Source of the DNA: Acidobacteriota bacterium | GTDB taxonomy: Bacteria > Acidobacteriota > Blastocatellia > RBC074 | Direction: 5' to 3' | NCBI GenBank assembly: GCA_019639255.1 | Contig: JAHBSF010000006.1 | Coordinates: 26,261 to 90,260, forward strand | Length of the DNA stretch: 64,000 bases | Position numbers and translations under genes: made by a program | Notes under the pieces: model-generated | Told to the model about the DNA's origin: nothing | Seen by the model: the letters and a program-made list of their open reading frames with translations, nothing else | Databases searched by the model: none | Shown here: in pieces, positions 1 through 64,000 of the stretch | How the letters are laid out: every line of letters starts with the position of its first letter | Position numbering within the stretch: the stretch's first letter is position 1

Positions 1-548
1 GACCACAATTCGCGCTGTACGGGATCGGCAAGATGGCTGGCCATGGTAGGCACGCCGGTAATCTCGTGACCTCGGTCAGTGAAATGAACTCCCAGGCCTG
101 AGGTAGTAGGCTTGCCCCAACAGCAGCCTGCGCTGAAGCATCCCAATCTGCCGATCGCCTGCCCAATGGCAATCCCCGGAGCGAATACATCAGCAGTTCG
201 CCACCACGGCAATCCGTACCGCCGCATCACGATTACAGATGCAATTACCGCAGCGAGAAAGCCTCCGTAAAAAACGCCGCCAGAGCGGAAGAAGTCCAGT
301 GTGAAGATCTGTCTCGGATTGGCCTGGTAATAATTCCATTCCGTAAGAATCATCAGCAGCTTGGAACCAAGCAGCGATGCTGCAAGTATCCAGAGCCCCA
401 GATCGTAAACGCGGTTCCGGTCGAGTCCGTCATTCTCCGCCAAGCGCGCCATCAAATAGAGTCCGGCGATGAATGACAGGGCAAGAAGCAGCCCGTAAGT
501 GTTGAGCGTAAAATCAAGAAACGGGATTCTAAAGAGTTCGGGAAACAT
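1..548 (-). CDS. lgt: prolipoprotein diacylglyceryl transferase; N-terminal ~182 aa present, C-terminus runs off the window edge
   Basis: Manual translation of the minus strand from ATG (rc of 546-548): MFPELFRIPFLDFTLNTYGLLLALSF...FFRSGGVFYGGF...GRLGCFSAGCCWG. Matches Lgt motifs (Y-G-L, GG-F-GG, G-R-L-G-x-F). Not in the ORF track because it is truncated by the window edge. Confidence 0.75.
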   Translation of the reverse strand, partial: MFPELFRIPFLDFTLNTYGLLLALSFIAGLYLMARLAENDGLDRNRVYDLGLWILAASLLGSKLLMILTEWNYYQANPRQIFTLDFFRSGGVFYGGFLAAVIASVIVMRRYGLPWWRTADVFAPGIAIGQAIGRLGCFSAGCCWGKPTTSGLGVHFTDRGHEITGVPTMASHLADPVQRELW

Positions 549-576
549 CGTGTTGAATTGCTTTCCGGGGCTTGAT

Positions 577-1125
577 TCAGTCCGAGCCGATGCCGGTTTC
601 TCCAGAAGCGGCGCTTGATACTCTATGGTCGGAAGTCTCAGATCCACCCTCTCGCACTATTTCCAGCGCAAGCAGCCCGGCGCCTATGCATATCGCGGCA
701 TCCGCGATGTTGAACGTCGGCCAGGTGAACTGTTCGGCCCAGTGGAAATCCAGAAAATCGACGACCTCGCCCAATCGCACGCGATCCGCAAGGTTGCCGA
801 GTATCCCTGCAAGTAGCAGCGCCAGCGAGACGTTCAGACTTATGCTCTGCGCCGGTGTACGCACCAGATACACCGCCACCATTATCGCCGCCGCCGTCGA
901 TACCCCTGCCAGTATCCACCGTATATCGAAAGGTGTATCGGCAAGCAGACTGAATGCCACGCCGCGATTCAGTGCATAGCTGAAACGCAGCAGGTTGGGG
1001 ATAACCTCGATCGATCCGACGGGCTTGAGCGAGGCGGTCGCCCACAGCTTGGTCAGTTGATCGGCAGCCAGCACTATGGCGGATATGACCAGATACCAGT
1101 GTTTGCCTTTCATAACGTCATACAA
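577..1125 (-). CDS. lspA: lipoprotein signal peptidase II
   Basis: 182-aa ORF with 4 hydrophobic segments and the FNIAD(A) / N-RGVAFSLL motifs of LspA. Track start is TTG; ATG alternatives lie at 1121 (MDVMKGK) and 1113 (MKGK). ileS-lspA-lgt synteny. Confidence 0.9.
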   Translation of the reverse strand: MYDVMKGKHWYLVISAIVLAADQLTKLWATASLKPVGSIEVIPNLLRFSYALNRGVAFSLLADTPFDIRWILAGVSTAAAIMVAVYLVRTPAQSISLNVSLALLLAGILGNLADRVRLGEVVDFLDFHWAEQFTWPTFNIADAAICIGAGLLALEIVREGGSETSDHRVSSAASGETGIGSD

Positions 1126-1235
1126 GAGAGATGACGAAACAAACGAAAATAGACGAAACAGACGGAAACATTCACCTTATCCGTTCTTTTCGTTTCATTT
1201 CGTTTGTTCCGTTATCTCTCATACGTCTCACGCTT

Positions 1236-1262
<27 letters not shown>
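1126..1262. repeat. family-A palindromic MITE-like element, copy A1 (core plus right tail)
   Basis: GAGAGATGACGAAACAAACGAAAATAGACGAAACAGACGGAAACA...TCCGTTCTTTTCGTTTCATTTCGTTTGTTCCGTTATCTCTC followed by the tail ...TCTCCAGTGGATCGGTTAAG. The tail overlaps the 3' end of ileS. Confidence 0.85.
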
Positions 1263-4043
<2,781 letters not shown>

Positions 4044-4204
4044 TTTTCTGGCGATCCTTGCGGAGTTTGAATCAAAAAGACATCAATGATAACGAAAAAT
4101 ATGCGAATCCCCAATAGCTTCGGCTATCTCCGGTTTGAGAAGAGAACAAACCGCGCAATATACAGAACACACGGAAGTCGCAACAGAAGGACGTTGCGCC
4201 AATG

Positions 4205-4243
4205 AAAAAGCACCCGCTCCACGCTGTTCCGGGAGTCGGGTGC
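4205..4243 (-). terminator. Rho-independent terminator candidate downstream of the DUF948 gene and upstream of ileS
   Basis: On the minus strand: GCACCCGACTCC...GGAGCGGGTGC stem (about 11 bp, one bulge) followed by TTTTT. It lies about 45 nt past the stop at 4289. Confidence 0.45.
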
Positions 4244-4288
4244 TCGTTATGGGCGCGAATTCTCAATCCGGCTGCTCCCGATGGAGCG

Positions 4289-4840
4289 TCAAATAAACAT
4301 CTCCTCGTCCTGATAAGCTCGATTGACCGGCAACCGATTGCCCGCCATCAGCACCTCGACCGCCCGGCGCACACCGTACATCAGATACGAAAATTCGCGC
4401 GCGGGCTGCAGCACGCTCGCCTGAACCATTGCCGTTGTGCGCTCGAACTGGTCGGTTGCATCGGAGAGCGTGCGCTGCACTTTGTCGACGTGTTGGCGCG
4501 TACGCTCAATTTCGCGGCGCGCAAGCGCCGTAGTATCGCCCATCAGATCCTGTATATCCGCCGCCTGATCTTTGGCCATCTCGGCTATCGCCGATATGTG
4601 CTGCGCGCCCTGTGAGAAATAATCGGACGCTTCCTTGAGTTCGCCCATCAGGGTGTGCGCCATCTTTACGACGGGTTCGGTATTACTGATCAGATACTCT
4701 GCCCGAGTCTGCAATTGCCCTACCTGCTCGGCAAGCTGCATGGCTCGCCGAGCAAGTATGTAAAACCCCACGAATACCGCCGCCTGCACGATGAGCAGAA
4801 TTGTGATGACGACGAGGAGATAGATCAGATAGGCTTCCAC
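4289..4840 (-). CDS. DUF948-family membrane-anchored protein
   Basis: N-terminal TM helix (LIYLLVVITILLIVQAAVFVGFYIL) then a coiled-coil-like region. Typical DUF948/YtxH gene pair arrangement. Confidence 0.55.
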   Translation of the reverse strand: MEAYLIYLLVVITILLIVQAAVFVGFYILARRAMQLAEQVGQLQTRAEYLISNTEPVVKMAHTLMGELKEASDYFSQGAQHISAIAEMAKDQAADIQDLMGDTTALARREIERTRQHVDKVQRTLSDATDQFERTTAMVQASVLQPAREFSYLMYGVRRAVEVLMAGNRLPVNRAYQDEEMFI

Positions 4841-4870
4841 AACACGTCCTCACGATGCTCGATCAGCAGT

Positions 4871-5290
4871 TCAACTCTCCTCAACCGCAGCACTGGCCTT
4901 GTCGGCCTGTTTGGCTTCGCGGTATCCCTGTTTGCCGGCCTCGATTGCAGCCGATACCTGCGCGCGCTGACGTTCGATGGCCTCCTTGCTGCGCGAGGTC
5001 AAATCCTCGACCGCTTCCTTGCCGCGCGTCGCCAGCTCGTTTACGGTTTCCTTGCTCCGGGCCGCGATTTCAGACGCGCGATCCACGCCCGTGTGGTAGT
5101 ACTCGTTAGCCCGCGTCCCAACTTCACGCCCGGTTTCACGCGCCTGGTCGATCCCGCGTCGCGTCGCGTCGGCGATTTCGGCTCGCAGTTCGCTCCCTGC
5201 CTTCGGTGCAAACAGCAGCGCCGTGACCGCGCCTATGCCGGCGCCGATCAGAAAGTAGACCAGCTTGTCCCCTCCGCCATTATCCGCCAT
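4871..5290 (-). CDS. YtxH-domain protein
   Basis: N-terminal GxxxG TM segment followed by LLFAPKAGSELR (YtxH signature LLAPKSGKELR) and an Ala/Glu-rich helical region. Confidence 0.6.
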   Translation of the reverse strand: MADNGGGDKLVYFLIGAGIGAVTALLFAPKAGSELRAEIADATRRGIDQARETGREVGTRANEYYHTGVDRASEIAARSKETVNELATRGKEAVEDLTSRSKEAIERQRAQVSAAIEAGKQGYREAKQADKASAAVEES

Positions 5291-5480
5291 GGCTTACCCT
5301 CCTTGAAAATTCAGTCTTGATGATTCAGTCGTCATACTGACAAATTACTGAATACTGACCAATTACTGCCCAAAGTATCCTCGAATTCAACGCTTACAAA
5401 CTCTGACCGGACTATAACATCGGAGTTCGCAAACATCAAGGATCGCGTCCGGAGGCTATATATCATGCCCCTGTATTCCG

Positions 5481-5570
5481 GGTCTAAAGCGATCTACAGG
5501 TGATTGGTACAAAGCGTGAGACAGCAAGAGAAATAACGAAACAAACGAAATGGAACGAAAATTACGGAAG
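5481..5570. repeat. family-A element, half copy A2 (left tail plus left arm only)
   Basis: ...GTGATTGGTACAAAGCGTGAGACAGCAAGAGAAATAACGAAACAAACGAAATGGAACGAAAATTACGGAAG. The right arm is missing or decayed. Confidence 0.75.
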
Positions 5571-5598
5571 ATCGGCATTTCTGCGCCGCCCCCCCGAA

Positions 5599-5628
5599 TT
5601 GACACCCTTCAGTACGCGACGTTACAAT
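5599..5628 (+). promoter_or_regulatory. near-consensus sigma70-type promoter for tatA
   Basis: TTGACA at 5599-5604, 18-nt spacer, TACAAT at 5623-5628. Followed by SD AAGGAG at 5637-5642 and the ATG at 5649. Confidence 0.5.
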
Positions 5629-5648
5629 GCGCAGCGAAGGAGAAAGTC

Positions 5649-5831
5649 ATGTCACACGCAATACTACTGATGATGGGCTTCGGCATGCAGGAGATGCTGA
5701 TTCTGCTGCTCATAGTCCTGGTGCTTTTCGGAGGCAGCCGCCTGCCGCAACTTGCTAAAGGCCTCGGTGAGAGCGTGCGGAATTTCAAGAAGGGAATCGC
5801 CGAAGGATCGGAAGAGCCCAAAGACAAGTAA
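5649..5831 (+). CDS. tatA: twin-arginine translocase subunit TatA
   Basis: MSHAILLMMGFGMQEMLILLLIVLVLFGGSRLPQLAKGLGESVRNFKKG matches the TatA/E TM plus amphipathic helix signature (G-F-G, LP-LA-G-G-S-R-F-K). Internal start of track ORF 5550..5831, preceded by an SD. Confidence 0.85.
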   Translation: MSHAILLMMGFGMQEMLILLLIVLVLFGGSRLPQLAKGLGESVRNFKKGIAEGSEEPKDK

Positions 5832-5900
5832 TCCCACTTTCATACTTTTGCAGTCGCCGTAGACCGCGGCATCCCGCCAGCGAATCCATGGCACGAATCC

Positions 5901-7265
5901 ATGGCACGCAAAAGATCGAATGCTTCCCGCAGGTTGCGCAATTCTCCCGGATCCGAGCGGTCCTACTACGAGTTTCTCGCCTCGACCCCGACGCTGCCCA
6001 TCAGCCGCACCGAACTTGTGCGCCTGATTCGCGGCGGCGAGGACACTTATCTCGAACTCAAGGTTCGCTTCAGCAATGTAGAAAAGCTGACCGCGGAAAT
6101 AATAGCCCTCGCAAACACCGGCGGCGGCGCAATAGTCTTCGGCGTTAACGATCAGTTGCGCATCGAGGGCGTCGACGATCCCGAAAGCGTCGAGTCGCAA
6201 CTGCGGGAAATCTGCTTCAGCCTCATCCAGCCGCCCGTATTTCCGTACATAAACTGCGTGGCGTTCGATAACGGCCGCCGCATAGTCGTGCTCGAAGTAT
6301 TCAACGAAGACCGTCCGCACCGCACGCTCGACGACCGATTTTATTTGCGCGAAGGGTCGTCCAAACGCGAGGCCACACGCGAGGAACTCTCACGCCTTTA
6401 CCAGGAAGCGTTTACGGGGCGCTTCGAACAACTCCCCGTGTTTCGCTCCTGGATCGAGCGCGATATTGATGAAGCTACCTTCTGGAGCTACATCCGCGGC
6501 GTCAGCCCCGGTGCGTGGGGCGAGGGTGCGCGCGGTTTTCCTACAGAACTCGTGCTCGGCGAAATGGGGCTGGCCGTGAAAATCGGCGACGAAGTGATTC
6601 CAACCATCGCGGGATTGCTGCTGTTTGGTTCAAACGAACGCGTGGCGGAGATACTGCCTCGCGCCGACTTTCTGCTGACGCGCTACAGCGGCCAGGACGC
6701 TTCTTCTCCCGTAATCGAGCAACTTCACCTTCAGGGCAACCTGCTGCGCCTGTTTGACGGAGCCCTGAGTTTCATAAAACGCTACGTAGATCTGTGGGAC
6801 GCGCGACCTTCGCGCAAATCCCTCGAAGAAAAGACACTGCAAAATTCCGGAACCGCTTCCGGTCTGAATCCGATCAACGCCCCGAATCAAACGGCCGAGT
6901 ACGCAGCAGTGCGGGGAAACTACCCTCGCGCAGCGATCATCGAAGCGCTCGTCAACTCGATCATTCATCGCGATTGGGGACCGCGCGATTGCAGGGCGCG
7001 TATCAACATCTACGACGATGCGGTCGAGTTCACGAATCCCGCCGGATCTCCGGAACTGCCCGCAGCATCGCTTCGCTACGGTATTGCTGTTCCGCCCAAT
7101 CCTCGGCTGAAATCCGTATTCACGAACCGGCATTACGGCGCGCACGCAGGTACGGGAGGCATCCCGGCGCTGCTTGCCGAGGCCTCGGCTTTCTCGCGTC
7201 GCAGTCCCGAAGGGCCAACGCTTGCAAACAATGAGTTTCGTTTGAAACTCTTCGGATGGCGATGA
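5901..7265 (+). CDS. putative transcriptional regulator with AlbA_2 (Schlafen-like DNA-binding) N-terminal domain and RecG-C-terminal-like HATPase_c_4 domain
   Basis: N-terminal YLELKVRFSN...ALANTGGGAIVFGVND (AlbA_2). C-terminal ALVNSIIHRDWGPRD (HATPase_c_4 / 'divergent AAA' family). Its 3' end overlaps the comEA start by 10 nt. Confidence 0.6.
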   Translation: MARKRSNASRRLRNSPGSERSYYEFLASTPTLPISRTELVRLIRGGEDTYLELKVRFSNVEKLTAEIIALANTGGGAIVFGVNDQLRIEGVDDPESVESQLREICFSLIQPPVFPYINCVAFDNGRRIVVLEVFNEDRPHRTLDDRFYLREGSSKREATREELSRLYQEAFTGRFEQLPVFRSWIERDIDEATFWSYIRGVSPGAWGEGARGFPTELVLGEMGLAVKIGDEVIPTIAGLLLFGSNERVAEILPRADFLLTRYSGQDASSPVIEQLHLQGNLLRLFDGALSFIKRYVDLWDARPSRKSLEEKTLQNSGTASGLNPINAPNQTAEYAAVRGNYPRAAIIEALVNSIIHRDWGPRDCRARINIYDDAVEFTNPAGSPELPAASLRYGIAVPPNPRLKSVFTNRHYGAHAGTGGIPALLAEASAFSRRSPEGPTLANNEFRLKLFGWR

Positions 7266-7573
7266 TCTTACATTGCTGTATCAACCTGTGCGCGGTGCTG
7301 TTTGCTTCACCGAATTTTATTCAGGCCGGATACATTACTTCTCCGATAGCTGCTCCCGGGTTGCAGGACCGAGCAACGGATCGGCTGGATATAAACACAG
7401 CGACGCTTGAAGAGTTGGTGCAACTGCCTGGAATCGGTCCGGTGCTCGCCTCGCGCATCATCGAACATCGCCGCAAACACGGTCGATTCCGCCGCCCTCA
7501 GGACATAATCATCGTCCGCGGTATGAGCGCAGGCAGGTTCCGCCCCATCGCCCATCTCATTCGCACTTCGTGA
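7256..7573 (+). CDS. comEA: competence protein ComEA (helix-hairpin-helix DNA receptor)
   Basis: N-terminal TM helix then INTATLEELVQLPGIGPVLASRIIEHRRKHGRF, a canonical ComEA HhH motif. Confidence 0.8.
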   Translation: MAMILHCCINLCAVLFASPNFIQAGYITSPIAAPGLQDRATDRLDINTATLEELVQLPGIGPVLASRIIEHRRKHGRFRRPQDIIIVRGMSAGRFRPIAHLIRTS

Positions 7574-10307
7574 AGGTATTTACCTGAAGGTCATCTCCGT
7601 TGGTCGAAATCGTTATTGCGCCGCAAGCGCCCGTAGTGAGTACACGAGCGCCCGTACCCCTGATTCTCGACATCACATCCGTGTGCGGATGACCGAAAGG
7701 ACTGGGCGAGCCTGCCGAAACAACAGCGACCACGGGCTCGACGAGCGCGAGAAAATCGGGCGTCGATGAAGTGCGCGAACCGTGATGTGCAACTTTCAAT
7801 ACATCGGCGCTCAAATCCTCTCCCAAAGCTGCAAGCAGTCGCTCGCCGTGTTTCTCCAGGTCGCCCGTCAACAGAAAGCTGCGGTGACCAAATCGCAGTC
7901 GCAAAACCAGCGATCGCTCGTTGGGCGAGTTCTGCATCGGGGTTTTTCCAGGCTCCCGGTCGGCAACAGGAGCGAGTACTTCTATCGAAACCCCTTCGAT
8001 TTCAATCCGGTCTCCGCGACTCCAGCGCTCGTGCCGCACTGCTCTTCGTTCTACAACGGTATCGAACGGCGAAACCGGTTCTACCGTTGCGGATACGAGA
8101 GTTCCCAACCGAAACAGCCTTGCAAGTTCTGAAAAGCCTTCCACGTGGTCGGCGTGATTATGGCTCGCAACCGCCCAGTCTATTCGTTTTACTCCGTAAT
8201 GCCACAGAAAAGGAGCAACGGCGAGTTGTCCCGTTCCCGCGCGATCCTCTGCAAATTGAAACCCGGTTTCGTCCGCTTCTTTTATCGGAGCGCCAAACCC
8301 TGGACGGCCTCCGCTATCGACCAGCATCACGCTTCCCATTGGAAACGCAATGGCTATAGCGTCTCCCTGTCCCACATCCAGAAAAGACAGGCTCAACCTC
8401 CCGCGTTCAAACCGCGGCGAAACCGGCAAAACGAGCATAAGCCCCGAAATCAGCATCAGCGAAAGCCATGCGCCCCAGGCCTTTCGCCGCAATCCCGCGT
8501 CGTGTTTCAGATCCAGCGGATTCCACAGATCGAGCGTTGCTGCGAGCCCGATTGCCGACAATGCAAATAGAGGATAAAGAATCATCTCTGATGCAGCGTG
8601 ATCGGGCGCAAAGAGGTTTGCGTGCGAGGGCGTCGCAATCGTTTCCGCTGCGTCGAGGGCGAGTCTTCCCGTAGTGTCCAGAAGCGAAATGAGAACCGGT
8701 TCGGCTGCTGGCGCCTGAAAGTGAGCCAGCAGAAACAGTGCGCCGAGAATCATTGCGCAGATTACCAGCGCGCCTTCGGCGAGGTTGGCCGCAGGAGCGG
8801 CAAGGCTGACCCGGTGAAACAGGCGGATCGTCAACGGCAAAAGTACTATCTGCACGGTGATGGTCGTCAACATTGTAGCGGCTGCCCACCTGAGCGGGCG
8901 CTGTATACAGAGCTTTTCGGCCCACAATGCCGCCGGAGATTTCTTCAGTCGATACCTGATTGAGGATCTGCGCATCTGCTCTCTGAATCCTCTTTCGCTC
9001 CAGAACAACAGTTCGGCAATGGATCTGATCCAGGGACTAATGCGCGGAGGAAACGGAGTTCTTTCGTTCGGTTGCCATTCACCTGCGGCTTTGAAGCGCT
9101 GGAATACGGGACCGCTCACAAGCACGATCGCACCGACCGTAAGAAAGGAAAGCTGAAATGCGGGATTCAAAAGTTCGCGCGGATTGAGCGAGAGTATTAA
9201 AAGTGCTGCTGCCGCAAGTGCATTCGGTCCCTCAGATTCCCGCCAGAGCGCTCGTGCCAGGATCGCAAACGACAACATCCACGCTGCTCGCGTAACGGCA
9301 GGTTGCATTCCCACCATCACTGCATAGGCCCATACAATCGTCGTCAGAATAACGAACCTGAGCGTTCGTGAATGTGTAAGTCTTCGGATGATTGCGGCCA
9401 GCAGCACCGCTATGAGTGAAACGTGCAATCCCGAAATTACAAGCAGGTGAAATGTGCCGCCTGCGCGGAAACCCTCGCCCAATCTCCGATCGATGAAATG
9501 CCTGTTACCGAACAAAGCGGCAACGAGCAACCCTGAAGAAGGTTGCGGTATCCGCCGCAAGATAGCCGAAACCGATGAGGCGCGGATTCGGCCCAGTTGC
9601 CCGAATATTGAACTCGATCTCTTTGATAAGGTCTTTTCGATCAGAAGCGGGCTTTTTATATGCCCCACAGCATCCAGGTTACGCTCTTCCAGCCAGAGAT
9701 CGAAAGAGCGCACACCGGGATTTCGATACCCATGCGACCGGCGCAGGTAACAGTATGCCCATACGCCTTCGCCATAGTCGAGGGCCAGTCGATCATATTC
9801 ACGGCGTTCATCATCATCGGCGAATGCTACGGTGAGGCGTACCCGGCCCGAAGCTGCAAATACTCGTCCGAGTGTAGCGACCCTATCAACGCTTAAAGTC
9901 AGAAGGATTCTTTCCGGCGCCGGTTCCGGCATCTCCAACAGGCGTCCCCACAGTTCTACGGGTTCATCGGAATCAAGTTCTCCCGACTCGATCAGAGTCT
10001 TGATACTGTCGGCTTCGGCATCAATCTGCTCACAACGTGCAAGCGCTCCTCCGGCGAAAAGAAATGCGGCAAAGAGAAATGCCGATGCAGACTTTGACCT
10101 TTGCAGCAGCACTGCTCCCGCAATTGCCCAGCCGGCAAGCGCGCCTGTGATCCAGATAAATAGCGGCGCCCGCAACAGCGTGCAGGCGAGAATGCCGGTT
10201 GCGAATGAAATAGTAAGATAAAACAGAGGCTGCTTTTGCAGCGCAAGTCGTGAGAACGTCAATCGGCGAGGCATGACTCGAACTCCGGTTTGGGTTCGAG
10301 GTGGCAA
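7557..10307 (-). CDS. comEC: DNA internalization-related competence protein ComEC/Rec2
   Basis: 916 aa with a polytopic membrane region, the competence domain, and a C-terminal metallo-beta-lactamase domain (HNHADHVEG ... LKVAHHGSRTSS). Confidence 0.9.
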   Translation of the reverse strand: MPPRTQTGVRVMPRRLTFSRLALQKQPLFYLTISFATGILACTLLRAPLFIWITGALAGWAIAGAVLLQRSKSASAFLFAAFLFAGGALARCEQIDAEADSIKTLIESGELDSDEPVELWGRLLEMPEPAPERILLTLSVDRVATLGRVFAASGRVRLTVAFADDDERREYDRLALDYGEGVWAYCYLRRSHGYRNPGVRSFDLWLEERNLDAVGHIKSPLLIEKTLSKRSSSIFGQLGRIRASSVSAILRRIPQPSSGLLVAALFGNRHFIDRRLGEGFRAGGTFHLLVISGLHVSLIAVLLAAIIRRLTHSRTLRFVILTTIVWAYAVMVGMQPAVTRAAWMLSFAILARALWRESEGPNALAAAALLILSLNPRELLNPAFQLSFLTVGAIVLVSGPVFQRFKAAGEWQPNERTPFPPRISPWIRSIAELLFWSERGFREQMRRSSIRYRLKKSPAALWAEKLCIQRPLRWAAATMLTTITVQIVLLPLTIRLFHRVSLAAPAANLAEGALVICAMILGALFLLAHFQAPAAEPVLISLLDTTGRLALDAAETIATPSHANLFAPDHAASEMILYPLFALSAIGLAATLDLWNPLDLKHDAGLRRKAWGAWLSLMLISGLMLVLPVSPRFERGRLSLSFLDVGQGDAIAIAFPMGSVMLVDSGGRPGFGAPIKEADETGFQFAEDRAGTGQLAVAPFLWHYGVKRIDWAVASHNHADHVEGFSELARLFRLGTLVSATVEPVSPFDTVVERRAVRHERWSRGDRIEIEGVSIEVLAPVADREPGKTPMQNSPNERSLVLRLRFGHRSFLLTGDLEKHGERLLAALGEDLSADVLKVAHHGSRTSSTPDFLALVEPVVAVVSAGSPSPFGHPHTDVMSRIRGTGARVLTTGACGAITISTNGDDLQVNTFTKCE

Positions 10308-10378
10308 GTGTGGATGAGAAGGCTGAAGACTCTGAAAATACCGAACACCTTCTGCGTATTTCGACGGCTTCTGCGTCT

Positions 10379-11656
10379 TCAGCGTTCTGTTTTGCGCTTC
10401 TCGAAATGCGCCACCGTTTCCAGATGAAACGTCTGCGGGAACATATCGAGAACGGTTAGCGAGCGAAGGAAATACCCTCGATCGAGTAGAATTTTCAGAT
10501 CACGCGCAAGTGTTGCGGGATCGCAAGAAACATAGCCGATGGAATCGGGTGCGATTGCTGCAATGCGTTCGATCGTAACCGCACCGGCGCCGGCTCGCGG
10601 CGGATCGAGGAGTACAAAATCCGGCCGTCCGGTTTGCGGGGCGCGGTGCTTCAGCCAGGCTTCGACCGATGTAGCTTCGTAGCGTACATTTGCGATCCCG
10701 TTTGCGCGCAGGTTTCGAACGCCATGACTTGCCGCGATGTGATTGCCTTCGACTGAATAAACCTGATCGAAGCGCCGGGCCAGTTGCAGCGTGAAGAGCC
10801 CCACGCCAGCGTAAAGATCGAGAGCAAGCCTGCCTCGCCGATCGGCAATTGCCGCATTTACAAGTTTTTCCACCAGCAGTCGATTGACCTGGAAAAAAGA
10901 CCGGACGCCGAATTCGTAATCTACGCCGGAGATACGCTGCCGCGCGGTTCCCAACGCATCGTATTGCGCCTGGCGCGCGCCGTCGCCCGTGCCCGGTGTG
11001 ACGAGTACGCCATCATCGCCCGCCGTAATATAAACCCGCGTTGCGTCTTTCGGAAGCAGCTCCTTTTCGTCGTGCAACCGTCCAAGCTCTCGGTTCGCTG
11101 CAGGAAGAAGAATCGGGCAGCTTTTTACCTCGCAGACATCGTGCGAGCCGATTCTGTAAAAACCGATTCTGGTATCGGAATCCCCGATGCGCGATATCTT
11201 TACCTCCGCGCGCGAACGATATTCAAACTCGGCTGCGGTAATGACTTCTATCTCTTCTTCATACTCGATCTTTGCAATGCGCCGCAGACTTTCGCGCAGG
11301 AACTCGCGTTTTGCCGCTATCTGCGCGGGGTAGTCGATGTGCTGCAACTGGCATCCGCCGCAATCGCCGAAATGCGGGCACGGAGGATTGCGGCGAAAAG
11401 GCGACGGAGCGATTATTTGCTCGATCTGTGCGCGTGCATAATTGCGTGCAAGATGCACTATTCGAACGCTCGCACGATCGCCCGGCGCGGCGAGCGGTAC
11501 AAATACGGCGTGCGTTCCAATCCGAGCCAATCCGTCTCCGCCGTATACAAGCTTCTCTATGGTCGCTTCGTAGACGCGTCCAACTTCTATGTCCCGGTTC
11601 TCTGTCGAACCGGAGGCATTGGATTCAGTATCTGCCGCTTCTTCACAAGTCGACAT
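10379..11656 (-). CDS. rlmD: 23S rRNA (uracil-5)-methyltransferase RlmD/RumA family (TRAM + [4Fe-4S] + SAM MTase)
   Basis: N-terminal TRAM-like region, Cys cluster CPHFGDCGGCQLQH plus a downstream Cys, and C-terminal class I SAM MTase (LDLYAGVGLF, VLLDPPRAG). Confidence 0.85.
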   Translation of the reverse strand: MSTCEEAADTESNASGSTENRDIEVGRVYEATIEKLVYGGDGLARIGTHAVFVPLAAPGDRASVRIVHLARNYARAQIEQIIAPSPFRRNPPCPHFGDCGGCQLQHIDYPAQIAAKREFLRESLRRIAKIEYEEEIEVITAAEFEYRSRAEVKISRIGDSDTRIGFYRIGSHDVCEVKSCPILLPAANRELGRLHDEKELLPKDATRVYITAGDDGVLVTPGTGDGARQAQYDALGTARQRISGVDYEFGVRSFFQVNRLLVEKLVNAAIADRRGRLALDLYAGVGLFTLQLARRFDQVYSVEGNHIAASHGVRNLRANGIANVRYEATSVEAWLKHRAPQTGRPDFVLLDPPRAGAGAVTIERIAAIAPDSIGYVSCDPATLARDLKILLDRGYFLRSLTVLDMFPQTFHLETVAHFEKRKTER

Positions 11657-11692
11657 CTTTTCCGCCTTGCCGGGGATTATAGGGTTTGGGCG

Positions 11693-12403
11693 TCACATGT
11701 AGAACAGGCTCATTCTGGGCGCGCGGAAGCGCTCGCGCAGGCGGCGTGCGACGAATTTCTCCACAGTAGTCTCGTACACGGCCGCATCCATGCCCTGTTT
11801 GTAACCCTTGAGCTGAAGTTCGGCTTCGCGCCTCAAACCGGAAAGTTCGTCCGCCGAAACGCTGCGGCGCATGCTTTCGAGCAGCCAGGTCTCGATTTCC
11901 ATCAATTCCTCTTCGAGCCGTTCCGGCATCGCTTCAGTGGTTTGGCGGATTACTGCGATCATCCCGGCGAGCCGCGTTGCAGCGCGTTCGAATGACTCGG
12001 CAAGCTGGGAATGATTTTCAGTACTGCGCGCAAGAGCATCGAGTTCACTGCGCCGCTCATCGAGATATGCAGTCAACGACGCAATATGCTCTGATTCCTG
12101 TTGCGCGGTTGTAGTGCGATCTCCGGAATCCTGTTTGCCCACGCGTGATTCAAGGTACCGCTCGAATTCCGCATCGACTTCCTGCCGGCAATAGAACAGG
12201 GAATTGACCTTGCGGCTGCGGCGGGGTTGGCTGTCGTAGCCGTCAAACGCCGCATGAATTCCGCGCAGCGCCACTTCGAGCGGGATGCCGCGTTCTCTCC
12301 AGCTTTCTATGAGCGACCAGTCGAGCGGCGAAATCAGGAAATGACTGCCGCGACGGCTGACAAACGCCTCCTCTATTTCCGTGAAGTAGTTGTAATAATT
12401 CAT
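11693..12403 (-). CDS. hypothetical protein with N-terminal DnaD/DnaB_2-like domain
   Basis: LISPLDWSLIESWRERGIPLEVALRGIHAAF resembles the DnaD C-terminal (PF04271) motif (lsP-d-e-i--W---g-p-e-i--al--A). The rest is a charged helical region. Low certainty. Confidence 0.35.
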   Translation of the reverse strand: MNYYNYFTEIEEAFVSRRGSHFLISPLDWSLIESWRERGIPLEVALRGIHAAFDGYDSQPRRSRKVNSLFYCRQEVDAEFERYLESRVGKQDSGDRTTTAQQESEHIASLTAYLDERRSELDALARSTENHSQLAESFERAATRLAGMIAVIRQTTEAMPERLEEELMEIETWLLESMRRSVSADELSGLRREAELQLKGYKQGMDAAVYETTVEKFVARRLRERFRAPRMSLFYM

Positions 12404-12420
12404 GCAAGACGGAGATCGCC

Positions 12421-13197
12421 TCAGCGAGCGCCGGGACGATTGCGCTGGTATATCAGCCGCAGTCCTTCAAGAGTGAGGTGGTCGTCGATTTCCTCGATGT
12501 ACTCCGAGCCGCGTCCAATCAGTCGCGCCAGTCCACCCGTGGCGATCACGCGCGGGCGCCGGTCGAACTCCTCGATCATTCTTCTGAGAATGCCGTCGAC
12601 GAGGCCAATATAACCGTAATAGAGCCCGGACTGTACGCTGTTGATCGTGGTGCTGCCTATGATTTCTTCAGGACGGCGGATCTCTACACGCGACAACCTC
12701 GATGCCCGCTGAAACAGCGCCTCGGCCGAGATCACAAGGCCCGGCGTTATCACGCCGCCGATGTATTCGCGGTTTTCAGTCACCGCATCGAACGTGGTCG
12801 CCGTGCCGAAATCCACGATTATGCAGGGCGCGCCGTAGCGTTCTATGGCGGCGACGCTGTTGACTATGCGATCGGCTCCTACATCGCTCACCGGAGTATA
12901 GGCGATCGTCATTCCCGTGTCGCTCGTATGATCGACGAACATCGGATCGTGCCTGAGATATGTCTGTGAAACTTTTTCGAGCGTGTAGTTGAGCGGCGGC
13001 ACAACAGACGAAATGGCTACGGCGTCCACCTCGGCGAAATCGTGTCCGGCGAGGGTAAAGAGGTTGCGGAACTGGATGCCGTATTCGTCTATGGTGCGGT
13101 GGCGCTCGGTGGTCAGCCGCCAGTGAGAGACGAGGAGATCGGAGTCGTACACCCCGAGCACGGTATTTGTATTGCCGACGTCAATGACTAACAGCAT
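12421..13197 (-). CDS. coaX: type III pantothenate kinase
   Basis: MLLVIDVGNTNTVLGVYD at the N-terminus (internal Met13 of track ORF 12421..13233), and the GTATTFD and ATGG motifs of CoaX. Confidence 0.85.
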   Translation of the reverse strand: MLLVIDVGNTNTVLGVYDSDLLVSHWRLTTERHRTIDEYGIQFRNLFTLAGHDFAEVDAVAISSVVPPLNYTLEKVSQTYLRHDPMFVDHTSDTGMTIAYTPVSDVGADRIVNSVAAIERYGAPCIIVDFGTATTFDAVTENREYIGGVITPGLVISAEALFQRASRLSRVEIRRPEEIIGSTTINSVQSGLYYGYIGLVDGILRRMIEEFDRRPRVIATGGLARLIGRGSEYIEEIDDHLTLEGLRLIYQRNRPGAR

Positions 13198-13338
13198 AAG
13201 TATTGGTGTCCGATTCGCTGCCCTGTGATTCAACGTCTGAAATCATTCGGACCTGAGGCGAGATTCATCTTACTCCGCGTCACAAAGACTGTCCATTCAA
13301 GCGTCGGAATTTGCAGTTGTGCGCGGGCATTTTTCATT

Positions 13339-14085
13339 TCAATCCTCGTTTTCGCGCAACCGCACAACCTCGCCCGAAATCACTGTACGGATCTCGCCCG
13401 CCGGCGTACGCAACTGCAGGGCTCCCGATGCATCGAGTCCGCAGGTTTCGCCCGCCAAATCGCCGGAATCGGTCAGGATGCGCACGAGCTTGCCGGTCGC
13501 ATAGCTCGATAGTTCGCAGTAACGGGCAATGATCGCCCGTCCGCCGCAGTTGCGCCATACGTCGTACCAGCGCGCGAACCGATCTAGCAGCGCATCGCGA
13601 ATCGCATCCACCGGAGTTGAACGTTCAGTAATCAGTGCAAGCGAGGTCGCAGTATCGGCAAGATCATCCGGAAACGATCGCTGATTGATGTTCACCCCGA
13701 TTCCAACTATGAGTCGCAGCCCGGTTGCGCCCGCTGATGCGCCTTCGATAAGAACGCCGCTGATTTTCTTTCCGCAAGCGAGCACATCATTGGGCCATTT
13801 GATGTCGATGCCCGCAGCACCGAATTCCATCAGTGTTTCGGCGACTGTTATACCTGTAAGGAGGCTGATGAGCGGAACGGATTCAGGTTGAGCGGTAGGC
13901 CGAAGCAAAACCGACATATACAAACCGTCGCCCGGGGCCGAATGCCAGCTTCTATCGCGGCGCCCGCGTCCGGCGGTTTGATCGGCGGCCGTAATGACGG
14001 TGAACTCATCGGCATTGACCCAGGCCTTCAATTCGTCGTTGGTCGACTTGATCGTTTCAAAGTGGTGTATGACGAAGCGGTGCAT
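13339..14085 (-). CDS. birA: biotin--[acetyl-CoA-carboxylase] ligase (catalytic domain only, no HTH)
   Basis: TAADQTAGRGRRDRSWHSAPGDGLYMSVLLRP (the GRGRxGRxW biotin ligase motif). About 248 aa. Adjacent to coaX, a common pairing. Confidence 0.85.
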   Translation of the reverse strand: MHRFVIHHFETIKSTNDELKAWVNADEFTVITAADQTAGRGRRDRSWHSAPGDGLYMSVLLRPTAQPESVPLISLLTGITVAETLMEFGAAGIDIKWPNDVLACGKKISGVLIEGASAGATGLRLIVGIGVNINQRSFPDDLADTATSLALITERSTPVDAIRDALLDRFARWYDVWRNCGGRAIIARYCELSSYATGKLVRILTDSGDLAGETCGLDASGALQLRTPAGEIRTVISGEVVRLRENED

Positions 14086-14090
14086 AAAAT

Positions 14091-14447
14091 AGAGAATAAC
14101 GGAACGGAGGGAATAAATACTCTGTAAACAAAGTGTTTGAGTTTTTCAGCCGCGGAGCGGCGAAAGATCTGTAGCCCAGGGCGTAAGCCCTGGGTAGGTG
14201 TAGAGAAGCGGCGCCAGCCCCGGAGGGGCGGAAGATCTTTCGCCCCTCCGGGGCTCTGACGTTTTTCGCCTGCTGACCTGGCGCTCACGCACCAGGCTAC
14301 AGATCTTTCGCCGCTCCGCGGCTGAAAAACTCAAACACTTTGTTTACAGAGTAATAAACGGAACAAACGGAAAGCAATTCCCTGTTTTCTTTCCGTTTGT
14401 TCCGTTTATTCCGTCTGTTCCGTTATTCTCTCTTTTATGACGGGCGG
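14091..14447. repeat. family-A element A3, split by insertion of family-B element B1
   Basis: Left arm AGAGAATAACGGAACGGAGGGAATAAA (14091-14117) and the remainder ATAAACGGAACAAACGGAAAG...CTTTCCGTTTGTTCCGTTTATTCCGTCTGTTCCGTTATTCTCTC plus tail (14354-14447). ATAAA is duplicated on both sides of B1. The tail supplies the last codons and stop of nadC. Confidence 0.8.
14118..14353. mobile_element. family-B non-autonomous palindromic element B1 (~236 bp) nested in A3
   Basis: Termini TACTCTGTAAACAAAGTGTTTGAGTTTTTCAGCCGCGGAGCGGCGAAAGATCTGTAGCC... and their inverse ...GGCTACAGATCTTTCGCCGCTCCGCGGCTGAAAAACTCAAACACTTTGTTTACAGAGTA. The ~120-bp internal segment is inverted relative to copy B2. Flanked by ATAAA/ATAAA. 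Confidence 0.85.
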
Positions 14448-15301
14448 ATTTTAAAGCTGATGTCAACGGCCGGAGCGGAATGCGTAATGGCGCCTATCGA
14501 GATCAAATCGACGCCCGCTTCGGCGTATGCACGGACGTTTTCGAGCGTTATTCCGCCGGAGGATTCTATAAGGGTCCGCCGTTCTTCGGGTTCAGCCGCG
14601 CGTACTATTTCGACGGCCTGACGGGTCAGGTCCGGGCTCATGTTGTCGAGCATTACGATATCGACTTTCGCCCGAAGCGCCTCGCGCAACTGATCGAGCG
14701 TTGCTACTTCGACTTCGATCTTGTGAAGGTGGCCTACTACTTCGCGCACCCTCCGTACGGCTTCCGCAACGCCGCCCCCGAGCGCGAGATGATTGTCCTT
14801 GATCAGAACACCGTCATCGAGTCCCAGTCGGTGATTGCGTCCGCCTCCGGCGGTGACAGCGTACTTTTCAAGAAGGCGAAGGCCCGGCTTTGTCTTTCGC
14901 GTATCCACGATTACGGCTGAGGTGCCTGCGATCGCATCTACGTATTTTCGTGTTGCGGTTGCGATGCCTGAAAGGTGCTGTAGGAAATTCAGGGCGACGC
15001 GCTCCGATGCAAGCAGCGTCTGCGCGTCGCCCGTTACGCGAGCAAACGCTTTGCCGGCTTTTACCAAATCCCCGTCGCCGGCGGCGCTTTCGATCTGAAG
15101 GTGGTAGTCGAAGGCGCTGAAGGCGGCGTCAGCGACTTCGAGGCCGGCCAGCACCAGATCCTGCTTGGCCAGAAAACTCCCGCGTGCGCGTTGTCCGGGG
15201 CGGACTATTGCCCGAGATGTAATATCGCCGCGTCCTATGTCTTCGTCCAGCGCCGCGTTGACGGCTTCGAAAATCGTTTCGGGGTCGAGTGGAATGATCA
15301 T
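14435..15301 (-). CDS. nadC: nicotinate-nucleotide pyrophosphorylase (quinolinate phosphoribosyltransferase)
   Basis: 288 aa with typical NadC N-terminus (LDEDIGRGDITS) and the MLDNMSP / GGI motifs. The C-terminal codons and stop lie in the A3 tail. Confidence 0.9.
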   Translation of the reverse strand: MIIPLDPETIFEAVNAALDEDIGRGDITSRAIVRPGQRARGSFLAKQDLVLAGLEVADAAFSAFDYHLQIESAAGDGDLVKAGKAFARVTGDAQTLLASERVALNFLQHLSGIATATRKYVDAIAGTSAVIVDTRKTKPGLRLLEKYAVTAGGGRNHRLGLDDGVLIKDNHLALGGGVAEAVRRVREVVGHLHKIEVEVATLDQLREALRAKVDIVMLDNMSPDLTRQAVEIVRAAEPEERRTLIESSGGITLENVRAYAEAGVDLISIGAITHSAPAVDISFKIRPS

Positions 15302-15327
15302 CTACGGTCGGTACCTTCCCTGTGCTT

Positions 15328-18102
15328 TTACGCCGATTCCAGAGATTCGATCATGGCCTTCAGCCTGGTAATCTGGTCCCTGCGCTCGGTTGCCCTCGCT
15401 CGCGAATCGGCGACTACGTCGGGCGCGGCGCGTTCGACGAATTGGGGATTCGAAAGTTTCTGCTCAAGGCCCTTCAGTTCGGCTTCGAGTTTGCCGATTT
15501 CTTTTTCAAGTCTTGCGCGCTCCTTGTCGAAATCAATCAAACCCTCGAGCGGAACCTCAATTTCGGCTGCACCCACAACCGCGCGTGCGGCGCCGCGTTC
15601 GTGCGACAATTTGTCGACGATTTCTATTCGATCAAGCCGCGCAAGCCTTCTGATCTGTTCATCCATTGAGGCGATAACATCTTGTATATCGCCCTCTACC
15701 GCTACGCGCACGGCAAGCGGCGTAGATGGCGGGATGTTGAATTCAGATCTTATATTCCGAAGTTTTGTAACGAGTTCGATTACGAAGCCCGTTTCTCGTT
15801 CCGCGCGTCCATCAAGTTGTGCCGCGTTCGCTTCCGGGTATCGCGCAAGGCAGATGGTTTCTCCGCGATGAGGCAGGCTTTGCCAAAGCTCCTCGGTAAT
15901 GAACGGCATTATGGGATGGAGCAGGCGGAGGCTGCGCTCCAGCATATAAATCAGGCGCCTTTTCACCGCGCGATCGGCCGGCGTAGGATCTTTCGATGAG
16001 ACGAAGGGTTTTGACAGTTCGATGTACCAGTCGCAGAAATCATCCCAGAAGAAATGGTAAATCAAACCTGCTGCTTCGTGCAGACGGAATTCGGCGAGCG
16101 CGTCCGATACTTCGAGCGCAACGCGGTTGAAGCGACTCAGTATCCAGCGGTCGGCGGGTTCGGGCGGCGCGAGTTCCGTTTCCCAATCGAGCGGTCCGTC
16201 GGCATTCATTTCCGAAGCGCAGTTGAGTTGCACGAATCGCGTAGCATTCCAGATCTTGTTGGCGAAATTGCGCGCGGCTTCGAGTTTGGATTCCTGAAGC
16301 GATATCGGCATGCCCGGCGAGGCTGCGCTGCTGAGGGCGTAGCGTGCGGCGTCGGTGCCGTATTTTTCGAATACCTGAAGCGGATCTATCACATTGCCGC
16401 GCGTTTTGGACATCTTCTGCCCTTCGGGATCGAGCACCAACCCGTTGATGTAAACCGTGCGGAAGGGCACATCGCCCATAAACTTCAGACCCATCATCAT
16501 CATCCGCGCTACCCAGAAGAAGATGATGTCCGGCCCCGTAATCATCACCGATGTCGGGTAATAAGTCTTCAGGTCTTCGGTCTGCTCGGGCCAGCCCAGA
16601 GTCGAAAACGGCCACAGGCCCGAAGAAAACCAGGTGTCGAGCACGTCTTCGTCCTGTCGTAGATCAGCCGCAGGATCTCCGCCTGCTTCAATAAAACGTT
16701 TGCGCGCCTCGCTATCGTTGCGAGCAACTACAATCGTTCCGTCCGGCGCGTACCACGCCGGGATTCGATGTCCCCACCACAGTTGCCGCGAGATGCACCA
16801 GTCCTCGATGTTCTCGAGCCAGTTGAAATAAACCTTGGTCGTGTTTTCCGGGATAAACCGGGTTCTGCCGTCGCGCACCGCTTCCACTGCCGGTTCCGCC
16901 AGCGTTTTCATTCTCATAAACCACTGCGTGGATATGAGCGGTTCGACCACCACGCCGCTGCGCTGACAATGCCCGACGTTGTGAGTGTAATCCTCGAAGC
17001 TCAGCAGCAATCCCAGCGCGTCCAGATCCGCTACAACCTGTTTTCGCGCTTCGTACCTGTCGAGTCCACGGTACTTTTCCGGCGCGGCATCTGTAATTCG
17101 CGCGTCCTTGCCTATGACCGATATGAACTCAAGCCCGTGCCTGCGGCCCATCTGAAAATCGTTCGGATCGTGCGCGGGAGTAACCTTTACAAGGCCGGTG
17201 CCGAATTCCTTTTCAACCACCGCGTCGCCTATCAGTTCCAGCCTTCGACCTACGAGCGGAAGCCGGGCGCTGCGGCCCGCAAGCGAAGCGTAACGTTCAT
17301 CATCGGGATTAAAGGCTACGGCCGTATCGCCGAGCATGGTTTCGGGCCGGGTAGTAGCAACTACGACGAAATCGCCGTCGGGAGTATGAAGCAGACCGGT
17401 CTTTGCATCGCCCTGGTTTACAGCGGCGAAGGCTTCAGCAAGGCTTTCTACGTGTTGAGGCGGGGACGTGGAGTCGTCGTCGAGCGGGTACGCAATGTGA
17501 TACAGCTTGCCCTTGACCGATTTCATTTCGACTTCCAGATCGGAAATGGCGGTCTGGAGTCCGGGTGACCAGTTGATCAGGTATTCGCCGCGGTAGATCA
17601 GTCCCTCGTTGTAAAGACGTACAAACACTTCGCCTACTGCTGAAGAAAGTCCCTCGTCGAAAGTAAAGCGCTCGCGCTGCCAGTCTACGGATTCGCCGAG
17701 TACGCGCATCTGTTTCTGGATCGTGCCGCCCGAATGCTCTCTCCATTCCCATACGCGTTTGACGAAAGCCTCACGGCCTAGATCCTGACGGCGTATGCCT
17801 TCCCTGGCCAGTTGTCGTTCGACTACCATTTGGGTCGCAATGCCTGCGTGATCCGTACCCGGAAGCCACAGTACGCGGTCGCCCGACATGCGACGCCACC
17901 GCGCCAGCACGTCCTGCAAAGTGTGGTTGAGGGCATGTCCCATGTGCAGGTAGCCGGTTACGTTCGGCGGCGGAATGGCCATTGAAAACACCGGTGCATC
18001 GGGATCGGTATTGGATTCGGGACGGAAATAACCCCGCTCCTCCCAGATCGGATACCACCGTTGTTCGACTTCTTTCGGTTCGTATGTTTTCGGAATCTCC
18101 AT
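15328..18102 (-). CDS. valS: valine--tRNA ligase
   Basis: 924 aa with [21 protein letters not shown] (HIGH), KMSKTRGN (KMSKS), and a C-terminal coiled coil. Confidence 0.95.
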
Positions 18103-18197
18103 GACGGATCAAGTATGACGAATCCAGATGTTCTGCCTTCCTGTACGACTGCGCATTGCGTCGAAATTATGGGCAAACGCCAATGATGGTTATTCCG

Positions 18198-18875
18198 TCA
18201 GGCTTCGTCAATATCGCGAGCGGGGTTTGCGTCTGAGTCGCAGGATTTTTCGGCGATGCGTTCAAGGACAATTCTCATCGTTTCGGGGATGGCTGCCGAT
18301 ACGACATCGCGGCGCAGGCGCTCCTCCAGTATTGCGGCCACGCGTTCGGCAAGAGTCTGGATCTGGGCGTCGGTGAGCGGTATGCCGCTGGAAGGCGGCG
18401 CACCTGAACTCATAGGCGGGGCAAAAAGCATTTCGTCGAGTTCGAGTATATCGTCCGTATCAGGTGCGCCCGGTTGTGTTAGCTCTACGGCAGGGCCCGA
18501 TGGGAGCAGTTTGCCTTCAATGAGGTTTTTGAAGGTATCAAGGAGGGCTCCGATGGACTGAAAAGGTTTTGTGAGAGTGCCATCGGCGCCGGCAGCCCGG
18601 GCGCGTTCGGCATCGACGGGTTGCTGTACGGATGCGATGAGAAGAACCGGGATGGCGCCGTCTGCGGATTTGATCTCGTTGCAGAACGAATAGCCGTCGC
18701 CGTCCGTCAGCGAAGCATCGACCAGAATCAGATCGGGTTTTCCGGCTTTCAGGATTTCTCGCGCTGAGGCCAGATTGGCCGCTACCTCTACCTCGATACC
18801 CTCATCCGCAACCGCCAGCCTGATCAACTGGCTAACGGTTGCGCTGTCATCCACAAGCAGTATCTGATGCGGCAT
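18198..18875 (-). CDS. response regulator, receiver domain with uncharacterised C-terminal region (no recognisable DNA-binding output)
   Basis: MPHQILLVDDS...DLILVDASL...GTLTKPF (receiver Asp and Lys positions). About 110 aa of C-terminal Pro/Ala-rich sequence. Start is internal Met9 of the track ORF. Confidence 0.7.
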   Translation of the reverse strand: MPHQILLVDDSATVSQLIRLAVADEGIEVEVAANLASAREILKAGKPDLILVDASLTDGDGYSFCNEIKSADGAIPVLLIASVQQPVDAERARAAGADGTLTKPFQSIGALLDTFKNLIEGKLLPSGPAVELTQPGAPDTDDILELDEMLFAPPMSSGAPPSSGIPLTDAQIQTLAERVAAILEERLRRDVVSAAIPETMRIVLERIAEKSCDSDANPARDIDEA

Positions 18876-18955
18876 CGTCAGACTCCAACGGCCCTGCAAT
18901 TTTTATCAGTCCATAGCAGACCATAACAGACTGGTACACACAACGAGGTCCGCAA

Positions 18956-19025
18956 CTGGGTACGCACGCGCCCTCGCGTGCGTTCGGCGGCGAATGAAAG
19001 CACGCGAGGGCGCGTGCGTACCCAG
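18956..19025. repeat. family-C GC-rich hairpin repeat, copy C1
   Basis: CTGGGTACGCACGCGCCCTCGCGTGCGTTCGGCGGCGAATGAAAGCACGCGAGGGCGCGTGCGTACCCAG. About 24-bp GC stem with an 18-nt loop and no U-tract. Near-identical copy at 51465-51534 with related extended flanks. Confidence 0.85.
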
Positions 19026-19045
19026 GAATGTGTCCCAATGTTTCG

Positions 19046-19148
19046 TGGTCTGATTTAGATAACGGAACAAACGGAACAGGACGAAACATACGAATAGAAG
19101 TTCTCAATTCGTTTGTTCCGCCCTGTTCGGTTTGTTCCGTTGTCGATT
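19046..19148. repeat. family-A element A4
   Basis: TGATTTAGATAACGGAACAAACGGAACAGGACGAAACATACGAATAGAAGTTCTCAATTCGTTTGTTCCGCCCTGTTCGGTTTGTTCCGTTGTC. Sits directly beside C1. Confidence 0.8.
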
Positions 19149-19180
19149 CTTATAGTTTTACGGTCGATAAGGCTATGGTT

Positions 19181-20329
19181 TCACCGCAGGATTCCGCCCA
19201 GAAACCCTTTTTTCTTCTTCTTGTTGTTCTTTTTTTCGTCCTTCTTCTCGTCTTTCTTCACTTCGCCGGTGCTTTCGGTTTTGGCTGCAGGCGCCGAACC
19301 GTTCGTCCCGGTTTCGCCGGCGTCCTGGGGCGTATTGGGATTGACTACGCGGGCGCGCACGGCGCTTGCGGGGCCGGCTGCGTCCTCGGGCCTTTGGCGT
19401 GTCTGCACGGCCTCCTCTTTTTCGTCGCCGTCCGATGAAATCAGCACGCCGTCTTTGGATATGGTCAGATCATTGCGACCCAGAATGAGTCCGACTCTGC
19501 CCATCATGCCGGGACGTTCGGGCGCAGCATCGTTGTTTACCGGTTCCGGAATCGGCTTGCCCAGCTTTTCAAGATATTCCTTGGCTTTGGGCGTAAACTC
19601 GCTGTTGGGGATGTTGCGCACGAGATCGGAGAATGCGGTTGCGGCTTCTTCGGGTTGTTCCTGCTCGATTCGCGAAACACCGAGCAGATACAGCGCCTCG
19701 TCGCGATAGGTGAAATACGGATAATTCTTGACGATATCGGTCAGCCGGCCTTCGGCTGATTTGTAGGCCTGCCTGTTGTTGAAATAGAAGCGGGCGATAT
19801 CGAGTTCGTGGAGTCCGAGCACCTGTTGAACCTGTTTGAGATTTTCTGCCACCTCGTCCTGAATCGGCGAGTTGCGGCAGGTCTGCAGCGTGGCCTGGAG
19901 CTGAAATTCCGCCTGACGCGCCTTGGATGCGTCGCGGTTGAAGGCGTTCATCTGGCGCATGTAGGCGTGCGCGATTTTCAGCTTGACCTGGCAGTTGAGC
20001 GGATGCGTGGGGAAGTATTGTGCGAAGTCCTTGTATCCGCCGATGGCCTGTTCAAGAGCCGTCGAGCCGCCCTCGCGATAAAACGAATCGGCGATTGCAA
20101 GCTTGGCAAGCGGCAGGTATTCGCTGTCCGGATAGCTCGATATGACTACATTGAGCATCAATCGCGATTCGTCGTATCGGCCTTTACGAAGCTTGGTCAT
20201 CGCTTCTTCATAAAGTTCCTTGTCGCGGCCCGGAACGGCCTCATTGGCGACCTTGTCCTTGGCTCCGCCGCATGCCGCGCTCAGTATTGCCAGTCCGAGC
20301 AGACAGATTCCGAGAGATCTCCAGTGCAT
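19181..20329 (-). CDS. bamD: outer-membrane protein assembly factor BamD-like TPR lipoprotein with long Lys/Glu-rich low-complexity C-terminal extension
   Basis: Signal peptide plus lipobox (LAILSAAC), and TPR-like repeats resembling YfiO/BamD. About 130 aa of low-complexity tail ending ...[27 protein letters not shown], encoded by a polypyrimidine tract on the plus strand (19181-19300). Confidence 0.7.
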
Positions 20330-20349
20330 AGAAAAAAACTCCTATCCGT

Positions 20350-21018
20350 TCATACGTGCGCCGCGGCATTGGCCGCTTGCCCAAGCGCGCGAACAGCCTC
20401 GGCCGGGTCAGGGGCTCCGAACACGGCGGAACCCGCGACCAGAATTTCGGCTCCGGCCGCGACTACGTCAGCAACGTTGTCGGGGCCGATCCCGCCGTCG
20501 ATTTCGATGCGCGCCGCTGATGTTTTGGAGCGTATCAGCGCGCGCAGGCGTTTGAGTTTGTCAAGCGAGGCGGGAATGAATTTTTGCCCGCCGAATCCGG
20601 GATTAACCGACATCAGCAGGACGTGATGAACATCTGCGACTACCTCTTCAACGGCCGAAAGCGGCGTCGCCGGATTGAGCACCACGCCCGGGCGGCAACC
20701 GGCATGTTTGATGTAGCTGATCGTTCGATGCAAATGGCGGGTTGCTTCCGGGTGCACTGAAATCCAGTCGGCGCCGGCTTTTGCGAAATCGCCGATATAC
20801 CGGTCGGGCTCCTCTATCATCAGATGTACATCGATCGGGAGCCTCGTAGCGCTGCGAATCCACTGCACGATAAAGGGGCCGATGGTTATGTTGGGTACGA
20901 AGTGCCCATCCATTACGTCGACGTGGATTACCGAGGCTCCGGCCGTTTCGACCACCTTCAGCTGCTCGCCGAGGCGGGTGAAATCCGCCGATAATACCGA
21001 AGGAGCGATTTCAACCAT
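20350..21018 (-). CDS. rpe: ribulose-phosphate 3-epimerase
   Basis: SVLSADF...[12 protein letters not shown]...[12 protein letters not shown]...DGGI, the canonical Rpe motifs. Confidence 0.9.
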
Positions 21019-21042
21019 GTGTTCCTGCCCTAGGGCGCCGGT

Positions 21043-21390
21043 TCACTGCGCCCTCGCCTCGGAAGCCGCGGGTGAGGCTCCGAGACTCAAGCTGACACGT
21101 ACGAGCTGGCCTGTCTTGACCATCGTACCGGGCGGGGGTTCCTGATCAGTGACGGCATTTTCAGGGATCTTGTCGTGGTGAACGCGGTTACGGGTCATCA
21201 TTCTTAACCCTGCATCATCGAGCAGGCTACTTGCCGTCGCCTCCGGCTTTCCTACCAGATCCGGCACCCGTACGGTTCGCCCGCGCAGTACGAAATACAT
21301 AACAGACGCGGCGCTCCCCGAAAATACAAGCGCGAGGATTCCGATTGTAAATATCCGGCGGACTATGATCGAGAATCTGCTCGATGACAA
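21043..21390 (-). CDS. PASTA domain-containing membrane protein
   Basis: N-terminal TM helix then a single PASTA-like domain (VRVPDLVGKPEATASSLLDDAGL...GTMVKTGQLVRVSL). Confidence 0.6.
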   Translation of the reverse strand: MSSSRFSIIVRRIFTIGILALVFSGSAASVMYFVLRGRTVRVPDLVGKPEATASSLLDDAGLRMMTRNRVHHDKIPENAVTDQEPPPGTMVKTGQLVRVSLSLGASPAASEARAQ

Positions 21391-21476
21391 ATGCGTCGAC
21401 CTCCAACGCTCCCCGAAGCCGGGAGTTTAGCACCATCCCGCCCCGGCTTTCAACGGCACTCCAATTGCCTCATTTA

Positions 21477-21573
21477 ATTGACGGTCAACGGAACATACGA
21501 AACAAAACGGAAATTACCGAAATGTTGAATATTTCCGGCTACTTCCATAATTTCCGTCTATTTTCGTTTGTTC
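21477..21573. repeat. family-A element A5
   Basis: ...GGTCAACGGAACATACGAAACAAAACGGAAATTACCGAAATGTTGAATATTTCCGGCTACTTCCATAATTTCCGTCTATTTTCGTTTGTTCCGTCATCTCT. Contains the conserved centre TTGAATATTTCCG. Confidence 0.8.
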
Positions 21574-21613
21574 CGTCATCTCTTTAAAACCATCTTCAAT
21601 TCGCCGCTTCGCG

Positions 21614-22099
21614 TTATTCCGCCTCGTCGTGAATGGTCGAGAGCCGTACAACCTCGAAAGTTCGCGCTCCGGCCGGCGTTTGCACCCTGACTTCATCGCC
21701 TTCCTGTTTGTTGAGCAGGCTGCGTCCGATCGGCGACGAGGTCGAGATGAGGCCCTGCTCGATGTCCGATTCTTCGGGGGTTACGAGCCGGTAGGTGATT
21801 TCGCTGTCGCGGTCCACGTCTCGCAGGACCACCGTAGATCCGTAACTTGCGCGGTCGCGCGGCAATCTGCTGGTGTCTATGCTCGAAAGCTTTGCCACCT
21901 GCACCTGCAACTGGCGGACTCGCGCGCGCACGTAATCCTGGCGTTCGCGGGCCGATTTGTATTCCGCATTCTCCGACAGATCGCCGAGCGCGGCAGCCGT
22001 GCGAAGAGCGCGCGGCAGCTCTATGTTGAGTTCGTATTCGAGCGCTTTCAGTTCGCCCAGAATTTTCTCTTTGCCCGTAAGTTCTTTCTGCTCGCCCAC
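21614..22099 (-). CDS. greA: transcription elongation factor GreA
   Basis: The C-terminal 160 aa of track ORF 21614..22276 match GreA ([17 protein letters not shown]...VRLSTIHDE). Likely GTG start at 22099, preceded by GAGGA; the upstream part of the ORF has no homology. Confidence 0.8.
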
Positions 22100-22317
22100 A
22101 GTCGTAAATCCTCTGATCCGTCGTACGGACGACGAATCAAAACCGATGAATCGACATCCGTCGCTGCACGCCGCACGGTTCAAACAAAAAAACGAGACTG
22201 CCGCAAACTCGATGCCCACTGGGCGCGAGGCTGCGGCAGCCGTAAACACGCTAGCACAGTTCGCCGTGCTGTTCAATTCGTCGCGAGCAGCACGTCAAAC
22301 CGAAGCCGGCCGTGCTT

Positions 22318-23247
<930 letters not shown>

Positions 23248-23338
23248 TTACTCCTCCAAATAGTGAAGAAAATACGGAACACGTGCAGCGTTACTGCCCG
23301 CCCGACAAAATGGAGCAGCCCGCCTGTTGCGCATTCTC

Positions 23339-24580
23339 TTACATATTCGCAATGATTGCGTCGCCGAATTCGCTCGTCTTGAGTTTGGCAGCGCCTTCCA
23401 TCAGTCGCTCCAGATCGTAGGTGACGCGTTTTTCGGCTATGGTTTTAACGATGCCGTTGATGATCAAATCACCCGCTTCGGTCCAGCCCAGATGCTCGAG
23501 CATCATAACGCCCGACAGTATCAACGACGACGGATTGATGACATCCAGGTCCGCATACTTCGGCGCCGTGCCGTGCGTGGCTTCAAACACCGCCGCGTTG
23601 TCTCCGATGTTTGCGCCCGGAGCCATACCGAGGCCGCCTACCTGCGCCGCGCACGCATCCGAAAGGTAATCGCCGTTCAGGTTAGGCGTGGCGATTACCG
23701 AATATTCGTCGGGTCTGAGCAGTACCTGCTGGAACATCGCGTCGGCGATACGGTCGTTTACCAGAATCTTACCGTCGGGCAGTTTCCCGCCGTGCTGATC
23801 CCAAAGCTCGGCTTCGGTGACGATCTGATCCCGGAACTCGGTTCTGGCCAATTCGTAGCCCCAGTCGCGGAACGCTCCCTCGGTGTACTTCATTATGTTG
23901 CCCTTGTGTACGAGGGTGACCGTGCGGCGGTTGTGTGCTATGGCGTAGCGTATGGCGCGACGAACCAGGTTTTTGGTCGCCGTAGCTGATATGGGCTTGA
24001 TGCCGATGCCGGAATCGGGATTTATTTCGTAGCCGAAATCGCTTAGAAAATTGATGAGCTTGCTCGCCCGGTCGGAGCCTTCCTGAAATTCGATGCCGGC
24101 GTAAACGTCTTCCGTATTCTCGCGGAATATGACTACATCGAGTTTTTCGGGATGTTTGACGGGCGCAGGCACGCCTGAAAAATATCTGACCGGCCGGACG
24201 CAGGCGTAAAGATCGAGCATCTGCCGCAACGCGACGTTGAGCGAGCGGATGCCGCCGCCCACGGGAGTCGTAAGCGGCCCCTTGATCGCCACTACGAAAT
24301 ATTGAATCGCGTCAAGCGTTCCCTTCGGCAGCCATTCGTTGAAGCGTTTGTGAGACTTTTCGCCCGCGAAGATTTCGTACCATACAAGTCGGCGTTTGCC
24401 GCCGTAGGCCTTCTCGACCGCTGCGTCGAAGACGCGCTGCGATGCCTTCCAGATGTCGCGGCCCGTGCCGTCCCCTTCGATAAAGGGGATAACCGGATTG
24501 TCGGGCACCTGCAACTGTCCGTTGTGTACCGAAATGGCCTGACCATCGGTCGGCGTTGGAACTCCATTAAAAACCGGCAT
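23339..24580 (-). CDS. icd: NADP-dependent isocitrate dehydrogenase
   Basis: From Met48 of track ORF 23339..24721: [16 protein letters not shown]...[24 protein letters not shown] and GSAPKYA-like motifs. A strong SD AAGGAGG precedes this ATG. Confidence 0.9.
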
Positions 24581-24590
24581 GAAGACGAAC

Positions 24591-24597
24591 CTCCTTA
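24591..24597 (-). promoter_or_regulatory. Shine-Dalgarno sequence of icd
   Basis: Minus strand reads TTTTAAGGAGGTTCGTCTTCATG; AAGGAGG lies about 9 nt before the ATG. Confidence 0.55.
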
Positions 24598-24820
24598 AAA
24601 TCTGTCGATACCGCAACCCACATTCGACCCCTCGGTAACGTGCTACAGCCGTGCGGCGTTGCGGCTGAACCGGCAGTGGAGGTGGTGTTGATGTAGACGG
24701 AAGCCCCGGCAGTCTAATCAACCCTGCCGCGCATTGTCAAGCAAACCACCGGGCGCGCCTCTAACGCAATAAAGGGCCGAAAATGATATAGTTTTGGCAT
24801 CGAAAGGGAGACTGGAAAAC

Positions 24821-26281
24821 ATGACCGAACCGCCGCTTCAGGGCGCTGAAATCATCGCCGCTCGCGCTGTGAAGGAATTTTTTCGCAATCTTTCAGAAGG
24901 CCGGTTTGCCCGCAATCAGGCGGCAGAACTTCTGGAACTGACTGCGGACCCGGAATCCGCGCAAATCGGGCTTCGCGCCCTTTTTGCGGATCTGATCGAA
25001 CGGCTCAACGATTCGTTCGATCCCGGATTGTGCGCCGTGCACGATAAGCTCCTCGCACAGATGATCGAGTTCTATCGCCGCCGTCCCGAATGCGCATTGC
25101 TCGATGCAACGCTCGATTCGTTTGGACTGCGCGATGAACACGATTTGCTCGCACGCAGAAATTCTCTGGGTTCGAAATGTAATCCCCTCGAATTTGAGCG
25201 AATACAACGAGTGCTCGCGTTGTCCCGCGTCACTATCGGCGCCGATGTAGCGGTCACAAGCGTGATAATAAACCAGTTGAACCGGGCCGTCCCCGGCGCT
25301 GAAATCGTATGGATCGGGCCGCATAAACTCGCCGAACTTTATGGCGGAGATCCCGGAATCAGGTTGCGTCCACTCGATTATGCGCGCACGGGCCGGGTCG
25401 TTGACAGATTGAACGCCTGGCTCGGCCTTCTGGATGCTATAAGGGATGAAATGCGAGGCTTTGACCCTGCCCAAGTGCTGATTGTAGACCCCGATTCGAG
25501 GTTGACGCAGCTCGGGATGCTGCCCGTAACCTCTGAGGATAGAAACTATCACTTCTTTGAAAGCCGCAGTTATCGCGCGCAGGGAAGCGATGCGCTTGGA
25601 GAGCTTGCGGCGCAATGGAGCGAGGAAAGATTTCCGGCAACCGGACGGGAACATGCTCCATCCCCGTCTCCGTTTCTCTGCCTGCCCGATCATATGGCGC
25701 AGTCGGGAGCCGAAAACCTAAGGCGGTTTCGTTCGGGCAGGAGCCATCCCGTCACCTGCGTCAGTTTCGGCGTCGGAGGAAACGATCTCAAACGCGTTTC
25801 CGAAGAGTTTGAACTGGAGTTGCTCGCGCGGTTGGCAATGAACTCATTGCTGATACTCGACAGCGGCGCATCCCCGCAGGAGATCGCATCAACAGATCGT
25901 ATTGTCGGGCGGCTTCGAGAAACGGGCAGGATCGTTGCTGTTGGAACAGAGCACGCACAAATGCCCCTGGATATCGACCTCGCCGAAGTGTTGGTCTGGC
26001 GCGGCGGCATCGGATCTCTTGCCGCGATTGTGCGGGCCTCCGACATATATGTCGGTTACGATTCGGCGGGTCAGCACATAGCTGCGGCTTTCGGCGTTGC
26101 GTCACTAACAGTATTTGTCAATAACGCAACACCGAAGTTTGCCGCGCGATGGCGACCTACGGGGCACGGGGCAATCGAGGTGCTGGAACTTTCTCGCCGG
26201 GATGCCGACTCCGTGCGCGCCTCCGATCTGGCTGACGAAGTGTTGCGCATAAGAAAAAAGAGAGATAACGGAACAAACTAA
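24821..26281 (+). CDS. glycosyltransferase family 9 (heptosyltransferase-like) protein
   Basis: C-terminal YVGYDSAGQHIAAAFGVASLTVF matches the GT9 motif (GNDSGPMHLAAALG-P-V-LFG). About 487 aa. The last 6 codons (RDNGTN) and the stop are encoded by repeat A6. Confidence 0.6.
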   Translation: MTEPPLQGAEIIAARAVKEFFRNLSEGRFARNQAAELLELTADPESAQIGLRALFADLIERLNDSFDPGLCAVHDKLLAQMIEFYRRRPECALLDATLDSFGLRDEHDLLARRNSLGSKCNPLEFERIQRVLALSRVTIGADVAVTSVIINQLNRAVPGAEIVWIGPHKLAELYGGDPGIRLRPLDYARTGRVVDRLNAWLGLLDAIRDEMRGFDPAQVLIVDPDSRLTQLGMLPVTSEDRNYHFFESRSYRAQGSDALGELAAQWSEERFPATGREHAPSPSPFLCLPDHMAQSGAENLRRFRSGRSHPVTCVSFGVGGNDLKRVSEEFELELLARLAMNSLLILDSGASPQEIASTDRIVGRLRETGRIVAVGTEHAQMPLDIDLAEVLVWRGGIGSLAAIVRASDIYVGYDSAGQHIAAAFGVASLTVFVNNATPKFAARWRPTGHGAIEVLELSRRDADSVRASDLADEVLRIRKKRDNGTN

Positions 26282-26394
26282 ATAAGACGAAACAGACGGA
26301 AAGGTTGAATATTTCCGTCTGTTTCGTCTTATTTAGTTTGTTCCGTTATCTCTATTCTTTCAGCGAATTTCGAGGTTTCTACTGGAATTCGACC
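26260..26394. repeat. family-A element A6 (core plus tail) spanning the convergent stops of two genes
   Basis: GAGAGATAACGGAACAAACTAAATAAGACGAAACAGACGGAAAGGTTGAATATTTCCGTCTGTTTCGTCTTATTTAGTTTGTTCCGTTATCTCT followed by the tail ...TTCTACTGGAATTCGACC. The GT9 stop (plus strand) and the propeller-protein stop (minus strand) both lie inside it. Confidence 0.85.
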
Positions 26395-28613
26395 TTGACG
26401 ACCTTGCTTTCGACTCCGCCCGTGCTCACCTTTACATCAAGTTCGCCCATGCCCATAGCCGCCTGAGGCAGGGGGACGTTGATCTGATCCAGGCCGGCGA
26501 AAAAGCCCTGGGGGCCGTCAAACACCGGAATCACAACCTCCTCCCCTATGGTTACTGTGGTGGATTGCACGACGTTGCGCCAGCCAGTGCCGTAAATAAT
26601 GAGATAGTTCGGTCGTTCGATTGTGCCGACGGCGCAGGGAGGATTCGAGAAGACGAATTCCTGTCTGGGTTCCGGGTCCTCTTCGTCCGGATCTTCATCC
26701 TCGATATCGATGATTCTTCCGCACTGCGCGGCGGCGGAGCCCTGTCCGTCGCTTGTAAGCGTAAATATCCCCGGCCCGATGGATGCGATCCTGGCCTTTC
26801 CGGTCGAGCGTAACCCATTATTGTTGATGCTGAAAGGAACTTCTTCGCCGTCCCCCACACCCTGCGGCACGATGAAGTTTATCTGTCCGGGCGATACGAA
26901 AATCAGTTGTGCGGAAAGTCCTTTGACCGTTACGCGAACGCCGCCAAGTTCGCGGGGCAGGTTCGCGCTCGGCGTCGAAAGGGTTGTGTTGGCGAGTTCG
27001 GTTCCGAAAATCGAGGCAATCGAGCCTCTCGCAATCTGCGCGGTTTCAAAGCTTGCGGCGTTTGCAAGCGAGGCTTCCTGCTCGTTCGTCATCGTGATGG
27101 GAAGCACGAGCTGTTCGAAGATCTCCGGCACAAAACTCAGGTTCGGCGAAATCAATACGGCGAAATAGTTGAATATCAGGCGATCGCCGGAATCATTCGA
27201 AAACGAAAAAGACGCGTTGGTGCGCTGGTCGATCAGAAATTCGGCCTGTGCGGTGAAAGTCATCTGTCGGAATCGGGGTTGCTCGGGCGTGGATGCCGCA
27301 ACATCGTAGGTAAATATCTCCTTGCTGCCGTCGGCGTTGTCGGTCGAGATGCTGCTTGTGGTCGCCGGAACCAGGTTGAGCGTCGAGTTGAATGTAATAA
27401 TCGTTCCAGGACCGTTCAGGCTCGGAAGAAATGCAAAATCCGAGGTAAAGTCATTTGCAGTCGTCTGATTGGTGATCTGCCTGAAGGTTGGAGATTCGCC
27501 CGAAAGATCAGCCAGAAAGATCTCGCGCGTCTTGTCAGAGTTCGATCCGGCGAAATCGCCCGCCGATTCAAACACCATCCTGTTGCCGGAAAAATCCAGG
27601 GCGCGGGTAAAACTCGGCAGAATGTTCATCGCGCCGTTAAAGGGGACGGCCGCTGTACCCGTAGTTTCGGTAAGCTGGCGAAACGTGTTGGCGTCATCGA
27701 CCGTGCGGTACAGGAAGACCTCTCCGTTGAAATCCGCGTTTCTGTTCGCATTCGCTCCCGGATAATTGAACCCGGAAACGAAGGCCAGCACCTGCCCGTT
27801 GCCGCTGAACTGCGGCGCGGCGTTGAAACCCTTTACTGTAAACCCGTCGATCGCATCCTCGTCCCTGGATATGGTTACCTGGGTATAGGTCTTTGAGCTT
27901 ACGTTATAAATGAAAATCTCGCCGTTGCCGTCCGGTTCAAGCATGCGGTTTGCACCCTCAAGCGAGGCGCTGAACTGAGCGGTTCCGTTCTCAAGATCTC
28001 TGAAGGTGCGACGCGAGGATACGAAGGCGATAAGAGTGCCGTCGGCGTTTATCGTTGGCTGATAATTGTTGAAAAGTTCCTTTACATCTTCCTCTTCTTC
28101 GTCGGCGCCCGTATCGGTAATTCGCGTGAATGCGGCTTCGAGTTCACCGCGCGGCAGCACGGCGAGGTAGATTTCCTGGTTGCCGTCTTCATTTTCGGCT
28201 TCTGTGAGTTTTGCGTTCGAAGTGAATACGATTGAATTGCCGTCGCCGGAGATTACGGGAGCGGAATTGCTGACATTCAGGACAATCTTGATATTGTTTT
28301 CATCCTCATCGTCCAGGATGTTTTCCGTCTTGGTGACCTGAATTACGCGGCTCAGATCCGCATCGTAGATGAAGATCTCGTTATTGCCGTCTTCGTTTTC
28401 GCCCGTATAGTCGTTGAAGGATTCAAAAACTATTCGTCTGGCGTCGTAGCTGACTCCGCGTACAGTGACTCCCACGGAACTGAAGGCGGCGGTCAGTTGC
28501 GTGAATGCAAACTCATCGGTTTCCGATTGCATTGGGCTGCCGAGGCCAAACAGTACAAAAAGGTTCAGAAGGCAGGCTACGGCCAAAGGGAAGGAACGAT
28601 AAAGACTCTTCAC
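26379..28613 (-). CDS. secreted TolB-like beta-propeller repeat protein with C-terminal Solibacter-type (TIGR03437-like) Ig-fold domain
   Basis: Signal peptide, at least 6 repeats of the G-N-x-E-I-F-x-Y-D type (GNNEIFIYD, GNQEIYLAV, GNGEIFIYN, FNGEVFLYR, TREIFLADL, SKEIFTYD), and a C-terminus ...AGLDQINVPLP...VKVSTGGVESKVVKVEFQ resembling the Acidobacteria-restricted Soli_cterm domain. GTG start. Confidence 0.65.
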   Translation of the reverse strand: MKSLYRSFPLAVACLLNLFVLFGLGSPMQSETDEFAFTQLTAAFSSVGVTVRGVSYDARRIVFESFNDYTGENEDGNNEIFIYDADLSRVIQVTKTENILDDEDENNIKIVLNVSNSAPVISGDGNSIVFTSNAKLTEAENEDGNQEIYLAVLPRGELEAAFTRITDTGADEEEEDVKELFNNYQPTINADGTLIAFVSSRRTFRDLENGTAQFSASLEGANRMLEPDGNGEIFIYNVSSKTYTQVTISRDEDAIDGFTVKGFNAAPQFSGNGQVLAFVSGFNYPGANANRNADFNGEVFLYRTVDDANTFRQLTETTGTAAVPFNGAMNILPSFTRALDFSGNRMVFESAGDFAGSNSDKTREIFLADLSGESPTFRQITNQTTANDFTSDFAFLPSLNGPGTIITFNSTLNLVPATTSSISTDNADGSKEIFTYDVAASTPEQPRFRQMTFTAQAEFLIDQRTNASFSFSNDSGDRLIFNYFAVLISPNLSFVPEIFEQLVLPITMTNEQEASLANAASFETAQIARGSIASIFGTELANTTLSTPSANLPRELGGVRVTVKGLSAQLIFVSPGQINFIVPQGVGDGEEVPFSINNNGLRSTGKARIASIGPGIFTLTSDGQGSAAAQCGRIIDIEDEDPDEEDPEPRQEFVFSNPPCAVGTIERPNYLIIYGTGWRNVVQSTTVTIGEEVVIPVFDGPQGFFAGLDQINVPLPQAAMGMGELDVKVSTGGVESKVVKVEFQ

Positions 28614-28647
28614 TCTCGATGACTCCTCACACGGGCTGCGGACGGCT

Positions 28648-28731
28648 CCGTAATTTTCGTTCTATTTCGTATGTTCCGTTATCTCTCTTGCTTTCTTCCG
28701 CTTTATACCAATCACCAGTGGATTGATTTGG
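28648..28731. repeat. family-A element A7 (right arm plus tail)
   Basis: CCGTAATTTTCGTTCTATTTCGTATGTTCCGTTATCTCTCTTGCTTTCTTCCGCTTTATACCAATCACCAGTGGATTGATTTGG. Confidence 0.75.
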
Positions 28732-28876
28732 AAGTGCTGACTCAGCATTTCCGGCAACAAGTGGCGGATTATACTTTAGCCGCTACGCATTGTCGAATCC
28801 CGGAATGAAAGCAAAATCGGGGACACGCTTGAGCGCATCCCCGATCTGAACGGAAACATTAATTGAACTTGCAGCC

Positions 28877-29137
28877 TCAGGCAGCCTTCGGGCTCACGTA
28901 CTGGTCGTAACGGCGCGCAGGCTCCCAGTCGCGGCGATTTTCGGCGGGCTGCTCCGGAAATATCTCTTCCAGATTTACAATCTCAACCGCTTCCAGATAC
29001 ACCCGGTCGATGTTCTCAGGCGGAAAACCGTTCTTGAGGCACGCAGTAATGTGACGGCGCACAACAGCCTCGACCTTCTCGCGCTTCTCCGGCGTAAGTT
29101 TGTTGATCACTTTCATTGTCTCGTTTGCCAGTTTCAT
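28877..29137 (-). CDS. small hypothetical protein (86 aa)
   Basis: ORF with a plausible SD (AAGGGGA) upstream. No family recognised. Co-directional with the two following genes. Confidence 0.4.
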   Translation of the reverse strand: MKLANETMKVINKLTPEKREKVEAVVRRHITACLKNGFPPENIDRVYLEAVEIVNLEEIFPEQPAENRRDWEPARRYDQYVSPKAA

Positions 29138-29163
29138 CCCTGTAATCCCCTTTCGTCGTCTTT

Positions 29164-29191
29164 AACTCTTTTCTTCAAACTCTTTTCTTCA
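29164..29191. repeat. 14-bp tandem direct repeat (x2) upstream of the 86-aa gene
   Basis: AACTCTTTTCTTCA AACTCTTTTCTTCA, located 27-55 nt upstream of the start at 29137 on the minus strand. Confidence 0.6.
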
Positions 29192-29427
29192 AGTTCTGTT
29201 CGGAGTCTTCCCCTTTTCCACCGCGATCAACAGCCCGGCCCATATCCGTCTGTTATCCCAGCAAATGCCCCCGCAGCCGGGACTGCGCCCGTTCTGCGGC
29301 TTCCATTTGAACGCCGAATCTACCGCATTAGACGCATTTTTCGATGCGGAAATTTCGCCCGGCTCAATTATTTTCGATTAATCACGGGCTACCCCCGGGA
29401 TTCAGGATTTTCTCAGAAAGGGGGAAT

Positions 29428-30045
29428 CTACACGCAGCCGTGAAACCCGGCCTCGAACAGGCGTCGGTCGGCGCGCAGGCGGCGGTGTTCAAAATGGGCG
29501 GGGAGAACCTGGAAGTGTTTGACGGAATAGAAGTAATCGCCGATTTCGAAGAGGTCCTGCTCTGTCGTCATCCAAAAAATTGGATCGAAACGCACAAGAT
29601 TTACGGGCAGCGAGTAGGATCGAAGCGAGAGTTCGCCGGAGAGGTTAAAGTAGTGCGGGTAGTAGGACATGACGAGTTCGCGCACGGAGCGGAAAACGGG
29701 CTGGCGGAAGCGCAACCCGGAAAAATTGGATTTGGCGATTGCGCCCCAGAATCCGTTTTCCTTGTATGCGGCAAGCAGATGGTCGTCGTCTCGGACGGCT
29801 ACGAGGTCGACTATCAGGGGAGGGTGACCGAGCAATCTGAGTGCTGCTGCGGCGAAGTAGGCGCCTTCAGCGCAGTGCGCCGTCCGGTCGCGCAGCACGC
29901 GGCGGGGCGACCGGCAGGTTTCGCCGTCGGTTTCCTTGTTGTAACCGACTTCTTCGTCGAGGAACTGCTGAATGCGAACCGGAGTTCGCAATCGGCGGAA
30001 TTGAGCAAGTTCGGCTCTGGTGAATCCAAAGGATGCTTTGATCAT
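29428..30045 (-). CDS. hypothetical protein, possible papain-like/transglutaminase-like Cys-His-Asp fold
   Basis: R-T-A-H-C-A-E-G-A-Y-F-A-A-A-A-L-R-L-L-G resembles a catalytic-Cys motif of transglutaminase-like / NAT-like enzymes, followed by DDDH. Weak inference. Confidence 0.35.
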   Translation of the reverse strand: MIKASFGFTRAELAQFRRLRTPVRIQQFLDEEVGYNKETDGETCRSPRRVLRDRTAHCAEGAYFAAAALRLLGHPPLIVDLVAVRDDDHLLAAYKENGFWGAIAKSNFSGLRFRQPVFRSVRELVMSYYPHYFNLSGELSLRSYSLPVNLVRFDPIFWMTTEQDLFEIGDYFYSVKHFQVLPAHFEHRRLRADRRLFEAGFHGCV

Positions 30046-30650
30046 TTCGCCAGTAGTTTCCGGACAGCTTCGCTGTTTTCCGGGGCGATTTCACCTACTA
30101 TGCGTTCAATGACTTCGCGCTCCGAGGCCGAGATGCGGGCTTCGAGGCCGAACAGTCCGCGCGAGGCCGAAGCAAGCGCAATACTGTACTGAATCAGGTC
30201 GTCCTGCATTTGCCGGCGTTCGCCCTCCGGAACCGACTGAAGCACTGCATTTACAGCAAGAAGATTGGCTTCCATCACCTCATCGGACGGCTTCGAATCG
30301 AGCATCGCCGCAAGTTTCTGGTCGGCTTCGCTGCCCTCGTCGATGCCGCTGGCGCGCGCAAGGTCCATCAACAGACGGCGTTCCTTTGTCTCCACCCTTC
30401 CGCTGGCCCACGCCACCTGCACAAGCGGCATCAAGTGGAGCAGTTTTACGGTTTCGGGCGTATAGCCGAGATCCTGGAGCGCCTGAAGTATTTCGTCGTT
30501 CGAAACGCCGATTTCGGCGGCTATGCGGCCGCGCTGCTGTTCGAGCTCCACTCGGCGGCGCATCTTTTCAACCAGCTCGCGTTCCTTGCGCAGGAAATAC
30601 TCCTCTTCAAGCCCTCTCTCCCTGTCCTTGAATGCATCACGATCCGACAT
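30042..30650 (-). CDS. hypothetical protein with two TerB-like helical repeats
   Basis: VAWASGRVETKERRLLMDLARASGI and ISASEREVIERIVGEI resemble TerB (PF05099) repeat logic (ADG..d..E...l). A 4-bp overlap with the upstream gene suggests an operon. Confidence 0.35.
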   Translation of the reverse strand: MSDRDAFKDRERGLEEEYFLRKERELVEKMRRRVELEQQRGRIAAEIGVSNDEILQALQDLGYTPETVKLLHLMPLVQVAWASGRVETKERRLLMDLARASGIDEGSEADQKLAAMLDSKPSDEVMEANLLAVNAVLQSVPEGERRQMQDDLIQYSIALASASRGLFGLEARISASEREVIERIVGEIAPENSEAVRKLLAK

Positions 30651-30667
30651 TGTCCACCTCACCCGTT

Positions 30668-30695
30668 CAACGATTCAATTGTTGTTCAATCGTTG
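30668..30695. promoter_or_regulatory. imperfect 11-bp inverted repeat (operator candidate) in the divergent region
   Basis: CAACGATTCAA-ttgttg-TTCAATCGTTG (10/11 match), immediately upstream of the TerB-like gene start. Confidence 0.35.
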
Positions 30696-30846
30696 CATGA
30701 AATAATGATGACGACCCGTCGCCCCCAAAGGGCGCCGGAGTTCCAAATGATGGCCTCACTCTAAACCGCGGCACAGAATTAAATCAACTGTTTACTGCCC
30801 GAAACCTGGGCGCGCAGCGCCGCAACCGCCCTGGATTGCAGCCGGT

Positions 30847-30875
30847 TTGACAAACCCGGGGGCGAACATTACAGT
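30847..30875 (+). promoter_or_regulatory. sigma70-type promoter candidate for alaS
   Basis: TTGACA (30847-52), 17-nt spacer, TACAGT (30870-75). About 70 nt upstream of the alaS ATG at 30944. Confidence 0.45.
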
Positions 30876-30943
30876 TGCTCTTTTCATTGAGGCGGGGCTT
30901 CGCATCGCCGCAAGCAGCGGCCTGCCGTCGCCCGGAAAAGCAT

Positions 30944-33631
30944 ATGACGGGAAACGAAATAAGAACCAGATTCCTCGAATACTTTGCGCGTCACGGCCAC
31001 AAGATCGTGAAATCCTCATCGCTGCTGCCGGCGGGCGACGCTACGCTGCTTTTTACAAACGCCGGCATGAACCAGTTCAAGGACGTATTTCTCGGGGCCG
31101 AAACCCGCGACTACAAACGCGCGACAACCTCGCAAAAATGCGTGCGCGCCGGGGGCAAACACAACGATCTCGATGAAGTAGGCAAAACCGCACGGCATCA
31201 TACTTTTTTCGAGATGCTCGGCAACTTCTCGTTCGGGGACTATTTCAAGGCCGACGCCGTAAGATTCGCCTGGGATCTGCTCGTAAACGAACTGAAAATG
31301 GACCCTCGCCGATTGTGGTTTACAGTCTTTGCCGGCGACGACGAGGTTCCGCCCGATGAAGAGGCCGAGATGTTGTGGGCCGCCGTCGGCGCGCCGCGCG
31401 ACCGCATACTGCGCTTCTCGCGCAAGGACAACTTCTGGCAGATGGGCGAAACCGGGCCGTGCGGCCCGTGCTCGGAAATCCATTATTATCTGGGCGAAAA
31501 CCCCGATGATCCGGAATCGAACAGGCGCGAATTCGTCAACGGCCCCGGCGACGAAACGATCGAGATCTGGAATCTCGTTTTCATGCAGTACAACCGCCAG
31601 GCCGAGGGCGAAGGCGATGCTTTAACCTACAAACTCGATCCGCTCCCCGCTCCTTCAGTCGATACGGGCGCGGGCCTCGAACGCGTTACGGCCGTACTTC
31701 AGGGCGTAAAATCCAACTATGAAACGGATCTGATCCGCCCAATCATAGACTTTACGGCGCAACTCGCCGGTCGCACATATGTCTACGATGACACCGAAGA
31801 CAGCGTATCGATGCGAGTAATTGCGGATCACGCGCGCGCCACGGCGTTTCTGATTGCCGACGGCGTTTTCCCCGGCAACGACAGGCGCGGGTACGTTTTG
31901 CGCAAGATTATGCGGCGCGCCATATGGCACGGCAATCGTCTCGGATTCAGGGATCTGTTTTTCCACCGCGCGACGGATTTCGTCGTGGATCTTATGGGAG
32001 ATGCGTACCCGGAATTGAAGGAATCCCGTTCCGTGATTTCGCGCGTAGTGACTATAGAAGAAAAACTTTATTCTTCGACCGTCGCGGCGGGCCTGCACCT
32101 GCTCGATCAGGTTATGGAAAAGGCAGGCGATGGCCGCATCGTTGCGGGCGCCGATGTATTCAAACTTTACGATACTTACGGATTGCGCTACGACCTTATA
32201 GAGTACGTAGCCTCGCAGCGCGGCTTTGCGCTTGATGGTGAAGGGTTCGAGGCCGAGCTTGAAGGGCAGCGCCGGCGCGCGCGAGAAAGCTGGAAGGGCG
32301 GCGCGGCCAAACAGGTCAATCCCGTTTATCAATCGATTGCCGAGCGAGGCAAATCCGAATTCACCGGATACGGCGGCACCGAGCTACGCGCGGCTGCCGT
32401 AACTGCGATCATTCGTGACGGCGAATTGGTCAGGGAACTGCGCGCCGGACAATCGGGCGAACTCATCCTCGACAGGACTCCGTTTTACGCCGAGTCCGGC
32501 GGACAGGTTGGGGATACGGGCATCGTAGAAACCGACGATGCACGCGCGCTTGTTACCGATACACAATCGCCGGTATCGGGCCTGATCGTGCACAAGGTAG
32601 AGGTCGAACTCGGAAAAGTACGGGTCGGGGATGAAGTCAGGGCTCGGGTGGATGCCGAAAAGCGCGCTGCCACGATGGCAAACCACACCGCGACGCATTT
32701 GCTGCACGCCGCGCTGCGCGAGGTGCTGGGGCCTCACGTCAAACAGGCCGGGTCGCTCGTAGCACCCGACAGATTGCGATTCGACTTCACGCATTTCGCG
32801 CCATTGACCGAAAGCGAAATCGAGGTCATCGAGCGCATGGTGAATGAAGAGATACTGAAAAACTCTCAGGTATCCAAAAACGTAATGGGTCTCGATGACG
32901 CCGTAGCATCGGGCGCGATGGCGCTTTTCGGCGAAAAATACAGCGAACAGGTGCGCGTGGTGAGCGTGCCGGGATTTTCCACCGAACTGTGCGGCGGAAC
33001 GCACGTCAACGCTACGGGCGATATCGGCGTGCTGAAGATCGTATCCGATCAGTCGATAGCATCGGGCACGCGGCGCATTGAAGCCGTAACGGGGCGCGGG
33101 GCATATGAAAGATTCCAGCGCTCGGAGCAGCTTCTGGGCGCTGCCGCATCGCGGCTCAACACGAGCCCCGCGAAGTTGCCCGAAGAAGTCGAGCGGTTGC
33201 AGGCTGCGCTTCGCGAGCATCAGCGAGAAATAGAGCGCCTCAAGCTGAAGCTTGCGCAGGGCGCTGCATCGCTTGCGGATGAAAAAACCGTGGAAATAGA
33301 CGGCCTGAAAGTGCTTGTGCGAAAGGCCGATAACCTGGGGCGCGACGGGCGCAGGCAGCTTGCCGATTCGCTTTCGCGGCGCATAGCGCCGGGCGTAGTC
33401 GTGCTCGGCGAGGCCGGAGAGGGTGCGGCATCTGTGCTGGTTATGGTATCGCGCGAGGCTACGGCGAAGATCCAGGCGGGACGCATAATAAAGGAACTTA
33501 TGGCAATAAGCGGCGGGCGCGGAGGAGGCAAGCCGGAACTTGCCGAGGGCGGTTCGCCGCCTGAAAAACTCGACGAGACGCTTGCGGCCGCGCCGCAGAT
33601 CATCGAGCGGCTGCTGAATCAGGGCGTTTGA
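30944..33631 (+). CDS. alaS: alanine--tRNA ligase
   Basis: From Met24 of track ORF 30875..33631: MTGNEIRTRFLEYFARHGH... with the class II core, an editing domain (HTATHLLHAAL, GGTHV zinc-binding) and a C-terminal DHHA1 domain. Confidence 0.95.
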   Translation: MTGNEIRTRFLEYFARHGHKIVKSSSLLPAGDATLLFTNAGMNQFKDVFLGAETRDYKRATTSQKCVRAGGKHNDLDEVGKTARHHTFFEMLGNFSFGDYFKADAVRFAWDLLVNELKMDPRRLWFTVFAGDDEVPPDEEAEMLWAAVGAPRDRILRFSRKDNFWQMGETGPCGPCSEIHYYLGENPDDPESNRREFVNGPGDETIEIWNLVFMQYNRQAEGEGDALTYKLDPLPAPSVDTGAGLERVTAVLQGVKSNYETDLIRPIIDFTAQLAGRTYVYDDTEDSVSMRVIADHARATAFLIADGVFPGNDRRGYVLRKIMRRAIWHGNRLGFRDLFFHRATDFVVDLMGDAYPELKESRSVISRVVTIEEKLYSSTVAAGLHLLDQVMEKAGDGRIVAGADVFKLYDTYGLRYDLIEYVASQRGFALDGEGFEAELEGQRRRARESWKGGAAKQVNPVYQSIAERGKSEFTGYGGTELRAAAVTAIIRDGELVRELRAGQSGELILDRTPFYAESGGQVGDTGIVETDDARALVTDTQSPVSGLIVHKVEVELGKVRVGDEVRARVDAEKRAATMANHTATHLLHAALREVLGPHVKQAGSLVAPDRLRFDFTHFAPLTESEIEVIERMVNEEILKNSQVSKNVMGLDDAVASGAMALFGEKYSEQVRVVSVPGFSTELCGGTHVNATGDIGVLKIVSDQSIASGTRRIEAVTGRGAYERFQRSEQLLGAAASRLNTSPAKLPEEVERLQAALREHQREIERLKLKLAQGAASLADEKTVEIDGLKVLVRKADNLGRDGRRQLADSLSRRIAPGVVVLGEAGEGAASVLVMVSREATAKIQAGRIIKELMAISGGRGGGKPELAEGGSPPEKLDETLAAAPQIIERLLNQGV

Positions 33632-33650
33632 CTTTGGGAAGCGACGGCAG

Positions 33651-33769
33651 GAGAGAGATAACAGAACAAACGAAATGAAACGAAAATTACTGACAGAGCA
33701 AATATTTCAGTCTGTTCCGTCTATTTTCGTTTGTTTAGTTATCTACAGTGGTTTCGATTTTGGTGTTAA
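33651..33769. repeat. family-A element A8 (core plus tail), its palindromic tail interrupted by B2
   Basis: GAGAGAGATAACAGAACAAACGAAATGAAACGAAAATTACTGACAGAGCAAATATTTCAGTCTGTTCCGTCTATTTTCGTTTGTTTAGTTATCT, then tail ACAGTGGTTTCGATTTTGGTGTTAA. The inverted partner of the tail resumes at 33998-34025 (CTTAACACCAAAATCCAAACCGCTGTA). Confidence 0.8.
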
Positions 33770-33997
33770 GTACTCTGTAAACAAAGTTTTTGAGTTTTCA
33801 GCCGCGGAGCGGCGAAAGATCTGTAGCCTGGTGCGTGAGCGCCAGGTCAGCAGAAAAAGAACGTTTGAGCCCTGAAAGGGCGAAAGATCTTCCGCCCCTC
33901 CGGGGCTGGTACGGCTTCTCTACACTCACCCAGGGCTCGCCGCCCTGGGCTACAGATCTTTCGCCGCTCCGCGGCTGAAAAACTCAAAAACTTTGTT
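33770..33997. mobile_element. family-B element B2 (~228 bp), inserted at the TTAA centre of a palindrome
   Basis: Same ~57-bp terminal inverted repeats as B1. The internal ~120 bp is the reverse complement of the B1 interior. Flanked by TTAA (33766-69) and TTAA (33998-34001). Confidence 0.85.
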
Positions 33998-34066
33998 TAC
34001 AGAGTACTTAACACCAAAATCCAAACCGCTGTAATATCCCGACTGTGTGTGGTTTTGATTGGTTGA

Positions 34067-35170
34067 ATGAATAGTCTGATTGCATCGAATCTGGGGCATC
34101 ATCCGGGCCGCACCGCAGCGAGCGTTATCGGTGTAGCTGTGGGTGTTGTGCTCGTGGTGATGACGGTGGGGCTGGTTCGCGGGGCGCTGCGCGATCGCGG
34201 GCAGCGCGATGCCAACATCGGCGTCGAAATCATGGTCACCGGGCAGGGGCAGGGCATTTCTATCGCCTCTTCCGACCTTACGCTGCCCGTAGAGCTTGCA
34301 GGAAAAATAGCTGCTATTCCGGGAGTCGCGGCTGCGACGCCTGTAGGGCAGAATCTGGAACTCAAGGGCGACAACGGCATTGGGATTCGGCAAATCGACG
34401 GCATCGACTACGCGAGTTTTACCGCCGCAGGCAAGCTACGCGTGGAACAGGGAGAGCCGCTGCCCGAAAAGGGCGATGTTGCGATCATCGACTTCAAGTA
34501 TGCTGCGGACAAGAAACTCAAGATCGGCGACCGCATCGAGGGGTTCGACCGTGAGTTTACGATAATCGGCATATATGCTCCCGAAGCGGGGCCGCGCATC
34601 AAGGTGCCGCTGAAAACCATGCAGGAGGCGCTCGGCGTCGACGGCAAATGTTCGATGATTTACGTCAAATGCGTCGACGCTGCCGAACAGGAAGCCATAG
34701 CGCAGCGGATTATCGCGGATTACCCCGATTTGCGCATTATATTTACTCGCGATTTGCCCGAACTTTACGCAACGGGTTACGCGGGATTCAACGTTTTTCT
34801 GAACATAATCGCCGGGCTTGCGACGGTCATAAGCCTGCTCGTCATACTGCTTACGATGTACACGACCGTGACCGAAAGAACGCGCCAGATCGGGATAATG
34901 AAATCGCTCGGCGCCTCCCGGTCGTTCATCGCAGGAGTTTTTGTTCGCGAGGCCTTGACGATCTCGATTATCGGGGTTGGGGCAGGCCTCGTCGTATCGC
35001 TTGCAGCGCGGGCGATACTCGTAGGTGCGCTCGACTGGAGAGTCCAGATCGAGCCCGGATATGTCGCCTATGCCGCTCTAGCCGGCATTGCCAGCGGCAT
35101 CATAGGCGCGCTTTACCCCGCGCTGCGCGCCGCTTCTCAGGATCCGATAGACGCTCTCAGTTATGAGTAA
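34067..35170 (+). CDS. ABC transporter permease, FtsX/MacB/LolCE-like
   Basis: N-terminal TM, a large periplasmic loop, and 3 C-terminal TMs with the FtsX-like motif (..MKSLGASRSFIAGVFVREAL..). No ATPase gene adjacent. Confidence 0.8.
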   Translation: MNSLIASNLGHHPGRTAASVIGVAVGVVLVVMTVGLVRGALRDRGQRDANIGVEIMVTGQGQGISIASSDLTLPVELAGKIAAIPGVAAATPVGQNLELKGDNGIGIRQIDGIDYASFTAAGKLRVEQGEPLPEKGDVAIIDFKYAADKKLKIGDRIEGFDREFTIIGIYAPEAGPRIKVPLKTMQEALGVDGKCSMIYVKCVDAAEQEAIAQRIIADYPDLRIIFTRDLPELYATGYAGFNVFLNIIAGLATVISLLVILLTMYTTVTERTRQIGIMKSLGASRSFIAGVFVREALTISIIGVGAGLVVSLAARAILVGALDWRVQIEPGYVAYAALAGIASGIIGALYPALRAASQDPIDALSYE

Positions 35171-35930
35171 CGACGCCACAACTCGCGTGCTTACGCCCCC
35201 GCCCGCGCAATCCGCACGACGCCCCATTGTAGGAATCACTACGAGACTCGATCTGAAAGAGGATACCTATTACCTCGGCCGCCAATACGCCGACGCCGTA
35301 GCCGCTGCGGGCGGGGTTCCACTCTACATTCCGCTCATAGACGACCGCGAGGCGCTTCAGGCGCTCGGTTCGCAAATCGATGCGCTGATGCTTGGCGGAA
35401 GCAACAGCGACATTGATCCGAAATATTACGGCGAGGAACCGCACGCCGCGCTCGGCGCCGTTGTTCCGGCGCGCGACGAAGCGGATCTGCTGTTGCTCAA
35501 GTGTGCGGAGGATAGAGGTCTTCCGGTTTTGGGCATATGTTTCGGCATGCAGTCGCTGAACGTATCGCGCGGCGGCACGCTTGTGCAGGACATCGCAGCG
35601 CAAATTCCCGGTGCTTATAAACACGATCAGGGGATACCCGTAGATCGCCCGTCGCACGCGATCGTTATCGAGAAAGATTCGCTGATTGCGAATCTTGCGG
35701 GCGGGCTTGCCGCACGAGTAAACAGCACGCATCATCAATCCGTAAAGGAGGCCGGACGCAACCTGCTGGTGACGGCGCGGGCCAAAGACGGCGTTGTAGA
35801 GGCGATTGAAGATCCTCGGCCCGACCGTTTCGTCCTCGGCGTGCAGTGGCATCCCGAGTGGGGCTGGGAACGGGAGGAACTCTCGCGCAGGATCTTTCAG
35901 GCGTTTGTAGACGCGGCGACGGGTAAATAG
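35163..35930 (+). CDS. class I glutamine amidotransferase, gamma-glutamyl-GABA hydrolase (peptidase C26) family
   Basis: [11 protein letters not shown] (catalytic Cys) and a HHQS...VQWHPE triad context. The start overlaps the permease stop (ATGAGTAA). Confidence 0.8.
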
Positions 35931-35937
35931 CGAATCA

Positions 35938-37149
35938 ATGAGCGAGGTTGTAAAACAGGGGCGCAACGGAGCGTTTACGGTGACGCTGCTGTCGTTGGGG
36001 CATTTCGTTACCGACGCTTATTCGAGTTTTCTTTTGCCGCTGCTGCCGCTGCTTACCCTGCGTCTGCATCTGTCGCCCGCGCAGGCCGGTCTGCTCATAC
36101 CGACGATGATGATTACATCGTCGCTGCTTCAGCCCGTGTTCGGCATGATTTCGGATCGGTATTTGAAGCGCGCAATGTCGGTTTACGGGCCGCTCATAGC
36201 CGCAGTCTTCGTTTCGCTCATAGGGCTTGCTCAGTCGCTGCCCGAACTGCTTGCGTGCATAATCATCGGCGGAATCGGAATCGGAGCGTTTCATCCGCAG
36301 AGCGCTGCGATCGTCAGCAGCGCCTCGCCCGACAGACGAGCCACGACGATGTCGATTTTTTCTTCAGCCGGCACCGTCGGATTTGCCCTCGGTCCCGTGC
36401 TGATTACCACGATCGTCGCCGAATTCGGACTTTCTAAAAGTTATTACGCCATGGTGTTCGGCGTAGCCGTTTGGGTGCTGCTGCTGCGTTATTGTCCGCC
36501 CCTTGACGCGAGACGCCCGGCGGACGCAGAACCCTTGCGAACCGCCATGCGCGTTGTCTGGGCCCCGCTTCTGCTGCTCTATCTTGCAGTAGTCGTGCGT
36601 TCGGCCGTGCACGTGAGCATACAGACCTATCTGCCGTTTCTGCTTACGGGGCAGGGTTTGAATCTGAGATCGATCGGCTGGGTGCTTTCGGCGTTCATTT
36701 TCTTCGGTGGAATCGGAGGGTTGTTCGGCGGCGCGCTGGCCGACAGGTGGGGAGCGCGGCGCGTAAGCATCGTATCTCTTGCTGTATCCGCCCCGTTGCT
36801 ATCTGCGGCAATGCTCGTAACCGGGCCGGCAAGTTATCTGCTGCTCGCCGTAGGGGGAACATTCCTGAACATCGGCGTGCCGATAAACGTCGTAATGGCG
36901 CAGCGTCTGGTTCCCGGCGGAACAAGCACGGTTTCGGCGCTGATGATGGGGTTCGGGTGGGGGATGGGCGCGCTTATGACTCCCGTAACCGGGGCGCTAA
37001 GCGTGCCTTTGGGTTTTGCAGGAGCGTTGATGCTTGTAGGATTGTTGCCGCTTGCGTCTGCTGCATTATTGCTGCGTTTTCCGCGCGACGCAGCACGGAC
37101 CTTAACCGAGTCGCAGCGAATTGGTGAGCCGGTTGCCGCCGCCGACTGA
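35938..37149 (+). CDS. MFS transporter
   Basis: 403 aa with about 12 TM segments and the MFS signature DRYLKRAM / GxxxDRxGxR-like motifs. Confidence 0.8.
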
Positions 37150-37157
37150 AACAGGCG

Positions 37158-37320
37158 ATGCGGAAATTTGGTACGAAGCGGAAGACAGCCAGAGAGATAA
37201 CGGAACAAACGAAATGAAACGGAACAAACGAAAATATTCAACTTTTCCGTAATTTTCGGTTCCTTTCGTTTGTTCCGTTATCTCTCTTTTACGCCCCGAT
37301 GTCATGTGGTTTGATTTAAC
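37158..37320. repeat. family-A element A9 (full length with both tails)
   Basis: Left tail ...AAATTTGGTACGAAGCGGAAGACAGCCA, core GAGAGATAACGGAACAAACGAAATGAAACGGAACAAACGAAAATATTCAACTTTTCCGTAATTTTCGGTTCCTTTCGTTTGTTCCGTTATCTCTC, right tail TTTTACGCCCCGATGTCATGTGGTTTGATTTAACGG. The ftsY ATG follows 20 nt later. Confidence 0.85.
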
Positions 37321-37340
37321 GGAATCGAGTTGTACCTGAA

Positions 37341-38465
37341 ATGTTCTGGAAGAGGAAAAAGGGAAGCGATTTTATTACCCTTGGGTTGAATACACCGGCT
37401 GAACCGGAACCCGAGGTTAAGTCGGAAGAGATTGAAGAGCAGACGCCGGCCGCTGCAGACGTGGCGCGAATCGAACCTGTGGGCGCACCTGTAATGGCGG
37501 AAGCGCCGAGGGACGATGCAAGTGTCGAAGAGGAAGGATTTATGCGCCGCTTTCGGCGTGCGGTGCAGGCTACGCGCGAAAGCATCTCTACGCGGCTCGA
37601 CGAAGCGGTACGCGGTCGCAGGCAGATCGACGCTGAAACTCTTGACGAACTGGAAGAAATCCTCATCGGCGCAGACATCGGCGTACAGACCACGATGTCG
37701 ATCATCGAGGATGTGCGCAAGCAGGTAAATCGTCAGACGCTGCGCGATGTGGATGAACTCAAGCACGTGATCAAGGATCGTTTGCTCTCTATCCTCCTGG
37801 AGGCCGGTCGCTCGCGCGGCGTGGCTTCGGAAACCGCAGTGGCCGCCGATGTGCGGCCCTACGTGCTGATGGTCGTGGGCGTAAACGGTACCGGAAAGAC
37901 TACCACGATAGGCAAACTCGCGCAGCGTATAAAGGCTGAAGGCAATGATGTATTGATATGCGCGGCGGATACGTTCCGGGCGGCGGCGTCCGATCAACTT
38001 GCGGTATGGGCCGAGCGCGCGGGTGTGCCGTTGATTCAGCAGCGGCAGGGCACCGACCCGGCGGCCGTATTGTTTGATTCGTTGAAGGCGGCCGCGGCGC
38101 GAAACTCCGATGTTTTGATAGTTGATACGGCGGGAAGGCTTCATAACAAGGCTAATCTGATGGCCGAACTCGAAAAGATGAAGCGGATAGCGGGACGTGA
38201 GGTCCCGGGCGCCCCGCACGAAACGCTGCTTGTCATTGACGCGGTAACGGGACAGAACGGACTGACGCAGGCGCGCGAGTTTTTGAAGGCGGCCGATGTA
38301 ACCGGAATTGTGCTCACGAAACTCGATGGTACGGCAAAGGGAGGAATAGCCGTTGCCATCGCCAGGGAACTCAACCTTCCGATACGTTACTGCGGCATAG
38401 GCGAGAAGGCCGACGATCTGGTTGTTTTCGACGCCAAAACTTACGTCGACGGCCTGTTCGAATGA
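37341..38465 (+). CDS. ftsY: signal recognition particle receptor FtsY
   Basis: Acidic N-terminal region, then NG domain: [33 protein letters not shown]. Confidence 0.9.
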
Positions 38466-38468
38466 CAG

Positions 38469-39656
38469 ATGTCAACGCACGAGACCATAGCGGCGGATTT
38501 GCAGTTTGACGGTCCGCCGGAGTTGATGAACGATCTGGATTACCTTCAACTTGCGCTCAAACTCGCCGCACAGGGCGTTGCGCTTGCCAGCCCCAACCCG
38601 CTCGTTGGATCGGTCGTCGTGCGCGACGGCGGAATAGTCGGCCGCGGCTTTCATCGCTATCTGGATCTCAAACACGCAGAAGTATGGGCGCTCGAAGAAG
38701 CCGGCGAACGTGCGCGAGGCTCTACCGTTTACGTCAATCTCGAACCCTGCTGCCACCGGGGAGAGGGCAAACGGACATCGCCGTGCGTTCAGGCGCTTAT
38801 CAATGCCGGGGTCGCCCGCGTCGTAGCATCGATGCTCGATCCCAATCCCCGAGTGAACGGGCGCGGATTCAGTGAACTGCAAGCGGCGGGCATCGAGGTA
38901 TCCGTGGGCGGATTTGAAAAAGATGCGCGCAGGCTCAATGAAAAATACATCAAGTTCGTTACATCTGGTTTGCCATTCATACATCTGAAGCTCGCCTCGT
39001 CGCTCGACGGCCGCATAGCTACGCGCACGGGAGACTCGCGATGGGTAACCGGTGAAGAGGCGCGCGAGGCTTCGCAGCGCCTGCGCCACGAGTACGATGC
39101 AATACTGATAGGGATTCGCACCGCTCTGCTGGATGATCCTCTTCTGACCGATCGCACGGGCCGGCAGCGCCGCCGCGCGCTTGCGCGTTTTGTACTCGAC
39201 GCCGGGTTGAATCTCCCGGTCAATTCGCAGCTTGTCAGAAGCGCGGGCGATGCTCCGTTGATCGTTTTTTCATCCTCGGGGGCTGACTCCGATCGCCGTA
39301 CAGCGTTGCACGCCCGCGGCGTCGAGACTGTCGATATGCCATGCGCCGGCGGCAGGCTTTCGCCCGCAGAGGTATTTGCCGAAATTGCCCGCCGTGATCT
39401 GACGAGCGTCGTCGTTGAGGGTGGTTCTGAAGTCGCAGGATCGTTGATAGCCGAACGCCTGATCGACAAGCTCACGATATTTTATGCGCCGAAAATTATC
39501 GGCGGTCGAGCGGCTGTCCCCTCTATAGGCGGGCAGGGAATCGAACGAATGAGCGAGGCGCTGCAACTCGATGAAGTCGATATTACCTGCCACGGCGCCG
39601 ACTGGGAGATTACCGGATATCCGGTTTTCGCCGACGATGAACCGGAGCAGGGATGA
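38469..39656 (+). CDS. ribD: bifunctional riboflavin biosynthesis deaminase/reductase RibD
   Basis: [11 protein letters not shown]...PCCHRG (CMP/dCMP deaminase zinc motif) plus a C-terminal RibD_C reductase domain. Confidence 0.9.
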
Positions 39657-40477
39657 GAGCGAAGCGGCGGTTCGGTCAAAATTTTCTCGCAGAACCTCGC
39701 TACAGGCAGCGGATCATCCAAGCCGTCAATCCCCAACCCGGCGAGACCATAATAGAGATCGGTCCCGGACGCGGAGCTTTGACCCGCCCGCTGGCTGAAA
39801 GCGGCGCACGTATAATCGCGATTGAAATCGATCGCGAACTTGTTCCTGACCTTGCGGCCGGTTTCGCCGGTTTCTCGAATGTCCGAATAATAGAAGCCGA
39901 CGCGCTGGAGGTCGATTATTGCAAACTGATCGAACCCGCACTGACTGCGCGTGTCGTGGCCAACCTGCCGTATTACATTTCTACTCCAATATTACAAAAA
40001 CTGATTTCCTGTCGAAGGTATCTGACCGAGATGACGCTTATGTTGCAGCGCGAGGTCGTAGATCGGCTTACGGCCGCGCCCGGCGGCAAGCAGTATGGTT
40101 ATCTTTCGGTAATAGCGCAGTTGAATTGCGAGATCGCGCGTCTGTTCGATGTTCCGCCCGGCGCTTTTCGGCCCGTTCCGAAGGTCGATTCGAGCGTCGT
40201 CAGGGTGCGCGTGCTCGATGAACCGCGCGCCCGAGTATCGGATGACACGATGTTTACCGAACTTGCGCAGGTGATATTCGCGCAGAGGCGCAAGACGCTG
40301 CTCAACAACCTGCGAGCGGGTGGGGCGCGTTTGGGTCTTTCCGGAGTTTTTGAAATGGAAGCGGCGCTTGCGCGCGCGCGGATTGACCCGGCGAGGCGCG
40401 CAGAAACGCTTGCAGTATCGGATATTGCTGCGCTTGCCGAGGCGCTTGTAAATAAGAACAGGGAAATCGAGGAATGA
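39653..40477 (+). CDS. rsmA: 16S rRNA (adenine1518/1519-N6)-dimethyltransferase
   Basis: RFGQNFL...[12 protein letters not shown]...ANLPYYIS, the KsgA/RsmA signature. ATGA overlap with ribD. Confidence 0.9.
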
Positions 40478-40610
40478 AAATTGCAAAAATCAGGGCCGAT
40501 CGGTAGGGGCATTTCCGTCTGATTGTGCAATTTCAGGGGATTGCGTTATAGTCTGTCGGCGTCGCCCCGGATCCCCGACCAAATCGCAACGATTCATATT
40601 TGATAAAGAA

Positions 40611-42278
40611 ATGGCATTTGACATCGGTAAACTGGAAATCGTTCCTCTCGGCGGCCTCGGTCAATTCGGAATGAACATGACGGTGTTCCGCTACGACGGT
40701 GAAATGATCATCGTGGACTGCGGCCTTATGTTTCCGGATGAAGACCTGCTCGGAGTCGACATTGCTATCCCGGATCTTACATATATCGAGGAACACCGCG
40801 ATGAAATCCGGGCAATCGTTCTTACGCACGCGCACGAAGATCATATAGGCGCGCTTCCGTTCCTGCTTCAAACGGTCAATCCTCCGATTTACGGAACTCG
40901 GTTTACCTTCGGTCTGATCGAAGCGCGGCTGCAGGAATTCGGCCTGACCGAACAGACTACCCTACATACGATCGCGCCGCGCGAAAGCTTCAAGGTCGGC
41001 CCGTTCGAAATAGAATTCATACGTGTATCCCATTCGCTTGTGGATTGCGTTGCGCTCGCAATCAAAACCCCGGTCGGAGTCATTATCCATACGGGTGATT
41101 TCAAGGTGGACGAAACCCCCGTTCAGGGCGACCCGATTGACCTGCGCACGCTGCACGAATACGGCGACGAGGGCGTGCTTGCACTGCTTGCGGATTCGAC
41201 CAATGTTGAGCGCGAGGGGCGCACGGGGTCGGAAAAAACCGTAATACCGGCGTTCGAGAAGATCTTCGAACGCGCAGACTCGCGCATCGTCGTAGCGTGT
41301 TTTGCGACGAGCATTCACCGCCTGCAGATCGTGTTTGATCTGGCGGCGGAATTCGGTCGCCAGGTTGCAGTGCTCGGCCGCAGTATGATCCGAAACGTCG
41401 AGACCGCCCAGCGTCACGGCTTTCTGGATATTGACGACGACCAGTTAATTACCCCCACGGAAGCGAAACGGCGAAAGCCCGATGAAGTATGCCTGCTTGT
41501 TACGGGCAGCCAGGGCGAACCGATGTCGGCGCTTGCGCGCATGGCCGTAGGCAATCACAAGGATGCGAGCATACAGAATGCGGATACCGTAGTAATTTCG
41601 GCGCGGCAGATTCCCGGCAACGAAAAAGCGATCTCGCGGATGATGAACCATATGTTCAAACAGGGCGCGAGGGTGATCGATTCGAGCATCGCACGGATTC
41701 ACGTATCGGGACACGGCCGTCAGGCCGATCTCAAAATCATGTATGAAGCCGTGCGGCCGAAGTTCCATATTCCGATTCACGGGGAAACCCGCCAACTCTA
41801 TCGACATGCGGAAGCGGCCCGTAGTTGGGGCGCGCGTTCATCCAATATCGTGCTTGCCGAGAGCGGAGATGTGATCGAACTTACGGAAAACAGCGCTCGC
41901 GTGAGCGGCAAGGTGCAGGTCGGGCGAACTCTGATAGACGATTCTGGTTTCGGGCGAATCAACGATGTCGTATTGCGCGATCGCAAGCATCTGGCCTACG
42001 ACGGCATAGTGTTGCCGATAGTCGCGATCAACAAGGCATCGGGCGAACTCGAAGCGCCTCCCGAAGTAGTACAGCGCGGACTCGTGCTGAGCGACGACGG
42101 CAACGGTTTTCTCACCCGCGCGCGCAAGATTGTGGGCGAAACCGTCGAGGGGGCAACTCACGAGGAGCGAGTAGACTGGGCGCTGATCAAGGAGAAAATT
42201 CGCCTCGACCTGAAACGGTATATCCAGAAGGAAACCGGCCGCCGCCCGATGATCATCCCCGTCGTCCTGGAAATCTGA
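40611..42278 (+). CDS. rnj: ribonuclease J
   Basis: [13 protein letters not shown], metallo-beta-lactamase [11 protein letters not shown], and the beta-CASP and C-terminal domains. 555 aa. Confidence 0.9.
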
Positions 42279-42288
42279 GACGGCCGGC

Positions 42289-42382
42289 ACAGATAACGAA
42301 ACAAACTAAACCCGACGAAAACCACGGAAATCGCCGAGTATTTCGTTTGTTCCATTTCATTCCGTCTGTTCCGTCATCTTTC
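42289..42382. repeat. family-A element A10
   Basis: CAGATAACGAAACAAACTAAACCCGACGAAAACCACGGAAATCGCCGAGTATTTCGTTTGTTCCATTTCATTCCGTCTGTTCCGTCATCTTTC. Sits between the convergent rnj and DUF2227-like genes. Confidence 0.8.
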
Positions 42383-42391
42383 TTTCCTTGT

Positions 42392-42919
42392 TCAGAAGGA
42401 TTTCCAGATCATCTTCGCAATCGAACCGAGCACGTCGGTTACCGTATGCGCAGCCGCTCCCACCCACAATCCAATGAATCCGGCCCTGAAATACTGTTTG
42501 TCCGTACTTCTCCAGATCGTCATCAGATCCTCGCTTACCTGACGGAACTCCGATGCAATAGTGGTCGGCGCGCCGTACAGGTAACGTTGACGCAGGTAAA
42601 GCGCCGCCGTCGACAGTAGAAGAATTATGACCAGGAAATAGAGTACGCGGAACACCGTGCTGAATACCAGCCCGTGCGACAGGCGCGATCGGTGACCGAG
42701 CGCCGCCGTGTAGGGATACCATAAGAAACGGAGCAAACCCCAACGGCGGTACTGTTTGCTGTATACGTCGAGGTCTGGGCCGAACATCAACCCGGCGAAT
42801 ACCATCGCTGCTGTGGATACGGCTGATACCAGCAGGTCGCCCCAGTACCACTGCGCGAGGATGAACGTGGGCGGTACGAGCGCATAGGTTACGATATCGT
42901 GCGTGCGGCCGGAGGGCAT
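42392..42919 (-). CDS. membrane protein, DUF2227-like putative metal-binding protein
   Basis: N-terminal MPSGRTHD motif followed by 4 hydrophobic helices. Family assignment is from memory of the PSGxTHD signature and is uncertain. Confidence 0.4.
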   Translation of the reverse strand: MPSGRTHDIVTYALVPPTFILAQWYWGDLLVSAVSTAAMVFAGLMFGPDLDVYSKQYRRWGLLRFLWYPYTAALGHRSRLSHGLVFSTVFRVLYFLVIILLLSTAALYLRQRYLYGAPTTIASEFRQVSEDLMTIWRSTDKQYFRAGFIGLWVGAAAHTVTDVLGSIAKMIWKSF

Positions 42920-42994
42920 AAAAAGTCGAGAAGGAAAAACGCGGAATCCGCAAAGATTGCCCGAAGGGCAGTCGCGCGAATTCCGCGTTTCAAT

Positions 42995-43843
42995 TTACCT
43001 GCGGCCGGCCATCGCCGACAGTCTTTCTATGCGCTGTTGCGTGGAAGGATGGGTGCTGAAAAGCTGCGCCATTCCGCCCGATGTGAACGGATTGATAATG
43101 AACAGATGCGCCGTCGCCGGCGATCCGTGATGCATCGGTATGGCGCGCGACCATTCGTCGATTTTCCTGAGCGCGGAGGCAAGCGCCATCGGATTGCCGG
43201 ACATCTTCGCTCCGGCTTCGTCGGCGAGGAATTCGCGCGAGCGCGAAATGGCCATTTGCACAAGCGATGCCGCAATCGGAGCGATGATGATTCCCAGCAG
43301 CCCCGCAATCGGGCTTGCGCCGTCGTCGTCGTCATCCGATCGGCCGAAGATTGCGCCCCACATCGCCATGTTTGCAAGCATGCTGAGCGCTCCGGCAAGC
43401 GTTGCGGCTATCGTCATCACGAGCGTATCCCGGTTTTTGACATGCGCAAGCTCGTGCGCCAGCACGCCAGTCAGTTCATCGCGGTTGAGCATCTTTACGA
43501 TCCCAACCGTCACCGCTACGGCCCCGTTTTCCGGATTGCGCCCCGTAGCGAAAGCGTTCGGCGTATCTTCGGGTATCAAATATACCTTCGGCATCGGCAT
43601 ACCGGCGCGCTGCGTCAGATCCCGCACGATGGAGTAAATCTCCGGCGCCTCGGCAGGCGTTACTTCCTTCGCCGCGTACATGCGAAGCACTATCCTGTCC
43701 GAATACCAGTACGATACGAAGTTCATTACCCCGGCGAAGATCAAGGCCAGAACAAGCCCGCCCTGTCCGCCGAGAGCATACCCGATCCATAAAAACAGCG
43801 CCGTCAACGCCGCCAGCAGCATCATCGATTTCGTTCTGTTCAT
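42995..43843 (-). CDS. htpX: zinc metalloprotease HtpX (M48)
   Basis: TM helices plus VLAHELAHVKNRD (HExxH) and a downstream Glu. Confidence 0.9.
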   Translation of the reverse strand: MNRTKSMMLLAALTALFLWIGYALGGQGGLVLALIFAGVMNFVSYWYSDRIVLRMYAAKEVTPAEAPEIYSIVRDLTQRAGMPMPKVYLIPEDTPNAFATGRNPENGAVAVTVGIVKMLNRDELTGVLAHELAHVKNRDTLVMTIAATLAGALSMLANMAMWGAIFGRSDDDDDGASPIAGLLGIIIAPIAASLVQMAISRSREFLADEAGAKMSGNPMALASALRKIDEWSRAIPMHHGSPATAHLFIINPFTSGGMAQLFSTHPSTQQRIERLSAMAGRR

Positions 43844-44048
43844 TTTTCCCTCCTACAGCGCATTCGCACTCACACCTTAGAAGAGATCCGAGCTTGCTGT
43901 CAAGTAGGGCTTTATTAGATGGAATTAAAGAGTTTAGGAGCCAATTTATTTGAAAAATATCAGCATCGAATGCCGGTTGGTCAGACCATTCGCTTGCCAA
44001 TGAAATTGGGGTATGTGAGAATCGGATCCCCAAGGAGGCGCTCAGGTT

Positions 44049-45032
44049 ATGCCGGAAAATTCGGGGACTGATCAGGTGAGCCAGCCGCGCGCTTACGGCG
44101 AGGATTTTCATCCACCGACGCTTGTACGGCGGGTTGTGGGGGAAAATACGTGGTTGCGCCGGGGAGATCTGCAGCCGGAAGGTGTGCTGGTGGAGTGCAA
44201 GTCAAACGCCGTAGAGCCTGAAGTGCTGCCTAATGAGGCTTCAGTGGGCGCGGCGATGCTGGCCGAGCTGGAAGCAACGGCGGCCGAGAAAACGGGTGAT
44301 GTTGTTATACTACTGCTCGGCGGGCGCGGTGGGCAAGCGCTTCACAGATTGCTCGGCGAGCGGGCGCGGAGCGGTCCCGACGAACTCATCAAGCGGCTCC
44401 GCGTATTCACGCAGGATGCGCTTGCGCCGATGCGCATGGACAACAGTTTGAGTTTCGTGCGGGATTTCGAGCGGCTTCTGGGGCCGGAATTTTTCGCGCA
44501 GGTCAAAAGCTTTACGCCGATTCGCACGGATGCCGAAGATCTGGAAAGCGAGCTTTACCACTACGTCAACGAACTGGAATCGCTCGGCGGCGTGGATATT
44601 TTCTTTCTCGGGCACGGACCCGAAGCCGCAGCGGCCTCGCACCTTGCTTATATCAGACCGAACTCGGGTGCGACTGCGGTAGACATTGCCGGGTTGATTC
44701 CGATTTCTTCGAGCATACTCGAACACCACATAACGAAATTCAGGGCCGGAGGCAGCGAGATCCGTCCCGAAGACGAATCCGAATGCCGGCGGGCTTCGCA
44801 CATTCTGACGCTAGGGCCGGCCGCGATCCTCGGCTCAAAAAAACTCGTGCAGTCGATAGTCGATGCTGATACGGCGCCCGCAAAGCGCGCAAGCTACCGG
44901 CGCGTGCGTGAAACGGTCATATCCGATGATGCGGCCGAACGCGCCCGTCAACTGGATGAAAATCCCGGATTGTGGATACGCCTGCATCCGAACGTCAGAT
45001 CGTTTGTGCTTCCGAATGTTGAAGAGGGATAA
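44049..45032 (+). CDS. glucosamine-6-phosphate deaminase / 6-phosphogluconolactonase-like (NagB/Pgl superfamily) protein
   Basis: VVILLLGGRGGQALH ... FFLGHGPEAAAASHLAY resembles the ialsGG / LGmGeDGHtAS motifs of the NagB/Pgl family. The last 3 codons (EEG) and the stop are encoded by repeat A11. Confidence 0.55.
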   Translation: MPENSGTDQVSQPRAYGEDFHPPTLVRRVVGENTWLRRGDLQPEGVLVECKSNAVEPEVLPNEASVGAAMLAELEATAAEKTGDVVILLLGGRGGQALHRLLGERARSGPDELIKRLRVFTQDALAPMRMDNSLSFVRDFERLLGPEFFAQVKSFTPIRTDAEDLESELYHYVNELESLGGVDIFFLGHGPEAAAASHLAYIRPNSGATAVDIAGLIPISSSILEHHITKFRAGGSEIRPEDESECRRASHILTLGPAAILGSKKLVQSIVDADTAPAKRASYRRVRETVISDDAAERARQLDENPGLWIRLHPNVRSFVLPNVEEG

Positions 45033-45100
45033 CGGAACAAACGAAAGGAAACGAAAATTACGGAACGGTTGTATATTTCCGTCTGTTCCGTTCTCTCTCT
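45026..45100. repeat. family-A element A11 (short variant)
   Basis: GAGGGATAACGGAACAAACGAAAGGAAACGAAAATTACGGAACGGTTGTATATTTCCGTCTGTTCCGTTCTCTCTC. Confidence 0.8.
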
Positions 45101-45117
45101 TTTCCAGGAGTAGAACA

Positions 45118-46701
45118 ATGTCGGATTTGTTGACCGCCTTGCTGGGATCACAGGAACTTGCCGATGCATTGCACGACGGCGATGCCTCTGGCGTCGCCGC
45201 GTCGCTCGAACAATTATGCGGCGCCCGGGTTTATCCCCGTTCAATCACGGCTCTGGGCGGAACGATACTGTTTCTCGCCAGACGCGATACTGAAAAGTTT
45301 CTGGGCGCGCTCGTTTCACCGGGCGGAACCGGCGAGCGGCTTGCCGGTCAAACGACTTCTGTTGCGGTTGACGGGCGCGACCTGAAATTGACGCTGGCGC
45401 AAACCGGCGCTGAATCCGCCGCCTGGCTCAGGGCGTTGCTGCCCTTTCTTCAGCCGCAGGTGCTGGGATTGAAGAAGTCCGCAGGTTGCGGCGATCGTCT
45501 GGGCCTCGCTACGCCCGGGCACATACGCGCGATCCGCCGGTCGACGATGGCTCCGATACTCGCGCAGCAGTCGATTCGCGAAAATGCCCGCACGGGCAGA
45601 ACGCCGCAAGAAGTAATGGATGATGCGCTTTGGGGCGTGTTTCAGGAAGGCTGGCGCGACGGTTTCGGAGCCGACGCAGATCACCTGAAATCCACCGCCG
45701 ACATAGATTCGTGCGCTGCCGCCGGTTTTACGTTCTACACAATCGATCCCGGTGAATATGTCGATAACGAGGCGAATACCGCACCCGTAGACGAGTTGCG
45801 GGAAAAAGTGTCCGCCCTTGACTGGAACGCACTCGAATCAGACTGGGAGACCACACATTCGCAATTGGGGAGTCGTCCGATAGACCTGGGGACGTTTTCC
45901 TTCGAGATAGATCCAGAGGCGCTGTTGCGGGCGACGGCGAAGTATGGACGCGTAGTCGCCCATACCGTTCGTATGTACCGGCGCCTGGAGCAGGTGATGG
46001 GCGAGCGTGAGTTCGAACTTGAAATGAGCGTCGATGAAACCGAAACCGTGACTACTTTGGCGGAGCATATTTACATTGCGCACGAACTGAAGCGTTTGGG
46101 CGTGAAGTGGGTAAGCCTTGCTCCGCGCTATGTCGGCGATTTCGAGAAGGGCGTAGATTACATAGGCGACCTCGCTGAGTTTGAAAAATCGTTTGCGCAG
46201 CATCTGGCCGTAGCCCGGGCGTTCGGTCCCTACAAGCTGAGCCTGCATTCCGGTTCGGACAAATTCAGCATTTATCCGATTGCCGGGAGGCTTGCGGGTG
46301 ATCTGGTTCATTTGAAGACTGCGGGCACAAGTTATCTTGAAGCGCTGCGCGCAATCGGAATGGTTGACGCTGCACTGTTTCGAGAGATCGTCGCTTTTGC
46401 GTGCGAACGGTATCCGCAGGATCGCGCTACATACCATGTTTCGGCGGAAGTAGAGAAAATGCCCGCTGCCATTGCTCTTGCAGACGCTGATCTGACCCTG
46501 TTGCTGGATGATTTCCATGCGCGCGAGATACTGCACGTCACATTCGGTTCGGTGTTGCATAAGCCGGAGTTTCGCGAGCGTTTCTTTTCATCTCTGCGCA
46601 GCAACGAGGAAACCTACTACGATTGCATCGAGCGTCACTTCGTACGCCATTTCGCGGGGTTTGAACGAGCGAAGGCGGAGCGCGGGATACAGGGAAACTG
46701 A
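45118..46701 (+). CDS. UxaE-like (tagaturonate/fructuronate epimerase family) TIM-barrel protein, tentative
   Basis: From Met86 of track ORF 44863..46701, with SD AGGAG upstream. GCGDRLGLATPGHIRA and GADADHLK motifs recalled from UxaE-family sugar epimerases. Assignment not verifiable here. Confidence 0.45.
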   Translation: MSDLLTALLGSQELADALHDGDASGVAASLEQLCGARVYPRSITALGGTILFLARRDTEKFLGALVSPGGTGERLAGQTTSVAVDGRDLKLTLAQTGAESAAWLRALLPFLQPQVLGLKKSAGCGDRLGLATPGHIRAIRRSTMAPILAQQSIRENARTGRTPQEVMDDALWGVFQEGWRDGFGADADHLKSTADIDSCAAAGFTFYTIDPGEYVDNEANTAPVDELREKVSALDWNALESDWETTHSQLGSRPIDLGTFSFEIDPEALLRATAKYGRVVAHTVRMYRRLEQVMGEREFELEMSVDETETVTTLAEHIYIAHELKRLGVKWVSLAPRYVGDFEKGVDYIGDLAEFEKSFAQHLAVARAFGPYKLSLHSGSDKFSIYPIAGRLAGDLVHLKTAGTSYLEALRAIGMVDAALFREIVAFACERYPQDRATYHVSAEVEKMPAAIALADADLTLLLDDFHAREILHVTFGSVLHKPEFRERFFSSLRSNEETYYDCIERHFVRHFAGFERAKAERGIQGN

Positions 46702-46721
46702 AGGGAAAATCCAGTAACAAG

Positions 46722-47552
46722 ATGACTCCGGAAGATCTGATAAAACACTACGATTTCAGCGGCAGGACTTTTGTACTAACGGGCGGCACGGGAGTTTTGT
46801 GCAGCGAGATGGCGCGCAGCCTTGCCGCCTGCGGCGCCAACATTGCGCTGCTGGCCCGCAACCGCGAAAAGGGCGAGGCCGTGCTCGGCACGCTTCCGGG
46901 GGCAGGGCGAAAAGCAGTGATAGACGGCGATGTGCTTGACCGTGAGGCGTTGTTAAAAGCCGCTCGGTCTGTCATCGGCGAGTTCGGCCGCATAGACGGG
47001 TTGATAAACGGCGCTGGCGGCAATCATCCCGGAGCGACTACGCGCCCGGATCAGGGCTTTTTCGATCTGCCCGAGGACGGTTTGAGGTACGTCTTCGATC
47101 TGAACCTCCTGGGGACGATTCTGCCTACTCAGGTTTTTGCGATGTCGATGGCAGAGGCCGGCGAGGGCGTGATACTCAACGTATCCTCGATGAGTGCATT
47201 TCTGCCGTTGACGCGCGTCGTAGGTTATTCGGCGGCGAAGGCGGCGATTGATAATTTCACGAAATGGCTTGCAGTGCATCTGGCGCGCGAGTATTCGCCT
47301 CGTTTGCGGGTCAATGCCATAGCGCCCGGATTTTTCGTTACCGAGCAGAACCGGAATCTGTTGATCGATGCTGAAACGGGCGGATTGACCGCGCGCGGCG
47401 AAAGCATAATCGCGCATACGCCGATGGGGCGATTCGGCGAGCCGTCTGAGTTGCTCGGCGCCGCATTGTGGCTGCTTTCGCCGGCATCGGGTTTTGTAAC
47501 GGGCGTCGTCGTTCCGATCGACGGAGGGTTTTCGGCGTTCAGCGGCGTCTGA
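46722..47552 (+). CDS. SDR-family oxidoreductase (UxuB / mannonate-type reductase-like)
   Basis: TGGTGVLCSEMA (TGxxxGxG), NGAGG, and the S...YSAAK catalytic triad region. Confidence 0.85.
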   Translation: MTPEDLIKHYDFSGRTFVLTGGTGVLCSEMARSLAACGANIALLARNREKGEAVLGTLPGAGRKAVIDGDVLDREALLKAARSVIGEFGRIDGLINGAGGNHPGATTRPDQGFFDLPEDGLRYVFDLNLLGTILPTQVFAMSMAEAGEGVILNVSSMSAFLPLTRVVGYSAAKAAIDNFTKWLAVHLAREYSPRLRVNAIAPGFFVTEQNRNLLIDAETGGLTARGESIIAHTPMGRFGEPSELLGAALWLLSPASGFVTGVVVPIDGGFSAFSGV

Positions 47553-47574
47553 GTACTCGGCGCGGAGAGTATGG

Positions 47575-48849
47575 ATGGTCATCGGTGCAGGATACGAAGA
47601 CGGGCGTCTGACCGAGATCGAAGTTCGGGATCTAGCTGCGCGCGCTTTCGCTGAAATGAATCTGGACGGTCGACGCGTCATCGTCATCATTCCGGACGGC
47701 ACCCGCACGGCTCCGATGCCGATGATGTTCCGCGTGTTTTTTGATCTGCTCGGTGCGCGCGTCTCGAAACTCGATTATCTGATCGCGCTCGGAACTCACC
47801 AGCCGATGAGCGATGAGGCAATACTCGGGCTCGTCGGGATAACGAACCAGGAGCGCAGCAATCGATTCAAGGACATAGGCATATACAATCACGCGTGGGA
47901 CAATCCAGAAACGTTCGCAACACTCGGTCGCATTACCGGAGAAGAAATCGGCGAGATCTCAAACGGACTGCTGAAAGAGGCAGTAGACGTAAGGCTTAAC
48001 CGCATGGTGCTCGATTACGATCAGATCATCATATGCGGGCCGACGTTTCCTCACGAGGTTGTAGGTTTTTCGGGCGGCAACAAATACTTTTTCCCCGGAA
48101 TAGGCGGAGCGGAGGTAATCAACTTTTCGCACTGGCTTGGAGCGCTCATTACGAGTTATGAAACGATAGGCACGAAATACACTCCCGTGCGCCGCGTCAT
48201 AGACCGGGCCGCATCGTTCATAAAAAAGCCGAAGCTCTGTTTCAGTCTTGTAATGAAGGGGACGGATCTTGCGGGGCTATATATTGGAAGCCCTGAAAGC
48301 GCGTATGACCGGGCGGCGGATCTTTCGGCGCGGCTGCATATAAACTGGGTTGACCGGCCGTTCAAGCGAGTTTTGTCGGTCATACCGCAAATGTACGCAG
48401 ACCTTTGGACCGGGGCGAAGGGAATGTACAAGCTCGAACCGGCGATAGCCGACGGCGGCGAGGTTATCATATACGCGCCGCACATTTCCGAAGTGAGTTA
48501 CACGCACGGCCGTTATCTGGACGAAATCGGCTATCACGTGCGCGATTACTTCCTCAAACAGTGGGACCGCTTCGGGAAGTATCCGGGCGGCGTGGTCGCT
48601 CACAGCACACACGTGCGGGGAATAGGGGCTTACGACTCTGCCACCGGCGTCGAAACCCCTCGCATAAAGGTTACGCTGGCTACACGAATTCCCGAGGAGC
48701 GTTGCCGCCGAATAAACCTGGGCTATATCGATCCCGATTCGATCAATCCGGAAGATTTCGCAGGCAGGGAAGACGAGGGCGTCAAGCTGATTCCGAAAGC
48801 AGGCGAGATGCTCTATCGCGTCGCAAAACCGCATAAACCCGGCGACTGA
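47575..48849 (+). CDS. LarA-like nickel-pincer-nucleotide-dependent racemase/epimerase family protein
   Basis: VIVIIPDGTRTAP and ALGTHQPMS in the N-terminal DUF2088 domain, a LarA-like C-terminal domain, and length 424 aa. Confidence 0.7.
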   Translation: MVIGAGYEDGRLTEIEVRDLAARAFAEMNLDGRRVIVIIPDGTRTAPMPMMFRVFFDLLGARVSKLDYLIALGTHQPMSDEAILGLVGITNQERSNRFKDIGIYNHAWDNPETFATLGRITGEEIGEISNGLLKEAVDVRLNRMVLDYDQIIICGPTFPHEVVGFSGGNKYFFPGIGGAEVINFSHWLGALITSYETIGTKYTPVRRVIDRAASFIKKPKLCFSLVMKGTDLAGLYIGSPESAYDRAADLSARLHINWVDRPFKRVLSVIPQMYADLWTGAKGMYKLEPAIADGGEVIIYAPHISEVSYTHGRYLDEIGYHVRDYFLKQWDRFGKYPGGVVAHSTHVRGIGAYDSATGVETPRIKVTLATRIPEERCRRINLGYIDPDSINPEDFAGREDEGVKLIPKAGEMLYRVAKPHKPGD

Positions 48850-48919
48850 TTCCCCCACCCACCGCTCTCCTTGCTACCGTTCAGCATCGTTTCCAAGCGG
48901 TTTTTAATTCGCCCCCCTA

Positions 48920-48949
48920 TTGACTTCCATTCACCCCTCCCATTAGAAT
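48920..48949 (+). promoter_or_regulatory. promoter candidate giving a ~390-nt leader for the Tat-amidohydrolase gene
   Basis: TTGACT (48920-25), 18-nt spacer, TAGAAT (48944-49). The downstream leader is unusually AT-rich for this genome. Confidence 0.3.
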
Positions 48950-49347
48950 CCGACCGATTAGTCAGTCAGCATGCATTGGAAGTAAAATTAAAAGCAAAAG
49001 CTGAAGACGAACCGAACGAAACAAGCAATAAAGATTCAGAAAAAAGATTAATTATAGATCGAGAGCGGAGAGGGAGTCGGAAGTGGTAGAGTCTCTGAGC
49101 GATGGTCCTGAAGAAGGATCAGGAGTGGGGGAATGTTCTGCCGAAGCCGACGGGGCGAGAGAGGACGTTTGAGCGTCCCATAGCGCGCAATAGCGGGGCT
49201 GACGCAGAGGTGGGGCATCCATCGGTTGCCGTACTGAATACATTCTTCCGGGTTATCATCTAAAAATCGCGGTATTGTCCGGGCGATCCGGGTAATGTCG
49301 AGTCGGATTGGTGCATTGAACCGCCTCTACAGGGGGCAGGAGTGCGA

Positions 49348-50511
49348 ATGATGACCGATAAGGGGAAGAAGCCCACCAGACGGCAGTTTCTGAAGCATTC
49401 GGCGGCCGGAGCCGCAATAACGCTCTCGATTGAAAAAGATCCTCCCAGCGCTTCCGAGCCCGCAATCGAATCGGAGCCTACTGCTCTTGAGCAGGAAAAG
49501 CTGTTTATCGCCGATTCGCAAACTCACATATTCTGGCGGCGCGAGGGCCACGCGACGACTTCCGAGCGCGGATGGTGGTTCCTCAACCAGCTCGATACTT
49601 TCTATAAAGGAGCCGCCGGTCCCGAGGGCAGCGTCAAGGATCTTACAAAGGCCAAGTTTCTGGATCTCGTGCTGCGACAGAGCAACACAAGCGTTGCACT
49701 GCTTAATTGTCTTGCGCTCAAGGGATTCTACGGCGGGAAACACATGCTGACGCCCGCCGAGGCCGCCGAAGTGCGCGACATGATGCCCGAGCGGATCATC
49801 ATGCTCGGCAGCGTGGATCCGGCCGAGGGTAAAGCCGCTCTCGATGATCTCGAACGCCAGGTCAAACAATACAAGATCAACGGCATCAAGCTCTATCCGG
49901 GCGATTACAATCGCGGCGGCTGGTATGGGGATGATGAAAAAATCGCCTATCCGTTGTGGGAAAAATGCCGACAACTTGGCGTCAAGTACATCGCCGTTCA
50001 CAAGGGATTGCCGTTCTCGATCTTCAACGCAAAATACTGCCACCCGGAAGATTTCGACAAACCGCTCGATGATTTCCCGGATCTCAACTTCGTCCTCTAC
50101 CACTCGGCTTACCCGTTCCTCGACGAACTGACGATGATGTCTTTCCGCCTGACGGGCAGGAAAAGCAATCTTTACGTCGATCTCGGCGGACTGTTCGTTA
50201 TCCTTATGCAGGCCCCGCACGAACTCGGGCACACGATGGGCAAGCTTCTGAAATACCTCGGGTCCGATCACATCATTTGGGGCAGCGATGCGCCCATAAC
50301 GGGTTCGCCTCAACCCTTCATAGACTTTTTCCTGAAGTACAGGATTCCGGACGAACTCGTAGAGAAGTACGGTTATCCGCAGATCACCGATGAAGACAAG
50401 CGCAAGATCATCGGCGGCAACATCGCGAGGCTCTTTAATATCGACGTCGAGGCGAAGATGAAAAAGATCGCCTCGGACATCGTCTCGCGCTCGCGGGAAA
50501 TTCGCGTATGA
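49348..50511 (+). CDS. amidohydrolase-2 family (ACMSD/LigW-like metal-dependent hydrolase/decarboxylase) with twin-arginine signal peptide
   Basis: N-terminus MMTDKGKKPTRRQFLKHSAAGAAITLSI (RRxFLK Tat motif plus h-region). The rest is a PF04909-type TIM barrel (HIFW, HKG, YHSAYP, WGSDAP motifs). SD AGGAG 5 nt before the ATG. Confidence 0.7.
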   Translation: MMTDKGKKPTRRQFLKHSAAGAAITLSIEKDPPSASEPAIESEPTALEQEKLFIADSQTHIFWRREGHATTSERGWWFLNQLDTFYKGAAGPEGSVKDLTKAKFLDLVLRQSNTSVALLNCLALKGFYGGKHMLTPAEAAEVRDMMPERIIMLGSVDPAEGKAALDDLERQVKQYKINGIKLYPGDYNRGGWYGDDEKIAYPLWEKCRQLGVKYIAVHKGLPFSIFNAKYCHPEDFDKPLDDFPDLNFVLYHSAYPFLDELTMMSFRLTGRKSNLYVDLGGLFVILMQAPHELGHTMGKLLKYLGSDHIIWGSDAPITGSPQPFIDFFLKYRIPDELVEKYGYPQITDEDKRKIIGGNIARLFNIDVEAKMKKIASDIVSRSREIRV

Positions 50512-50523
50512 ACCTGGTTTAAT

Positions 50524-50686
50524 CGATCCACATCAGATTGGTACAAAGCGTGATAAAGCAAGAGAGATGACGGAACAAACGAAATGAAACGAAAATTACG
50601 GAAAATTTGAATATTTTTGTAGTTTCCGTCTTATTTCGTTTGTTTCGTCATCTCTCTTCGAAGTCGTGTGGAGTGATTCAATCGAG
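50524..50686. repeat. family-A element A12 (full length with both tails)
   Basis: ...CACATCAGATTGGTACAAAGCGTGATAAAGCAA, core GAGAGATGACGGAACAAACGAAATGAAACGAAAATTACGGAAAATTTGAATATTTTTGTAGTTTCCGTCTTATTTCGTTTGTTTCGTCATCTCTC, then TTCGAAGTCGTGTGGAGTGATTCAATCGAGC. Followed by TAAGGAG and the ATG at 50703. Confidence 0.85.
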
Positions 50687-50702
50687 CTAAGGAGCAACAG
50701 TT

Positions 50703-51449
50703 ATGACACAGCAACAAACGGCGGCGAATGCGCCGGCAAAACCTTGGGATTGCGCTTCGGCCGATGAACTCATTCTGAAACTGCGCGCCTATCGCGACGA
50801 GCGTCACGTCGCCGACCACCCCTTTACGCAGGCTCTGGCCGAGGGGCGCGTCAGCCGCGAGGGTGTGGTCGGATATCTGGGGCAATTCTGCGTATACGTA
50901 GAGCGCGGCGGCAAGGCGTGGCTGCCGTGGCTGCTCGGCAACGTTCCCGTAGGACTCGAATACCGACAGGCCAAAAACGTATTGCTCGAAAATCTTTGGG
51001 GTGAGTTTCACACTCCCGCCGATCACGTAGACCTGCTGCTGGATATGGCGGAAAAGGCATTCGGAGCCGACCGAAACGCGCTTTACCATTCGACGCTGCT
51101 GCCCGAAACCATCGCATTTATGCGCATAGAGGAGTATTACGCTCACGACCGTCCGTGGGTCGAAGCTATGGTGGCTCTCGGTTTCGGGCTTGAAACGCAG
51201 AGCCCGCGTTATTTCACGGCCGTGCGCGACGCGATGGTCGACAAGTACGGAATGACGGATTCGTATTATTACGATATGCACATCACGGCCGACATCGAGC
51301 ACGGAGACAGCATAGAGATGCTTATGAGGAATTACGGCAAGCCGGAAAATCGGGAATCGATGTGGCGCGCCGCTACCGAATCGATCGAAGCCTATCAGCT
51401 CTGGCACGACGGACTCTACCGCGCCTACGTCAGCGGCAAAAGACTCTGA
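50703..51449 (+). CDS. PqqC/TenA/CADD-like heme-oxygenase-fold protein ('iron-containing redox enzyme family')
   Basis: HVADHPFTQALAEGRVSREGVVGYLGQFCVYVE ... LENLWGEFHTPADHVDLLLDMAEKAFG parallels the PqqC helix-bundle signature (HPF...ENL-dE-G...H). Confidence 0.65.
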   Translation: MTQQQTAANAPAKPWDCASADELILKLRAYRDERHVADHPFTQALAEGRVSREGVVGYLGQFCVYVERGGKAWLPWLLGNVPVGLEYRQAKNVLLENLWGEFHTPADHVDLLLDMAEKAFGADRNALYHSTLLPETIAFMRIEEYYAHDRPWVEAMVALGFGLETQSPRYFTAVRDAMVDKYGMTDSYYYDMHITADIEHGDSIEMLMRNYGKPENRESMWRAATESIEAYQLWHDGLYRAYVSGKRL

Positions 51450-51464
51450 AACGCCCTAAACCGA

Positions 51465-51534
51465 ACTGGGTACGCACGCGCCCTCGCGTGCGTTCGGCTG
51501 AGAATGAAAGCACGCGAGGGCGCGTGCGTACCCA
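51465..51534. repeat. family-C GC-rich hairpin repeat, copy C2
   Basis: CTGGGTACGCACGCGCCCTCGCGTGCGTTCGGCTGAGAATGAAAGCACGCGAGGGCGCGTGCGTACCCAG. The right flank (GTTGCGGACTCCGTAGTGTGTACCA...TGTGGATTGATTTAG) is the inverted counterpart of the C1 left flank. Confidence 0.85.
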
Positions 51535-51658
51535 GTTGCGGACTCCGTAGTGTGTACCATTCTGCTGTGGATTGATTTAGGGTTTGATCCGTTATCTCAC
51601 TTCTACTGATTCCTTCGGGGAGGTATTTCTGGCGCACCAGAGTGCACAATCTGAAAGC

Positions 51659-53275
51659 ATGCAGTTTGAGCATCCGGTTGCTGAACGGCTGCTGGGTCGA
51701 TTGCTTGCGGCTCGCGCTGCACGCTACGGCGATCGGCGTTTCCTCAGTTTCAGGGGCGACCAGGAAATTTCGTACCGCGACCTGGACCTGTCGGCCAACC
51801 GTTTTGCAAACGGTCTGCGCGCCTTGGGACTCAACCACGGCGGCAAGCTCGCCGTCATGTTGCCGAACTGTCCGGAATATCTTTCGCTGCTTTTCGGAGC
51901 AGCCAGACTGGGCGCGGTCACCGTGCCGATCAATACCGCCTACAAGGGCGATCTGCTCGCACACATCATAAATAACTCCGACGCAGAAATGCTGGCGCTC
52001 GATGTCCAGTACCTGGAATCCCTGAACAATATAGCGGATCGGTTGAACAACCTCAGGACGATAATTTTATATTCTGCGGCTGAAGATGCAATTTCGGAGC
52101 CCGGCCTGCTGAAGGACAGGTACAAGTTCTACCACATCGGTTCGTTGGGAGCAGCGCTGGCGGATGAGCCCGAAGCCGATGTACGTCATACCGATCCGGT
52201 GATGATTCTTTATACGGGCGGGACGACGGGGCCGTCCAAGGGCGTAGTGATGACGCATCACTTTTATTACTTCTACGCCCGGCTGGTTGCGCAAAGCATA
52301 GGTTATCGGGAGTCGGATGTCTCCTATACCTGTATGCCGCTTTTTCACATAAACGCACAGATCGGTTCGATCGTATCGGCGTTGTATGCCGGGGCGCAGG
52401 CAGCTCTATATGAACGATTCAGCGCCGGTTCGTTCTGGGATGAGATATGCGCATCCGGGGCGACCGTTTTTCTGGGAATGGGCGCCGTAGGCAATATACT
52501 TATGAAAAACGCTCCATCGCCCGCCGACGCCGACAACAAAGTACGGCTTGCGGTCATCGTGCCGCCGCCCGGAGACCTGGAGGGTTTTGAAAAGCGGTTC
52601 GGTTTGCGGGTGATTTACGAAACTTTCGGCATGACCGAAGGTCTGATCATTCCGCCGAAACTGGTAGAACCGCGACGCCCAGGTTGTTGCGGAAAGCCCG
52701 TGCCGGATTACGAGGTGCAGATTGTAGACGACGACGATTCCGCGCTCCCCGCGCGCGAGGTCGGAGAAATAGTCATGCGTCCGCGCGCACCCTACACGAT
52801 GATGTCGGGCTATTACAAAATGCCCGAAGCCACGCTCGAAGCCTTTCGCAATCTGTGGTTCCACACCGGCGACCACGGTTACTTCGACGAAGAGGGATAC
52901 CTTTACTACGTGGGCCGAAAAAAGGACGCAATCCGCAGGCGGGGCGAAAACATCTCCGCCTTCGAAATCGAAAGTGCGGTCAATCAGCATCCTGCGGTAC
53001 TCGAATCCGCCGCAATCGCGGCTCCGTCGGAACTGGGCGAAGACGAGGTGAAGATTGCAGTCGTATTGAAACCGGGCATGCAGGTTGGGCATGAAGAGCT
53101 GATCAGATTCTGCGAAGCGAGGATGGCGTATTTCATGGTTCCGCGATTCGTGGAATTCAAGGACGCGCTGCCCAAAAATCCCTCGCAGCGGATCGAAAAG
53201 TACAAGCTGCGCGCCGAGGGCGTGAACGCCGCGACGTGGGATCGCGAAAAAGCGGGCGTAAAACTCAAGAGATGA
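51659..53275 (+). CDS. AMP-binding acyl-CoA synthetase (FadD/long-chain fatty-acid--CoA ligase-like)
   Basis: YTGGTTGPSKGV (AMP-binding P-loop), the EGYLYYVGRKKD hinge, and C-terminal GEEL / KYKLR motifs. Start taken at the first ATG; the track ORF begins upstream at a TTG. Confidence 0.85.
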   Translation: MQFEHPVAERLLGRLLAARAARYGDRRFLSFRGDQEISYRDLDLSANRFANGLRALGLNHGGKLAVMLPNCPEYLSLLFGAARLGAVTVPINTAYKGDLLAHIINNSDAEMLALDVQYLESLNNIADRLNNLRTIILYSAAEDAISEPGLLKDRYKFYHIGSLGAALADEPEADVRHTDPVMILYTGGTTGPSKGVVMTHHFYYFYARLVAQSIGYRESDVSYTCMPLFHINAQIGSIVSALYAGAQAALYERFSAGSFWDEICASGATVFLGMGAVGNILMKNAPSPADADNKVRLAVIVPPPGDLEGFEKRFGLRVIYETFGMTEGLIIPPKLVEPRRPGCCGKPVPDYEVQIVDDDDSALPAREVGEIVMRPRAPYTMMSGYYKMPEATLEAFRNLWFHTGDHGYFDEEGYLYYVGRKKDAIRRRGENISAFEIESAVNQHPAVLESAAIAAPSELGEDEVKIAVVLKPGMQVGHEELIRFCEARMAYFMVPRFVEFKDALPKNPSQRIEKYKLRAEGVNAATWDREKAGVKLKR

Positions 53276-53281
53276 CCGGAA

Positions 53282-54451
53282 GTGCGCGAATTGAAAGGCA
53301 AACTGGCGATTGCCGGTGCAGCAACAAGCGAGGTCGGACGTGTGGCCGGTCTTTCGGCTACTCAAATGTGCGTCAAGGCATCCCGCCTCGCAATGATCGA
53401 CGCGGGACTCTCGGCGGCCGACGTTGACGGCGTGATCACGGCGAACTCGTGGTCCGAGCCGCACTACTATCACGCCGAATGGATTGCCGAATATCTGGGC
53501 GCAAGACCCAGATATTGCTGGACTGCGGCAACGGGCGGTGGAACGATCGTAGCCGCCCTTCACCACGCGGCGAGCGCAATTGAAACCGGTCTTTGTCAAA
53601 CGGTGCTTATAGCGGCGGCCGACAACTGGCTGAGTGCGTTTTCACGTGAACGGATGGTCGAACTGATGGCCGCCAACGCGGGGCATCCGCAGTTCGAGGT
53701 TCCATACGGCAGCTTTGTGCCTGCTCTTTACGCTCTTTTTGCGCAGGCTCACTCTCAGAAGTACGGCGTGAGCGAGCGCCAGTACGCCCGTGTAGCGGTG
53801 GCTGCGCGCCGACATGCAGCGTTGAACGCCGAGGCTCAGATGCGCGAACCCATAACGGTTGACGATGTATTGACTTCGAAACCGGTGGCGTCGCCCCTGC
53901 GGTTGCTCGATTGCGCCCTGATTTCGGATGGGGGCGCGGCGGTCGTGATGACGAGCGCACAGCGCGCTCGCGATTTGAAAAACCTGCCCGTTTACCTTTT
54001 GGGTGCAGGTGAAGCGCACGAGCACGAACACGTCACGCAGGCCGTGTGTTTGCACAGAACGGCGGCAACCGAATCGGGCGCCGCAGCATTCGCAATGGCG
54101 GGACTGAAGCCCTCGGATATGGATTGCGCGATGCTGTACGATCCGTTCACCTTCGCCGTTGTAATGTTTCTTGAAGATCTGGGATTTTGCGCAAGAGGCG
54201 AGGGCGGCGCGTTTGTCGAGGACGGTCAGATCGAACTTGGCGGAAGCCTCCCGGTAAACACCCACGGAGGGTTGCTGTCGTTTGCTCATCCCGGCAATCC
54301 GGGCGCGTTGTTTCACATAGTAGAAGCGGTGCGGCAGTTGCGCGGCGAGTGCGGAGAACGCCAGGTCCGGAAAGCTTCAACCGCGCTCGTTCACGCCGAG
54401 GGGGGCATAATGTCCACCCACGCGACCGTCATTCTGGGCAATGCAAAATAG
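53282..54451 (+). CDS. thiolase-like protein, SCP-x / nsLTP type (no canonical N-terminal Cys-acyl site)
   Basis: 389 aa thiolase fold with C-terminal NTHGGLLSFAHPGNPG (thiolase C-terminal GG motif) and GEAHEHEH. Typical of DUF35-partnered thiolases. GTG start. Confidence 0.8.
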   Translation: MRELKGKLAIAGAATSEVGRVAGLSATQMCVKASRLAMIDAGLSAADVDGVITANSWSEPHYYHAEWIAEYLGARPRYCWTAATGGGTIVAALHHAASAIETGLCQTVLIAAADNWLSAFSRERMVELMAANAGHPQFEVPYGSFVPALYALFAQAHSQKYGVSERQYARVAVAARRHAALNAEAQMREPITVDDVLTSKPVASPLRLLDCALISDGGAAVVMTSAQRARDLKNLPVYLLGAGEAHEHEHVTQAVCLHRTAATESGAAAFAMAGLKPSDMDCAMLYDPFTFAVVMFLEDLGFCARGEGGAFVEDGQIELGGSLPVNTHGGLLSFAHPGNPGALFHIVEAVRQLRGECGERQVRKASTALVHAEGGIMSTHATVILGNAK

Positions 54452-54470
54452 TTTCGGGGTAACCAGGATC

Positions 54471-54761
54471 ATGCCGATTTACGAATACCAGTGCGAAAGC
54501 TGCGATCTCATATACGAGGCGATGCAGTCGATCAGCGCCGCCCCGCACGAAGTTTGCCCCGAATGCAGCGGGCGGCTCGAACGAATATTTTCACCGCCGT
54601 CATTGAATCTCGGGCATTTCGTAAGCGGAACTGCCGAAAAACACACGCGCAGGCTGACCTTCGAGCAGCAGGCCAAAGAGGAAGAGGACCGATTGCTCAA
54701 GCACGCGGAAAAGACAGGGATCAAATACAGCGATCTGTTCGAAGATCACGAGCATCATTGA
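54471..54761 (+). CDS. FmdB-family zinc-ribbon protein
   Basis: MPIYEYQCESCDLIYE...CPECSG (CxxC...CxxC), 96 aa, from Met11 of track ORF 54441..54761. Confidence 0.75.
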   Translation: MPIYEYQCESCDLIYEAMQSISAAPHEVCPECSGRLERIFSPPSLNLGHFVSGTAEKHTRRLTFEQQAKEEEDRLLKHAEKTGIKYSDLFEDHEHH

Positions 54762-54820
54762 TCGTTTCAGTCCCGGAGCCGGCGAAGTCAGAAAACGCAG
54801 AGTTCTGGATATTTCCTGAA

Positions 54821-55582
54821 ATGCGCGAAACGGGTTTTGAACAACTGATCTATGAAAAACAGGGACCCGTGGTCAGAATTACGCTCAATCGCCCGGATCA
54901 GCTAAACGCGCTCAGCATAGAGTTGTACACAGAACTCGGTGACGCAGTTTTGCGCGCCGGGAGCGATGCCGAGGCTCAGATCATTGTCATAACCGGTGCG
55001 GGACGGGCTTTTTCAAGCGGCGGCGACATCAAGCAGGGTGATCGCGTAAATCGCGAAACTCCGCAGATATTCGCACAGGCGTCGAAACGCATGCTATCGG
55101 CGATCATCAAGAGCGATTGCGTTGTCATCGCACAGGTCAACGGTACGGCGCAGGCCGGAGGATTGTTGATTGTCGCCGCCTGCGATCTGGCGATCGCTGC
55201 GGAGGATGCTACCTTCAAATGCCCCGAAGCGTTGATAGGGCTTTACGAACCGTACAGTCACGCGCTGCTCGCGCCGATCATCGGATCTCGCAGAACAAAG
55301 CAGCTTTTGATTGCCTGCGAAACAATCGGCGCCATCGACGCCGAACGAATGGGACTTGTCAACCGTGTAGTGCCGCGCGAGGATCTCGGCGCTGCTACCG
55401 ACAAACTCATCGAGCGTGTACTTGCAACGGGTCCCCGCGCCCGCGCCATGTTCAAGCGAATGATCAACCGTTCTATTGAAGAGTTCGACGAAAATATAGT
55501 TATAGAGGCGCTCGGTTCGGAAGAGGGACAGGAAGGTATGGCTGCATTCGCCGAAAAACGGTTGCCCAAATGGCGGCAATAA
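54821..55582 (+). CDS. enoyl-CoA hydratase/isomerase (crotonase) family protein
   Basis: VVRITLNRPDQLNAL...VITGAGRAFSSGGDI...VAQVNGTAQAGGL...A-E, the crotonase oxyanion-hole motifs. The real start is at Met111 of track ORF 54491..55582; the upstream part overlaps FmdB out of frame. Confidence 0.85.
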   Translation: MRETGFEQLIYEKQGPVVRITLNRPDQLNALSIELYTELGDAVLRAGSDAEAQIIVITGAGRAFSSGGDIKQGDRVNRETPQIFAQASKRMLSAIIKSDCVVIAQVNGTAQAGGLLIVAACDLAIAAEDATFKCPEALIGLYEPYSHALLAPIIGSRRTKQLLIACETIGAIDAERMGLVNRVVPREDLGAATDKLIERVLATGPRARAMFKRMINRSIEEFDENIVIEALGSEEGQEGMAAFAEKRLPKWRQ

Positions 55583-55620
55583 TCACGGGCAATGGGCCTT
55601 GCTTTGAACTTGCTTTGAAA

Positions 55621-56055
55621 ATGACTGTAGTCGCTGAAAAAAGTCGGAAACCGATCAGAGAAGGGTTGTTTGCGGAAGATGCGAACGGCGTGAGTCTGAT
55701 CGGCGGGCGGTGTCGGGAATGCGCTGAAATCGTATTCCCCGCCAATCCCTTTTGCCCGCGGTGCTGTCGCGAGACGACCGAACCCGTTGCACTCTCTCGG
55801 CGCGGAGTGCTTTACAGCTTCACCGTGCAGCGTTTCAAACCGCCGCCGCCATATCGCGGACCCGATCCTTTCGTCCCGTACGGCGTAGGTCTGATAGAAC
55901 TGCCCGAGGGGCTGCGCATAACTTCGGTGCTCAAGGCGGAACCGGACGACCTTCGCGTCGGGATGGAAATGGAGCTAGTGGTCGAGGGGTTTTTCGAGGA
56001 CGAGGACGGCAACGAAATACTGGGCTACAAGTTTCGCCCGGTGGAAGAGAGATAA
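55621..56055 (+). CDS. DUF35 Zn-ribbon + OB-fold protein (thiolase partner; ChsH2-C-term/IpfE-like)
   Basis: GRCRECAEIVFPANPFCPRCC (rubredoxin-like Zn ribbon) followed by an OB-fold segment. The last codons and stop (...EER*) are encoded by repeat A13. Confidence 0.75.
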   Translation: MTVVAEKSRKPIREGLFAEDANGVSLIGGRCRECAEIVFPANPFCPRCCRETTEPVALSRRGVLYSFTVQRFKPPPPYRGPDPFVPYGVGLIELPEGLRITSVLKAEPDDLRVGMEMELVVEGFFEDEDGNEILGYKFRPVEER

Positions 56056-56170
56056 CGGAACAAACTAAATAAGTCGGAAACTACGAAAATATTCAACTTT
56101 TCCGTGATTTTTGTTTCATTTCGTTTGTTTCGTTATCTCTTATGCCCCAGTGACGAGCAGAGTGATTTAG
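56047..56170. repeat. family-A element A13 (core plus right tail)
   Basis: GAGAGATAACGGAACAAACTAAATAAGTCGGAAACTACGAAAATATTCAACTTTTCCGTGATTTTTGTTTCATTTCGTTTGTTTCGTTATCTCT, then TATGCCCCAGTGACGAGCAGAGTGATTTAG abutting the ATG at 56171. Confidence 0.85.
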
Positions 56171-57307
56171 ATGAGAGACGTTTATGTAATCGGTGTAGGG
56201 CTGCATCCCTTCGGTCGTTTCGGCGACAAGGATGTCATCGAGATAGGGCGCGAAGCCGTTGTAGCCGCGCTCGAAGACTCGGGAGTTGCATGGAAGGATG
56301 TGGAATCGGCTTACTGCGGCACGGTATTCGCCGGGCCGATGGCGGGCAACAAGGTGCTGGCGCGCGTCGGTTTGACCGGATTGCCTATTATGAATCTTGA
56401 AAATGCATGTGCAAGCGGCGGATCGGCGCTGCGGCTGGCATTTCAGGATGTGGCGAGCGGTTTCTGCGATATTGCGCTGGCGTTCGGTTTCGAAAAGATG
56501 CCGCGCGGTTTTATCGCCGGAAATCCCAACGACTGGTTTGCGACGATGGGAATGGCGGTCAATCCGCAGTATTTTGCGCTCAACGCTCGCCGGCATATGG
56601 CGGATTACGGAACAACCGAGGACCATCTTGTCAGGGTTTCGGTCAAGAATCACCGCAACGGCGCTCTCAATCCGTATGCTATGTATCGGAAGGTGATGAG
56701 CTACGAAGAAATCGCCAACTCGACGATGGTGAACGATCCGCTGCGATTGCTGATGCTGTGCGCGCCGAATGAGGGCGGCGCCGCCGTCGTGGTGGCGAGT
56801 CGGGAGGCGGCTAAACGGTATACGACGCGGCTGATTCGCCTGGCGTCGGTTGTGCTGAAGTCGCCGCTCTACGGAACGGCGGAGGTTCCATACATCGCTG
56901 TAAGTTCACAAGTAGAAGCCCCGAGCGTGACGCGCACGGCATCCGAGGCGGCTTACGAAGCGGCCGGCATCGGCCCCGGCGATCTCGATCTGGTAGAACT
57001 TCAGGATACGGATTCTGCGGCCGAGATCATATACAGCGAAGAACTCGGATTATGCGGGCGCGGCGAAGGTGCACGGCTGCTCGACGACGGCGCCACCGAA
57101 ATCGGCGGGCGCTTGCCCGTGAATCCCAGCGGCGGACTTTTGTCGAAGGGTGAACCGCTCGGCGCCTCTGCACTCGGACAGGTTGCGGAAGTCGTATGGC
57201 AGTTGCGCGGTGAGGCCGGCGCCCGCCAGGTGAGCGATGCGCGCGTCGGTTTGACGCACGTATACGGCGCGCTCGGCAATTGTGCGGTGAGCATACTTCA
57301 ATGTTGA
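56171..57307 (+). CDS. thiolase-like protein, SCP-x type (second copy)
   Basis: MRDVYVIGVGLHPFGRF...NLENACASGGSALRLA (active-site Cys) ... NPSGGLLSKGEPLGASAL... and the thiolase C-terminal domain. Confidence 0.85.
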   Translation: MRDVYVIGVGLHPFGRFGDKDVIEIGREAVVAALEDSGVAWKDVESAYCGTVFAGPMAGNKVLARVGLTGLPIMNLENACASGGSALRLAFQDVASGFCDIALAFGFEKMPRGFIAGNPNDWFATMGMAVNPQYFALNARRHMADYGTTEDHLVRVSVKNHRNGALNPYAMYRKVMSYEEIANSTMVNDPLRLLMLCAPNEGGAAVVVASREAAKRYTTRLIRLASVVLKSPLYGTAEVPYIAVSSQVEAPSVTRTASEAAYEAAGIGPGDLDLVELQDTDSAAEIIYSEELGLCGRGEGARLLDDGATEIGGRLPVNPSGGLLSKGEPLGASALGQVAEVVWQLRGEAGARQVSDARVGLTHVYGALGNCAVSILQC

Positions 57308-57367
57308 TACTGCGTTTGGAATCGGCCTTAAATATTTGCGGCCTAATGTGCAAAGGAGGAATCTGAT

Positions 57368-58096
57368 ATGTCAGCGAGATTACAACCCGCCACCGAGGCA
57401 ATGCCGGTGGATCAGTTTCTTGGAGAACTGCTATCATTCATCGAAGAGCATCATCCGAAAAACAGCAAAATGATTCGCGCCATCTCTGAGGGAACTGCGT
57501 CGATGCAGGCCATACAGGGATTCGCAAGGGAGTTTTACGCCTACTCGGCGTTTTCCCTACGGCCGTTCGCTGCACTTGTTTCGAATGCGCCCGACGATTT
57601 TTCCTTGAAGCTGATGCTTCAGAACTTCGCCGGCGAGGCCGGGTTTCTGGGCACGCCGTCGCATCCGGTCGTATTCCGCCAGTTTGCTCTCGCTGCGGGA
57701 CTCAGCGACGAAGACCTCGATACTCACATTCCGCTTCCGAGTACGCTGGGTGGAATGTTCGGACTGGATCATTTTCTGCGGGGACCGTTTGATGAGGCGG
57801 TAGCCGGGTTTGGTTATGCGATCGAGGGGCCGGCGGCAGCCTGGGGGAAGCTCCTGCACGACGGATTCAAGAACAAATACAACTTCGACGAAAAAGCCAT
57901 GCAGTTCTGGGTCATTCATCTCGAAGAGGACGAATCGGGCGAGGGCCTCGAAGCGCAGCACGGCGAAAATGCCAGAAAACTGATGCAGCGCTTTGCGTCA
58001 ACTCTCGAACAGCAGACGCGCATTCGCAAGGCGTTCGTATACTCGGCGCTTGTTTTTGAAAACTTCTGGAACGGAATGGACCGGTTTCTTGAGTAG
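57368..58096 (+). CDS. PqqC/TenA-like heme-oxygenase-fold protein (second copy)
   Basis: HHPKNSKMIRAISEGTASMQAIQGFAREFYAYSAFSLRPFAALVSNAPDD...LQNFAGEAG...SHPVVFRQFALAAGL closely parallels the PqqC HPF...ENL.EE.G...SH...F...GL pattern. Confidence 0.65.
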   Translation: MSARLQPATEAMPVDQFLGELLSFIEEHHPKNSKMIRAISEGTASMQAIQGFAREFYAYSAFSLRPFAALVSNAPDDFSLKLMLQNFAGEAGFLGTPSHPVVFRQFALAAGLSDEDLDTHIPLPSTLGGMFGLDHFLRGPFDEAVAGFGYAIEGPAAAWGKLLHDGFKNKYNFDEKAMQFWVIHLEEDESGEGLEAQHGENARKLMQRFASTLEQQTRIRKAFVYSALVFENFWNGMDRFLE

Positions 58097-58160
58097 CGGC
58101 CGCCCGGCGCCTGAAGCACCAGACAAACGGATATCGAGGGGACCCCAAGGAGAAATGACA

Positions 58161-59507
58161 ATGAGTGTAGCCGATGAATGCGTAAAGAACCTGTACCATC
58201 CCGAAGTTCAGACGATGCCTCGCGAACAGTTGCGTGAACTTCAGAACGAAAAGCTGCGCCGCGAAATAGACCGTATATGGAATCAGCCGATTTCATTCTT
58301 CAAGCGCAAGATGGAATCCGTAGGATTGCGTCCCGAACACATTCGCACCGTTGACGATCTCAGGAATTTCCCGCCAACAGTCAAGGATGAGCTTCGGGTA
58401 AACGAAGAAAGCTACCCACCGTTCGGCGATTATCGCGGAGCACCCGTAGAGAAGTGCATTCGCCTGGGTCGTACTACGGGAACAACGGGCAAGCCCTCAT
58501 CGCTGCTATGGACGCAGCGCGATTATGATATCGATGCTCTGATTTCCGCGCGTTCGATGTACCGGTGCGGCATCCGCCCCGGCATGAAAATGACGCACAC
58601 TCATCCGGGCGGACTCTACGCGGGCGCCGACCGCCTCGGCTCCGTCGTCGAAATGATGGGCGTGATGAACGTGCCTATGGGGCCGCCGCTATCGGATGAC
58701 ATAATAAAGAGCCATCTCGAATTGTGGAAACAGCTCAAACCCGAAGTGTATGTGCTGTTCGGCCCCGTCGTGCTGCGGTATCACGAAGCTGCGCTGAAAC
58801 TCGGCTACGATCCGCACAAGGATATCGGGATGGACATACTGCTCATAGGCGAGGCCGCGTGCGCCTATGAATCGACTCGTAAGAAGTACGAGAAGTTCTT
58901 CGACTGCGAGATTCACAACCTCAACGGCTCGCTCGAAATCGGCGTGATTATGGCAAGCGACGACCGGTTCCATACCGGGATGTATGCGCCCGAGGATTTC
59001 GTAATTCTCGAAGTCATTGATCCCGACACGAATGAACCTACGCCGCCCGGCGAGCGCGGATACCTGTGTTTGACGACCCTCGACCGCGACAACATAGTCG
59101 TTCGCTATAACCTCGAAGACCTGGTGAGCGTCAATCCCGAACCGTCGCCGTCGGCGGAAACCCACACCAGGTTTTACTGGCACGGCCGGCGTCAGGAAGT
59201 TGTGAACGTTAACGGCAAGGAGATTCTGCCCGTGGACGTGATGGTTGCGCTCAATGAAATCGAGGAACTCGGCGAGCGGCCCGTCGAGTTTCAGATGGAG
59301 CGTTGGGGCAAGACGCAGGACAGGCTCAAGGTGAATATGGAGTATGACCCGGCGCGCGTATCGGATACAACGGCGTTCTCCGACAAGGTTAGAGCGCACT
59401 TTCATCGGAAACTCGGCATCGATGTAGTGCCGGAGCTCGTGGACTCGGCGGTTTACCGCTCCACGTACAAGCCGATGCGCGTCATAGACGTCAAACACGA
59501 AGAATAA
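58161..59507 (+). CDS. PaaK-like adenylate-forming CoA ligase (phenylacetate-CoA ligase / coenzyme F390 synthetase family)
   Basis: N-terminal LREIDRIW...ESVGLRPEHIRTVDDLRNFPPTVKDEL and TTGTTGKPS (the PaaK P-loop variant). No large C-terminal AMP-binding_C domain. From Met57 of the track ORF, with SD AAGGAG 8 nt upstream. Confidence 0.8.
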   Translation: MSVADECVKNLYHPEVQTMPREQLRELQNEKLRREIDRIWNQPISFFKRKMESVGLRPEHIRTVDDLRNFPPTVKDELRVNEESYPPFGDYRGAPVEKCIRLGRTTGTTGKPSSLLWTQRDYDIDALISARSMYRCGIRPGMKMTHTHPGGLYAGADRLGSVVEMMGVMNVPMGPPLSDDIIKSHLELWKQLKPEVYVLFGPVVLRYHEAALKLGYDPHKDIGMDILLIGEAACAYESTRKKYEKFFDCEIHNLNGSLEIGVIMASDDRFHTGMYAPEDFVILEVIDPDTNEPTPPGERGYLCLTTLDRDNIVVRYNLEDLVSVNPEPSPSAETHTRFYWHGRRQEVVNVNGKEILPVDVMVALNEIEELGERPVEFQMERWGKTQDRLKVNMEYDPARVSDTTAFSDKVRAHFHRKLGIDVVPELVDSAVYRSTYKPMRVIDVKHEE

Positions 59508-59510
59508 AAA

Positions 59511-59566
59511 TACAGATAACGGAATATACGAAAAAGAACGGAACAAACGGAAAGCAAGGAGAACAA
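59511..59566. repeat. family-A element A14 (half copy, left arm)
   Basis: CAGATAACGGAATATACGAAAAAGAACGGAACAAACGGAAAGCAAGGAGAA. Its end supplies the SD (AAGGAGAA) of the next gene. Confidence 0.7.
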
Positions 59567-59568
59567 TA

Positions 59569-60798
59569 ATGAGCGCCGTTCAATTCGCGCACGACACAGC
59601 AGACGTGCTCTCGGCACTTCAGCGGCAGATTGCACACAATTACACGATTCCTTTTTACCGCAAACGCATGGATGAGTGGGGCGTCAGGCCCGAGGATATC
59701 CGCAGCTTCGATGACTTTCGGCGCATTCCCATGATGAAGCGCGAAGATCAGGTATCGAGCGTCGATGAAGATCCCCCGCTCGGCAGCATGTGGAACCCCG
59801 ACGCCGTTCTGATTACCCATACTCCGGCGCCGGGCATAGGTCTTGTTACCGAGTATCATACAAGAGCCGATATCGACGCCTGCGCCGTGGCCGTAGCGAA
59901 GCGGCTGGCTGCCGCCGGGGTGACGAAAGACGACATTGTAGTCATCAACTCGAGCTACCACCTGGTTATATCCGGACATACGGGACAGGCGGCATTCACC
60001 GAACTCGGCGCCAAGGTTTTGCCTCTGGGACCCGGCGAGACCGAACGACAGGTGGAGATTATCAACCGCCTCGGCGCCACGGTGCTTTTCGGGTTTCCGA
60101 GTTATTGCCTGAAACTTGCCGAAGCCGGAGCGAGGGGCAAAATCCGCGTGATGATCGCGGGCGGCGAGCCGTTCAGCTCAATAGAAGGCCGGCGCGAACA
60201 GGTTAAAAACGCGTTCGGGGGCGGGATTACCGCCGTAGATCTTTACGGATTGAGCGGCTTCAACGTCGTTGCGATGGAAGACCGGCGCGAAAACGGGATG
60301 CGTATTCTGGAAGATGAGGTCTACGCCGAAATCATCGATCCCGAAACCGGCGACCTGCTGCCTTACGGCGAGCGCGGAGAACTGGTGCTGACGCACGTGA
60401 ACCGTCAGGCGATGCCGTTTATGCGTTTCAGAACCGGAGACCTGACGGTGCTGGACCGCACCGACGGCGAGCTTTATATGCCCAACGGCGTGTTCGGGCG
60501 CACGGGCGAGATGTACCGCGTCAAGGGATTGAAGTTCTATCCCTCGGTCGCGGTGTTGTGCCTTGCGGGGATTCAGGGAGTACATCCGCTCAAGTACCGA
60601 TTCACGATTTCGAGGCCTTCCGGGACTACCGATTACGTCAAATTCGCGGTGCAGGGCAATCCCTCAGCCGTGGATGCTGAAGTGGTCAAAAAGAAGATCG
60701 GGCTCAGAACCCTTTTTGAACCCAACGAAGTCGAAATCATCGAGCAGTGGGTTGACGGCCCGACTGTAGTGGACGAGCGCGGCGGAGTAGATCGTTGA
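59569..60798 (+). CDS. PaaK-like adenylate-forming CoA ligase (second copy)
   Basis: YRKRMDEWGVRPEDIRSFDDFRRIPMMKREDQ ... SGHTGQAAF ... same architecture as the upstream paralogue. About 409 aa. Confidence 0.8.
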   Translation: MSAVQFAHDTADVLSALQRQIAHNYTIPFYRKRMDEWGVRPEDIRSFDDFRRIPMMKREDQVSSVDEDPPLGSMWNPDAVLITHTPAPGIGLVTEYHTRADIDACAVAVAKRLAAAGVTKDDIVVINSSYHLVISGHTGQAAFTELGAKVLPLGPGETERQVEIINRLGATVLFGFPSYCLKLAEAGARGKIRVMIAGGEPFSSIEGRREQVKNAFGGGITAVDLYGLSGFNVVAMEDRRENGMRILEDEVYAEIIDPETGDLLPYGERGELVLTHVNRQAMPFMRFRTGDLTVLDRTDGELYMPNGVFGRTGEMYRVKGLKFYPSVAVLCLAGIQGVHPLKYRFTISRPSGTTDYVKFAVQGNPSAVDAEVVKKKIGLRTLFEPNEVEIIEQWVDGPTVVDERGGVDR

Positions 60799-60802
60799 CA
60801 GG

Positions 60803-60876
60803 AGAACGCGGAATACGCTGAATTTAGCGAGCGGATAGACTTTTCCGTTATATTCCGCTTATTCCGCGTTCTCTCT
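60803..60876. repeat. divergent palindromic element A15 (variant arms GAGAACGCGGAATA...TATTCCGCGTTCTC)
   Basis: GAGAACGCGGAATACGCTGAATTTAGCGAGCGGATAGACTTTTCCGTTATATTCCGCTTATTCCGCGTTCTCTC. Confidence 0.6.
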
Positions 60877-60900
60877 GCAATCGCCATACGGGATAATCGG

Positions 60901-61674
60901 ATGAGCGGAAACGTGCTGGAAAAATTCAGACTCGATGGTAAGACGGCCATCGTAACGGGTGCGAGCCGCGGGCTCGGGCGCGCAATCGCGGTTGCGTTTG
61001 CCGAAGCGGGAGCCGATGTAGCTGTAGCGGCGCGCACCGAGGCCGCAATCGCTGAAACCGCTGAAGCCGTAAGGAGCCTCGGGCGGCGCGCCCTTGCAGT
61101 GGCGTGCGATGTACACAGCAGCGCGTCGGTGGCCTCGATGGTCGAGGGCGTTGTATCCGAATTCGGTAAGGTCGACATACTGATGAACAACGCGGGCGGC
61201 GGCGATATGCGGCCGCTTGTGGATACCGACGAGTCTGAATGGATGCGCATCATTGATCTCAATCTGAATTCGACCTACCGGCTGTGCCGCGCCGTGGGGC
61301 CGCATATGATCGCCAGGCGCTACGGCCGGATAATCAATATGTCGTCGACCTACGGGCTAGTGGGAGTCAAAAATGTAGTCCCGTATTGCGCTGCCAAGGG
61401 AGCGATTATCCAGTTTACGCGGGCGCTGGCGCTCGAATGGGCCGAGCACAACATATCGGTGAATGCGCTTGCGCCCGGTTATTTCTACACCGAACGCACG
61501 AGCCGCGTCTTCGACGATCCGACGCTCGGCGCAAAATTCACCGCCTCGATTCCTGCAGGACGTGTGGGCCAAAACGACGAACTTGCGCCGCTCGTGGTGT
61601 ATCTCGCATCGGACGCGTCGCCCTATATGACCGGCAGCGTCATAGTTATCGACGGGGGCATTACGGCTGCCTGA
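60901..61674 (+). CDS. SDR-family oxidoreductase (FabG-like)
   Basis: TGASRGLGRAIA (TGxxxGxG), NNAGG, and the S...Y(CAAK) catalytic motif. Confidence 0.85.
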   Translation: MSGNVLEKFRLDGKTAIVTGASRGLGRAIAVAFAEAGADVAVAARTEAAIAETAEAVRSLGRRALAVACDVHSSASVASMVEGVVSEFGKVDILMNNAGGGDMRPLVDTDESEWMRIIDLNLNSTYRLCRAVGPHMIARRYGRIINMSSTYGLVGVKNVVPYCAAKGAIIQFTRALALEWAEHNISVNALAPGYFYTERTSRVFDDPTLGAKFTASIPAGRVGQNDELAPLVVYLASDASPYMTGSVIVIDGGITAA

Positions 61675-61785
61675 ATCCGCATATACGGTCTTGTTTTTTG
61701 GGGATATGAGGTGACTGGCCAATCAGTCATGACGGAAATGAAAATGAAGCGGAAGAGGGAGCAGCGGGAATTGCGGAAAAGGTGA

Positions 61786-61866
61786 ATGGTTCCGCTGGTT
61801 CCGTCAATTTTCGTTTGTTCCGTTATCTCTCTTTTACGTCCCGGGATCATCTGGATTGATCTGGAC
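61786..61866. repeat. family-A element A16 (right arm plus tail; left arm decayed)
   Basis: GTGAATGGTTCCGCTGGTTCCGTCAATTTTCGTTTGTTCCGTTATCTCTCTTTTACGTCCCGGGATCATCTGGATTGATCTGGACG. Confidence 0.75.
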
Positions 61867-61879
61867 GCGGAATTGGACG

Positions 61880-63070
61880 ATGGATCTGAAATATACGCCC
61901 GAGGAAGAGCGATTCAGGAATGAGGTCAGGGAGTGGTTGCAGGCTAACCTTCCCGCCGAGCGGCCCGAGGTGTCGGAATCGGAAAACATGGATGAATGGA
62001 TGGCTTTCCTGCGGAACTGGCAGCGGAAGTTGTCGGATGCGGGATGGGCCGGAATAGCCTGGCCGAAGGAGTACGGCGGGCGCGGCGCCGGTGTAAACGA
62101 ACAGTTGATCTTTACCGAAGAAATGGCGCGAGCAAAGGCGCCCAATCTGATGAATGTGAGCATCGGCATAGAGCTTGTAGGTCCCGCTCTGATGCATCAC
62201 GGCGCCGAGGCGCAGCGACGGCGTTACCTCCCGAAGATTCTTTCGGCCGAGGAAGTATGGTGTCAGGGATTCTCCGAGCCGGGCGCGGGCTCCGATCTGG
62301 CCTCGCTTCAAACACGCGCCGTAATCGACGGCGATCGCTTTATCGTCACGGGCCAGAAGGTATGGACGAGTTGGGCCGAATATTCGGATCATTGCATCCT
62401 GCTCGTTCGCACCGACGCGTCGGCGCCCAGACACAAGGGCATCAGTTGTCTTCTCGTGGATATGCGCAGCCCCGGAATAACGGTCAGGCCGACTCGACAG
62501 ATTACGGGCGAAACCGAATTCAGCGAGGTGTTTTTCGATGGGGTGGCGGTTCCCCGCGAAAACCTCGTAGGCGAGATCAACGGAGGGTGGGGCGTCGCCA
62601 TGACGGTATTGATGCACGAGCGCGGCACATCGGCCATAGGCTATCAGATCCGCCTCAGATCCGAACTCGACGAACTGATGGAGCTGGCAAAAAGGATCGA
62701 GAAAAATGGCCGCCCCGCATCTGCCGATCCCCTGATTCAGCAGAAGCTCGCGCAGAGTTTCATCGAGGTCGAGATACTCAAATACAACATTTATCGCAGC
62801 GCAACTCAGATTGCACGCAACGGCAGCCCCGGTCCCGAGAGCTCGATAATAAAACTCTTCTGGAGCGAGATGGACCGAAGGCAGAAGGAGGTCGCAATGG
62901 AATTGATGGGGTTGCGCTCCCAACTCGTCAGGGGATCGAAGGGAGCGGTGGATCACGGACGCTGGCAGCGGGCTTTTCTCTGGTCGCGCGCAGGCACGAT
63001 CTACGCCGGTAGCTCTGAAATTCAGCGCAATATCATAGCCGAGCGCGTACTCGGGTTGCCCAGAGGTTGA
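61880..63070 (+). CDS. acyl-CoA dehydrogenase
   Basis: MDLKYTPEEERFRNEVREW...GFSEPGAGSDLASLQT...FLWSRAGTIYAGSSEIQRN (ACAD N/M/C domains). From Met9 of the track ORF. Confidence 0.85.
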   Translation: MDLKYTPEEERFRNEVREWLQANLPAERPEVSESENMDEWMAFLRNWQRKLSDAGWAGIAWPKEYGGRGAGVNEQLIFTEEMARAKAPNLMNVSIGIELVGPALMHHGAEAQRRRYLPKILSAEEVWCQGFSEPGAGSDLASLQTRAVIDGDRFIVTGQKVWTSWAEYSDHCILLVRTDASAPRHKGISCLLVDMRSPGITVRPTRQITGETEFSEVFFDGVAVPRENLVGEINGGWGVAMTVLMHERGTSAIGYQIRLRSELDELMELAKRIEKNGRPASADPLIQQKLAQSFIEVEILKYNIYRSATQIARNGSPGPESSIIKLFWSEMDRRQKEVAMELMGLRSQLVRGSKGAVDHGRWQRAFLWSRAGTIYAGSSEIQRNIIAERVLGLPRG

Positions 63071-63073
63071 CCG

Positions 63074-64000
63074 ATGGATTTTGGATTCACACCCGAACAG
63101 GAAATGATTCGCGGTCAGGCGGCCGAGTTCTTTCGCCGCGAATGTCCGACGGCCGTCGTGCGCGGGCTTATGGAGGGTGAACGCGCACACAGCGAACAGA
63201 TGTGGCGGAAAATGGCCGAACTCGGATGGATGGGGCTCGTCTTTCCCGAAGAATTCGGCGGAGCCGGGTTGTCGATGGTCGAACTCTCGATCGTGCTCGA
63301 AGAAATGGGGCGCGTGCTTGCACCCGGAACCTACTTTTCTACAGTCGTGCTCGGCGGATTGTTGTTGCAGTCGGCCGCCAGCGCGGAACAGAAACGCAGG
63401 TGGCTTACTCCGATTTGCGAGGGGGAACTCAAGGCCACGCTTGCACTCTATGAAGAACACGAATGTCCGGGGCCGGAAGGAATCCGGGTCCGGGCAGAGA
63501 ACATAGACGGCGGCTTTGCAATCTCGGGGAAAAAGTTTTTTGTGCCCGACGCCGAGGTTGCCGATCTGATCATTTGCGCGGCGAAAACGAATTCCGCCGA
63601 AGATCGAGTGACGTTGTTTGCCGTAGACCGCAAACTCGATGGCGTAAACATCACGCCGCTACGGACGATGGACCAAACGCGCTCGTTGTACGAGGTGTCG
63701 TTTGAGAGCGTGCGTGTAGACGAATCGTGCGTAATCGGGAGTGAAGGCGGCGCCTGGCCTGTGATCGGGCGCGCGCTGGATCTGGCCGCAGTAGGCTTGA
63801 GTGCGCAAATGGTTGGCGGGGCGCGCAGTGTACTTGAAATGTGCGTCGAATTCCTGAAGACGCGCGAGCAGTTCGGCCGCAAGATCGGATCGTTTCAGTC
63901 GCTCCAGCATCGCTCGGCGGACATGCTCCTGCTAACGGAAAGCGCGAAATCGGCTGTATACGCCGCGAGTTGTGCGGCGAGCGATGACGCCCCGGATTTG
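63074..64000 (+). CDS. acyl-CoA dehydrogenase (second copy; 3' end beyond window)
   Basis: Manual translation from the ATG at 63074: MDFGFTPEQEMIRGQAAEFFRREC...MGLVFPEEFGGAGLSMVELSIVLEEMGR..., an ACAD N-terminal domain. The ORF runs off the window so it is absent from the track. Confidence 0.8.
   Translation, partial: MDFGFTPEQEMIRGQAAEFFRRECPTAVVRGLMEGERAHSEQMWRKMAELGWMGLVFPEEFGGAGLSMVELSIVLEEMGRVLAPGTYFSTVVLGGLLLQSAASAEQKRRWLTPICEGELKATLALYEEHECPGPEGIRVRAENIDGGFAISGKKFFVPDAEVADLIICAAKTNSAEDRVTLFAVDRKLDGVNITPLRTMDQTRSLYEVSFESVRVDESCVIGSEGGAWPVIGRALDLAAVGLSAQMVGGARSVLEMCVEFLKTREQFGRKIGSFQSLQHRSADMLLLTESAKSAVYAASCAASDDAPDL

Follow-up and report, generated by a model that had tools for sequence, protein, structure and literature searches.

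Does the palindrome between birA and nadC carry a second mobile element that landed inside it and, if so, what moved that element there? We studied this question in a stretch of 64,000 nucleotides from an Acidobacteriota bacterium (hereafter the window), which has a GC content of about 57% and an intergenic share of 10.5%. Both genes lie on the minus strand (birA at 13339-14085 and nadC at 14435-15301, with its stop codon at 14435-14437) and are the neighbours of a palindrome of the A family, A3, and of the element that was found in it, B1. Two further sources of DNA were compared with the window. Contig JAHCHF010000006.1 of assembly GCA_026129895.1 is only 99.1-99.7% identical to it (about 99.5%) and thus represents a sister strain. 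The Logan contigs of run SRR12908343 (99.9-100% identical) were used as independent short-read assemblies.

B1 is a composite palindromic, non-autonomous element of 236 bp (14118-14353, plus strand), which reads TACTCTGTAAAC...GTTTACAGAGTA. Its terminal inverted repeats are perfect over 59 nt and extend to 78 nt at 91% identity. As single-stranded DNA the element folds with -116.6 kcal/mol (z = -22.7). The pentamer ATAAA directly abuts B1 on both sides, as the left (14113-14117) and right (14354-14358) copies of a 5-bp target-site duplication. To the left of B1 we observed the outer part of the left arm of A3 (AGAGAATAACGGAACGGAGGGAATAAA, 14091-14117). To its right lies the remainder of the palindrome, namely the inner left arm, the loop and the complete right arm (14354-14431).

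Three reconstructions of A3 were compared by folding. When B1 was deleted together with one ATAAA, the outer left arm paired with 14405-14431 and the stem ran unbroken over 42 bp, with a single internal region of mismatch (-46.8 kcal/mol). Removal of B1 alone left a 5-nt bulge (-43.2 kcal/mol), and keeping a single TA, as in an IS630-type model, resulted in a 7-nt bulge (-42.8 kcal/mol). A perfect 5-nt repeat around a TA was present at none of the 218 intergenic TA sites and at 1 of the 2020 TA sites of the window. The nested insertion of B1 in A3 with a 5-bp flanking repeat is therefore real, as the original prediction had stated.

The other copy, B2, is also 236 bp long and occupies 33771-34006, not 33770-33997 as first proposed. 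It lies on the minus strand, in the orientation opposite to that of B1. Over the full length, B1 is 91.6% identical to the reverse complement of B2 and 80.8% identical to its forward strand. We thus rejected the inverted interior as a special feature of B2, since the entire element is reverse-complemented. The terminal inverted repeats of B2 are perfect over 28 nt. At position 18 of the arm B1 has a G and B2 a T, and within each copy both arms carry the same variant.

B2 is located at the exact centre of an inverted duplication, C, which is unique in the window. The two arms of C are 27 nt long and differ at 2 positions (left arm TACAGTGGTTTCGATTTTGGTGTTAAG, 33744-33770, plus strand; right arm, 34007-34033, minus strand), and the left one resembles the tail module of the A family. 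The junctions read GTTAAG-TACTCTG...CAGAGTA-CTTAAC, where the hyphens mark the ends of B2, and these ends carry no 5-bp direct repeat of their own. Together, C and B2 form a unit of 290 bp (TACAG...CTGTA), which is flanked by TTATC on the left (33739-33743) and ATATC on the right (34034-34038). The two pentamers match at 4 of 5 positions (TATC at 4 of 4), and the chance of such a 4/5 match is 1.4-2.7% per site.

The palindrome of A8 lies at 33648-33743. A comparison of all A-family ends placed its native tail module (GTGTGGTTTTGATTGG..., plus strand) further right, at 34046-34066, directly before the ATG at 34067. This means that the unit of C and B2 occupies the linker that joins the arm of A8 to its tail. 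The similarity of the C arms to the A tail modules is moderate only (p 0.01-0.07), and together with the position of the native tail it led us to reject the C arms as that tail. The earlier placement of B2 at the TTAA centre of the A8 tail is correct insofar as B2 lies inside the extended A8, but what was taken for the tail is the C duplication, not the TTAA centre of A8. Similarly, an A/T target duplication had been claimed for both insertions. ATAAA at B1 stands, whereas B2 has no TTAA duplication; a 4-bp and a 5-bp duplication would also be inconsistent with each other. As for piggyBac, which duplicates TTAA, this tetranucleotide should be found directly at both ends of the element. B1 is flanked by ATAAA, and at B2 the TTAA is 1 nt off the ends that both copies share. 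A piggyBac reading of B2 would require an added G and C that B1 lacks, and we rejected it.

The junction between A3 and B1 was also found in an independent assembly (L005), and the right junction of B2 recurs in another contig of the same run, SRR12908343 (L007). The latter contig starts exactly at the position from which the left and right arms of C differ, which is what one would expect when the reads contain both of them. The recurrence of the junctions in independent assemblies and the two differences between the C arms rule out an assembly artefact. Exact-protein look-ups of the flanking genes, made in search of empty B1 and B2 sites, gave only contigs that either stop at the repeats or show the junction in the same, filled state. 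One locus of a more distant relative (L036) was rejected as an empty site, as its region downstream of nadC is rearranged.

Within the window B is present in two copies only, which agrees with the claim that B2 is the sole other one. The sister-strain contig (99.4-99.6% identical here) stood in for the window's own flanks and provided 18.7 kb of additional sequence, about 9 kb on each side. In this flank we found further A copies and no copy of B or of Acido-Lenti-1, a motif of the B core described below. Our evidence on B thus comes from two copies. The divergence between them is 8.4%, and each is found in identical form in the window strain and the sister strain, so that the recent transposition of B that had been proposed is not supported.

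A different element yielded a pair of filled and empty sites. Element E (177 bp, positions 3605-3781 of locus L001) lies inside A5, beside the loop, in the sister strain. It has perfect 19-bp terminal repeats (CTCGACTTTGTCCATTTTT), folds with z = -6.8 and is flanked by TCGGT on both sides. In the window there is a single TCGGT and no element; on the plus strand the empty site reads ACCGA (21516-21520). Four sister-strain loci, which together span most of the window, differ from it in no other large feature than E, and no further copies of it were found in the window or the loci compared. Its 5-bp target duplication and its empty site are verified, and two strains that diverge by about 0.5% are polymorphic for the insertion. 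Hence inverted-repeat elements with 5-bp duplications do insert into A elements in the window's lineage, which independently supports the original prediction that mobile elements land in A with short duplications. Since B1 and B2 are identical in both strains, the B copies are older than E. The termini of E and B are unrelated, so E informs on the lineage and not on what moves B.

We consider it probable, at roughly 60%, that B is a non-autonomous, non-coding MITE-type element that was mobilised in trans by a transposase of the DDE type with a 5-bp staggered cut. The long inverted termini and the 5-bp duplications of variable sequence point to an enzyme of this type. In addition, both copies comprise the complete 236 bp including the arms, and they are 91.6% identical in unrelated flanks, so the moved unit includes the arms.

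In this scheme, the terminal 30-nt arms starting with TAC (in B1, TACTCTGTAAACAAAGTGTTTGAGTTTTTC at 14118-14147 on the plus strand and its counterpart at 14324-14353 on the minus strand) would be recognised by a DDE-type enzyme whose gene lies at another place in the genome. This transposase would cut its target with a 5-bp stagger, which would give rise to 5-bp target duplications, and would move the entire 236-bp unit in trans. B1 landed in the left arm of A3 between nadC and birA and duplicated ATAAA. B2, oriented the other way, lies between the arm of A8 and its tail, within the extra 27-nt inverted duplication. The repeated hits on A elements probably reflect their share of about one third of the intergenic DNA, their AT-richness and their tolerance of insertions, while active targeting is possible as well. 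An empty nadC-birA allele is predicted to read GGAATAAACGG, not GGAATAAATAATAAACGG, and the gene of the partner transposase would be bounded by TACTCTGTAAACAAAG, TACAGTGGTTTCG or CTCGACTTTGTCC.

For B2, a 5-bp duplication requires either that C and B2 were inserted as one unit or that the flank later underwent an inverted duplication. The arms of B are IS630-like and have TA at the tips of both copies, which does not favour the DDE reading with a 5-bp stagger. Finally, a core without arms exists in one metagenomic locus (L029, see below), so part of B may spread by another route than the transposition of the whole unit.

Among the enzymes that were named initially, IS200/IS605 and IS110-family elements have subterminal hairpins or asymmetric ends rather than long terminal inverted repeats. 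Neither IS200/IS605 TnpA nor IS110-family recombinases are known to generate 5-bp duplications whose sequence varies from site to site. The terminal inverted repeats of B are 59 nt long, and a 5-bp repeat flanks the element. The duplication types thus fit none of the enzymes suggested, piggyBac included. The part of that suggestion that survives concerns the core of B, a GTAG REP dimer of the kind associated with RAYTs, which are relatives of IS200/IS605 TnpA.

IS630-type elements duplicate TA only, and B might be a miniature element of the IS630/Tc1-mariner type, CTCTG...CAGAG, with a TA duplication. The ATAAA repeat around B1 would then be pre-existing or due to chance, and B2 would sit in the central TA of a prior palindrome (...GTTAAG-TA-CTTAAC...). 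We regard this as unlikely. B1, B2 and C all begin and end with TA, which supports such an origin, and the arms gave further hints in the same direction. An exact scan of 185,579 species genomes with 23 bases of the arm produced no match, and degenerate scans of viral sequences gave nothing useful. In a metagenome scan we observed one match (L004), beside an IS630-family transposase (NCBIfam NF033545). This locus contains an inverted-repeat element of 178 bp between TA dinucleotides, and 22 of 22 nt of the B2-variant arm are identical to its tip. The B1 arm matches the terminal repeat of this miniature element at 21 of 22 nt.

A degenerate genome scan returned 17 matches, of which three (L011, L012 and L024) belong to the miniature-element family of L004 with its TA-flanked repeat, and the others look random. 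In L024, from a Parachlamydiales MAG, the miniature element is complete and has TA on both sides; L011 and L012 come from another MAG. Compared by eye, the ends of the miniature elements and those of the IS630 family, whose transposases were confirmed with NF033545, are alike at about 18-19 of 26 nt. Judging by these similarities, the B arms appear to be related to IS630-type ends.

The miniature element of L004 abuts the end of the IS630 element, and one TA is common to both. However, relatives of its transposase indicate that this IS630 element has different ends of its own (TA followed by GTACATGACGATTAAAG...). As the miniature element merely abuts it, we rejected the L004 IS630 element as the direct partner of B, and only the similarity of the ends remains. 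The B arms are also 3 nt shorter at the tip than their relatives, since they lack the GTG or GTA between TA and CTCTG. Moreover, the TA-only model leaves the 7-nt bulge in A3 and needs a site of the ATAAA-TA-ATAAA type, of which, as stated above, the 218 intergenic TA sites include none and the 2020 TA sites of the window one. The TATC repeat around C and B2 would have to be a second coincidence. Neither the window nor any of the loci from its lineage was found to contain an IS630 transposase. More generally, the transposase with matching terminal repeats that the original prediction called for was detected neither in the window nor in the sister-strain loci, and the genome and metagenome scans found no such ends beside a transposase.

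Several features of B recall the known bacterial MITEs Correia/NEMIS, RUP and ERIC. These are likewise non-coding intergenic elements of 100-250 bp with terminal inverted repeats, TA tips, a target duplication and long stable hairpin folds, and they are presumed to be mobilised in trans (PMC2229807). Bacterial miniature elements are usually TA-tipped, and IS630-Spn1 is the presumed mobiliser of RUP (PMC2229807), which accords with an IS630-type origin of B. RUP also prefers to land in other mobile elements (PMC2229807). B differs from these families in that it is GC-rich (57%), has an apparent 5-bp duplication rather than TA and contains a hairpin-dimer core of the REP type. Furthermore, no partner insertion sequence was found for it in the window or the sister-strain loci.

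This core contains matches to Acido-Lenti-1 (RF01687), for which the Rfam gathering score is 37 bits; the Acidobacteriota host is in keeping with the family. Three of the four copies in B1 and B2 are at or above this score: the left copy of B1 (14148-14194, minus strand, 46.9 bits), its right copy (14277-14323, plus strand, 37.4 bits) and a copy in B2 (33800-33846, minus strand, 37.4 bits). Read on the other strand, the motif consists of GTAG, a hairpin with an 8-bp stem, a 10-nt linker and a small hairpin with a 5-bp stem. In the left copy of B1, GTAG is at 14171-14174 and the 8-bp-stem hairpin at 14175-14194. In the right copy, the hairpin at 14277-14296 is followed by CTAC at 14297-14300, and its stem covaries with that of the left copy. 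The two REP-like hairpins are thus arranged head-to-head, with the GTAG tags outward and an 81-bp structured spacer between them. Within this spacer, two facing half motifs form a perfect palindrome around AGATCT (14216-14255).

B has no coding capacity. Its sole open frame matched one pseudo-protein among 5.8 billion clusters, and this match (L029, JGI 3300044699) turned out to be another copy of the hairpin dimer. It is an inverted dimer of 197 bp that has the same ends over 29 nt, scores of 44.9 and 43.1 bits and the hairpin arrangement of B1 and B2; its neighbours are genes for an ABC permease and an ATPase. The dimer lacks the TACTCTGTAAAC arms, and a likeness to the inner arm portion is limited to about 10 of 12 nt beside its right end. 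B is therefore a composite of outer arms and a hairpin-dimer core. Across B1, B2 and L029, all six hairpins have GTAG beside an 8-bp stem with a 4-5-nt loop. Three pairs of the stem change on both sides, and 97.5% of the positions are paired.

The core of B has the properties by which GTAG-tagged REP head-to-head dimers have been defined (PMC3733652). Like it, these dimers and the related REPINs have GTAG beside a stem (of 6-13 bp) and a conserved structured spacer in the range of 20-100 bp. GTAG dimers include heterodimers whose stems differ, as those of the paired hairpins in B do, and REP dimers have been described within palindromic arms of 27-41 nt that were never found empty (PMC3733652). 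The arms of B are of similar length, roughly 30 nt, and the window contains no empty outer-arm palindrome. GTAG REP dimers are linked to RAYTs, and the TIRYT genes include an Acidobacteria-specific group (PMC3733652). Examples of REP dimers in long palindromes are GTAG-15 of Anabaena variabilis and CGTC-1 of Halothiobacillus neapolitanus (PMC3733652, PMC3116915).

These parallels raise the alternative that the core of B, if not the whole element, is a REP doublet similar to REPINs and moved in single-stranded form by a RAYT/TIRYT (HUH) transposase. The concentric palindromes would result from insertion at hairpin tips, and hairpins of the GTAGCCCAGGGC type would flank a Y1/HUH gene. The conserved hairpin arrangement, the compensatory stem pairs, the arm-less dimer and the lack of empty arms are all consistent with this possibility, which we nevertheless hold to be quite unlikely. 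Y1/HUH transposition is not known to leave a target duplication, and B1 has a clean one of 5 bp. B1 is inserted in the middle of an arm of A3, not at a hairpin tip, and the arms are common to B1 and B2, so they moved together with the core. The arms also resemble the end of a DDE transposon, which, like the duplication of B1, sets B apart from GTAG REP dimers. No RAYT gene was seen within the DNA examined. In the Rfam seed of Acido-Lenti-1 the tag is variable at its first base, so that GTAG is not conserved family-wide. For the spread of the hairpin-dimer core alone, a tyrosine transposase of the RAYT/TIRYT type is plausible.

Acido-Lenti-1 was rated a probable non-coding RNA by its discoverers, who noted only an occasional closeness to group II introns (Weinberg et al. 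2010, PMC2864571). Accounts of B as mainly a functional sRNA locus, whose repetition reflects duplication of Acido-Lenti-1 genes rather than mobility, can draw on this rating, on the three matches that reach the gathering score and on the covarying stem, yet they are very improbable: the motif lies on both strands in mirror symmetry in every element, within a 59-nt perfect DNA palindrome, changes between the copies are mirrored in both arms, neither a sigma-70-like promoter nor an intrinsic terminator was found in or around B1, and inverted termini with a flanking duplication are hallmarks of a transposon and not of a stand-alone RNA gene. In the Rfam seed, too, the motif is multi-copy and often arranged in regular tandem arrays, and thus behaves as repeats do. 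It should be added that a mobile repeat can also be transcribed, so the two roles are not exclusive.

Returning to the transposition of B as a MITE-type element with a 5-bp stagger, we also asked whether A elements are preferred targets. They total about 1.9 kb, or about 31% of the intergenic DNA (B1 and the unit of C and B2 excluded). Their GC content is 41%, and TA occurs 5.0 times per 100 nt, compared with 3.2 in the window. All three insertions (B1, C with B2, and E) lie in A elements, which gives p ~0.03 against uniform intergenic insertion. Their positions within A differ: B1 is in the middle of an arm, E beside the loop and the unit of C and B2 in the linker between arm and tail. The flanking pentamers (ATAAA, TTATC/ATATC and TCGGT) differ as well. 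The data thus allow a preference for A, but hairpin-directed targeting is not demonstrated. The preference is suggestive only, and insertion tolerance of AT-rich selfish DNA explains it equally well, so the preference for hairpin DNA put forward in the original prediction was not upheld.

Insertions into or beside dyad symmetry or palindromes are known from YPAL/RU-2 of Yersinia, IS1397, ISKpn1 and IS621 of the IS110 family (PMC2229807, PMC1525189). Unlike the three scattered positions observed here, those elements have a defined target position (loop or core) or variable duplications of 3-26 bp. It is doubtful, although conceivable, that A palindromes are actively chosen landing pads, "safe harbours" recognised by structure or sequence, in Acidobacteriota for B, C with B2, and E, which would be unrelated to each other and would all make 5-bp duplications. 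The Acido-Lenti-1 "RNA" would in that case be a DNA substrate of transposition, a hairpin dimer of the REP type, and insertion at palindrome centres would have built the concentric palindromes around B2.

In general, the nesting of one miniature transposon inside another is real but fairly ordinary mobile-element biology. B is new as a composite miniature element in an abundant palindromic repeat, and this novelty is modest, as MITEs and REP dimers are both kinds already known. What is most useful is a by-product: Acido-Lenti-1, an Rfam family that has had no function since 2010, can be reinterpreted as the hairpin module of a mobile palindromic repeat, which gives it a context at the DNA level. 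Where pipelines annotate it as an sRNA gene, the label may in fact mark pieces of transposons. The filled and empty sites of E show that miniature transposons are currently active in this uncultured Acidobacteriota lineage and pile up within an abundant repeat family. It is at exactly these points in the A elements that the pile-up breaks short-read assemblies.

Direct evidence of recent transposition came from the sister strain GCA_026129895.1, in which a 177-bp inverted-repeat element, E (L001, positions 3605-3781), is inserted in A5, one of the copies of the palindrome family A. Its terminal repeats are perfect over 19 bp (CTCGACTTTGTCCATTTTT), and the insertion generated a 5-bp duplication, TCGGT; the corresponding empty site lies at positions 21516-21520 of the window. 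One strain carries E and the other lacks it.

The window is not the same sequence as the deposited contig of GCA_026129895.1. Across the whole window, compared with the sister-strain loci L001, L006, L033 and L035, divergence amounts to 0.3-0.9%, with one 182-bp indel, and Logan contigs of SRR12908343 match the window at 99.9-100%. Despite this genome-wide difference, both regions containing the composite palindromic elements B1 and B2 (window positions 14060-14479 and 33600-34100) are identical in the two strains. This identity may be due to chance because the compared stretches are short.

Copies of family A are extremely dense in the window: approximately 17 occur over its 64 kb, amounting together to 1.9 kb with a GC content of 41% (examples at 1102-1260, 26236-26363, 37151-37317, 50521-50680 and 56023-56170). 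The copies are palindromes of 100-120 nt composed of 9-10-nt ACGRAAC subrepeats and bounded by the termini AAGAGAGATAACGG...CCGTTATCTCTCTT. Conserved "tail" modules (..GTGGATTGATTT..) are located 15-40 nt outward of each arm, and several half copies directly adjoin gene starts.

A third palindrome family is represented in the window by two copies (18954-19025 and 51464-51535), which are 72 nt long, form a GC-rich 24-bp stem and are 97% identical. Both are placed between an A arm and the tail module of that A element, and they share a flank of about 25 nt on one side. This palindrome was not present at the same locus in L036 (JGI 3300054704), a more distant relative with conserved gene order. 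There (6170-6460 and 10868-11013), A elements occupy the same intergenic sites with arm sequences very different from those of the window. Just the final ~19 nt of A3 are left downstream of nadC; beyond them lie two unrelated GC-rich hairpins as well as a different gene.

In L004 (1153-1353), an IS630-family insertion sequence borders directly, at its right end, on a TA-flanked miniature element of 178 bp, and a single TA is common to both. Further members of this miniature-element family come from two MAGs, one of Parachlamydiales (L024) and a second one (L011, L012). An inverted dimer of the Acido-Lenti-1 motif devoid of the B outer arms was observed in the metagenome contig L029 (JGI 3300044699; 10009-10205). 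It resides in an ABC transporter operon, between the permease and ATPase genes, and ends 12 nt upstream of an ATG.

Follow-up and report, generated by a model that had tools for sequence, protein, structure and literature searches.

The element B2 lies in a spacer with alaS on one side and a MacB/FtsX-type permease gene on the other, two plus-strand genes, within a window of 64 kb, which is the whole stretch of DNA that was analysed. A second copy, B1, was found in the left arm of a copy of the A repeat (14086-14432) that lies between two minus-strand genes, nadC and a biotin-ligase gene. Another A repeat, A8, stands to the left of B2, and B2 itself is framed by the two arms of an outer palindrome, P2. 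Within B2, an inner pair of arms (P1) encloses a core made of two hairpin-rich halves. The coordinates are collected in Table 1.

Table 1. Features of the B2 locus and of the second copy B1 (window coordinates)
Feature	Position	Strand	Description
B1	14118-14353	+	236 nt; from terminus scan and sequence reading
B1 P1 arms	14118-14147 and 14324-14353		Arms flanking the B1 core
B1 core	14148-14323
B1 RF01687 match, left	14148-14194	-	46.9 bits
B1 RF01687 match, right	14277-14323	+	37.4 bits
A8	about 33655-33745		Complete ~91-nt AT-rich palindromic A repeat, GAGATAAC...GTTATCT; both terminus motifs found by Hamming scan
Inserted block (B2-long)	33745-34033		~289 nt, junctions +/-3 nt; P2 arms, P1 arms and core
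P2 outer arm, left	33745-33770	+	ACAGTGGTTTCGATTTTGGTGTTAAG; the "palindromic A8 tail" of the sequence-only reading
B2 as defined by similarity to B1	33771-34006	-	236 nt; inverted relative to B1
P1 middle arm, left	33771-33799	+	TACTCTGTAAACAAAGTTTTTGAGTTTTC; common to B1 and apparently P0001
B2 core	33800-33976		Two GTAG-tagged hairpin units, head to head, with a palindromic module at the centre
RF01687 match, left	33800-33846	-	37.4 bits (gathering score 37)
Central module	33868-33907		Two short GC hairpins around AGATCT; family D6
RF01687 match, right	33929-33976	+	35.5 bits, slightly below gathering score
P1 middle arm, right	33977-34006	-	Position 18/219 differs from B1 on both arms
P2 outer arm, right	34007-34033	-	CTTAACACCAAAATCCAAACCGCTGTA
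P2 palindrome, hypothetical uninterrupted form			52 nt; GGTGTTAAGTACTTAACACC or GGTGTTAACACC
P1 palindrome, hypothetical uninterrupted form			60 nt; GAGTTTTTCGAAAAACTC

Arrangement of the repeats around B2

A sequence-only reading of this locus had described B2 as a nested insertion of B into A, placed at the TTAA centre of a palindrome that formed the tail of A8. The symmetry that it reported was borne out. The flanks of B2 are reverse complements of each other, as 26-nt inverted repeats with two mismatches (T/C and C/G), and B2 sits exactly on the dyad axis of the palindrome. The palindromy continues past TTAA through G/C into the terminal repeat of B, and the centre can equally be read as GTAC. 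The assignment of the palindrome to A8 had to be given up. It is not part of the A consensus, and A8 is complete and ends where the palindrome begins. Thus, on its sequence, B2 adjoins A8 and is not inside it, and only B1 is truly within an A copy.

The P2 layer was present at B2 and not at B1. Its 20-mer GGTTTCGATTTTGGTGTTAA occurred a single time in the window (zero expected in shuffles), and the right P2 junction was seen independently in a Logan contig, L002, which starts at window position 33992. An origin of P2 as a degenerate A arm or as a copy of P1 was rejected, as local alignments were no better than those of shuffles (p = 0.2 to 1.0).

B1 and B2 have a common start, TACTCTGTAAAC, and a common end, GTTTACAGAGTA, and the terminus scan found no further copy in the 64-kb window. 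When the B terminus TACTCTGTAAACAAAGTNTTTG was searched for in 185,579 species genomes, one match was obtained, in an Anaerolineae metagenome-assembled genome (MAG), and none was found in JGI metagenomes. The Anaerolineae match was dismissed as chance, since no B sequence followed the matched terminus. A partial third copy was found with a peptide translated from B. This is the hypothetical protein P0001; back-translation of its peptide agrees with roughly the first 18 nt of one P1 arm. P0001 appears to belong to the same MAG, because its accession (MBX3278465.1) falls in the series of MBX3276943.1, a permease identical to that of the window. The known B copies are thus two full ones in 64 kb and a partial one elsewhere, and what is said here of ends, target and copy number rests on these.

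Divergence and orientation of the two B copies

B1 and the reverse complement of B2 aligned end to end and collinearly, with a score of 375 and 91.6% identity over 237 columns. The forward alignment scored 240, and its matches were confined to the 59-nt termini (96.6% and 98.3% identical) and the palindromic centre. The earlier by-eye view, in which the interiors are mutual reverse complements between matching termini, was therefore correct. The differences between B1 and the reverse complement of B2 were unevenly distributed, with 3 at 118 arm positions and 17 at 118 interior positions (2.5% versus 14%). In the arms, 18 G>T was paired with 219 C>A as a compensatory change, and a further compensatory pair (129/133), counted among the 17 interior differences, lay in the central hairpin. 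As single strands, both elements folded into extreme hairpins (-124.5 and -116.6 kcal/mol, z of about -22). Taken together, the conserved arms, the compensatory pairs and the diverged interior indicate that the arms are kept complementary and conserved by concerted (compensatory) evolution, and that B1 and B2 are not recent copies of one another.

For the inverted interior, two readings had been offered, insertion in opposite orientations and a recombination-mediated flip. Because the 59-nt arms are nearly perfect inverted repeats, an element that has simply been turned around shows identical ends and a reverse-complemented middle. With nothing asymmetric outside the arms, a flip would look the same as a turned element. 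Independent insertions of B1 and B2 in opposite orientations are a sufficient and parsimonious account, so that the first half of the proposal stands and the flip is unnecessary. An inverted interior between perfect inverted repeats thus reports orientation only, and a tempting but empty signal is removed. A flip of the B interior is nevertheless physically plausible, as judged from another hairpin family in the window. In its two copies, 18919-19025 and 51464-51570, a one-sided extension of 35 nt lies on opposite sides, while the 18-nt loop has the same window orientation (16/18 matches), which means that the loop is inverted relative to the rest of that family.

The state of the two elements was also compared between assemblies. 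The window was 99.35% identical to JAHCHF010000006.1, from an "Acidobacteria bacterium" MAG (GCA_026129895.1) whose relatives are labelled Blastocatellia. Each of the two copies had the same bases and the same orientation in one assembly as in the other, and none of the 137 + 23 differences between the assemblies fell in the repeat complexes. Logan short-read contigs broke inside the A and B repeats and also beyond the window ends. No site-specific recombinase was found among the neighbouring genes (alaS, ABC permease, amidotransferase, MFS transporter).

An empty site in a close relative

A 90% cluster of the permease gave three closer relatives, L128 and L129 among them. L128 shares 97.7% nucleotide identity with the window in the permease gene and 97.2% in alaS, and its orthologue of A8 is 96.5% identical over 86 nt. 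Its spacer reads ...GTCATCT-CTT-ATGTCCCG... (ATGTCCCGACTG), with CTT in the place of the block 33745-34033, whereas the window reads ...GTTATCT-[ACAGTGG ... CCGCTGTA]-ATATCCCGACTG... at the occupied site. By spacer alignment, the whole block, P2 arms and B2 together, is missing from L128, and a BLAST search with the block found no match anywhere in L128 or L129. The end of A8 in L128, ATCTCTTAT, is the usual end of the A family, which argues that L128 has the ancestral state and not a deletion. The L128 allele was taken as real because it contains bases that are missing from the occupied allele. Its junction is not clean, with a 3-nt difference and substitutions in a spacer that is about 6% diverged, and the insertion site is therefore fixed to +/-3 nt. 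The spacers of L004-L006 (71 to 80% amino acid identity) and L126 (about 90% nucleotide identity) were too diverged to define it.

Since A8 is present in L128 with neither the palindrome nor B2, the palindromic "tail" appears to have arrived together with B2, and the view of B2 as a nested B-in-A insertion is not supported at this locus. The case illustrates how a nested-insertion reading can fall once the unoccupied site is seen in a close relative. From these alignments, A8 is the older resident of the alaS-permease spacer. With about 2% divergence available, one insertion of a block of about 289 nt would be a simpler history than two in succession, each of them dead centre. The nesting may record history at some earlier site.

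Target duplication was examined at both copies. Compared with the empty site of L128, B2 showed no duplication beyond a possible TA. A comparison between the arms of the A copy that hosts B1 had made ATAAA look like a duplication there. L129, which is 93.8% identical in the permease gene, carries a same-subfamily A copy without B inside, and the left arm of that copy already reads GGAATAAAAATAAACGG. A 5-bp ATAAA duplication was therefore rejected, as the doubled ATAAA pre-exists in the A subfamily and would fit B1 only. A TAA (3-nt) duplication likewise fits B1 only, and a TTAA duplication fits B2 only and requires an element of 238 nt. A TA duplication fits both copies, but TA is self-complementary and may be the end of the repeat. 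The insertion of B1 may have added nothing, with one base perhaps lost. Across these comparisons, a duplication longer than TA is unsupported for B1 and B2 alike.

The core and its metagenomic relatives

On each side of the core, the order is hairpin 2, an AGATCT linker, GTAG and hairpin 1. Both arm/interior junctions of both B copies matched the Rfam family RF01687 (Acido-Lenti-1), on the minus strand at the left and on the plus strand at the right. The RF01687 motif runs hairpin 1, CUA, linker, hairpin 2, which on the other strand becomes hairpin 2, GAAAGATCT, GTAG, hairpin 1. Read in this way, the complement of RF01687 is a GTAG-tagged stem-loop of the REP type with a second hairpin outside. 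In B1, the tagged stem-loop reads ...GATCT-GTAG-CCCAGGGC-GTAA-GCCCTGGG, and equivalents were found on every arm and in the metagenomic copies. Acido-Lenti-1 was originally described as a small RNA that probably acts in trans, without an assigned function and in some cases close to group II introns (PMC2864571), and a literature search found no publication tying it to a transposase.

A scan with the internal 20-mer GCGGCGAAAGATCTGTAGCC gave 113 metagenomic stretches, whose contig names suggest an origin in soil and rhizosphere. The metagenomic unit starts with AGCCGCGGAGCGGC and ends with GCCGCTCCGCGGCT. Fifty-three unique doublets of about 195 nt had the same architecture as the core, and some 70-nt tandem arrays were also found. 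The B core (about 176 nt) corresponds to this unit with a shortened centre. The P1 arms were missing from all 53 doublets. Neither a target duplication was found in the 53 doublets nor a conserved flanking target in the flank logos of the 32 that could be oriented. The idea that such doublets generally sit in palindromes was rejected, as flank complementarity in the 53 was at background, except for a short A/T run in one subfamily. Layering is thus not a general property of the family.

Four of the metagenomic loci (L022/L090, L060, L067 and L094) are autonomous and carry a gene of 150 amino acids between the two halves of the unit, at the position of the central module of B. The protein scored 97.7 bits with the Pfam model Y1_Tnp and passed the NCBIfam IS200 model (76.7 bits, cutoff 55), and it failed the NCBIfam RAYT model REP_Tyr_transpos (41.4 bits, cutoff 80). 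Its nearest solved structures are the TnpA proteins of ISDra2 and IS608. Close homologues carry the public name "RayT", and NCBI calls a homologue of 71% identity a "REP-associated tyrosine transposase". When 739 kb of fetched loci plus the window were searched by tblastn for the Y1 transposase, every match abutted the motif (L022/L090, L060, L094, L067 and L051). In L022 and L060, the gene has an RF01687 match exceeding the gathering score at either side, minus at the left and plus at the right, as in B. L051 has an internally deleted tnpA between the same ends, with about the first 13 and the last 25 codons kept, and is best read as a deletion intermediate. The doublets keep GAAAC...GTTTC at the former position of the gene. 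The tblastn search found no Y1 transposase in the window, and none of the best 120 protein matches could be attributed to this MAG.

These alignments show that the core shares homology with the left and the right end of IS200-type Y1 transposase elements found in soil metagenomes. The transposase-bracketing ends, the L051 intermediate and the retained GAAAC...GTTTC together argue that the core derives from an IS200-type element that has inverted hairpin ends and has lost its gene.

Proposed origin of the block

We consider it probable that B2 is the inner 236 nt of a non-autonomous fold-back mobile element of about 289 nt, the core of which is a gene-less Y1 element of the REPIN/MITE type. The whole block would have entered the alaS-permease spacer beside A8 after the split from the 97.7%-identical relative. 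It would consist of concentric palindromic layers, with the core (about 176 nt) innermost, P1 (30-nt arms, in B1 and B2) around it, and P2 (26-nt arms, in B2 only) outermost. The core would be what remains of an IS200-type tyrosine (Y1, HUH) element once the gene between its ends is deleted, and a Y1 transposase may have moved it in trans, in the form of a single-stranded hairpin. More speculatively, the outer layers could be former flanking DNA that was made symmetric by fold-back copying, or the ends of a carrier MITE. The element is of an ordinary kind, a REPIN/MITE-like IS200 derivative, with an unusual layered structure.

Two routes of movement are conceivable. A Y1 transposase acting in trans would agree with where the core comes from and with the missing duplications. 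Canonical Y1 cleavage occurs no farther than about 10 to 20 nt from the hairpins. The shared P1 arm ends 30 nt outside the outer hairpin and the P2 arm ends 56 nt outside it, so that canonical cleavage would leave both layers behind, and their travel with the core would go unexplained by this route. Alternatively, a TA-duplicating DDE enzyme could have acted on the outermost repeat of a nested stack, which would fit the TA flanks and the conserved arms; the difficulties here are that the parent element was not found in the scans and that the junctions need extra changes.

How the layers were acquired is a matter of speculation. They may have been gained from the inside out, core, then P1, then P2, although we regard this as quite unlikely. 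A Y1-type hairpin doublet would occasionally be excised with extra flank on one side, the unpaired tail would be copied by fold-back synthesis into a new symmetric arm layer, and the new layer would then travel with the element. Speculative as it is, this fold-back idea would explain concentric, unrelated, near-perfect layers together with the compensatory change; it rests on two to three copies.

Alternative explanations

The second route can be extended into a full alternative, in which B is a DDE-type MITE or a stack of them. P1 and P2 would then be the terminal inverted repeats of TA-duplicating elements that captured the hairpin doublet, with IS630/Tc1-like ends (TA followed by CAGTGG... 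or by CTCTG...), and the outermost repeat would mark the unit that moved. TA is found at either side of B1, of B2 and of the outer palindrome, and the empty site has a TA at about the right place (CTCT-TA-TGTCC). The terminal inverted repeats are long and near-perfect (59 nt, or 85 nt with P2), and the arms are better conserved than the interior, as in MITE families. However, since TA is self-complementary, these two bases may just as well close the repeat itself. Under the TA model, further indels would have to be assumed, at both junctions of B2 and one at B1, and neither the window nor the scans of public genomes and metagenomes yielded a parent insertion sequence or other element that ends in this way. 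We judge this account somewhat unlikely. Treating the repeat unit as a small structured RNA gene, with the two copies as paralogous RNA genes and not mobile DNA, seems extremely improbable, even though RF01687 matches pass the curated threshold and the family was proposed from covariation in two hairpins (PMC2864571). The motif occurs in inverted pairs that bracket a transposase gene and also as 70-nt tandem arrays, and its presence differs between close relatives. Recognition of single-stranded DNA by a Y1 transposase would predict the same covariation, and the scan of the locus returned one weak promoter-like site, in the right P2 arm, and no canonical terminator.

The two remaining alternatives keep B2 as a mobile unit and change its history. 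A resident 52-nt palindrome might have stood beside A8, with B2 inserted at its TTAA/GTAC centre by targeting of the single-stranded tip of an extruded hairpin or of a palindromic binding site. Y1 transposases act on single-stranded DNA. The exact position of B2 on the dyad would fit such targeting, as would the similar position of the core on the dyad of the P1 layer. Insertion sequences on the axis of REP palindromes, such as ISRm22, are also documented (PMC1525189). The empty site of L128 makes this history very unlikely, as it would require two insertions within about 2% divergence; in addition, the P2 palindrome is unique in the window, B1 is off the dyad of its host A copy (32 nt into 14086-14432), and the 53 metagenomic doublets have no palindromic flanks. 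In the other alternative, B1 and B2 would have entered in one shared orientation, followed by inversion of the 118-nt interior in one of them through recombination or replication template switching between its 59-nt arms. Long perfect inverted repeats are substrates for such inversions, and the inverted 18-nt loop of the other hairpin family offers a parallel within the window. As the compensatory change at 18/219 shows, either information passes between the arms or the two are under joint selection. A shared orientation, however, has no meaning for unrelated loci with symmetric arms, so that an inversion would explain nothing extra, and neither copy changes in orientation or sequence between the two assemblies, which differ by 0.65%. 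Short-read MAG assembly is also weak at resolving which way such an interior faces. A later inversion of the interior is highly improbable in our view.

Relation to known systems

The preferred reading, a layered element with a gene-less Y1 core, was compared with several described systems. The halves of the B core score as the 46-nt two-hairpin motif of Acido-Lenti-1 (RF01687; Table 1). The phylum is the same (Acidobacteria), and the published seed copies are often 70 to 200 nt apart, as are the arrays here (PMC2864571). The difference is that the motif here forms inverted pairs, as the ends of an IS200-type element and of its gene-less derivatives.

REPINs and their RAYT transposases have been described (PMC3116915), as have acidobacterial "TIRtron/TIRYT" Y1 genes with "double palindromic" inverted repeats (PMC3733652). 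The B core resembles a REPIN in its GTAG-tagged stem-loops, which form a head-to-head pair with GTAG outside, a spacer and one long hairpin, and in the relatives L022 and L060 a Y1 gene is bracketed by the same repeats in inverted order. Unlike a RAYT, the transposase of these relatives is accepted by the IS200 model and not by the RAYT model. Unlike a REPIN, B has a second hairpin outside GTAG at its ends and carries the additional 30-nt and 26-nt arm layers. REPINs number tens to hundreds per genome. Two copies in 64 kb and one elsewhere in the MAG were counted here, from short-read contigs that break at repeats.

The ends of IS200/IS605 elements are normally not inverted repeats, and insertion occurs 3' of a fixed 4- to 5-nt target. 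B shares with this family and its miniature derivatives (MITE/PATE-type) the Y1 HUH transposase of its relatives, the subterminal hairpins and the deleted intermediate L051. Target duplication was not seen in the metagenomic doublets and was not demonstrable for B beyond a possible TA. B differs in its inverted ends, in the lack of a conserved flank in the 32 oriented doublets, and in how far its shared boundaries are from the outer hairpin, 30 nt for P1 and 56 nt for P2, against about 20 nt at most in such miniature elements.

TA-duplicating MITEs of bacteria include the Correia elements and the IS630-derived MITEs. B is comparable to these in size, lies between genes as they do, ends in long inverted repeats bordered by TA, and is likewise nested in other repeats. 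It is unlike them in having no known parent, in a TA that is not demonstrably duplicated and in a centre formed by a Y1-type hairpin doublet. The insertion sequences ISRm22, IS1397, ISKpn1 and IS621 target the axis of REP palindromes (PMC1525189), and B2 likewise lies exactly on the dyad of a short extragenic palindrome. Those elements are autonomous and use abundant resident REPs, whereas the palindrome here is unique and is missing, together with B2, from the empty site.

Acido-Lenti-1, listed since 2010 as a small RNA, is linked here to IS200-type ends that are widespread in soil Acidobacteria. This link points to a role at the DNA level and changes how RF01687 should be annotated. If the layered arms prove regular, they would offer a handle on how hairpin elements acquire new ends. 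If growth from the inside out were true, it would be an undescribed way for bacterial elements to acquire and lengthen terminal inverted repeats, and the Rfam "Acido-Lenti-1 small RNA" would become a transposon end at the DNA level.

A minor observation concerns the spacer downstream of alaS. In L126, a short hairpin with a T-rich run behind it, which to the eye resembles a terminator, stands in this spacer at the place where the window has the hairpins of A8 and B2.

Palindromic elements in and around the alaS-permease spacer

Palindromic elements turn over rapidly at one site, the alaS-permease spacer. Apart from locus L128, which shares the A8 palindrome of the window, each relative carries a different palindrome there, and the palindrome repeat unit differs between close species (CGCGGAA versus ACGGAAC). 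By eye, the hairpin and T-rich run of L126 would be terminator-like.

The window (64 kb) holds about 15 copies of the A family, which are AT-rich palindromes made from 9- to 10-nt ACGGAAC/ACGAAAC units, typically 91 nt long and with the termini GAGATAAC...GTTATCTC. No match to the A family was obtained in Rfam. Of the 14 spacers in the stretch for which genes were called (21 kb), 6 contained A copies, and each of these 6 lies 3' of one or more genes. Since A-runs precede and T-runs follow them, the A copies look like candidate two-way terminators.

Positions of the palindromic and hairpin features
Feature	Sequence	Positions	Description	Identity
A copies	Window	1128-1218; 5530-; 14086-14432; 19056-19146; -21582; 26262-26352; -28685; 33655-33745; 37194-37284; 42290-42380; 45026-45097; 50564-50654; 56049-56139; 59513-; -61829		
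alaS-permease spacer	Window	33632-34066		
alaS-permease spacer	L128	2425-2573	A8 as in window	97.7% nt
alaS-permease spacer	L129	1513-1665	A copy, different subfamily	93.8%
alaS-permease spacer	L126	2423-2482	Short CGCGGAA-unit hairpin, then T-rich run	90%
alaS-permease spacer	L006	9899-10000	80-nt hairpin, unrelated	71% aa
alaS-permease spacer	L004, L005		Next to no spacer	
Third hairpin family, copy 1	Window	18919-19025		
Third hairpin family, copy 2	Window	51464-51570		
Related hairpin	L126	8786-8972	GGGTACGCGGGCG...CGCCCGCGTACCCAG	
Conserved upstream segment	L022	9590-9643		
Conserved upstream segment	L060	6420-6478		
Conserved upstream segment	L067	100-165	Reverse strand	
Conserved upstream segment	L051, L094, L019			
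Tandem array	L030	5349-5700	70-nt units	
Tandem array	L094	720-1000	70-nt units	

A hairpin family with a flipped loop

In a third hairpin family, an 18-nt loop lies between 26-nt perfect GC-rich arms (CTGGGTACGCACGCGCCCTCGCGTGC). A 35-nt one-sided extension is found to the left of one copy and, reverse-complemented, to the right of the other; thus, taken as a whole, each copy is inverted relative to the other. Their loops nevertheless agree at 16 of 18 positions in the same window orientation, and therefore the loop has flipped relative to the remainder of the element. Each copy has an A terminus 30 to 45 nt away. A hairpin related to this family was also seen in L126.

Divergence from the NCBI contig

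Over 21.1 kb, the window and the NCBI contig JAHCHF010000006.1 differ by 137 substitutions, and over 6.9 kb by 23 (L001 and L120), with no indels in either compared stretch. The substitutions cluster in some genes, with 35 in one kb around window positions 37 to 38 kb. Several window proteins have exact matches only in Logan contigs of SRR12908343. The window therefore derives from a sister strain or a sister assembly, the probable source being the MAG that has locus-tag prefix KF868.

Extent of the autonomous elements and their doublets

Upstream of the left hairpin pair, autonomous elements carry a conserved segment, GATGCAAG-(loop)-CTTGC and then TGTATTCTG, consisting of a small hairpin together with a -10-like box. 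Thus, the functional unit reaches past the Rfam motif on the transposase 5' side. The gene-less doublets lack this segment.

From the doublet flanks in L023, L047, L068, L069, and L091, one metagenomic subfamily was found to have asymmetric extra ends, of which one is GAGAAAAA and the other is TTTTTCCGACAGACTC. In L069, the element plus 16 nt is bracketed by an 18-nt direct repeat (CCGACGCAACCCCGTTGG). There are hints in these sequences that true boundaries and target rules differ among subfamilies.

Tandem arrays were also found (L030, L094), each 70-nt unit running in the order hairpin 2, AGATCT linker, GTAG, hairpin 1, and conserved spacer; one of these arrays adjoins the transposase gene. 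Their spacing is like that of the Lentisphaera sequences in the published Acido-Lenti-1 seed, which show the same 70- to 200-nt spacing (PMC2864571).

Follow-up and report, generated by a model that had tools for sequence, protein, structure and literature searches.

An operon-like cluster of CoA-dependent enzymes with two heme-oxygenase-fold proteins in uncultured Blastocatellia

The window analyzed here, a 64,000-nucleotide stretch of DNA from an uncultured soil acidobacterium, ends in a run of 14 genes (positions 49348–64000), all on the plus strand and separated by short spacers. Gene calls and Pfam searches bear out the family assigned to each of the 14 genes in a preliminary description of this DNA, but not the extent given there. 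The contig JAHCHF010000006.1 from GenBank (a Blastocatellales MAG, 99.45% identical to the window over 16,633 bases, with 91 substitutions and no indels) continues past the window with the rest of ACADb, a third acyl-CoA dehydrogenase (ACAD) gene (381 aa), and a TonB-dependent-receptor-like gene; genes downstream of position 64000 are known from this contig and not from window DNA. Because ACADb is cut at the window end and the third ACAD gene follows it, the cluster comprises 15 genes. The window contains neither a Rieske nor a P450 oxygenase gene, as described before, and no pqq operon; the cluster is devoid of a regulator, a reductase partner, and a CoA-transferase. None of the 13 cluster proteins scanned reached an NCBIfam equivalog cut-off, and no description of the cluster was found in the literature.

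The same gene order recurs in at least 14 independent contigs (L002, L005, L007, L009, L010, L012, L066, and L086–L092), all of them Blastocatellia/Pyrinomonadaceae MAGs or metagenomes. Since the order is maintained among related contigs at protein identities of 43–89%, the adjacency of the genes is not due to chance, and the conservation check suggested earlier comes out in favor of the cluster. Two modules can be distinguished that occur apart in some genomes. Accessory module A consists of a Tat-exported amidohydrolase (AH2), a heme-oxygenase (HO)-fold protein (HO1), a FadD-like ligase, a thiolase-fold protein (Thl1), and a zinc ribbon protein (ZnR); core module B comprises a crotonase, a DUF35 protein, Thl2, HO2, PaaK1, PaaK2, an SDR, ACADa/b, and the third ACAD (ACADc). 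L091 and L092 have the core without genes 1–5 ahead of it, and L089 has other amidohydrolases in place of the missing AH2 and HO1 orthologues. Wherever its module occurs, each of the HO1 and HO2 genes sits at the same place relative to the CoA-enzyme genes, and ZnR follows Thl1 in every case among the related loci. Five related loci contain an inserted gene for an HpaB-type flavin monooxygenase that has no 4-hydroxybutyryl-CoA-dehydratase Cys cluster. In L089 and L092 the cluster adjoins a fused EtfB–EtfA gene, and in L012 an HMGCS-like–DUF35 fusion and a thiolase are encoded downstream of it.

Module A opens with AH2 (49348..50511; Amidohydro_2, 105.7 bits). Its Tat-type signal motif, TRRQFLK, is a textbook one, with a Pfam TAT_signal score of 21.3 bits that falls marginally below the cut-off of 22.7. 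In the orthologue alignment, Q-x-H replaces H-x-H in the first metal motif, and the sole PDB relative is the uncharacterized BB4693 protein (3irs; E = 6e-11). The FadD-like class I acyl-CoA synthetase (51659..53275; AMP-binding, 241 bits, and AMP-binding_C; 538 aa as called in JAHCHF010000006.1) has PRK06155 as its best NCBIfam match (556 bits; cut-off 722) and oxalyl-CoA synthetase and FadD13 as its best PDB matches (about 1e-59). Thl1, of the SCP-x thiolase fold (53291..54451; Thiolase_C_1, 207 bits), has A/GTGGGT at the site of the Cys nucleophile and carries a YDPF motif. It matches 4u4e (3e-93), CtSal (9myr, 5e-65), and TcLtp2 (6ok1, 2e-58) in the PDB, and by these features it looks like an aldolase of the Ltp2/Sal type. 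ZnR (54471..54761; Zn_ribbon_8, 55 bits) is a 96-aa zinc ribbon of the FmdB type (CxxC...CxxC).

The first gene of module B encodes the crotonase-fold protein (54821..55582; ECH_1, 180 bits). Its alignment reveals AGGLL in place of GGGxE, and hence the loss of the first catalytic Glu; the Glu of the PE motif is kept, and an extra conserved Glu lies within L(Y/W)EPYS. The protein scores alike on models for BadI, MenB, and the alternative oxepin-CoA hydrolase, and its BadI score is close to those on hydratase models. The earlier family call stands, but the protein is not a canonical hydratase. Overlapping by 13 nt, the next gene (55570..56055; OB_ChsH2_C and zf-ChsH2) encodes a stand-alone DUF35 protein with a Cys4 zinc ribbon and an OB fold; in the NCBIfam scan it matched BbsA alone (72.6 bits; cut-off 250). 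Thl2, an SCP-x/BbsB-like thiolase-fold protein (56171..57307; Thiolase_C_1, 130 bits, and Thiolase_N), retains the Cys nucleophile (NACASG) and has lost both catalytic His residues (HDCF to QDTD and GHP to GEP), as have all four aligned orthologues. Its PDB relatives include SCP2-thiolase (1e-71), BbsB (3e-65, the second-best distinct match), and PhlC (1e-19). With the nucleophile missing from the aldolase-like Thl1 and both His residues from Thl2, the thiolytic cleavage proposed earlier becomes doubtful.

The adenylating ligase PaaK1 (58161..59507) and its PaaK-fold paralogue PaaK2 (59569..60798) each give a partial AMP-binding match and remain far below the PaaK cut-off of TIGR02155 (158 and 184 bits, respectively, against 646). 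The P-loop is intact in PaaK1 (TTGTTGKPS) and gone in PaaK2 (SSGTTGKPT to TPAPGIGLV), which belongs to a widespread family of P-loop-less PaaK-like proteins; of the three ligases described previously, only PaaK1 and the FadD-like enzyme therefore keep the ATP P-loop. FlxY and BagE are among the PaaK-like relatives found in the NCBIfam scan, and the PaaK-family enzyme 6hdw activates 2-hydroxyisobutyrate, which places small branched acids within the range of the family as well. A classical SDR of 257 aa follows (60901..61674; adh_short). ACAD domains were detected in both ACADa (61880..63070) and ACADb (63074..64000, incomplete in the window and 377 aa long in JAHCHF010000006.1). ACADa has the Glu of an HER motif, as in ChsE4, with YAG at the canonical YEG position; its closest PDB entry is Mycobacterium tuberculosis ChsE4 (4x28, 5e-63), and it scores 302 bits on PimC_large (cut-off 624). 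ACADb has no Glu at either catalytic position, and its L012 orthologue scores 234 bits on PimD_small (cut-off 653). The two ACADs listed before, ACADa and ACADb, would form one ChsE4/ChsE5- or PimCD-like heteromer, with ACADa as the catalytic large and ACADb as the noncatalytic small subunit; ACADc, beyond the window, is canonical and carries YEG. Because Thl1, Thl2, the crotonase, and PaaK2 have all lost canonical catalytic residues, the chemistry of the cluster may depart from that of beta-oxidation.

HO1 (50703..51449) and HO2 (57368..58096), both lineage-specific, match Haem_oxygenas_2 (PF14518) with 80.5 and 56 bits, respectively, as CADD-like and CADD/BesC-like HO-fold proteins. Assignment to PqqC/TenA was rejected, with Pfam TENA/PqqC (PF03070) scores of 20.6 and 19.1 against a threshold of 22, as was assignment to the pABA synthases (TIGR04305, 55.9 and 53.4 against 200). 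Of the original "PqqC/TenA-like" label, the HO fold and the diiron type hold. Confident AlphaFold2 models (pLDDT 86 for HO1 and 91.7 for HO2) superpose on CADD, BesC, UndA, and HrmI, and Foldseek, a check proposed earlier, matched CADD with both (TM 0.76/0.86 for HO1 and 0.80/0.90 for HO2) and BesC with HO2 (0.77/0.83), at 20% identity or less to characterized HO-like members in structural alignments. The metal-ligand check, also proposed there, indicates a complete set in HO1 (E101, H108, E164, H193, D197, and H200, invariant in 24 orthologues except for H200, at least 90%) and probably in HO2 (E90, H99, E153, and E195 invariant; H184 and H198 at least 90%), where an insertion of about seven residues (modeled loop 186–193) splits the H-x3-D-x2-H ligand helix. 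Because the ligand set of diiron HO-like oxidases is present, HO1 and HO2 plausibly supply the oxygen chemistry, as suggested before, yet not always as the sole oxygenases, given the HpaB-type monooxygenase in five related loci. HO1 forms a single isolated cluster at 50% identity among 1.84 billion representatives. Its nearest non-orthologous relatives (31–34% identity) also adjoin an acyl-CoA ligase and an amidohydrolase, which links HO1 to acid activation; a relative's locus further holds a dienoyl-CoA-reductase-like flavoprotein and a Fer2–FNR reductase.

A near-perfect palindromic repeat of 95 nt occupies the AH2/HO1 spacer (50562..50656; fold −75.5 kcal/mol, z = −7.4), and a second copy lies in the DUF35/Thl2 spacer (56047..56141). 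The window contains 22 matches to the repeat arm where 0.03 would be expected; the repeat belongs to a genome-wide REP/MITE-like family and is not specific to the cluster.

The families of the proteins, their active-site residues and folds, and the synteny and taxonomic range of the cluster were observed; the reactions and the substrate proposed below are inferred from them. Most likely, and with moderate confidence, the cluster serves to degrade, in the presence of oxygen, a bulky carboxylic acid bound as its CoA thioester; this acid would be ring-bearing, perhaps aryl, or branched. The ChsE4/PimCD-like ACAD pair, the third ACAD, the flanking ETF, the TonB-dependent receptor, and the Tat signal of AH2 argue for uptake and an oxidative direction. 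Two likenesses suggest a bulky or tertiary-carbon substrate: Sal and Ltp2, the closest relatives of Thl1, are steroid aldolases, and Thl1 shares their catalytic Tyr; the DUF35 protein and Thl2, in turn, are closest to BbsA and BbsB. In module B, PaaK1, possibly as a heterodimer with PaaK2, would form the CoA ester, which the heteromeric ACAD would desaturate, passing electrons to ETF. The atypical crotonase and the SDR would handle enoyl and hydroxy intermediates, and the DUF35-scaffolded Thl2 would catalyze C–C cleavage or acyl transfer via an acyl-Cys intermediate. Module A would add a hydrolytic or decarboxylating step in the periplasm, a second CoA activation, and a retro-aldol-type cleavage by Thl1. 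As diiron (or Fe/Mn) O2-activating enzymes whose substrate would be either the CoA ester or the acid before its activation, HO1 and HO2 may perform oxidations beyond the reach of dehydrogenases, such as hydroxylation, desaturation, or oxidative C–C scission. Counted against the catabolic reading were the noncanonical residues of Thl1, Thl2, the crotonase, and PaaK2, the lack of a known CoA-ester substrate among HO-like diiron enzymes, the ligand-helix insertion in HO2, the TAT_signal score just below threshold, the missing regulator, reductase, and CoA-transferase, and the fact that the genes beyond position 64000 come from a near-identical contig. The operon, found so far only in uncultured Blastocatellia/Pyrinomonadaceae, represents a good lead for enzyme discovery rather than a new kind of system.

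Alternatively, though this appears unlikely, the cluster could build a specialized metabolite or lipid, with PaaK-type ligases loading a starter acid, HO-fold enzymes tailoring the product, and the thiolase-fold/DUF35 proteins serving as condensing or Friedel–Crafts-type acyltransferases, in the manner of PhlABC or of the archaeal thiolase/HMGCS/DUF35 complex. Characterized HO-like diiron enzymes are mostly biosynthetic, and PhlC, a detectable relative of Thl2, relies on Cys alone, the only catalytic residue that Thl2 keeps; FlxY and BagE among the PaaK-like relatives and the genes downstream in L012 fit as well. However, Thl2 is far nearer to SCP2-thiolase and BbsB, the cluster has three ACADs, including a ChsE4/PimCD-like heteromer, and in two loci an adjoining fused ETF, the receptor and exported hydrolase point to uptake and oxidation, and PKS, NRPS, ACP, methyltransferase, and exporter genes are all absent from the cluster. 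Attack on an aromatic ring, a sub-case of the catabolic reading, carries similarly low probability. HO1 and/or HO2 would epoxidize, hydroxylate, or dearomatize the ring of an aryl-CoA or arylacetyl-CoA, in function like PaaABCDE and BoxAB, which are diiron epoxidases of the ferritin fold. The one-Glu crotonase would open the ring, and breakdown of the chain would fall to the ACAD, the SDR, and the thiolase-fold enzymes. The sequence of ligase, diiron oxygenase, crotonase-fold enzyme, and beta-oxidation-like enzymes follows Paa/Box logic. Two of the enzyme types fit as well: PaaK-family ligases, and an ACAD pair similar to pimeloyl-CoA dehydrogenase, an enzyme that takes ring-opened products. 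Ring-opening or isomerizing crotonases lack one Glu, which agrees with the residues and the even model scores of the crotonase here, and the enzyme inserted in five relatives is of a phenol hydroxylase type. Against this stand the absent reductase component, the activation of small branched acids by PaaK-family enzymes, and an equally strong likeness to steroid side-chain enzymes (ChsE4 and Sal/Ltp2); moreover, we know of no HO-like diiron enzyme that acts on CoA esters or, in a Paa/Box-like manner, on aromatic rings.

Two further readings carry far less weight. ACAD, ECH, SDR, thiolase, and acyl-CoA synthetase make up the standard set for fatty-acid beta-oxidation, and such genes might merely lie beside unrelated HO-fold, PaaK-like, and hydrolase genes. 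This is improbable considering that the order, with the HO-fold genes embedded, is kept across the related contigs, that the catalytic-residue changes are conserved in aligned orthologues rather than reflecting random decay, and that a heteromeric ACAD and a DUF35 partner are both typical of bulky substrates. Most remote is the idea that the HO-fold proteins have nothing to do with the CoA enzymes and act in a cofactor pathway (as PqqC, TenA thiaminase II, or a CADD-type pABA synthase), even though JGI annotations read PqqC and pABA synthases rank among the best PDB sequence matches. The family scores are below threshold, and the sacrificial residues of CADD, Tyr27 and Lys152, are not kept: HO1 has Thr and Val at these sites, and HO2 has Ile in place of Tyr27. 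Neither pqqABDE, which the preliminary description had also found absent, nor thiamin genes are nearby, and both HO-fold genes keep their place among CoA-enzyme genes.

In agreement with the preliminary description, no characterized pathway matches the cluster, as judged from the NCBIfam equivalogs and the literature. As in the steroid side-chain degradation of Actinobacteria and Proteobacteria (ChsE4–ChsE5/FadE26-27), two adjacent ACAD genes encode one catalytic subunit, with the HER motif in common. Thl1 resembles the aldolases Ltp2 and Sal in lacking the thiolase Cys and in the catalytic Tyr of YDxF, the third residue of which is Pro in Thl1, His in Ltp2, and Cys in Sal. Whereas these aldolases partner with the DUF35 of ChsH2/Shy, the DUF35 protein here is stand-alone and lies beside Thl2, not Thl1; no MaoC hydratase is encoded in the window, the ring-degrading genes kshA, kstD, and hsa are absent near the cluster, and HO-fold oxidases and PaaK-type ligases are foreign to steroid pathways. 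The benzylsuccinate bbs operon combines the same set of thiolase/DUF35 (BbsAB), SDR (BbsCD), ACAD (BbsG), and crotonase (BbsH), but the cluster scores far below its equivalog cut-offs, BbsB keeps both His residues, ligases replace the BbsEF CoA-transferase, and the context is oxic with putatively O2-dependent enzymes. Step logic is shared with Paa (PaaK, PaaABCDE, PaaG/F/H/J) and Box (BclA, BoxAB, BoxC), yet the diiron-type proteins adopt the heme-oxygenase rather than the ferritin fold, and no reductase subunit and no PaaZ or BoxC/D equivalent was recognized in the cluster. With the alicyclic/dicarboxylic route of Rhodopseudomonas palustris (AliA/AliB/BadK/BadH/BadI, PimCD), the cluster has in common the PimC/PimD-like ACAD pair, an SDR, a ligase, and the partly BadI-like crotonase; all scores are below cut-off, only one crotonase-fold gene is present, and that route is without HO-fold enzymes and DUF35/thiolase-fold pairs. 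Thiolase-fold proteins on a DUF35 scaffold also characterize PhlABC and the archaeal complex, but no KAS III or HMGCS-like subunit is encoded in the window. Finally, HO1 and HO2 share the fold and the E/H/E/H/D(E)/H ligand set of HO-like diiron oxidases and oxygenases (CADD, BesC, UndA, SznF, HrmI, FlcD, and AetD), from which HO2 differs by its insertion; in contrast to the amino-acid-based biosynthetic clusters of those enzymes, they reside in what is probably a catabolic operon for CoA thioesters.

Fourteen co-directional genes lie at 49348–64000 on the forward strand. In order, they encode an amidohydrolase (AH2), a heme-oxygenase (HO)-fold protein (HO1), a FadD-like protein, an SCP-x thiolase-fold protein (Thl1), an FmdB-type zinc ribbon (ZnR), a crotonase, a DUF35 protein, a second SCP-x thiolase-fold protein (Thl2), a second HO-fold protein (HO2), two PaaK-like proteins (PaaK1 and PaaK2), an SDR, and two acyl-CoA dehydrogenases (ACADa and ACADb). 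The families are those named in a preliminary description of the sequence, and the ORF listing and Pfam agree on all of them. Intergenic spacers range from −13 to about 210 nt. The cluster was not described in any report retrieved by full-text literature searches, and none of the 13 cluster proteins scanned reached an NCBIfam equivalog cut-off; Thl1 came nearest, scoring 418.5 on a generic subfamily model that requires 421, and the SDR exceeds the cut-off of PRK07231, a generic SDR subfamily model.

The end of the cluster was located in a near-identical contig, JAHCHF010000006.1 (GCA_026129895.1), from a Blastocatellales MAG. Window positions 47368–64000 match it at 99.45% identity over 16,633 bases, with 91 substitutions and no indels, which indicates that the window comes from a sister strain or assembly. 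ACADb, in which one of the substitutions is an Ala/Val difference, is complete there at 377 aa and is followed by a third acyl-CoA dehydrogenase (381 aa, with a canonical YEG) and then by a TonB-dependent-receptor-like outer-membrane protein. The third dehydrogenase brings the cluster to 15 genes. Directly upstream, window positions 44863–48849 hold a UxaE-type tagaturonate epimerase, an SDR, and a LarA-N-domain protein. This is a separate sugar-acid unit unrelated to the cluster and is not syntenic with it at other loci; housekeeping genes also lie upstream.

The spacers contain members of a palindromic repeat family that looks REP- or MITE-like. Its intergenic copies, mostly about 95 nt long, are at 1126–1220, 26260–26354, 37192–37286, 42288–42382, 45024–45099, 50562–50656, and 56047–56141, and single arms are at 5528, 19054, 21566, 28669, 33653, 51582, 59530, and 61813. 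The copies are near-perfect palindromes whose arms begin GAGAGAT[GA]ACG[GA]AACAAAC; 22 arm matches were observed in the 64 kb against 0.03 expected, and five repeats or arms fall in spacers of the cluster. An Rfam search of 44000–64000 at E ≤ 1 gave no riboswitch or other clue to a ligand, only sub-threshold matches to plant miRNAs, which are spurious and are caused by these palindromes. Promoter and terminator scans gave counts not clearly above those of shuffled controls.

The neighbourhood, which the preliminary description had proposed to encode an undescribed pathway, is conserved. The same gene order was found in metagenome contigs (loci L002, L005, L007, L009, L010, L012, and L066) and, by a GTDB scan with two peptide patterns, in seven species-representative MAGs (L086–L092), with per-gene identities to the window of 43–89% across the syntenic loci. 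The MAGs carrying the cluster belong to Blastocatellia or Pyrinomonadaceae, apart from one labelled Clostridia. That contig (L087, CAZOOE010000059.1, "uncultured Clostridia bacterium") holds the full cluster at 43–82% identity to the Blastocatellia versions and is probably mis-binned or mislabelled. Paralogues of ACADa at loci L014–L085 (49–57%) have no HO-fold or PaaK genes beside them and were set aside as belonging to other clusters.

Comparison of these loci shows that the cluster is modular. The core from the crotonase through DUF35, Thl2, HO2, PaaK1, PaaK2, and the SDR to ACADa and ACADb is present at every locus that spans it, with one exception for the SDR: in L091 the cluster's own SDR is missing, and PaaK2 is directly followed by an HpaB-like gene. 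The AH2–HO1–FadD–Thl1–ZnR block does not precede the core in L091 or L092, and in L089 other amidohydrolases replace the AH2 and HO1 orthologues. Further genes are optional. An HpaB-type flavin monooxygenase gene lies directly upstream of ACADa in five loci, following the SDR in four (L010, L012, L088, and L092) and PaaK2 in L091. Its product was considered as a 4-hydroxybutyryl-CoA dehydratase and rejected, as it has only three cysteines in the whole protein and none near the positions of the AbfD Fe-S ligands, Cys99 and Cys103. In L012, and partly in L088 and L091, the cluster is extended by a second SDR, an MBL-fold protein, a Thl1-like protein, a DUF35 protein, and a MaoC protein; L012 alone further adds an HMGCS-like–DUF35 fusion (465 aa), a thiolase, an acyl-CoA dehydrogenase, and a SnoaL-like protein. 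The L012 region concerned, including the HpaB-type gene, is 8184–20628. A single-polypeptide EtfB–EtfA fusion of about 635–645 aa adjoins the cluster in two MAGs (L089 17924–19825 and L092 5431–7362).

Both HO-fold proteins match PF14518 (80.5 bits for HO1 and 56 for HO2, threshold 28.9), and their AF2 models (pLDDT 86 and 92, respectively) have the HO-like all-helical fold that had been proposed for them, with CADD as the best Foldseek match (TM 0.76–0.90), followed by PqqC, BesC, UndA, HrmI, and FlcD. The diiron class is defined by six ligands (Glu, His, Glu, His, Asp/Glu, His) on core helices. In HO1, E101, H108, E164, H193, D197, and H200 all align to the CADD ligands; the first five are invariant among 24 orthologues, and H200 is at least 90% conserved. 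HO2 also keeps six putative ligand residues, with E90, H99, E153, and E195 invariant and H184 and H198 at least 90% conserved, and an insertion of ~7 residues between H184 and E195 interrupts its last ligand helix, forming a loop at 186–193 in the AF2 model. On these residues, HO1 and HO2 are classed as HO-like diiron-type enzymes, for which metal binding and O2 activation are predicted.

Neither protein fits a role as PqqC, TenA, or 4-aminobenzoate synthase. That they might be ordinary TenA or PqqC proteins, one of the outcomes named in advance as fatal to the pathway proposal, was not borne out: their PF03070 scores (20.6 and 19.1 bits) fall below the gathering score of 22, and the window and its flanks hold no pqq or thiamin genes. 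A CADD-type 4-aminobenzoate synthase, recognized by a sacrificial Tyr27, Lys152, and a TIGR04305 score of at least 200, was likewise rejected, since HO1 has Thr in place of Tyr27 and Val in place of Lys152, HO2 has Ile in place of Tyr27, and the two proteins score just 55.9 and 53.4 bits. The identity between HO1 and HO2 is only 20%. HO1 is very isolated, with one orthologous cluster among 1.84 billion 50%-cluster representatives and a next relative at 34% identity; a tblastn search of a plasmid collection found nothing for HO2 and, for HO1, only relatives at 26–27%.

In another lineage, probably Proteobacteria, this 34%-identical relative and an HO1-like paralogue at 31% are encoded by two tandem diiron-type genes within a cluster (L097 1–14563; L098 1–5440). 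The cluster also encodes an acyl-CoA ligase and an Amidohydro_3 protein, together with an OYE/dienoyl-CoA-reductase-like flavoprotein, a Fer2–FNR reductase, and an uptake set (DUF1302/DUF1329/BNR/RND). It is a second uncharacterized HO-fold/CoA cluster. Because the HO1-like genes sit beside both a ligase and an amidohydrolase there, this grouping of three is found again, which links HO1 functionally to carboxylate activation.

The partners of the HO-fold proteins look like enzymes of β-oxidation, but judged by their active-site motifs most of them are non-canonical, and conservedly so in the aligned orthologues. Thiolytic cleavage, the final step in the preliminary description, is doubtful, as the SCP-x thiolase residue set (Cys, the HDCF His, and the GHP His) is complete in neither Thl1 nor Thl2. 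Thl1 reads ATGGGT and lacks the Cys nucleophile. Among characterized proteins it is most closely related to two steroid aldolases, CtSal (5e-65) and TcLtp2 (2e-58). Such enzymes are defined by a Cys-less fold with a catalytic Tyr in YDxF, by a second catalytic residue (Tyr344 in Ltp2, with His296 in the oxyanion hole; Cys304 in Sal), and by a DUF35 partner carried on a MaoC hydratase. The catalytic Tyr is kept in the YDPF motif of Thl1, where Pro takes the place of His (Ltp2) or Cys (Sal), and its next-door partner is a Zn_ribbon_8 protein instead of a DUF35–MaoC protein. Thl2, whose nearest relatives are SCP2-thiolase and BbsB, retains the Cys but has both catalytic His replaced (HDCF to QDTD and GHP to GEP). 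The loss of both BbsB His, together with NCBIfam scores of 72.6 and 243.6 bits against cut-offs of 250 and 750, led to rejection of benzoylsuccinyl-CoA thiolase BbsAB as an assignment. A canonical enoyl-CoA hydratase was rejected for the crotonase, in which Leu replaces the first catalytic Glu (GGGxE) and the second (PE) is kept.

PaaK1 has an intact P-loop, and in PaaK2 the P-loop is absent, with TPAPGIGLV where SSGTTGKPT is expected. Phenylacetate-CoA ligase PaaK was rejected for both (158 and 184 bits against the TIGR02155 cut-off of 646), and Pfam scans of the window found no PaaA–E genes. PaaK2 (window 59569–60798) belongs to a family of PaaK-fold proteins that lack the ATP P-loop and share a conserved VxDxR(Y) ending at the C terminus (other members at L094 8001–9176, L095 8001–9149, and L096 8001–9197). 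This family is widespread, with members in archaea, Deinococcus, and Paraburkholderia, and the two members inspected, from a MAG and a Deinococcus, adjoin genes for a Liv-type ABC transporter among which a long AMP-binding gene is embedded. A PCxCG insertion present in more distant PaaK2 orthologues is missing in the window's lineage and L002, and PaaK1 reads PEPSPSAETH in the window alone as against PDPCPCGETH in orthologues including L002; these changes (window 58161–60798) look like the loss of a probable Cys motif.

The ACADa and ACADb genes are separated by 3 nt. ACADa has its catalytic base in an HER motif, as in ChsE4, with YAG at the other position, and ACADb has DR and WEH, so that it lacks a Glu at either catalytic position. 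ACADa is closest to PimC and to ChsE4 of the ChsE4–ChsE5 heterotetramer of cholesterol side-chain degradation, and ACADb is PimD-like. Because the two genes adjoin and only one product has a catalytic base, they are predicted to form a heteromeric α2β2 dehydrogenase of the ChsE4–ChsE5/PimCD type, the same type but not an equivalog (302 and 234 bits against PimC and PimD cut-offs of 624 and 653).

We infer every reaction assignment of the cluster enzymes from sequence. The ETF-linked dehydrogenases, TonB-dependent receptor, Tat-exported hydrolase, and two ligases predicted to be active argue that the cluster would take in an acid and break it down oxidatively, and they speak against a biosynthetic role. 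The substrate may be bulky or carry a tertiary carbon, as the enzyme types are those used for such compounds: a heteromeric acyl-CoA dehydrogenase, thiolase-fold proteins scaffolded by DUF35, and a Cys-less thiolase fold resembling an aldolase are known from the degradation of benzylsuccinate and of steroid side chains. The sequence data would fit an aromatic or alicyclic acid, with ring opening on the CoA ester, equally well, given the PaaK-type ligase, the one-Glu crotonase, the PimCD-like dehydrogenase, and, where present, the HpaB-type hydroxylase. Such a route would be organized like the Paa, Box, and Ali/Bad/Pim pathways, but its diiron proteins would have the HO fold instead of the ferritin fold. 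A more ambitious proposal, which we consider improbable as a whole, is that HO1 and HO2 are the first HO-fold diiron enzymes in a CoA-thioester catabolic pathway and oxidize the acyl- or aryl-CoA, or the acid just before ligation. In function they would correspond to PaaABCDE and BoxAB, which are ferritin-fold epoxidases, and would define a third type of aerobic "hybrid" CoA-dependent route, in which the remodelled thiolase-fold/DUF35 proteins, one-Glu crotonase, and P-loop-less PaaK perform non-standard C–C chemistry.

A conserved HO-fold pair in an acyl-CoA degradation operon would extend the chemistry and physiological role of this family to catabolism. The cluster also gathers "degenerate" members of textbook families (Cys-less and His-less thiolase folds, a one-Glu crotonase, and a P-loop-less PaaK), which are probably functional, since the changes are conserved in aligned orthologues, and each of which may offer new chemistry or a new scaffolding role. 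As a lineage-specific trait of abundant, uncultured soil Blastocatellia, the cluster could point to the recalcitrant organic acid on which these bacteria draw, and it is a solid lead for enzyme discovery.

Of the known systems compared (steroid side-chain, bbs, paa, box, pim, and phl), the cluster probably belongs to none, since defining features that were tested are missing from it; it appears to work most like a hybrid of them. A CoA-dependent catabolic operon is of a known kind; what is unusual here is the embedded pair of lineage-specific HO-like diiron-type enzymes together with their remodelled partners.

Follow-up and report, generated by a model that had tools for sequence, protein, structure and literature searches.

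Does the repeat DNA that occupies the gene gaps of an acyl-CoA-metabolism operon form a device that controls its expression, or was it inserted secondarily into an older operon? This question is raised by the 50.5–61.9 kb region of the window, i.e., the whole stretch of 64,000 nt that was analyzed. The first-pass annotation had proposed that hairpins sitting in most of the gaps could set differential expression across the operon.

Repeat elements at the operon junctions

The conserved operon comprises 13 genes and is older than its repeat insertions. With real gene calls, repeat-derived DNA was found at 6 of the 12 gene junctions, namely the “A” palindromes A12, A13, A15 and A16, the half element A14 and the GC-rich hairpin C2 of another family. 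All six had been correctly placed by the first-pass annotation, but its “most gaps” amounts to one half, although every gap of at least 100 nt does contain an element. The features are as follows:

50521–50559, plus strand: A12 outer module v1 (AATCGATCCACATCAGATTGGTACAAAGCGTGATAAAGC; repeat family D8)
50560–50658, plus strand: A12 core palindrome (inverted repeat I5, 84% complementary; arms 45 nt, loop 9 nt, four ACGRAA motifs per arm)
50659–50686, plus strand: A12 right tail, v2-like (GTCGTGTGGAGTGATTCAATCG)
51464–51537, plus strand: C2, GC-rich hairpin from another family (D10, I10; arms 32 nt)
51547–51582, minus strand: outer module in reverse orientation, adjoining C2 (D12)
51590–51605, plus strand: candidate A right-end remnant (TCCGTTATCTCACTTC)
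56045–56143, plus strand: A13 core palindrome (I9; 42-nt arms, 76% complementary)
56144–56170, plus strand: A13 tail, outer module v2 (...CAGTGACGAGCAGAGTGATTTAG)
59512–59555, plus strand: A14, half element, left arm only, four ACGRAA motifs (D4, D6)
60802–60873, plus strand: A15, diverged A-type palindrome (AGAGAACGCGGAATAAGCGGAAT...; I16, arms 28 nt, 86% complementary)
61732–61833, plus strand: A16 core (D3, 78% to the reference copy); left arm decayed, loop and right arm intact
61834–61860, plus strand: A16 tail, outer module v2 (TTACGTCCCGGGATCATCTGGATTGAT; D9, 88% to 37264–37315)

The outer module of A12 aligns with those at 5487 and 37151 and, as reverse complement, with those at 1222–1260 and 28690–28729. 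Beyond the A12 tail, the Shine-Dalgarno sequence (SD) AAGGAG (50689–50694) is followed by the ATG at 50703, in line with the earlier reading “TAAGGAG...ATG”. C2 and the copy at 18954–19025 share 97% identity, and the composite that C2 forms with the adjoining module recurs at 18954–19056. The A hairpin of this 19-kb composite is missing at the C2 locus, and the letters at 51590–51605 are possibly the remnant of an A right end. The TAA stop codon of the ChsH2-like gene (56053–56055) falls within the left arm of A13, and the thiolase ATG lies immediately 3′ of the A13 tail, just as previously quoted (...AGTGATTTAG|ATG at 56171). A14 is flanked by the PaaK1 stop (59507) on one side and an SD (59556–59561) on the other. 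The ACAD start is the ATG at 61880, 3′ of the A16 tail; it was assigned by homology, and a TTG at 61856 was rejected.

The operon is not special in this respect, because such elements occupy 17 of the 53 junctions of the whole window. They lie between unrelated genes, in tandem, convergent and divergent contexts. The other copies are listed below:

1102–1260, minus strand: A1, full element; outer module v1 contains the IleRS stop, LspA start ~10 nt from the hairpin
5487–5572, plus strand: A2, half element (module v1 and left arm) in a divergent gap
14353–14435, no strand: A3, short-armed variant adjoining an Acido-Lenti-1 composite palindrome (I17, I20)
18954–19150, no strand: C1 hairpin, module and A4 full palindrome (I7, I12)
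21478–21586, no strand: A5, split by a classical 177-nt MITE in the NCBI strain
26253–26361, no strand: A6, between convergent genes (I3; 50-nt arms, 96% complementary)
28630–28729, minus strand: A7, half element (right arm and module v1)
33651–33749, no strand: A8, adjoining a second Acido-Lenti-1 composite (33744–34033)
37151–37320, plus strand: A9, full element; modules at either end
42291–42384, no strand: A10, where the RNase J and DUF2227 genes converge
45022–45103, no strand: A11; upstream ORF stop TAA (45030–45032) within GATAACGG, then an SD and ATG 45118 downstream

Anatomy and spread of the A family

The A unit consists of two inverted arms of ~44 nt, each an array of ACGGAA motifs spaced by 9–10 nt. 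Its core reads AAGAGAGATRACGGAAC-AAACGRAAT-RAACGRAAM-NNACGGAAA; a variable loop comes next, then the reverse complement. Hence, each arm holds four ACGGAA-type motifs whose spacing alternates between 9 and 10 nt. Some copies carry genome-specific outer modules, and mosaics of the A unit with such modules, C hairpins or Acido-Lenti-1-like palindromes are frequent. The arm pattern GATRACGRAACAAACKRAA, searched with at most two mismatches, gave 25 matches in the window for 0.01 expected. Palindromic A copies also occur in many Blastocatellia/Acidobacteriota MAGs, and genomes that differ in loops and outer modules share both the conserved ACGGAA motif and its 9/10-nt phasing. Besides, short-read contigs of the same strain terminate within elements. 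No Rfam family was matched. A and C are two families of palindromic DNA repeats, interspersed in high copy number in a Blastocatellia lineage, probably Pyrinomonadaceae; the A family, abundant in soil bacteria of the Blastocatellia, is apparently undescribed. Its periodic motif most likely marks recognition by a putative protein that spreads or binds the elements.

Insertion history and strain-level change

About 20 orthologous operons (65–89% amino-acid identity) have identical gene order and short gaps. No A element was present in them, nor in 656 kb of related loci. Their absence from some 20 operons of the same gene order indicates that the elements are late, lineage-specific insertions. 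At the orthologs of the A14 junction the SD directly follows the stop codon, as AAAGGAG in nine element-free operons. Therefore, the AAGGAG next to A14 is ancestral, and the view that A14 supplies the SD for the start at 59569 has to be abandoned; the SD after A12 is ancestral as well. A13 is absent in the relatives L170, L171 and L064, where an ATGA stop/start overlap is kept; in the window, A13 took the place of the upstream gene's tail, and the overlap was lost. The contig of L170, an 89% relative, stops at PaaK2>SDR, the junction of A15, where its last sequence is an A-like arm; it starts with an outer-module-like end at thl1>Znr, a junction that is empty in the window.

Close strains differ by central inversions and copy-to-copy conversion. 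The 98% relative L169 carries the center of A13 in inverted orientation, the central ~100 nt of A9 are replaced or inverted between strains 99.5% identical, and at 51483/51518 of C2 two paired substitutions separate the strains. In the 98% relative, A14 and A15 are decaying. SNP density was 0.68% in the elements and 0.52% elsewhere, and no A-element insertion polymorphism was seen between two 99.5%-identical strains.

The reading that we favor, with a probability of about 0.7, is that interspersed repeats of the MITE/REPIN/BIME kind were inserted secondarily into an older operon, and that their RNA hairpins (–35 to –72 kcal/mol) are incidental. The repeats would be non-coding and selfish or neutral at the DNA level. 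They would have entered existing junctions at different times and survived where harmless, mostly between a stop codon and an old SD, while inversion of hairpin centers, copy-to-copy conversion and decay to half elements would continue to reshape them. No target-site duplication was seen at the elements, and neither the ~290 kb of flanking DNA nor the 1.5 Mb of fetched loci contained an autonomous parent or an associated transposase; mobility is thus deduced only from presence and absence between lineages.

RNA folding and the question of regulation

Stable sense-strand RNA folds were predicted for C2 (–72.1 kcal/mol, z –13.7), A12 (–54.4 kcal/mol, z –10.6), A15 (–40.3 kcal/mol, z –7.0), A13 (–34.9 kcal/mol, z –6.3) and, marginally, A16 (–39.7 kcal/mol, z –3.0), whereas the single arm of A14 gave no fold (–1.1 kcal/mol). 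The term hairpin hence suits five of the six elements, which are presumably transcribed within the polycistronic mRNA as 28–45-bp stems without U-tracts.

Such stems could be selected cis-acting RNA hairpins, recruited as stabilizers, processing sites or partial terminators that set the expression of operon segments, which we consider improbable. Besides their stability, the sense strand folded better than the antisense strand in all six operon elements, with an excess of G:U pairs (21 vs. 7), and the hairpins leave the downstream SDs free. Furthermore, unrelated, strongly folding inserts were gained independently between genes of this operon in other lineages, above all at PaaK2>SDR, a recurrence suggesting that a junction hairpin might be advantageous. 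The sense preference could reflect RNA-level selection or, alternatively, strand-asymmetric composition (GC skew +0.07 to +0.12). However, it dropped to 9 of 13 in the window and vanished in other genomes (12 vs. 12). Within genomes, element-specific compensatory pairing was absent: arm complementarity was 0.811 for self and 0.815 for non-self pairs (permutation p 0.71) and was fully explained by likeness to the family consensus. Across genomes both arms co-vary, which is compatible with a structural constraint without being specific for it. The elements had neither U-tracts nor promoter-like hexamer pairs, the same repeats sit at a third of junctions whatever the gene function, and the orthologous operons do without them, while A14 is unable to fold and is decaying together with A15. 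These counter-observations, the co-variation excepted, speak against a selected role, and the proposal of differential expression across the operon was itself unsupported by any computation.

Because the repeats were inserted secondarily into an older conserved operon, any effect on expression is probably a by-product and not a designed control system; a role as terminators, or as a device evolved to set expression levels, is unlikely. Side effects on the processing or stability of the mRNA and on translational coupling are plausible. The likeliest of them are that the stems offer cleavage sites to double-strand-specific (RNase III-type) enzymes or barriers to 3′-exonucleases, and that translation is uncoupled between ChsH2 and thiolase.

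DNA-binding arrays and terminators as alternative proposals

Partly compatible with the favored insertion history is the proposal that the ACGGAA arrays, as double-stranded DNA, bind a protein specific to the lineage (nucleoid-associated, regulatory or domesticated transposase-like), hairpin potential being secondary. The cross-genome conservation of motif and phasing fits it, as do the sufficiency of consensus similarity in explaining arm complementarity and the persistence of single arrays as half elements. Against this, neither a candidate protein nor a recurrent neighboring gene was found, the outermost motif of A14 has decayed in a 98% relative, SNP density is not reduced in the elements and their placement follows no evident rule with respect to promoters; we consider this proposal improbable. 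Finally, terminators, possibly bidirectional, at the ends of transcription units are very improbable. In their favor, two of the three convergent gaps of the window hold elements, copies lie directly 3′ of outer-membrane-protein genes in other genomes and follow the aminoacyl-tRNA-synthetase genes IleRS (A1) and AlaRS (A8) here, and canonical terminators are not enriched in the region (25 found vs. 17 ± 4.8 expected). Against them, in no case does a T-run follow the element, the operon was ancestrally tight and partly translationally coupled, its downstream genes are intact and conserved, and A14 is stemless.

Comparison with known repeat systems

The earlier analogy with REP and Correia elements is apt in kind, all being high-copy interspersed palindromic repeats in transcribed intergenic DNA. 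REPINs of Proteobacteria are REP doublets mobilized by RAYT tyrosine transposases, and BIMEs are mosaic. Likewise, A elements are extragenic, combine two inverted units into a hairpin of ~100 nt, occur as singlets (half elements), are mosaic with other modules and lie inside operons, where they are presumably transcribed; both are often targets of other insertion sequences, as with the MITE in A5. However, the arms of ~44 nt are not themselves palindromic and are built of 9–10-nt periodic motifs, the GTAG tag is absent, CGTC occurs only in the GATGACGG variant, and no RAYT was found in the available DNA. REP sequences are usually species-specific, whereas several species share the conserved A core.

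Correia elements (CREE/NEMIS) of Neisseria, for which RNase III processing is documented, and the enterobacterial ERIC/IRU share with A elements palindromes of ~100–150 nt inside transcription units, long dsRNA stems, nearby start codons and presence/absence between related strains. They differ in sequence and lack the internal periodic sub-repeats; in A elements, no TA or other target-site duplication is detectable and outward promoter hexamers are absent. BOX elements of Streptococcus pneumoniae are also modular, intergenic and hairpin-capable, with a variable number of sub-repeats between conserved ends, but their boxA-boxB(n)-boxC modules of ~45–59 nt form no simple two-arm palindrome of 9–10-nt motifs, and sequence and host phylum are unrelated.

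TIR families sharing a GGGGWSAS motif flank RAYT-like “TIRYT” genes (TIRtrons), of which an Acidobacteria-specific clade is described (Di Nocera et al., 2013, PMC3733652). They set a precedent in Acidobacteria for long inverted-repeat families of moderate abundance that have a link to IS200/IS605-type tyrosine transposases and occur as singles, dimers and clusters; GGGGWSAS is absent from A elements, and no TIRYT gene lies beside them in the available DNA.

The arm-bounded flips of the hairpin center between close relatives (A13, A9) and the paired changes on both arms (C2) resemble the minute inversions that accompany hairpins in non-coding DNA of chloroplasts, as well as template switching at quasipalindromes in E. 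coli. By analogy, such events are the likely mechanism of the A13 and A9 flips; they are mutational processes, unlike A and C, which are families of elements.

The operon and its junction elements

Gene calls were taken from the NCBI strain, a near-identical metagenome-assembled genome (MAG; GCA_026129895.1, contig JAHCHF010000006.1, 99.4-99.7% identical to the window). Combined with Pfam, they delineate a plus-strand cluster of 13 genes, encoding successively an amidohydrolase, haem-oxygenase-like protein 1, an AMP-ligase, thiolase-like protein 1, a Zn-ribbon protein, an enoyl-CoA hydratase, a ChsH2-like OB protein, thiolase 2, haem-oxygenase-like protein 2, PaaK-like proteins 1 and 2, an SDR and an ACAD. 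The first-pass annotation had placed hairpins in most gaps of this cluster, namely five copies of the A family of interspersed palindromic repeats and C2, a copy of a separate GC-rich hairpin family, and proposed that they could set differential expression. The presence of the hairpins was partly confirmed. All six sequences were found at cluster junctions (6 of 12), and every gap of at least 100 nt lies among these six. Five of them fold, while A14, a half element with one arm, cannot.

Elements at the operon junctions (window positions; fold of the sense RNA)
50560-50658, A12: arms of 45 nt, 84% complementary; -54.4 kcal/mol, z -10.6
51464-51537, C2: arms of 32 nt, 97% complementary; -72.1 kcal/mol, z -13.7
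56048-56140, A13: arms of 42 nt, 76% complementary; -34.9 kcal/mol, z -6.3
59512-59555, A14: single arm; -1.1 kcal/mol
60802-60873, A15: arms of 28 nt, 86% complementary; -40.3 kcal/mol, z -7.0
61732-61833, A16: intact loop and right arm against a decayed left arm; -39.7 kcal/mol, z -3.0

Homology with the orthologous operon L064 also bears on two gene starts: the probable start of the AMP-ligase is CTG 51629 (SD GGAGG, 51619-51623) and not ATG 51659, and the ACAD starts at ATG 61880 and not at TTG 61856. An operator-like inverted repeat, GGTGACTGGCCAATCAGTCA, lies 5' of the ACAD gene (61710-61729) and is kept in the orthologs L064, L068, L072 and L169; this conservation suggests an internal regulated promoter. 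A16 is inserted between this repeat and the ACAD start.

Orthologous operons and insertion history

The same operon, with the same gene order and 65-89% protein identity, was found in about 20 metagenomic or MAG loci. A elements are absent from all of these orthologous operons, and none was found within 656 kb of related loci. The junctions of the orthologous operons are short. This is illustrated by the gap between the two PaaK-like genes, which across nine orthologs ranges from -1 to 20 nt, with AAAGGAG always directly 3' of the stop codon. In the window this gap reaches 61 nt, and A14 lies between the stop codon and the same Shine-Dalgarno sequence. A14 had been thought to supply the downstream Shine-Dalgarno sequence; since the latter directly follows the stop in nine orthologs, it is ancestral and A14 is not its source. 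The one that follows A12 is likewise ancestral according to the ortholog comparison.

The junction between ChsH2 and thiolase 2 was altered in another way. An ATGA/GTGA stop/start overlap joins the two genes in 6 of 13 orthologs, whereas in the window the junction holds A13 and no overlap remains. There the tail of ChsH2 has been replaced, ending in FRPVEER where relatives have 12-20 more residues, and the TAA within GATAACGG serves as its stop codon. The A13 tail does finish exactly at the thiolase ATG, as first read, and this is the only junction at which an element might provide a weak ribosome-binding context.

The window, the NCBI strain and the 98% relative L169, which carries A13-A16, all have A13; L170, L171, L064 and others lack it. 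L170, an 89% relative, has a contig that finishes in an A-like arm at the PaaK2>SDR junction (the A15 position) and begins at thl1>Znr with an end resembling an outer module; the latter junction is empty in the window. No A element was found in L171, an 88% relative. Insertion histories differ among lineages and, judging from these alignments, the A elements of the operon are secondary insertions. An assembly artefact was rejected, as the same arrangement occurs in the independent NCBI MAG and in the 98% relative, and operon synteny spans the elements. The window and the NCBI strain showed no presence/absence polymorphism of A elements, and neither the window nor other genomes showed an evident direct repeat, indicative of target-site duplication, at the edges of the core, the available filled and empty sites being too diverged for a firm verdict. 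Because orthologous operons work without the elements, an inter-cistronic position is no proof of function.

Other lineages carry, at junctions of this operon, inserts that are unrelated to the A elements and fold strongly, with z from -4 to -16 (L064 12081-12411; L065 at thl2>HO2; L081 at PaaK2>SDR; L170 4869-4977; L171 8843-8980), PaaK2>SDR being a recurrent site. Unlike the other results on RNA-level selection, this one leans towards such selection: a hairpin at a junction is, at the least, tolerated well and might be of use.

Copy number and distribution

The arm pattern gave 25 matches in the window for 0.01 expected. Elements occupy 17 of the 53 window junctions (14/46 tandem, 2/3 convergent and 1/4 divergent) and neighbour housekeeping genes of all kinds. 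Four Logan contigs of SRR12908343 identical to the window (L056, L058, L060 and L062) start and stop inside A, C or Acido-Lenti-1 repeats, as expected of high-copy repeats in short-read assemblies; such repeats therefore fragment the assemblies of this organism.

Scanning one genome per species, palindromic A copies were found in many Blastocatellia/Acidobacteriota MAGs, with gene contexts in other genomes that were tandem (25), convergent (5) or divergent (1). Copies also occur in two MAG sets labelled Heliobacteriaceae/Heliomicrobium (contigs CAYWDW01 and CAZXZU01; loci L002, L006, L019, L026, L032, L034, L041, L045, L049 and L053-L055). This label is probably wrong, because outer modules of these MAGs recur in Blastocatellia MAGs and the outer-membrane proteins that they encode (CarboxypepD_reg/OMP_b-brl_4) are of acidobacterial type. 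Searches of viral contigs gave no true A copies, the plasmid collection gave no A match, and the 40 window genes 5' of the cluster that served as queries had no orthologues at element-bearing loci of other genomes. The literature search returned no paper with the motif or describing such repeats in Blastocatellia.

Anatomy of the A elements

The A core reads AAGAGAGATRACGGAACAAACGRAAT.AAACGRAA..TACGGAAA, followed by a loop and the reverse complement, so that each arm consists of four ACGRAA motifs spaced alternately by 9 and 10 nt and the entire core is an inverted repeat. In the window genome the loop is RKTGAATAT, seen in both orientations. The elements are non-coding, with a core of about 100 nt and a length of about 170-190 nt when modules are included. 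An outer module of about 40 nt, v1, flanks one side of many copies (AAATCRATCCAC....GATTGGTACAAAGCGTGA.AAAGC), and another, v2, the opposite side of other copies (TTTTACGYCCCG..TCATSTGGWTTGATTTA); both finish in a common AAATCRAWCCACA-like terminus, and some copies have outer ends of this form in inverted orientation. Across genomes, the conserved core is AAGAGA-GATRACGGAAC-AAACGGAAAT-AACGGAAC-AAACGGAAA, and conservation drops sharply beyond it and within the loop.

Composite arrangements were also observed. A C hairpin, a module and an A element succeed one another at 18954-19150, an order that recurs at 51464-51608 minus the A hairpin. Two A copies adjoin composite palindromes of 240-290 nt (14114-14353 and 33744-34033, about 91% identical to each other), the arms of which account for the three Rfam Acido-Lenti-1 matches of the window: 14148-14194 (minus strand), 14277-14323 (plus strand) and 33800-33846 (minus strand). 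In this context, the Acido-Lenti-1 'sRNA' resembles one module of an interspersed repeat.

Changes between close relatives and signals at the RNA level

The centre of A13, about 42 nt comprising the loop and inner arms, is reverse-complemented in L169 with 2-3 mismatches (window 56077-56118 versus L169 3-44). Between the window and the NCBI strain, A9 shows about 20 differences within about 110 nt (window 37157-37264 versus L057 13091-13198), the copy of the NCBI strain resembling both an inverted centre and A12. In both A9 and A13 the centre has been inverted or replaced, by flip-flop at the hairpin centre, by ectopic conversion or by both. C2 differs between the strains at two positions, 51483 and 51518, which are partners of one base pair and read C:G in the window and A:T in the NCBI strain. 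SNP density is about equal in elements (0.68%) and in the rest of the sequence (0.52%). Taken together, these differences are indicative of inversion or template switching mediated by the hairpin and of ectopic conversion, and not of conservation of a functional RNA. The NCBI strain also bears, within A5, a classical 177-nt MITE (L061 4633-4809) with 19-bp terminal inverted repeats CTCGACTTTGTCCATTTTT and a 5-bp duplication, ACCGA; its site is empty in the window (21516-21520), where no further copy was found.

Pairing between arms was then compared for 27 elements of 6 genomes, anchoring the alignment on the outermost positions given the 19-nt internal repeat. Complementarity was 0.811 between the two arms of an element and 0.815 between a left arm and the right arms of different copies (permutation p 0.71), and copy-specific compensatory changes are not seen within genomes. 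Pooled cross-genome covariation exceeded that of shuffles (0.209 versus 0.127) because genome-specific subfamilies bear the same variant on both arms. The sense strand folds better for 6/6 elements of the operon and 9/13 of the window, a bias that is suggestive in the operon but absent among the 24 elements of other genomes (12 versus 12); the local excess of G:U pairs can be explained by the G-rich coding strand of the region.

The hairpins had also been regarded as possible partial terminators. No plus-strand terminator-like site or U-tract was found at any of the six operon elements, whose tails read CTCTCTTCGAAG, CCCAGTTGCGG, CTCTTATGCCCC and the like, and no element carries a sigma-70-like pair of hexamers. 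In Rfam 15, no family matches the elements; Acido-Lenti-1, elsewhere in the window, is the only one at gathering score, and the operon region gave just far sub-threshold matches to generic miRNA-precursor hairpins. A near-consensus promoter-like site, TTGACA-17-TACAAT, was read by eye at 5596-5624, directly 3' of the half element A2 and 5' of tatA (5649).

Interpretation

The best-supported reading is that the A elements form a family of mosaic palindromic repeats, interspersed and of MITE/REPIN/BIME type. Such a family would have colonised the intergenic DNA of one Blastocatellia lineage, operon included. The conserved, phased ACGGAA motifs, found together with a lack of copy-specific pairing, suggest recognition by a protein, either a mobilising enzyme or a host factor. 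By analogy with Correia and REP elements, the long stems that the five folding operon elements would form in the transcript could serve as RNase III sites or exonuclease barriers, and any regulatory function is probably secondary. Should RNA data show processing at these sites, the operon would lend itself as a natural experiment on the rewiring of polycistronic expression by invading hairpins.

A bolder reading, which we consider improbable, makes the ACGGAA palindromes binding platforms for a Blastocatellia-specific protein; with centres flipping at a high rate, they would act genome-wide as switchable inter-cistronic insulators or processing modules. The candidate binder would be a domesticated transposase or a nucleoid factor conserved in Blastocatellia, and the repeated, independent gain of hairpins by different lineages at the same operon junctions would then reflect selection for modules of this sort.

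As mosaic repeats, the A elements document an abundant family in the Blastocatellia, under-studied soil bacteria, with an unusual architecture in which inverted arrays of a 6-nt motif, in 9-10-nt phase, are combined with outer modules particular to each genome and with centres that flip. They break short-read assemblies, create or replace stop codons, abolish translational coupling and could mislead sRNA and terminator prediction.

Comparison with known repeat systems

The family appears to be new, of a known kind. The elements are shorter than about 300 bp, non-coding and interspersed in many copies (17 loci per 64 kb); they carry terminal inverted repeats and are polymorphic in presence at orthologous sites, as for A13. 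An integron cassette array was rejected, since the core sites of attC, R'' (RYYYAAC) and R' (GTTRRRY), are not matched by the element ends, AGATAAC and GTTATCT, and gene order is kept in the roughly 20 orthologous operons. Like REP/REPIN sequences, A elements occur as inverted doublets forming a hairpin (full palindromes) and as singlets (the half elements). However, REP and REPIN-RAYT units are imperfect palindromes of 20-40 nt with a GTAG (or CGTC) tag, whereas A arms are 44-nt direct ACGGAA arrays, are not self-palindromes and lack GTAG; CGTC occurs in them only with GATGACGG, in about 50% of arms.

About 290 kb of element flanks contained no autonomous IS with the same ends and no recurring transposase, the recurrent neighbours being abundant paralogues only (TonB-like outer-membrane proteins, ABC ATPases, SDRs and GT2). 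A tblastn search of 1.5 Mb of retrieved loci with E. coli RayT, the product of a single-copy gene, returned nothing. At 7138-7296 of the element-bearing locus L009, an ORF start (MSFYTKLARKPKQFLTLTGVELGEFQR) lies 78 nt beyond a truncated A arm, where the contig ends. Its 27 aa, too short for a protein search, gave no Pfam match; the ORF may belong to an insertion sequence adjoining or within the element, or to a parent element. Acidobacteria carry a clade of RAYT-like TIRYT genes associated with TIR repeat families (PMC3733652), and this clade is the obvious lead for the protein that would recognise the A elements.
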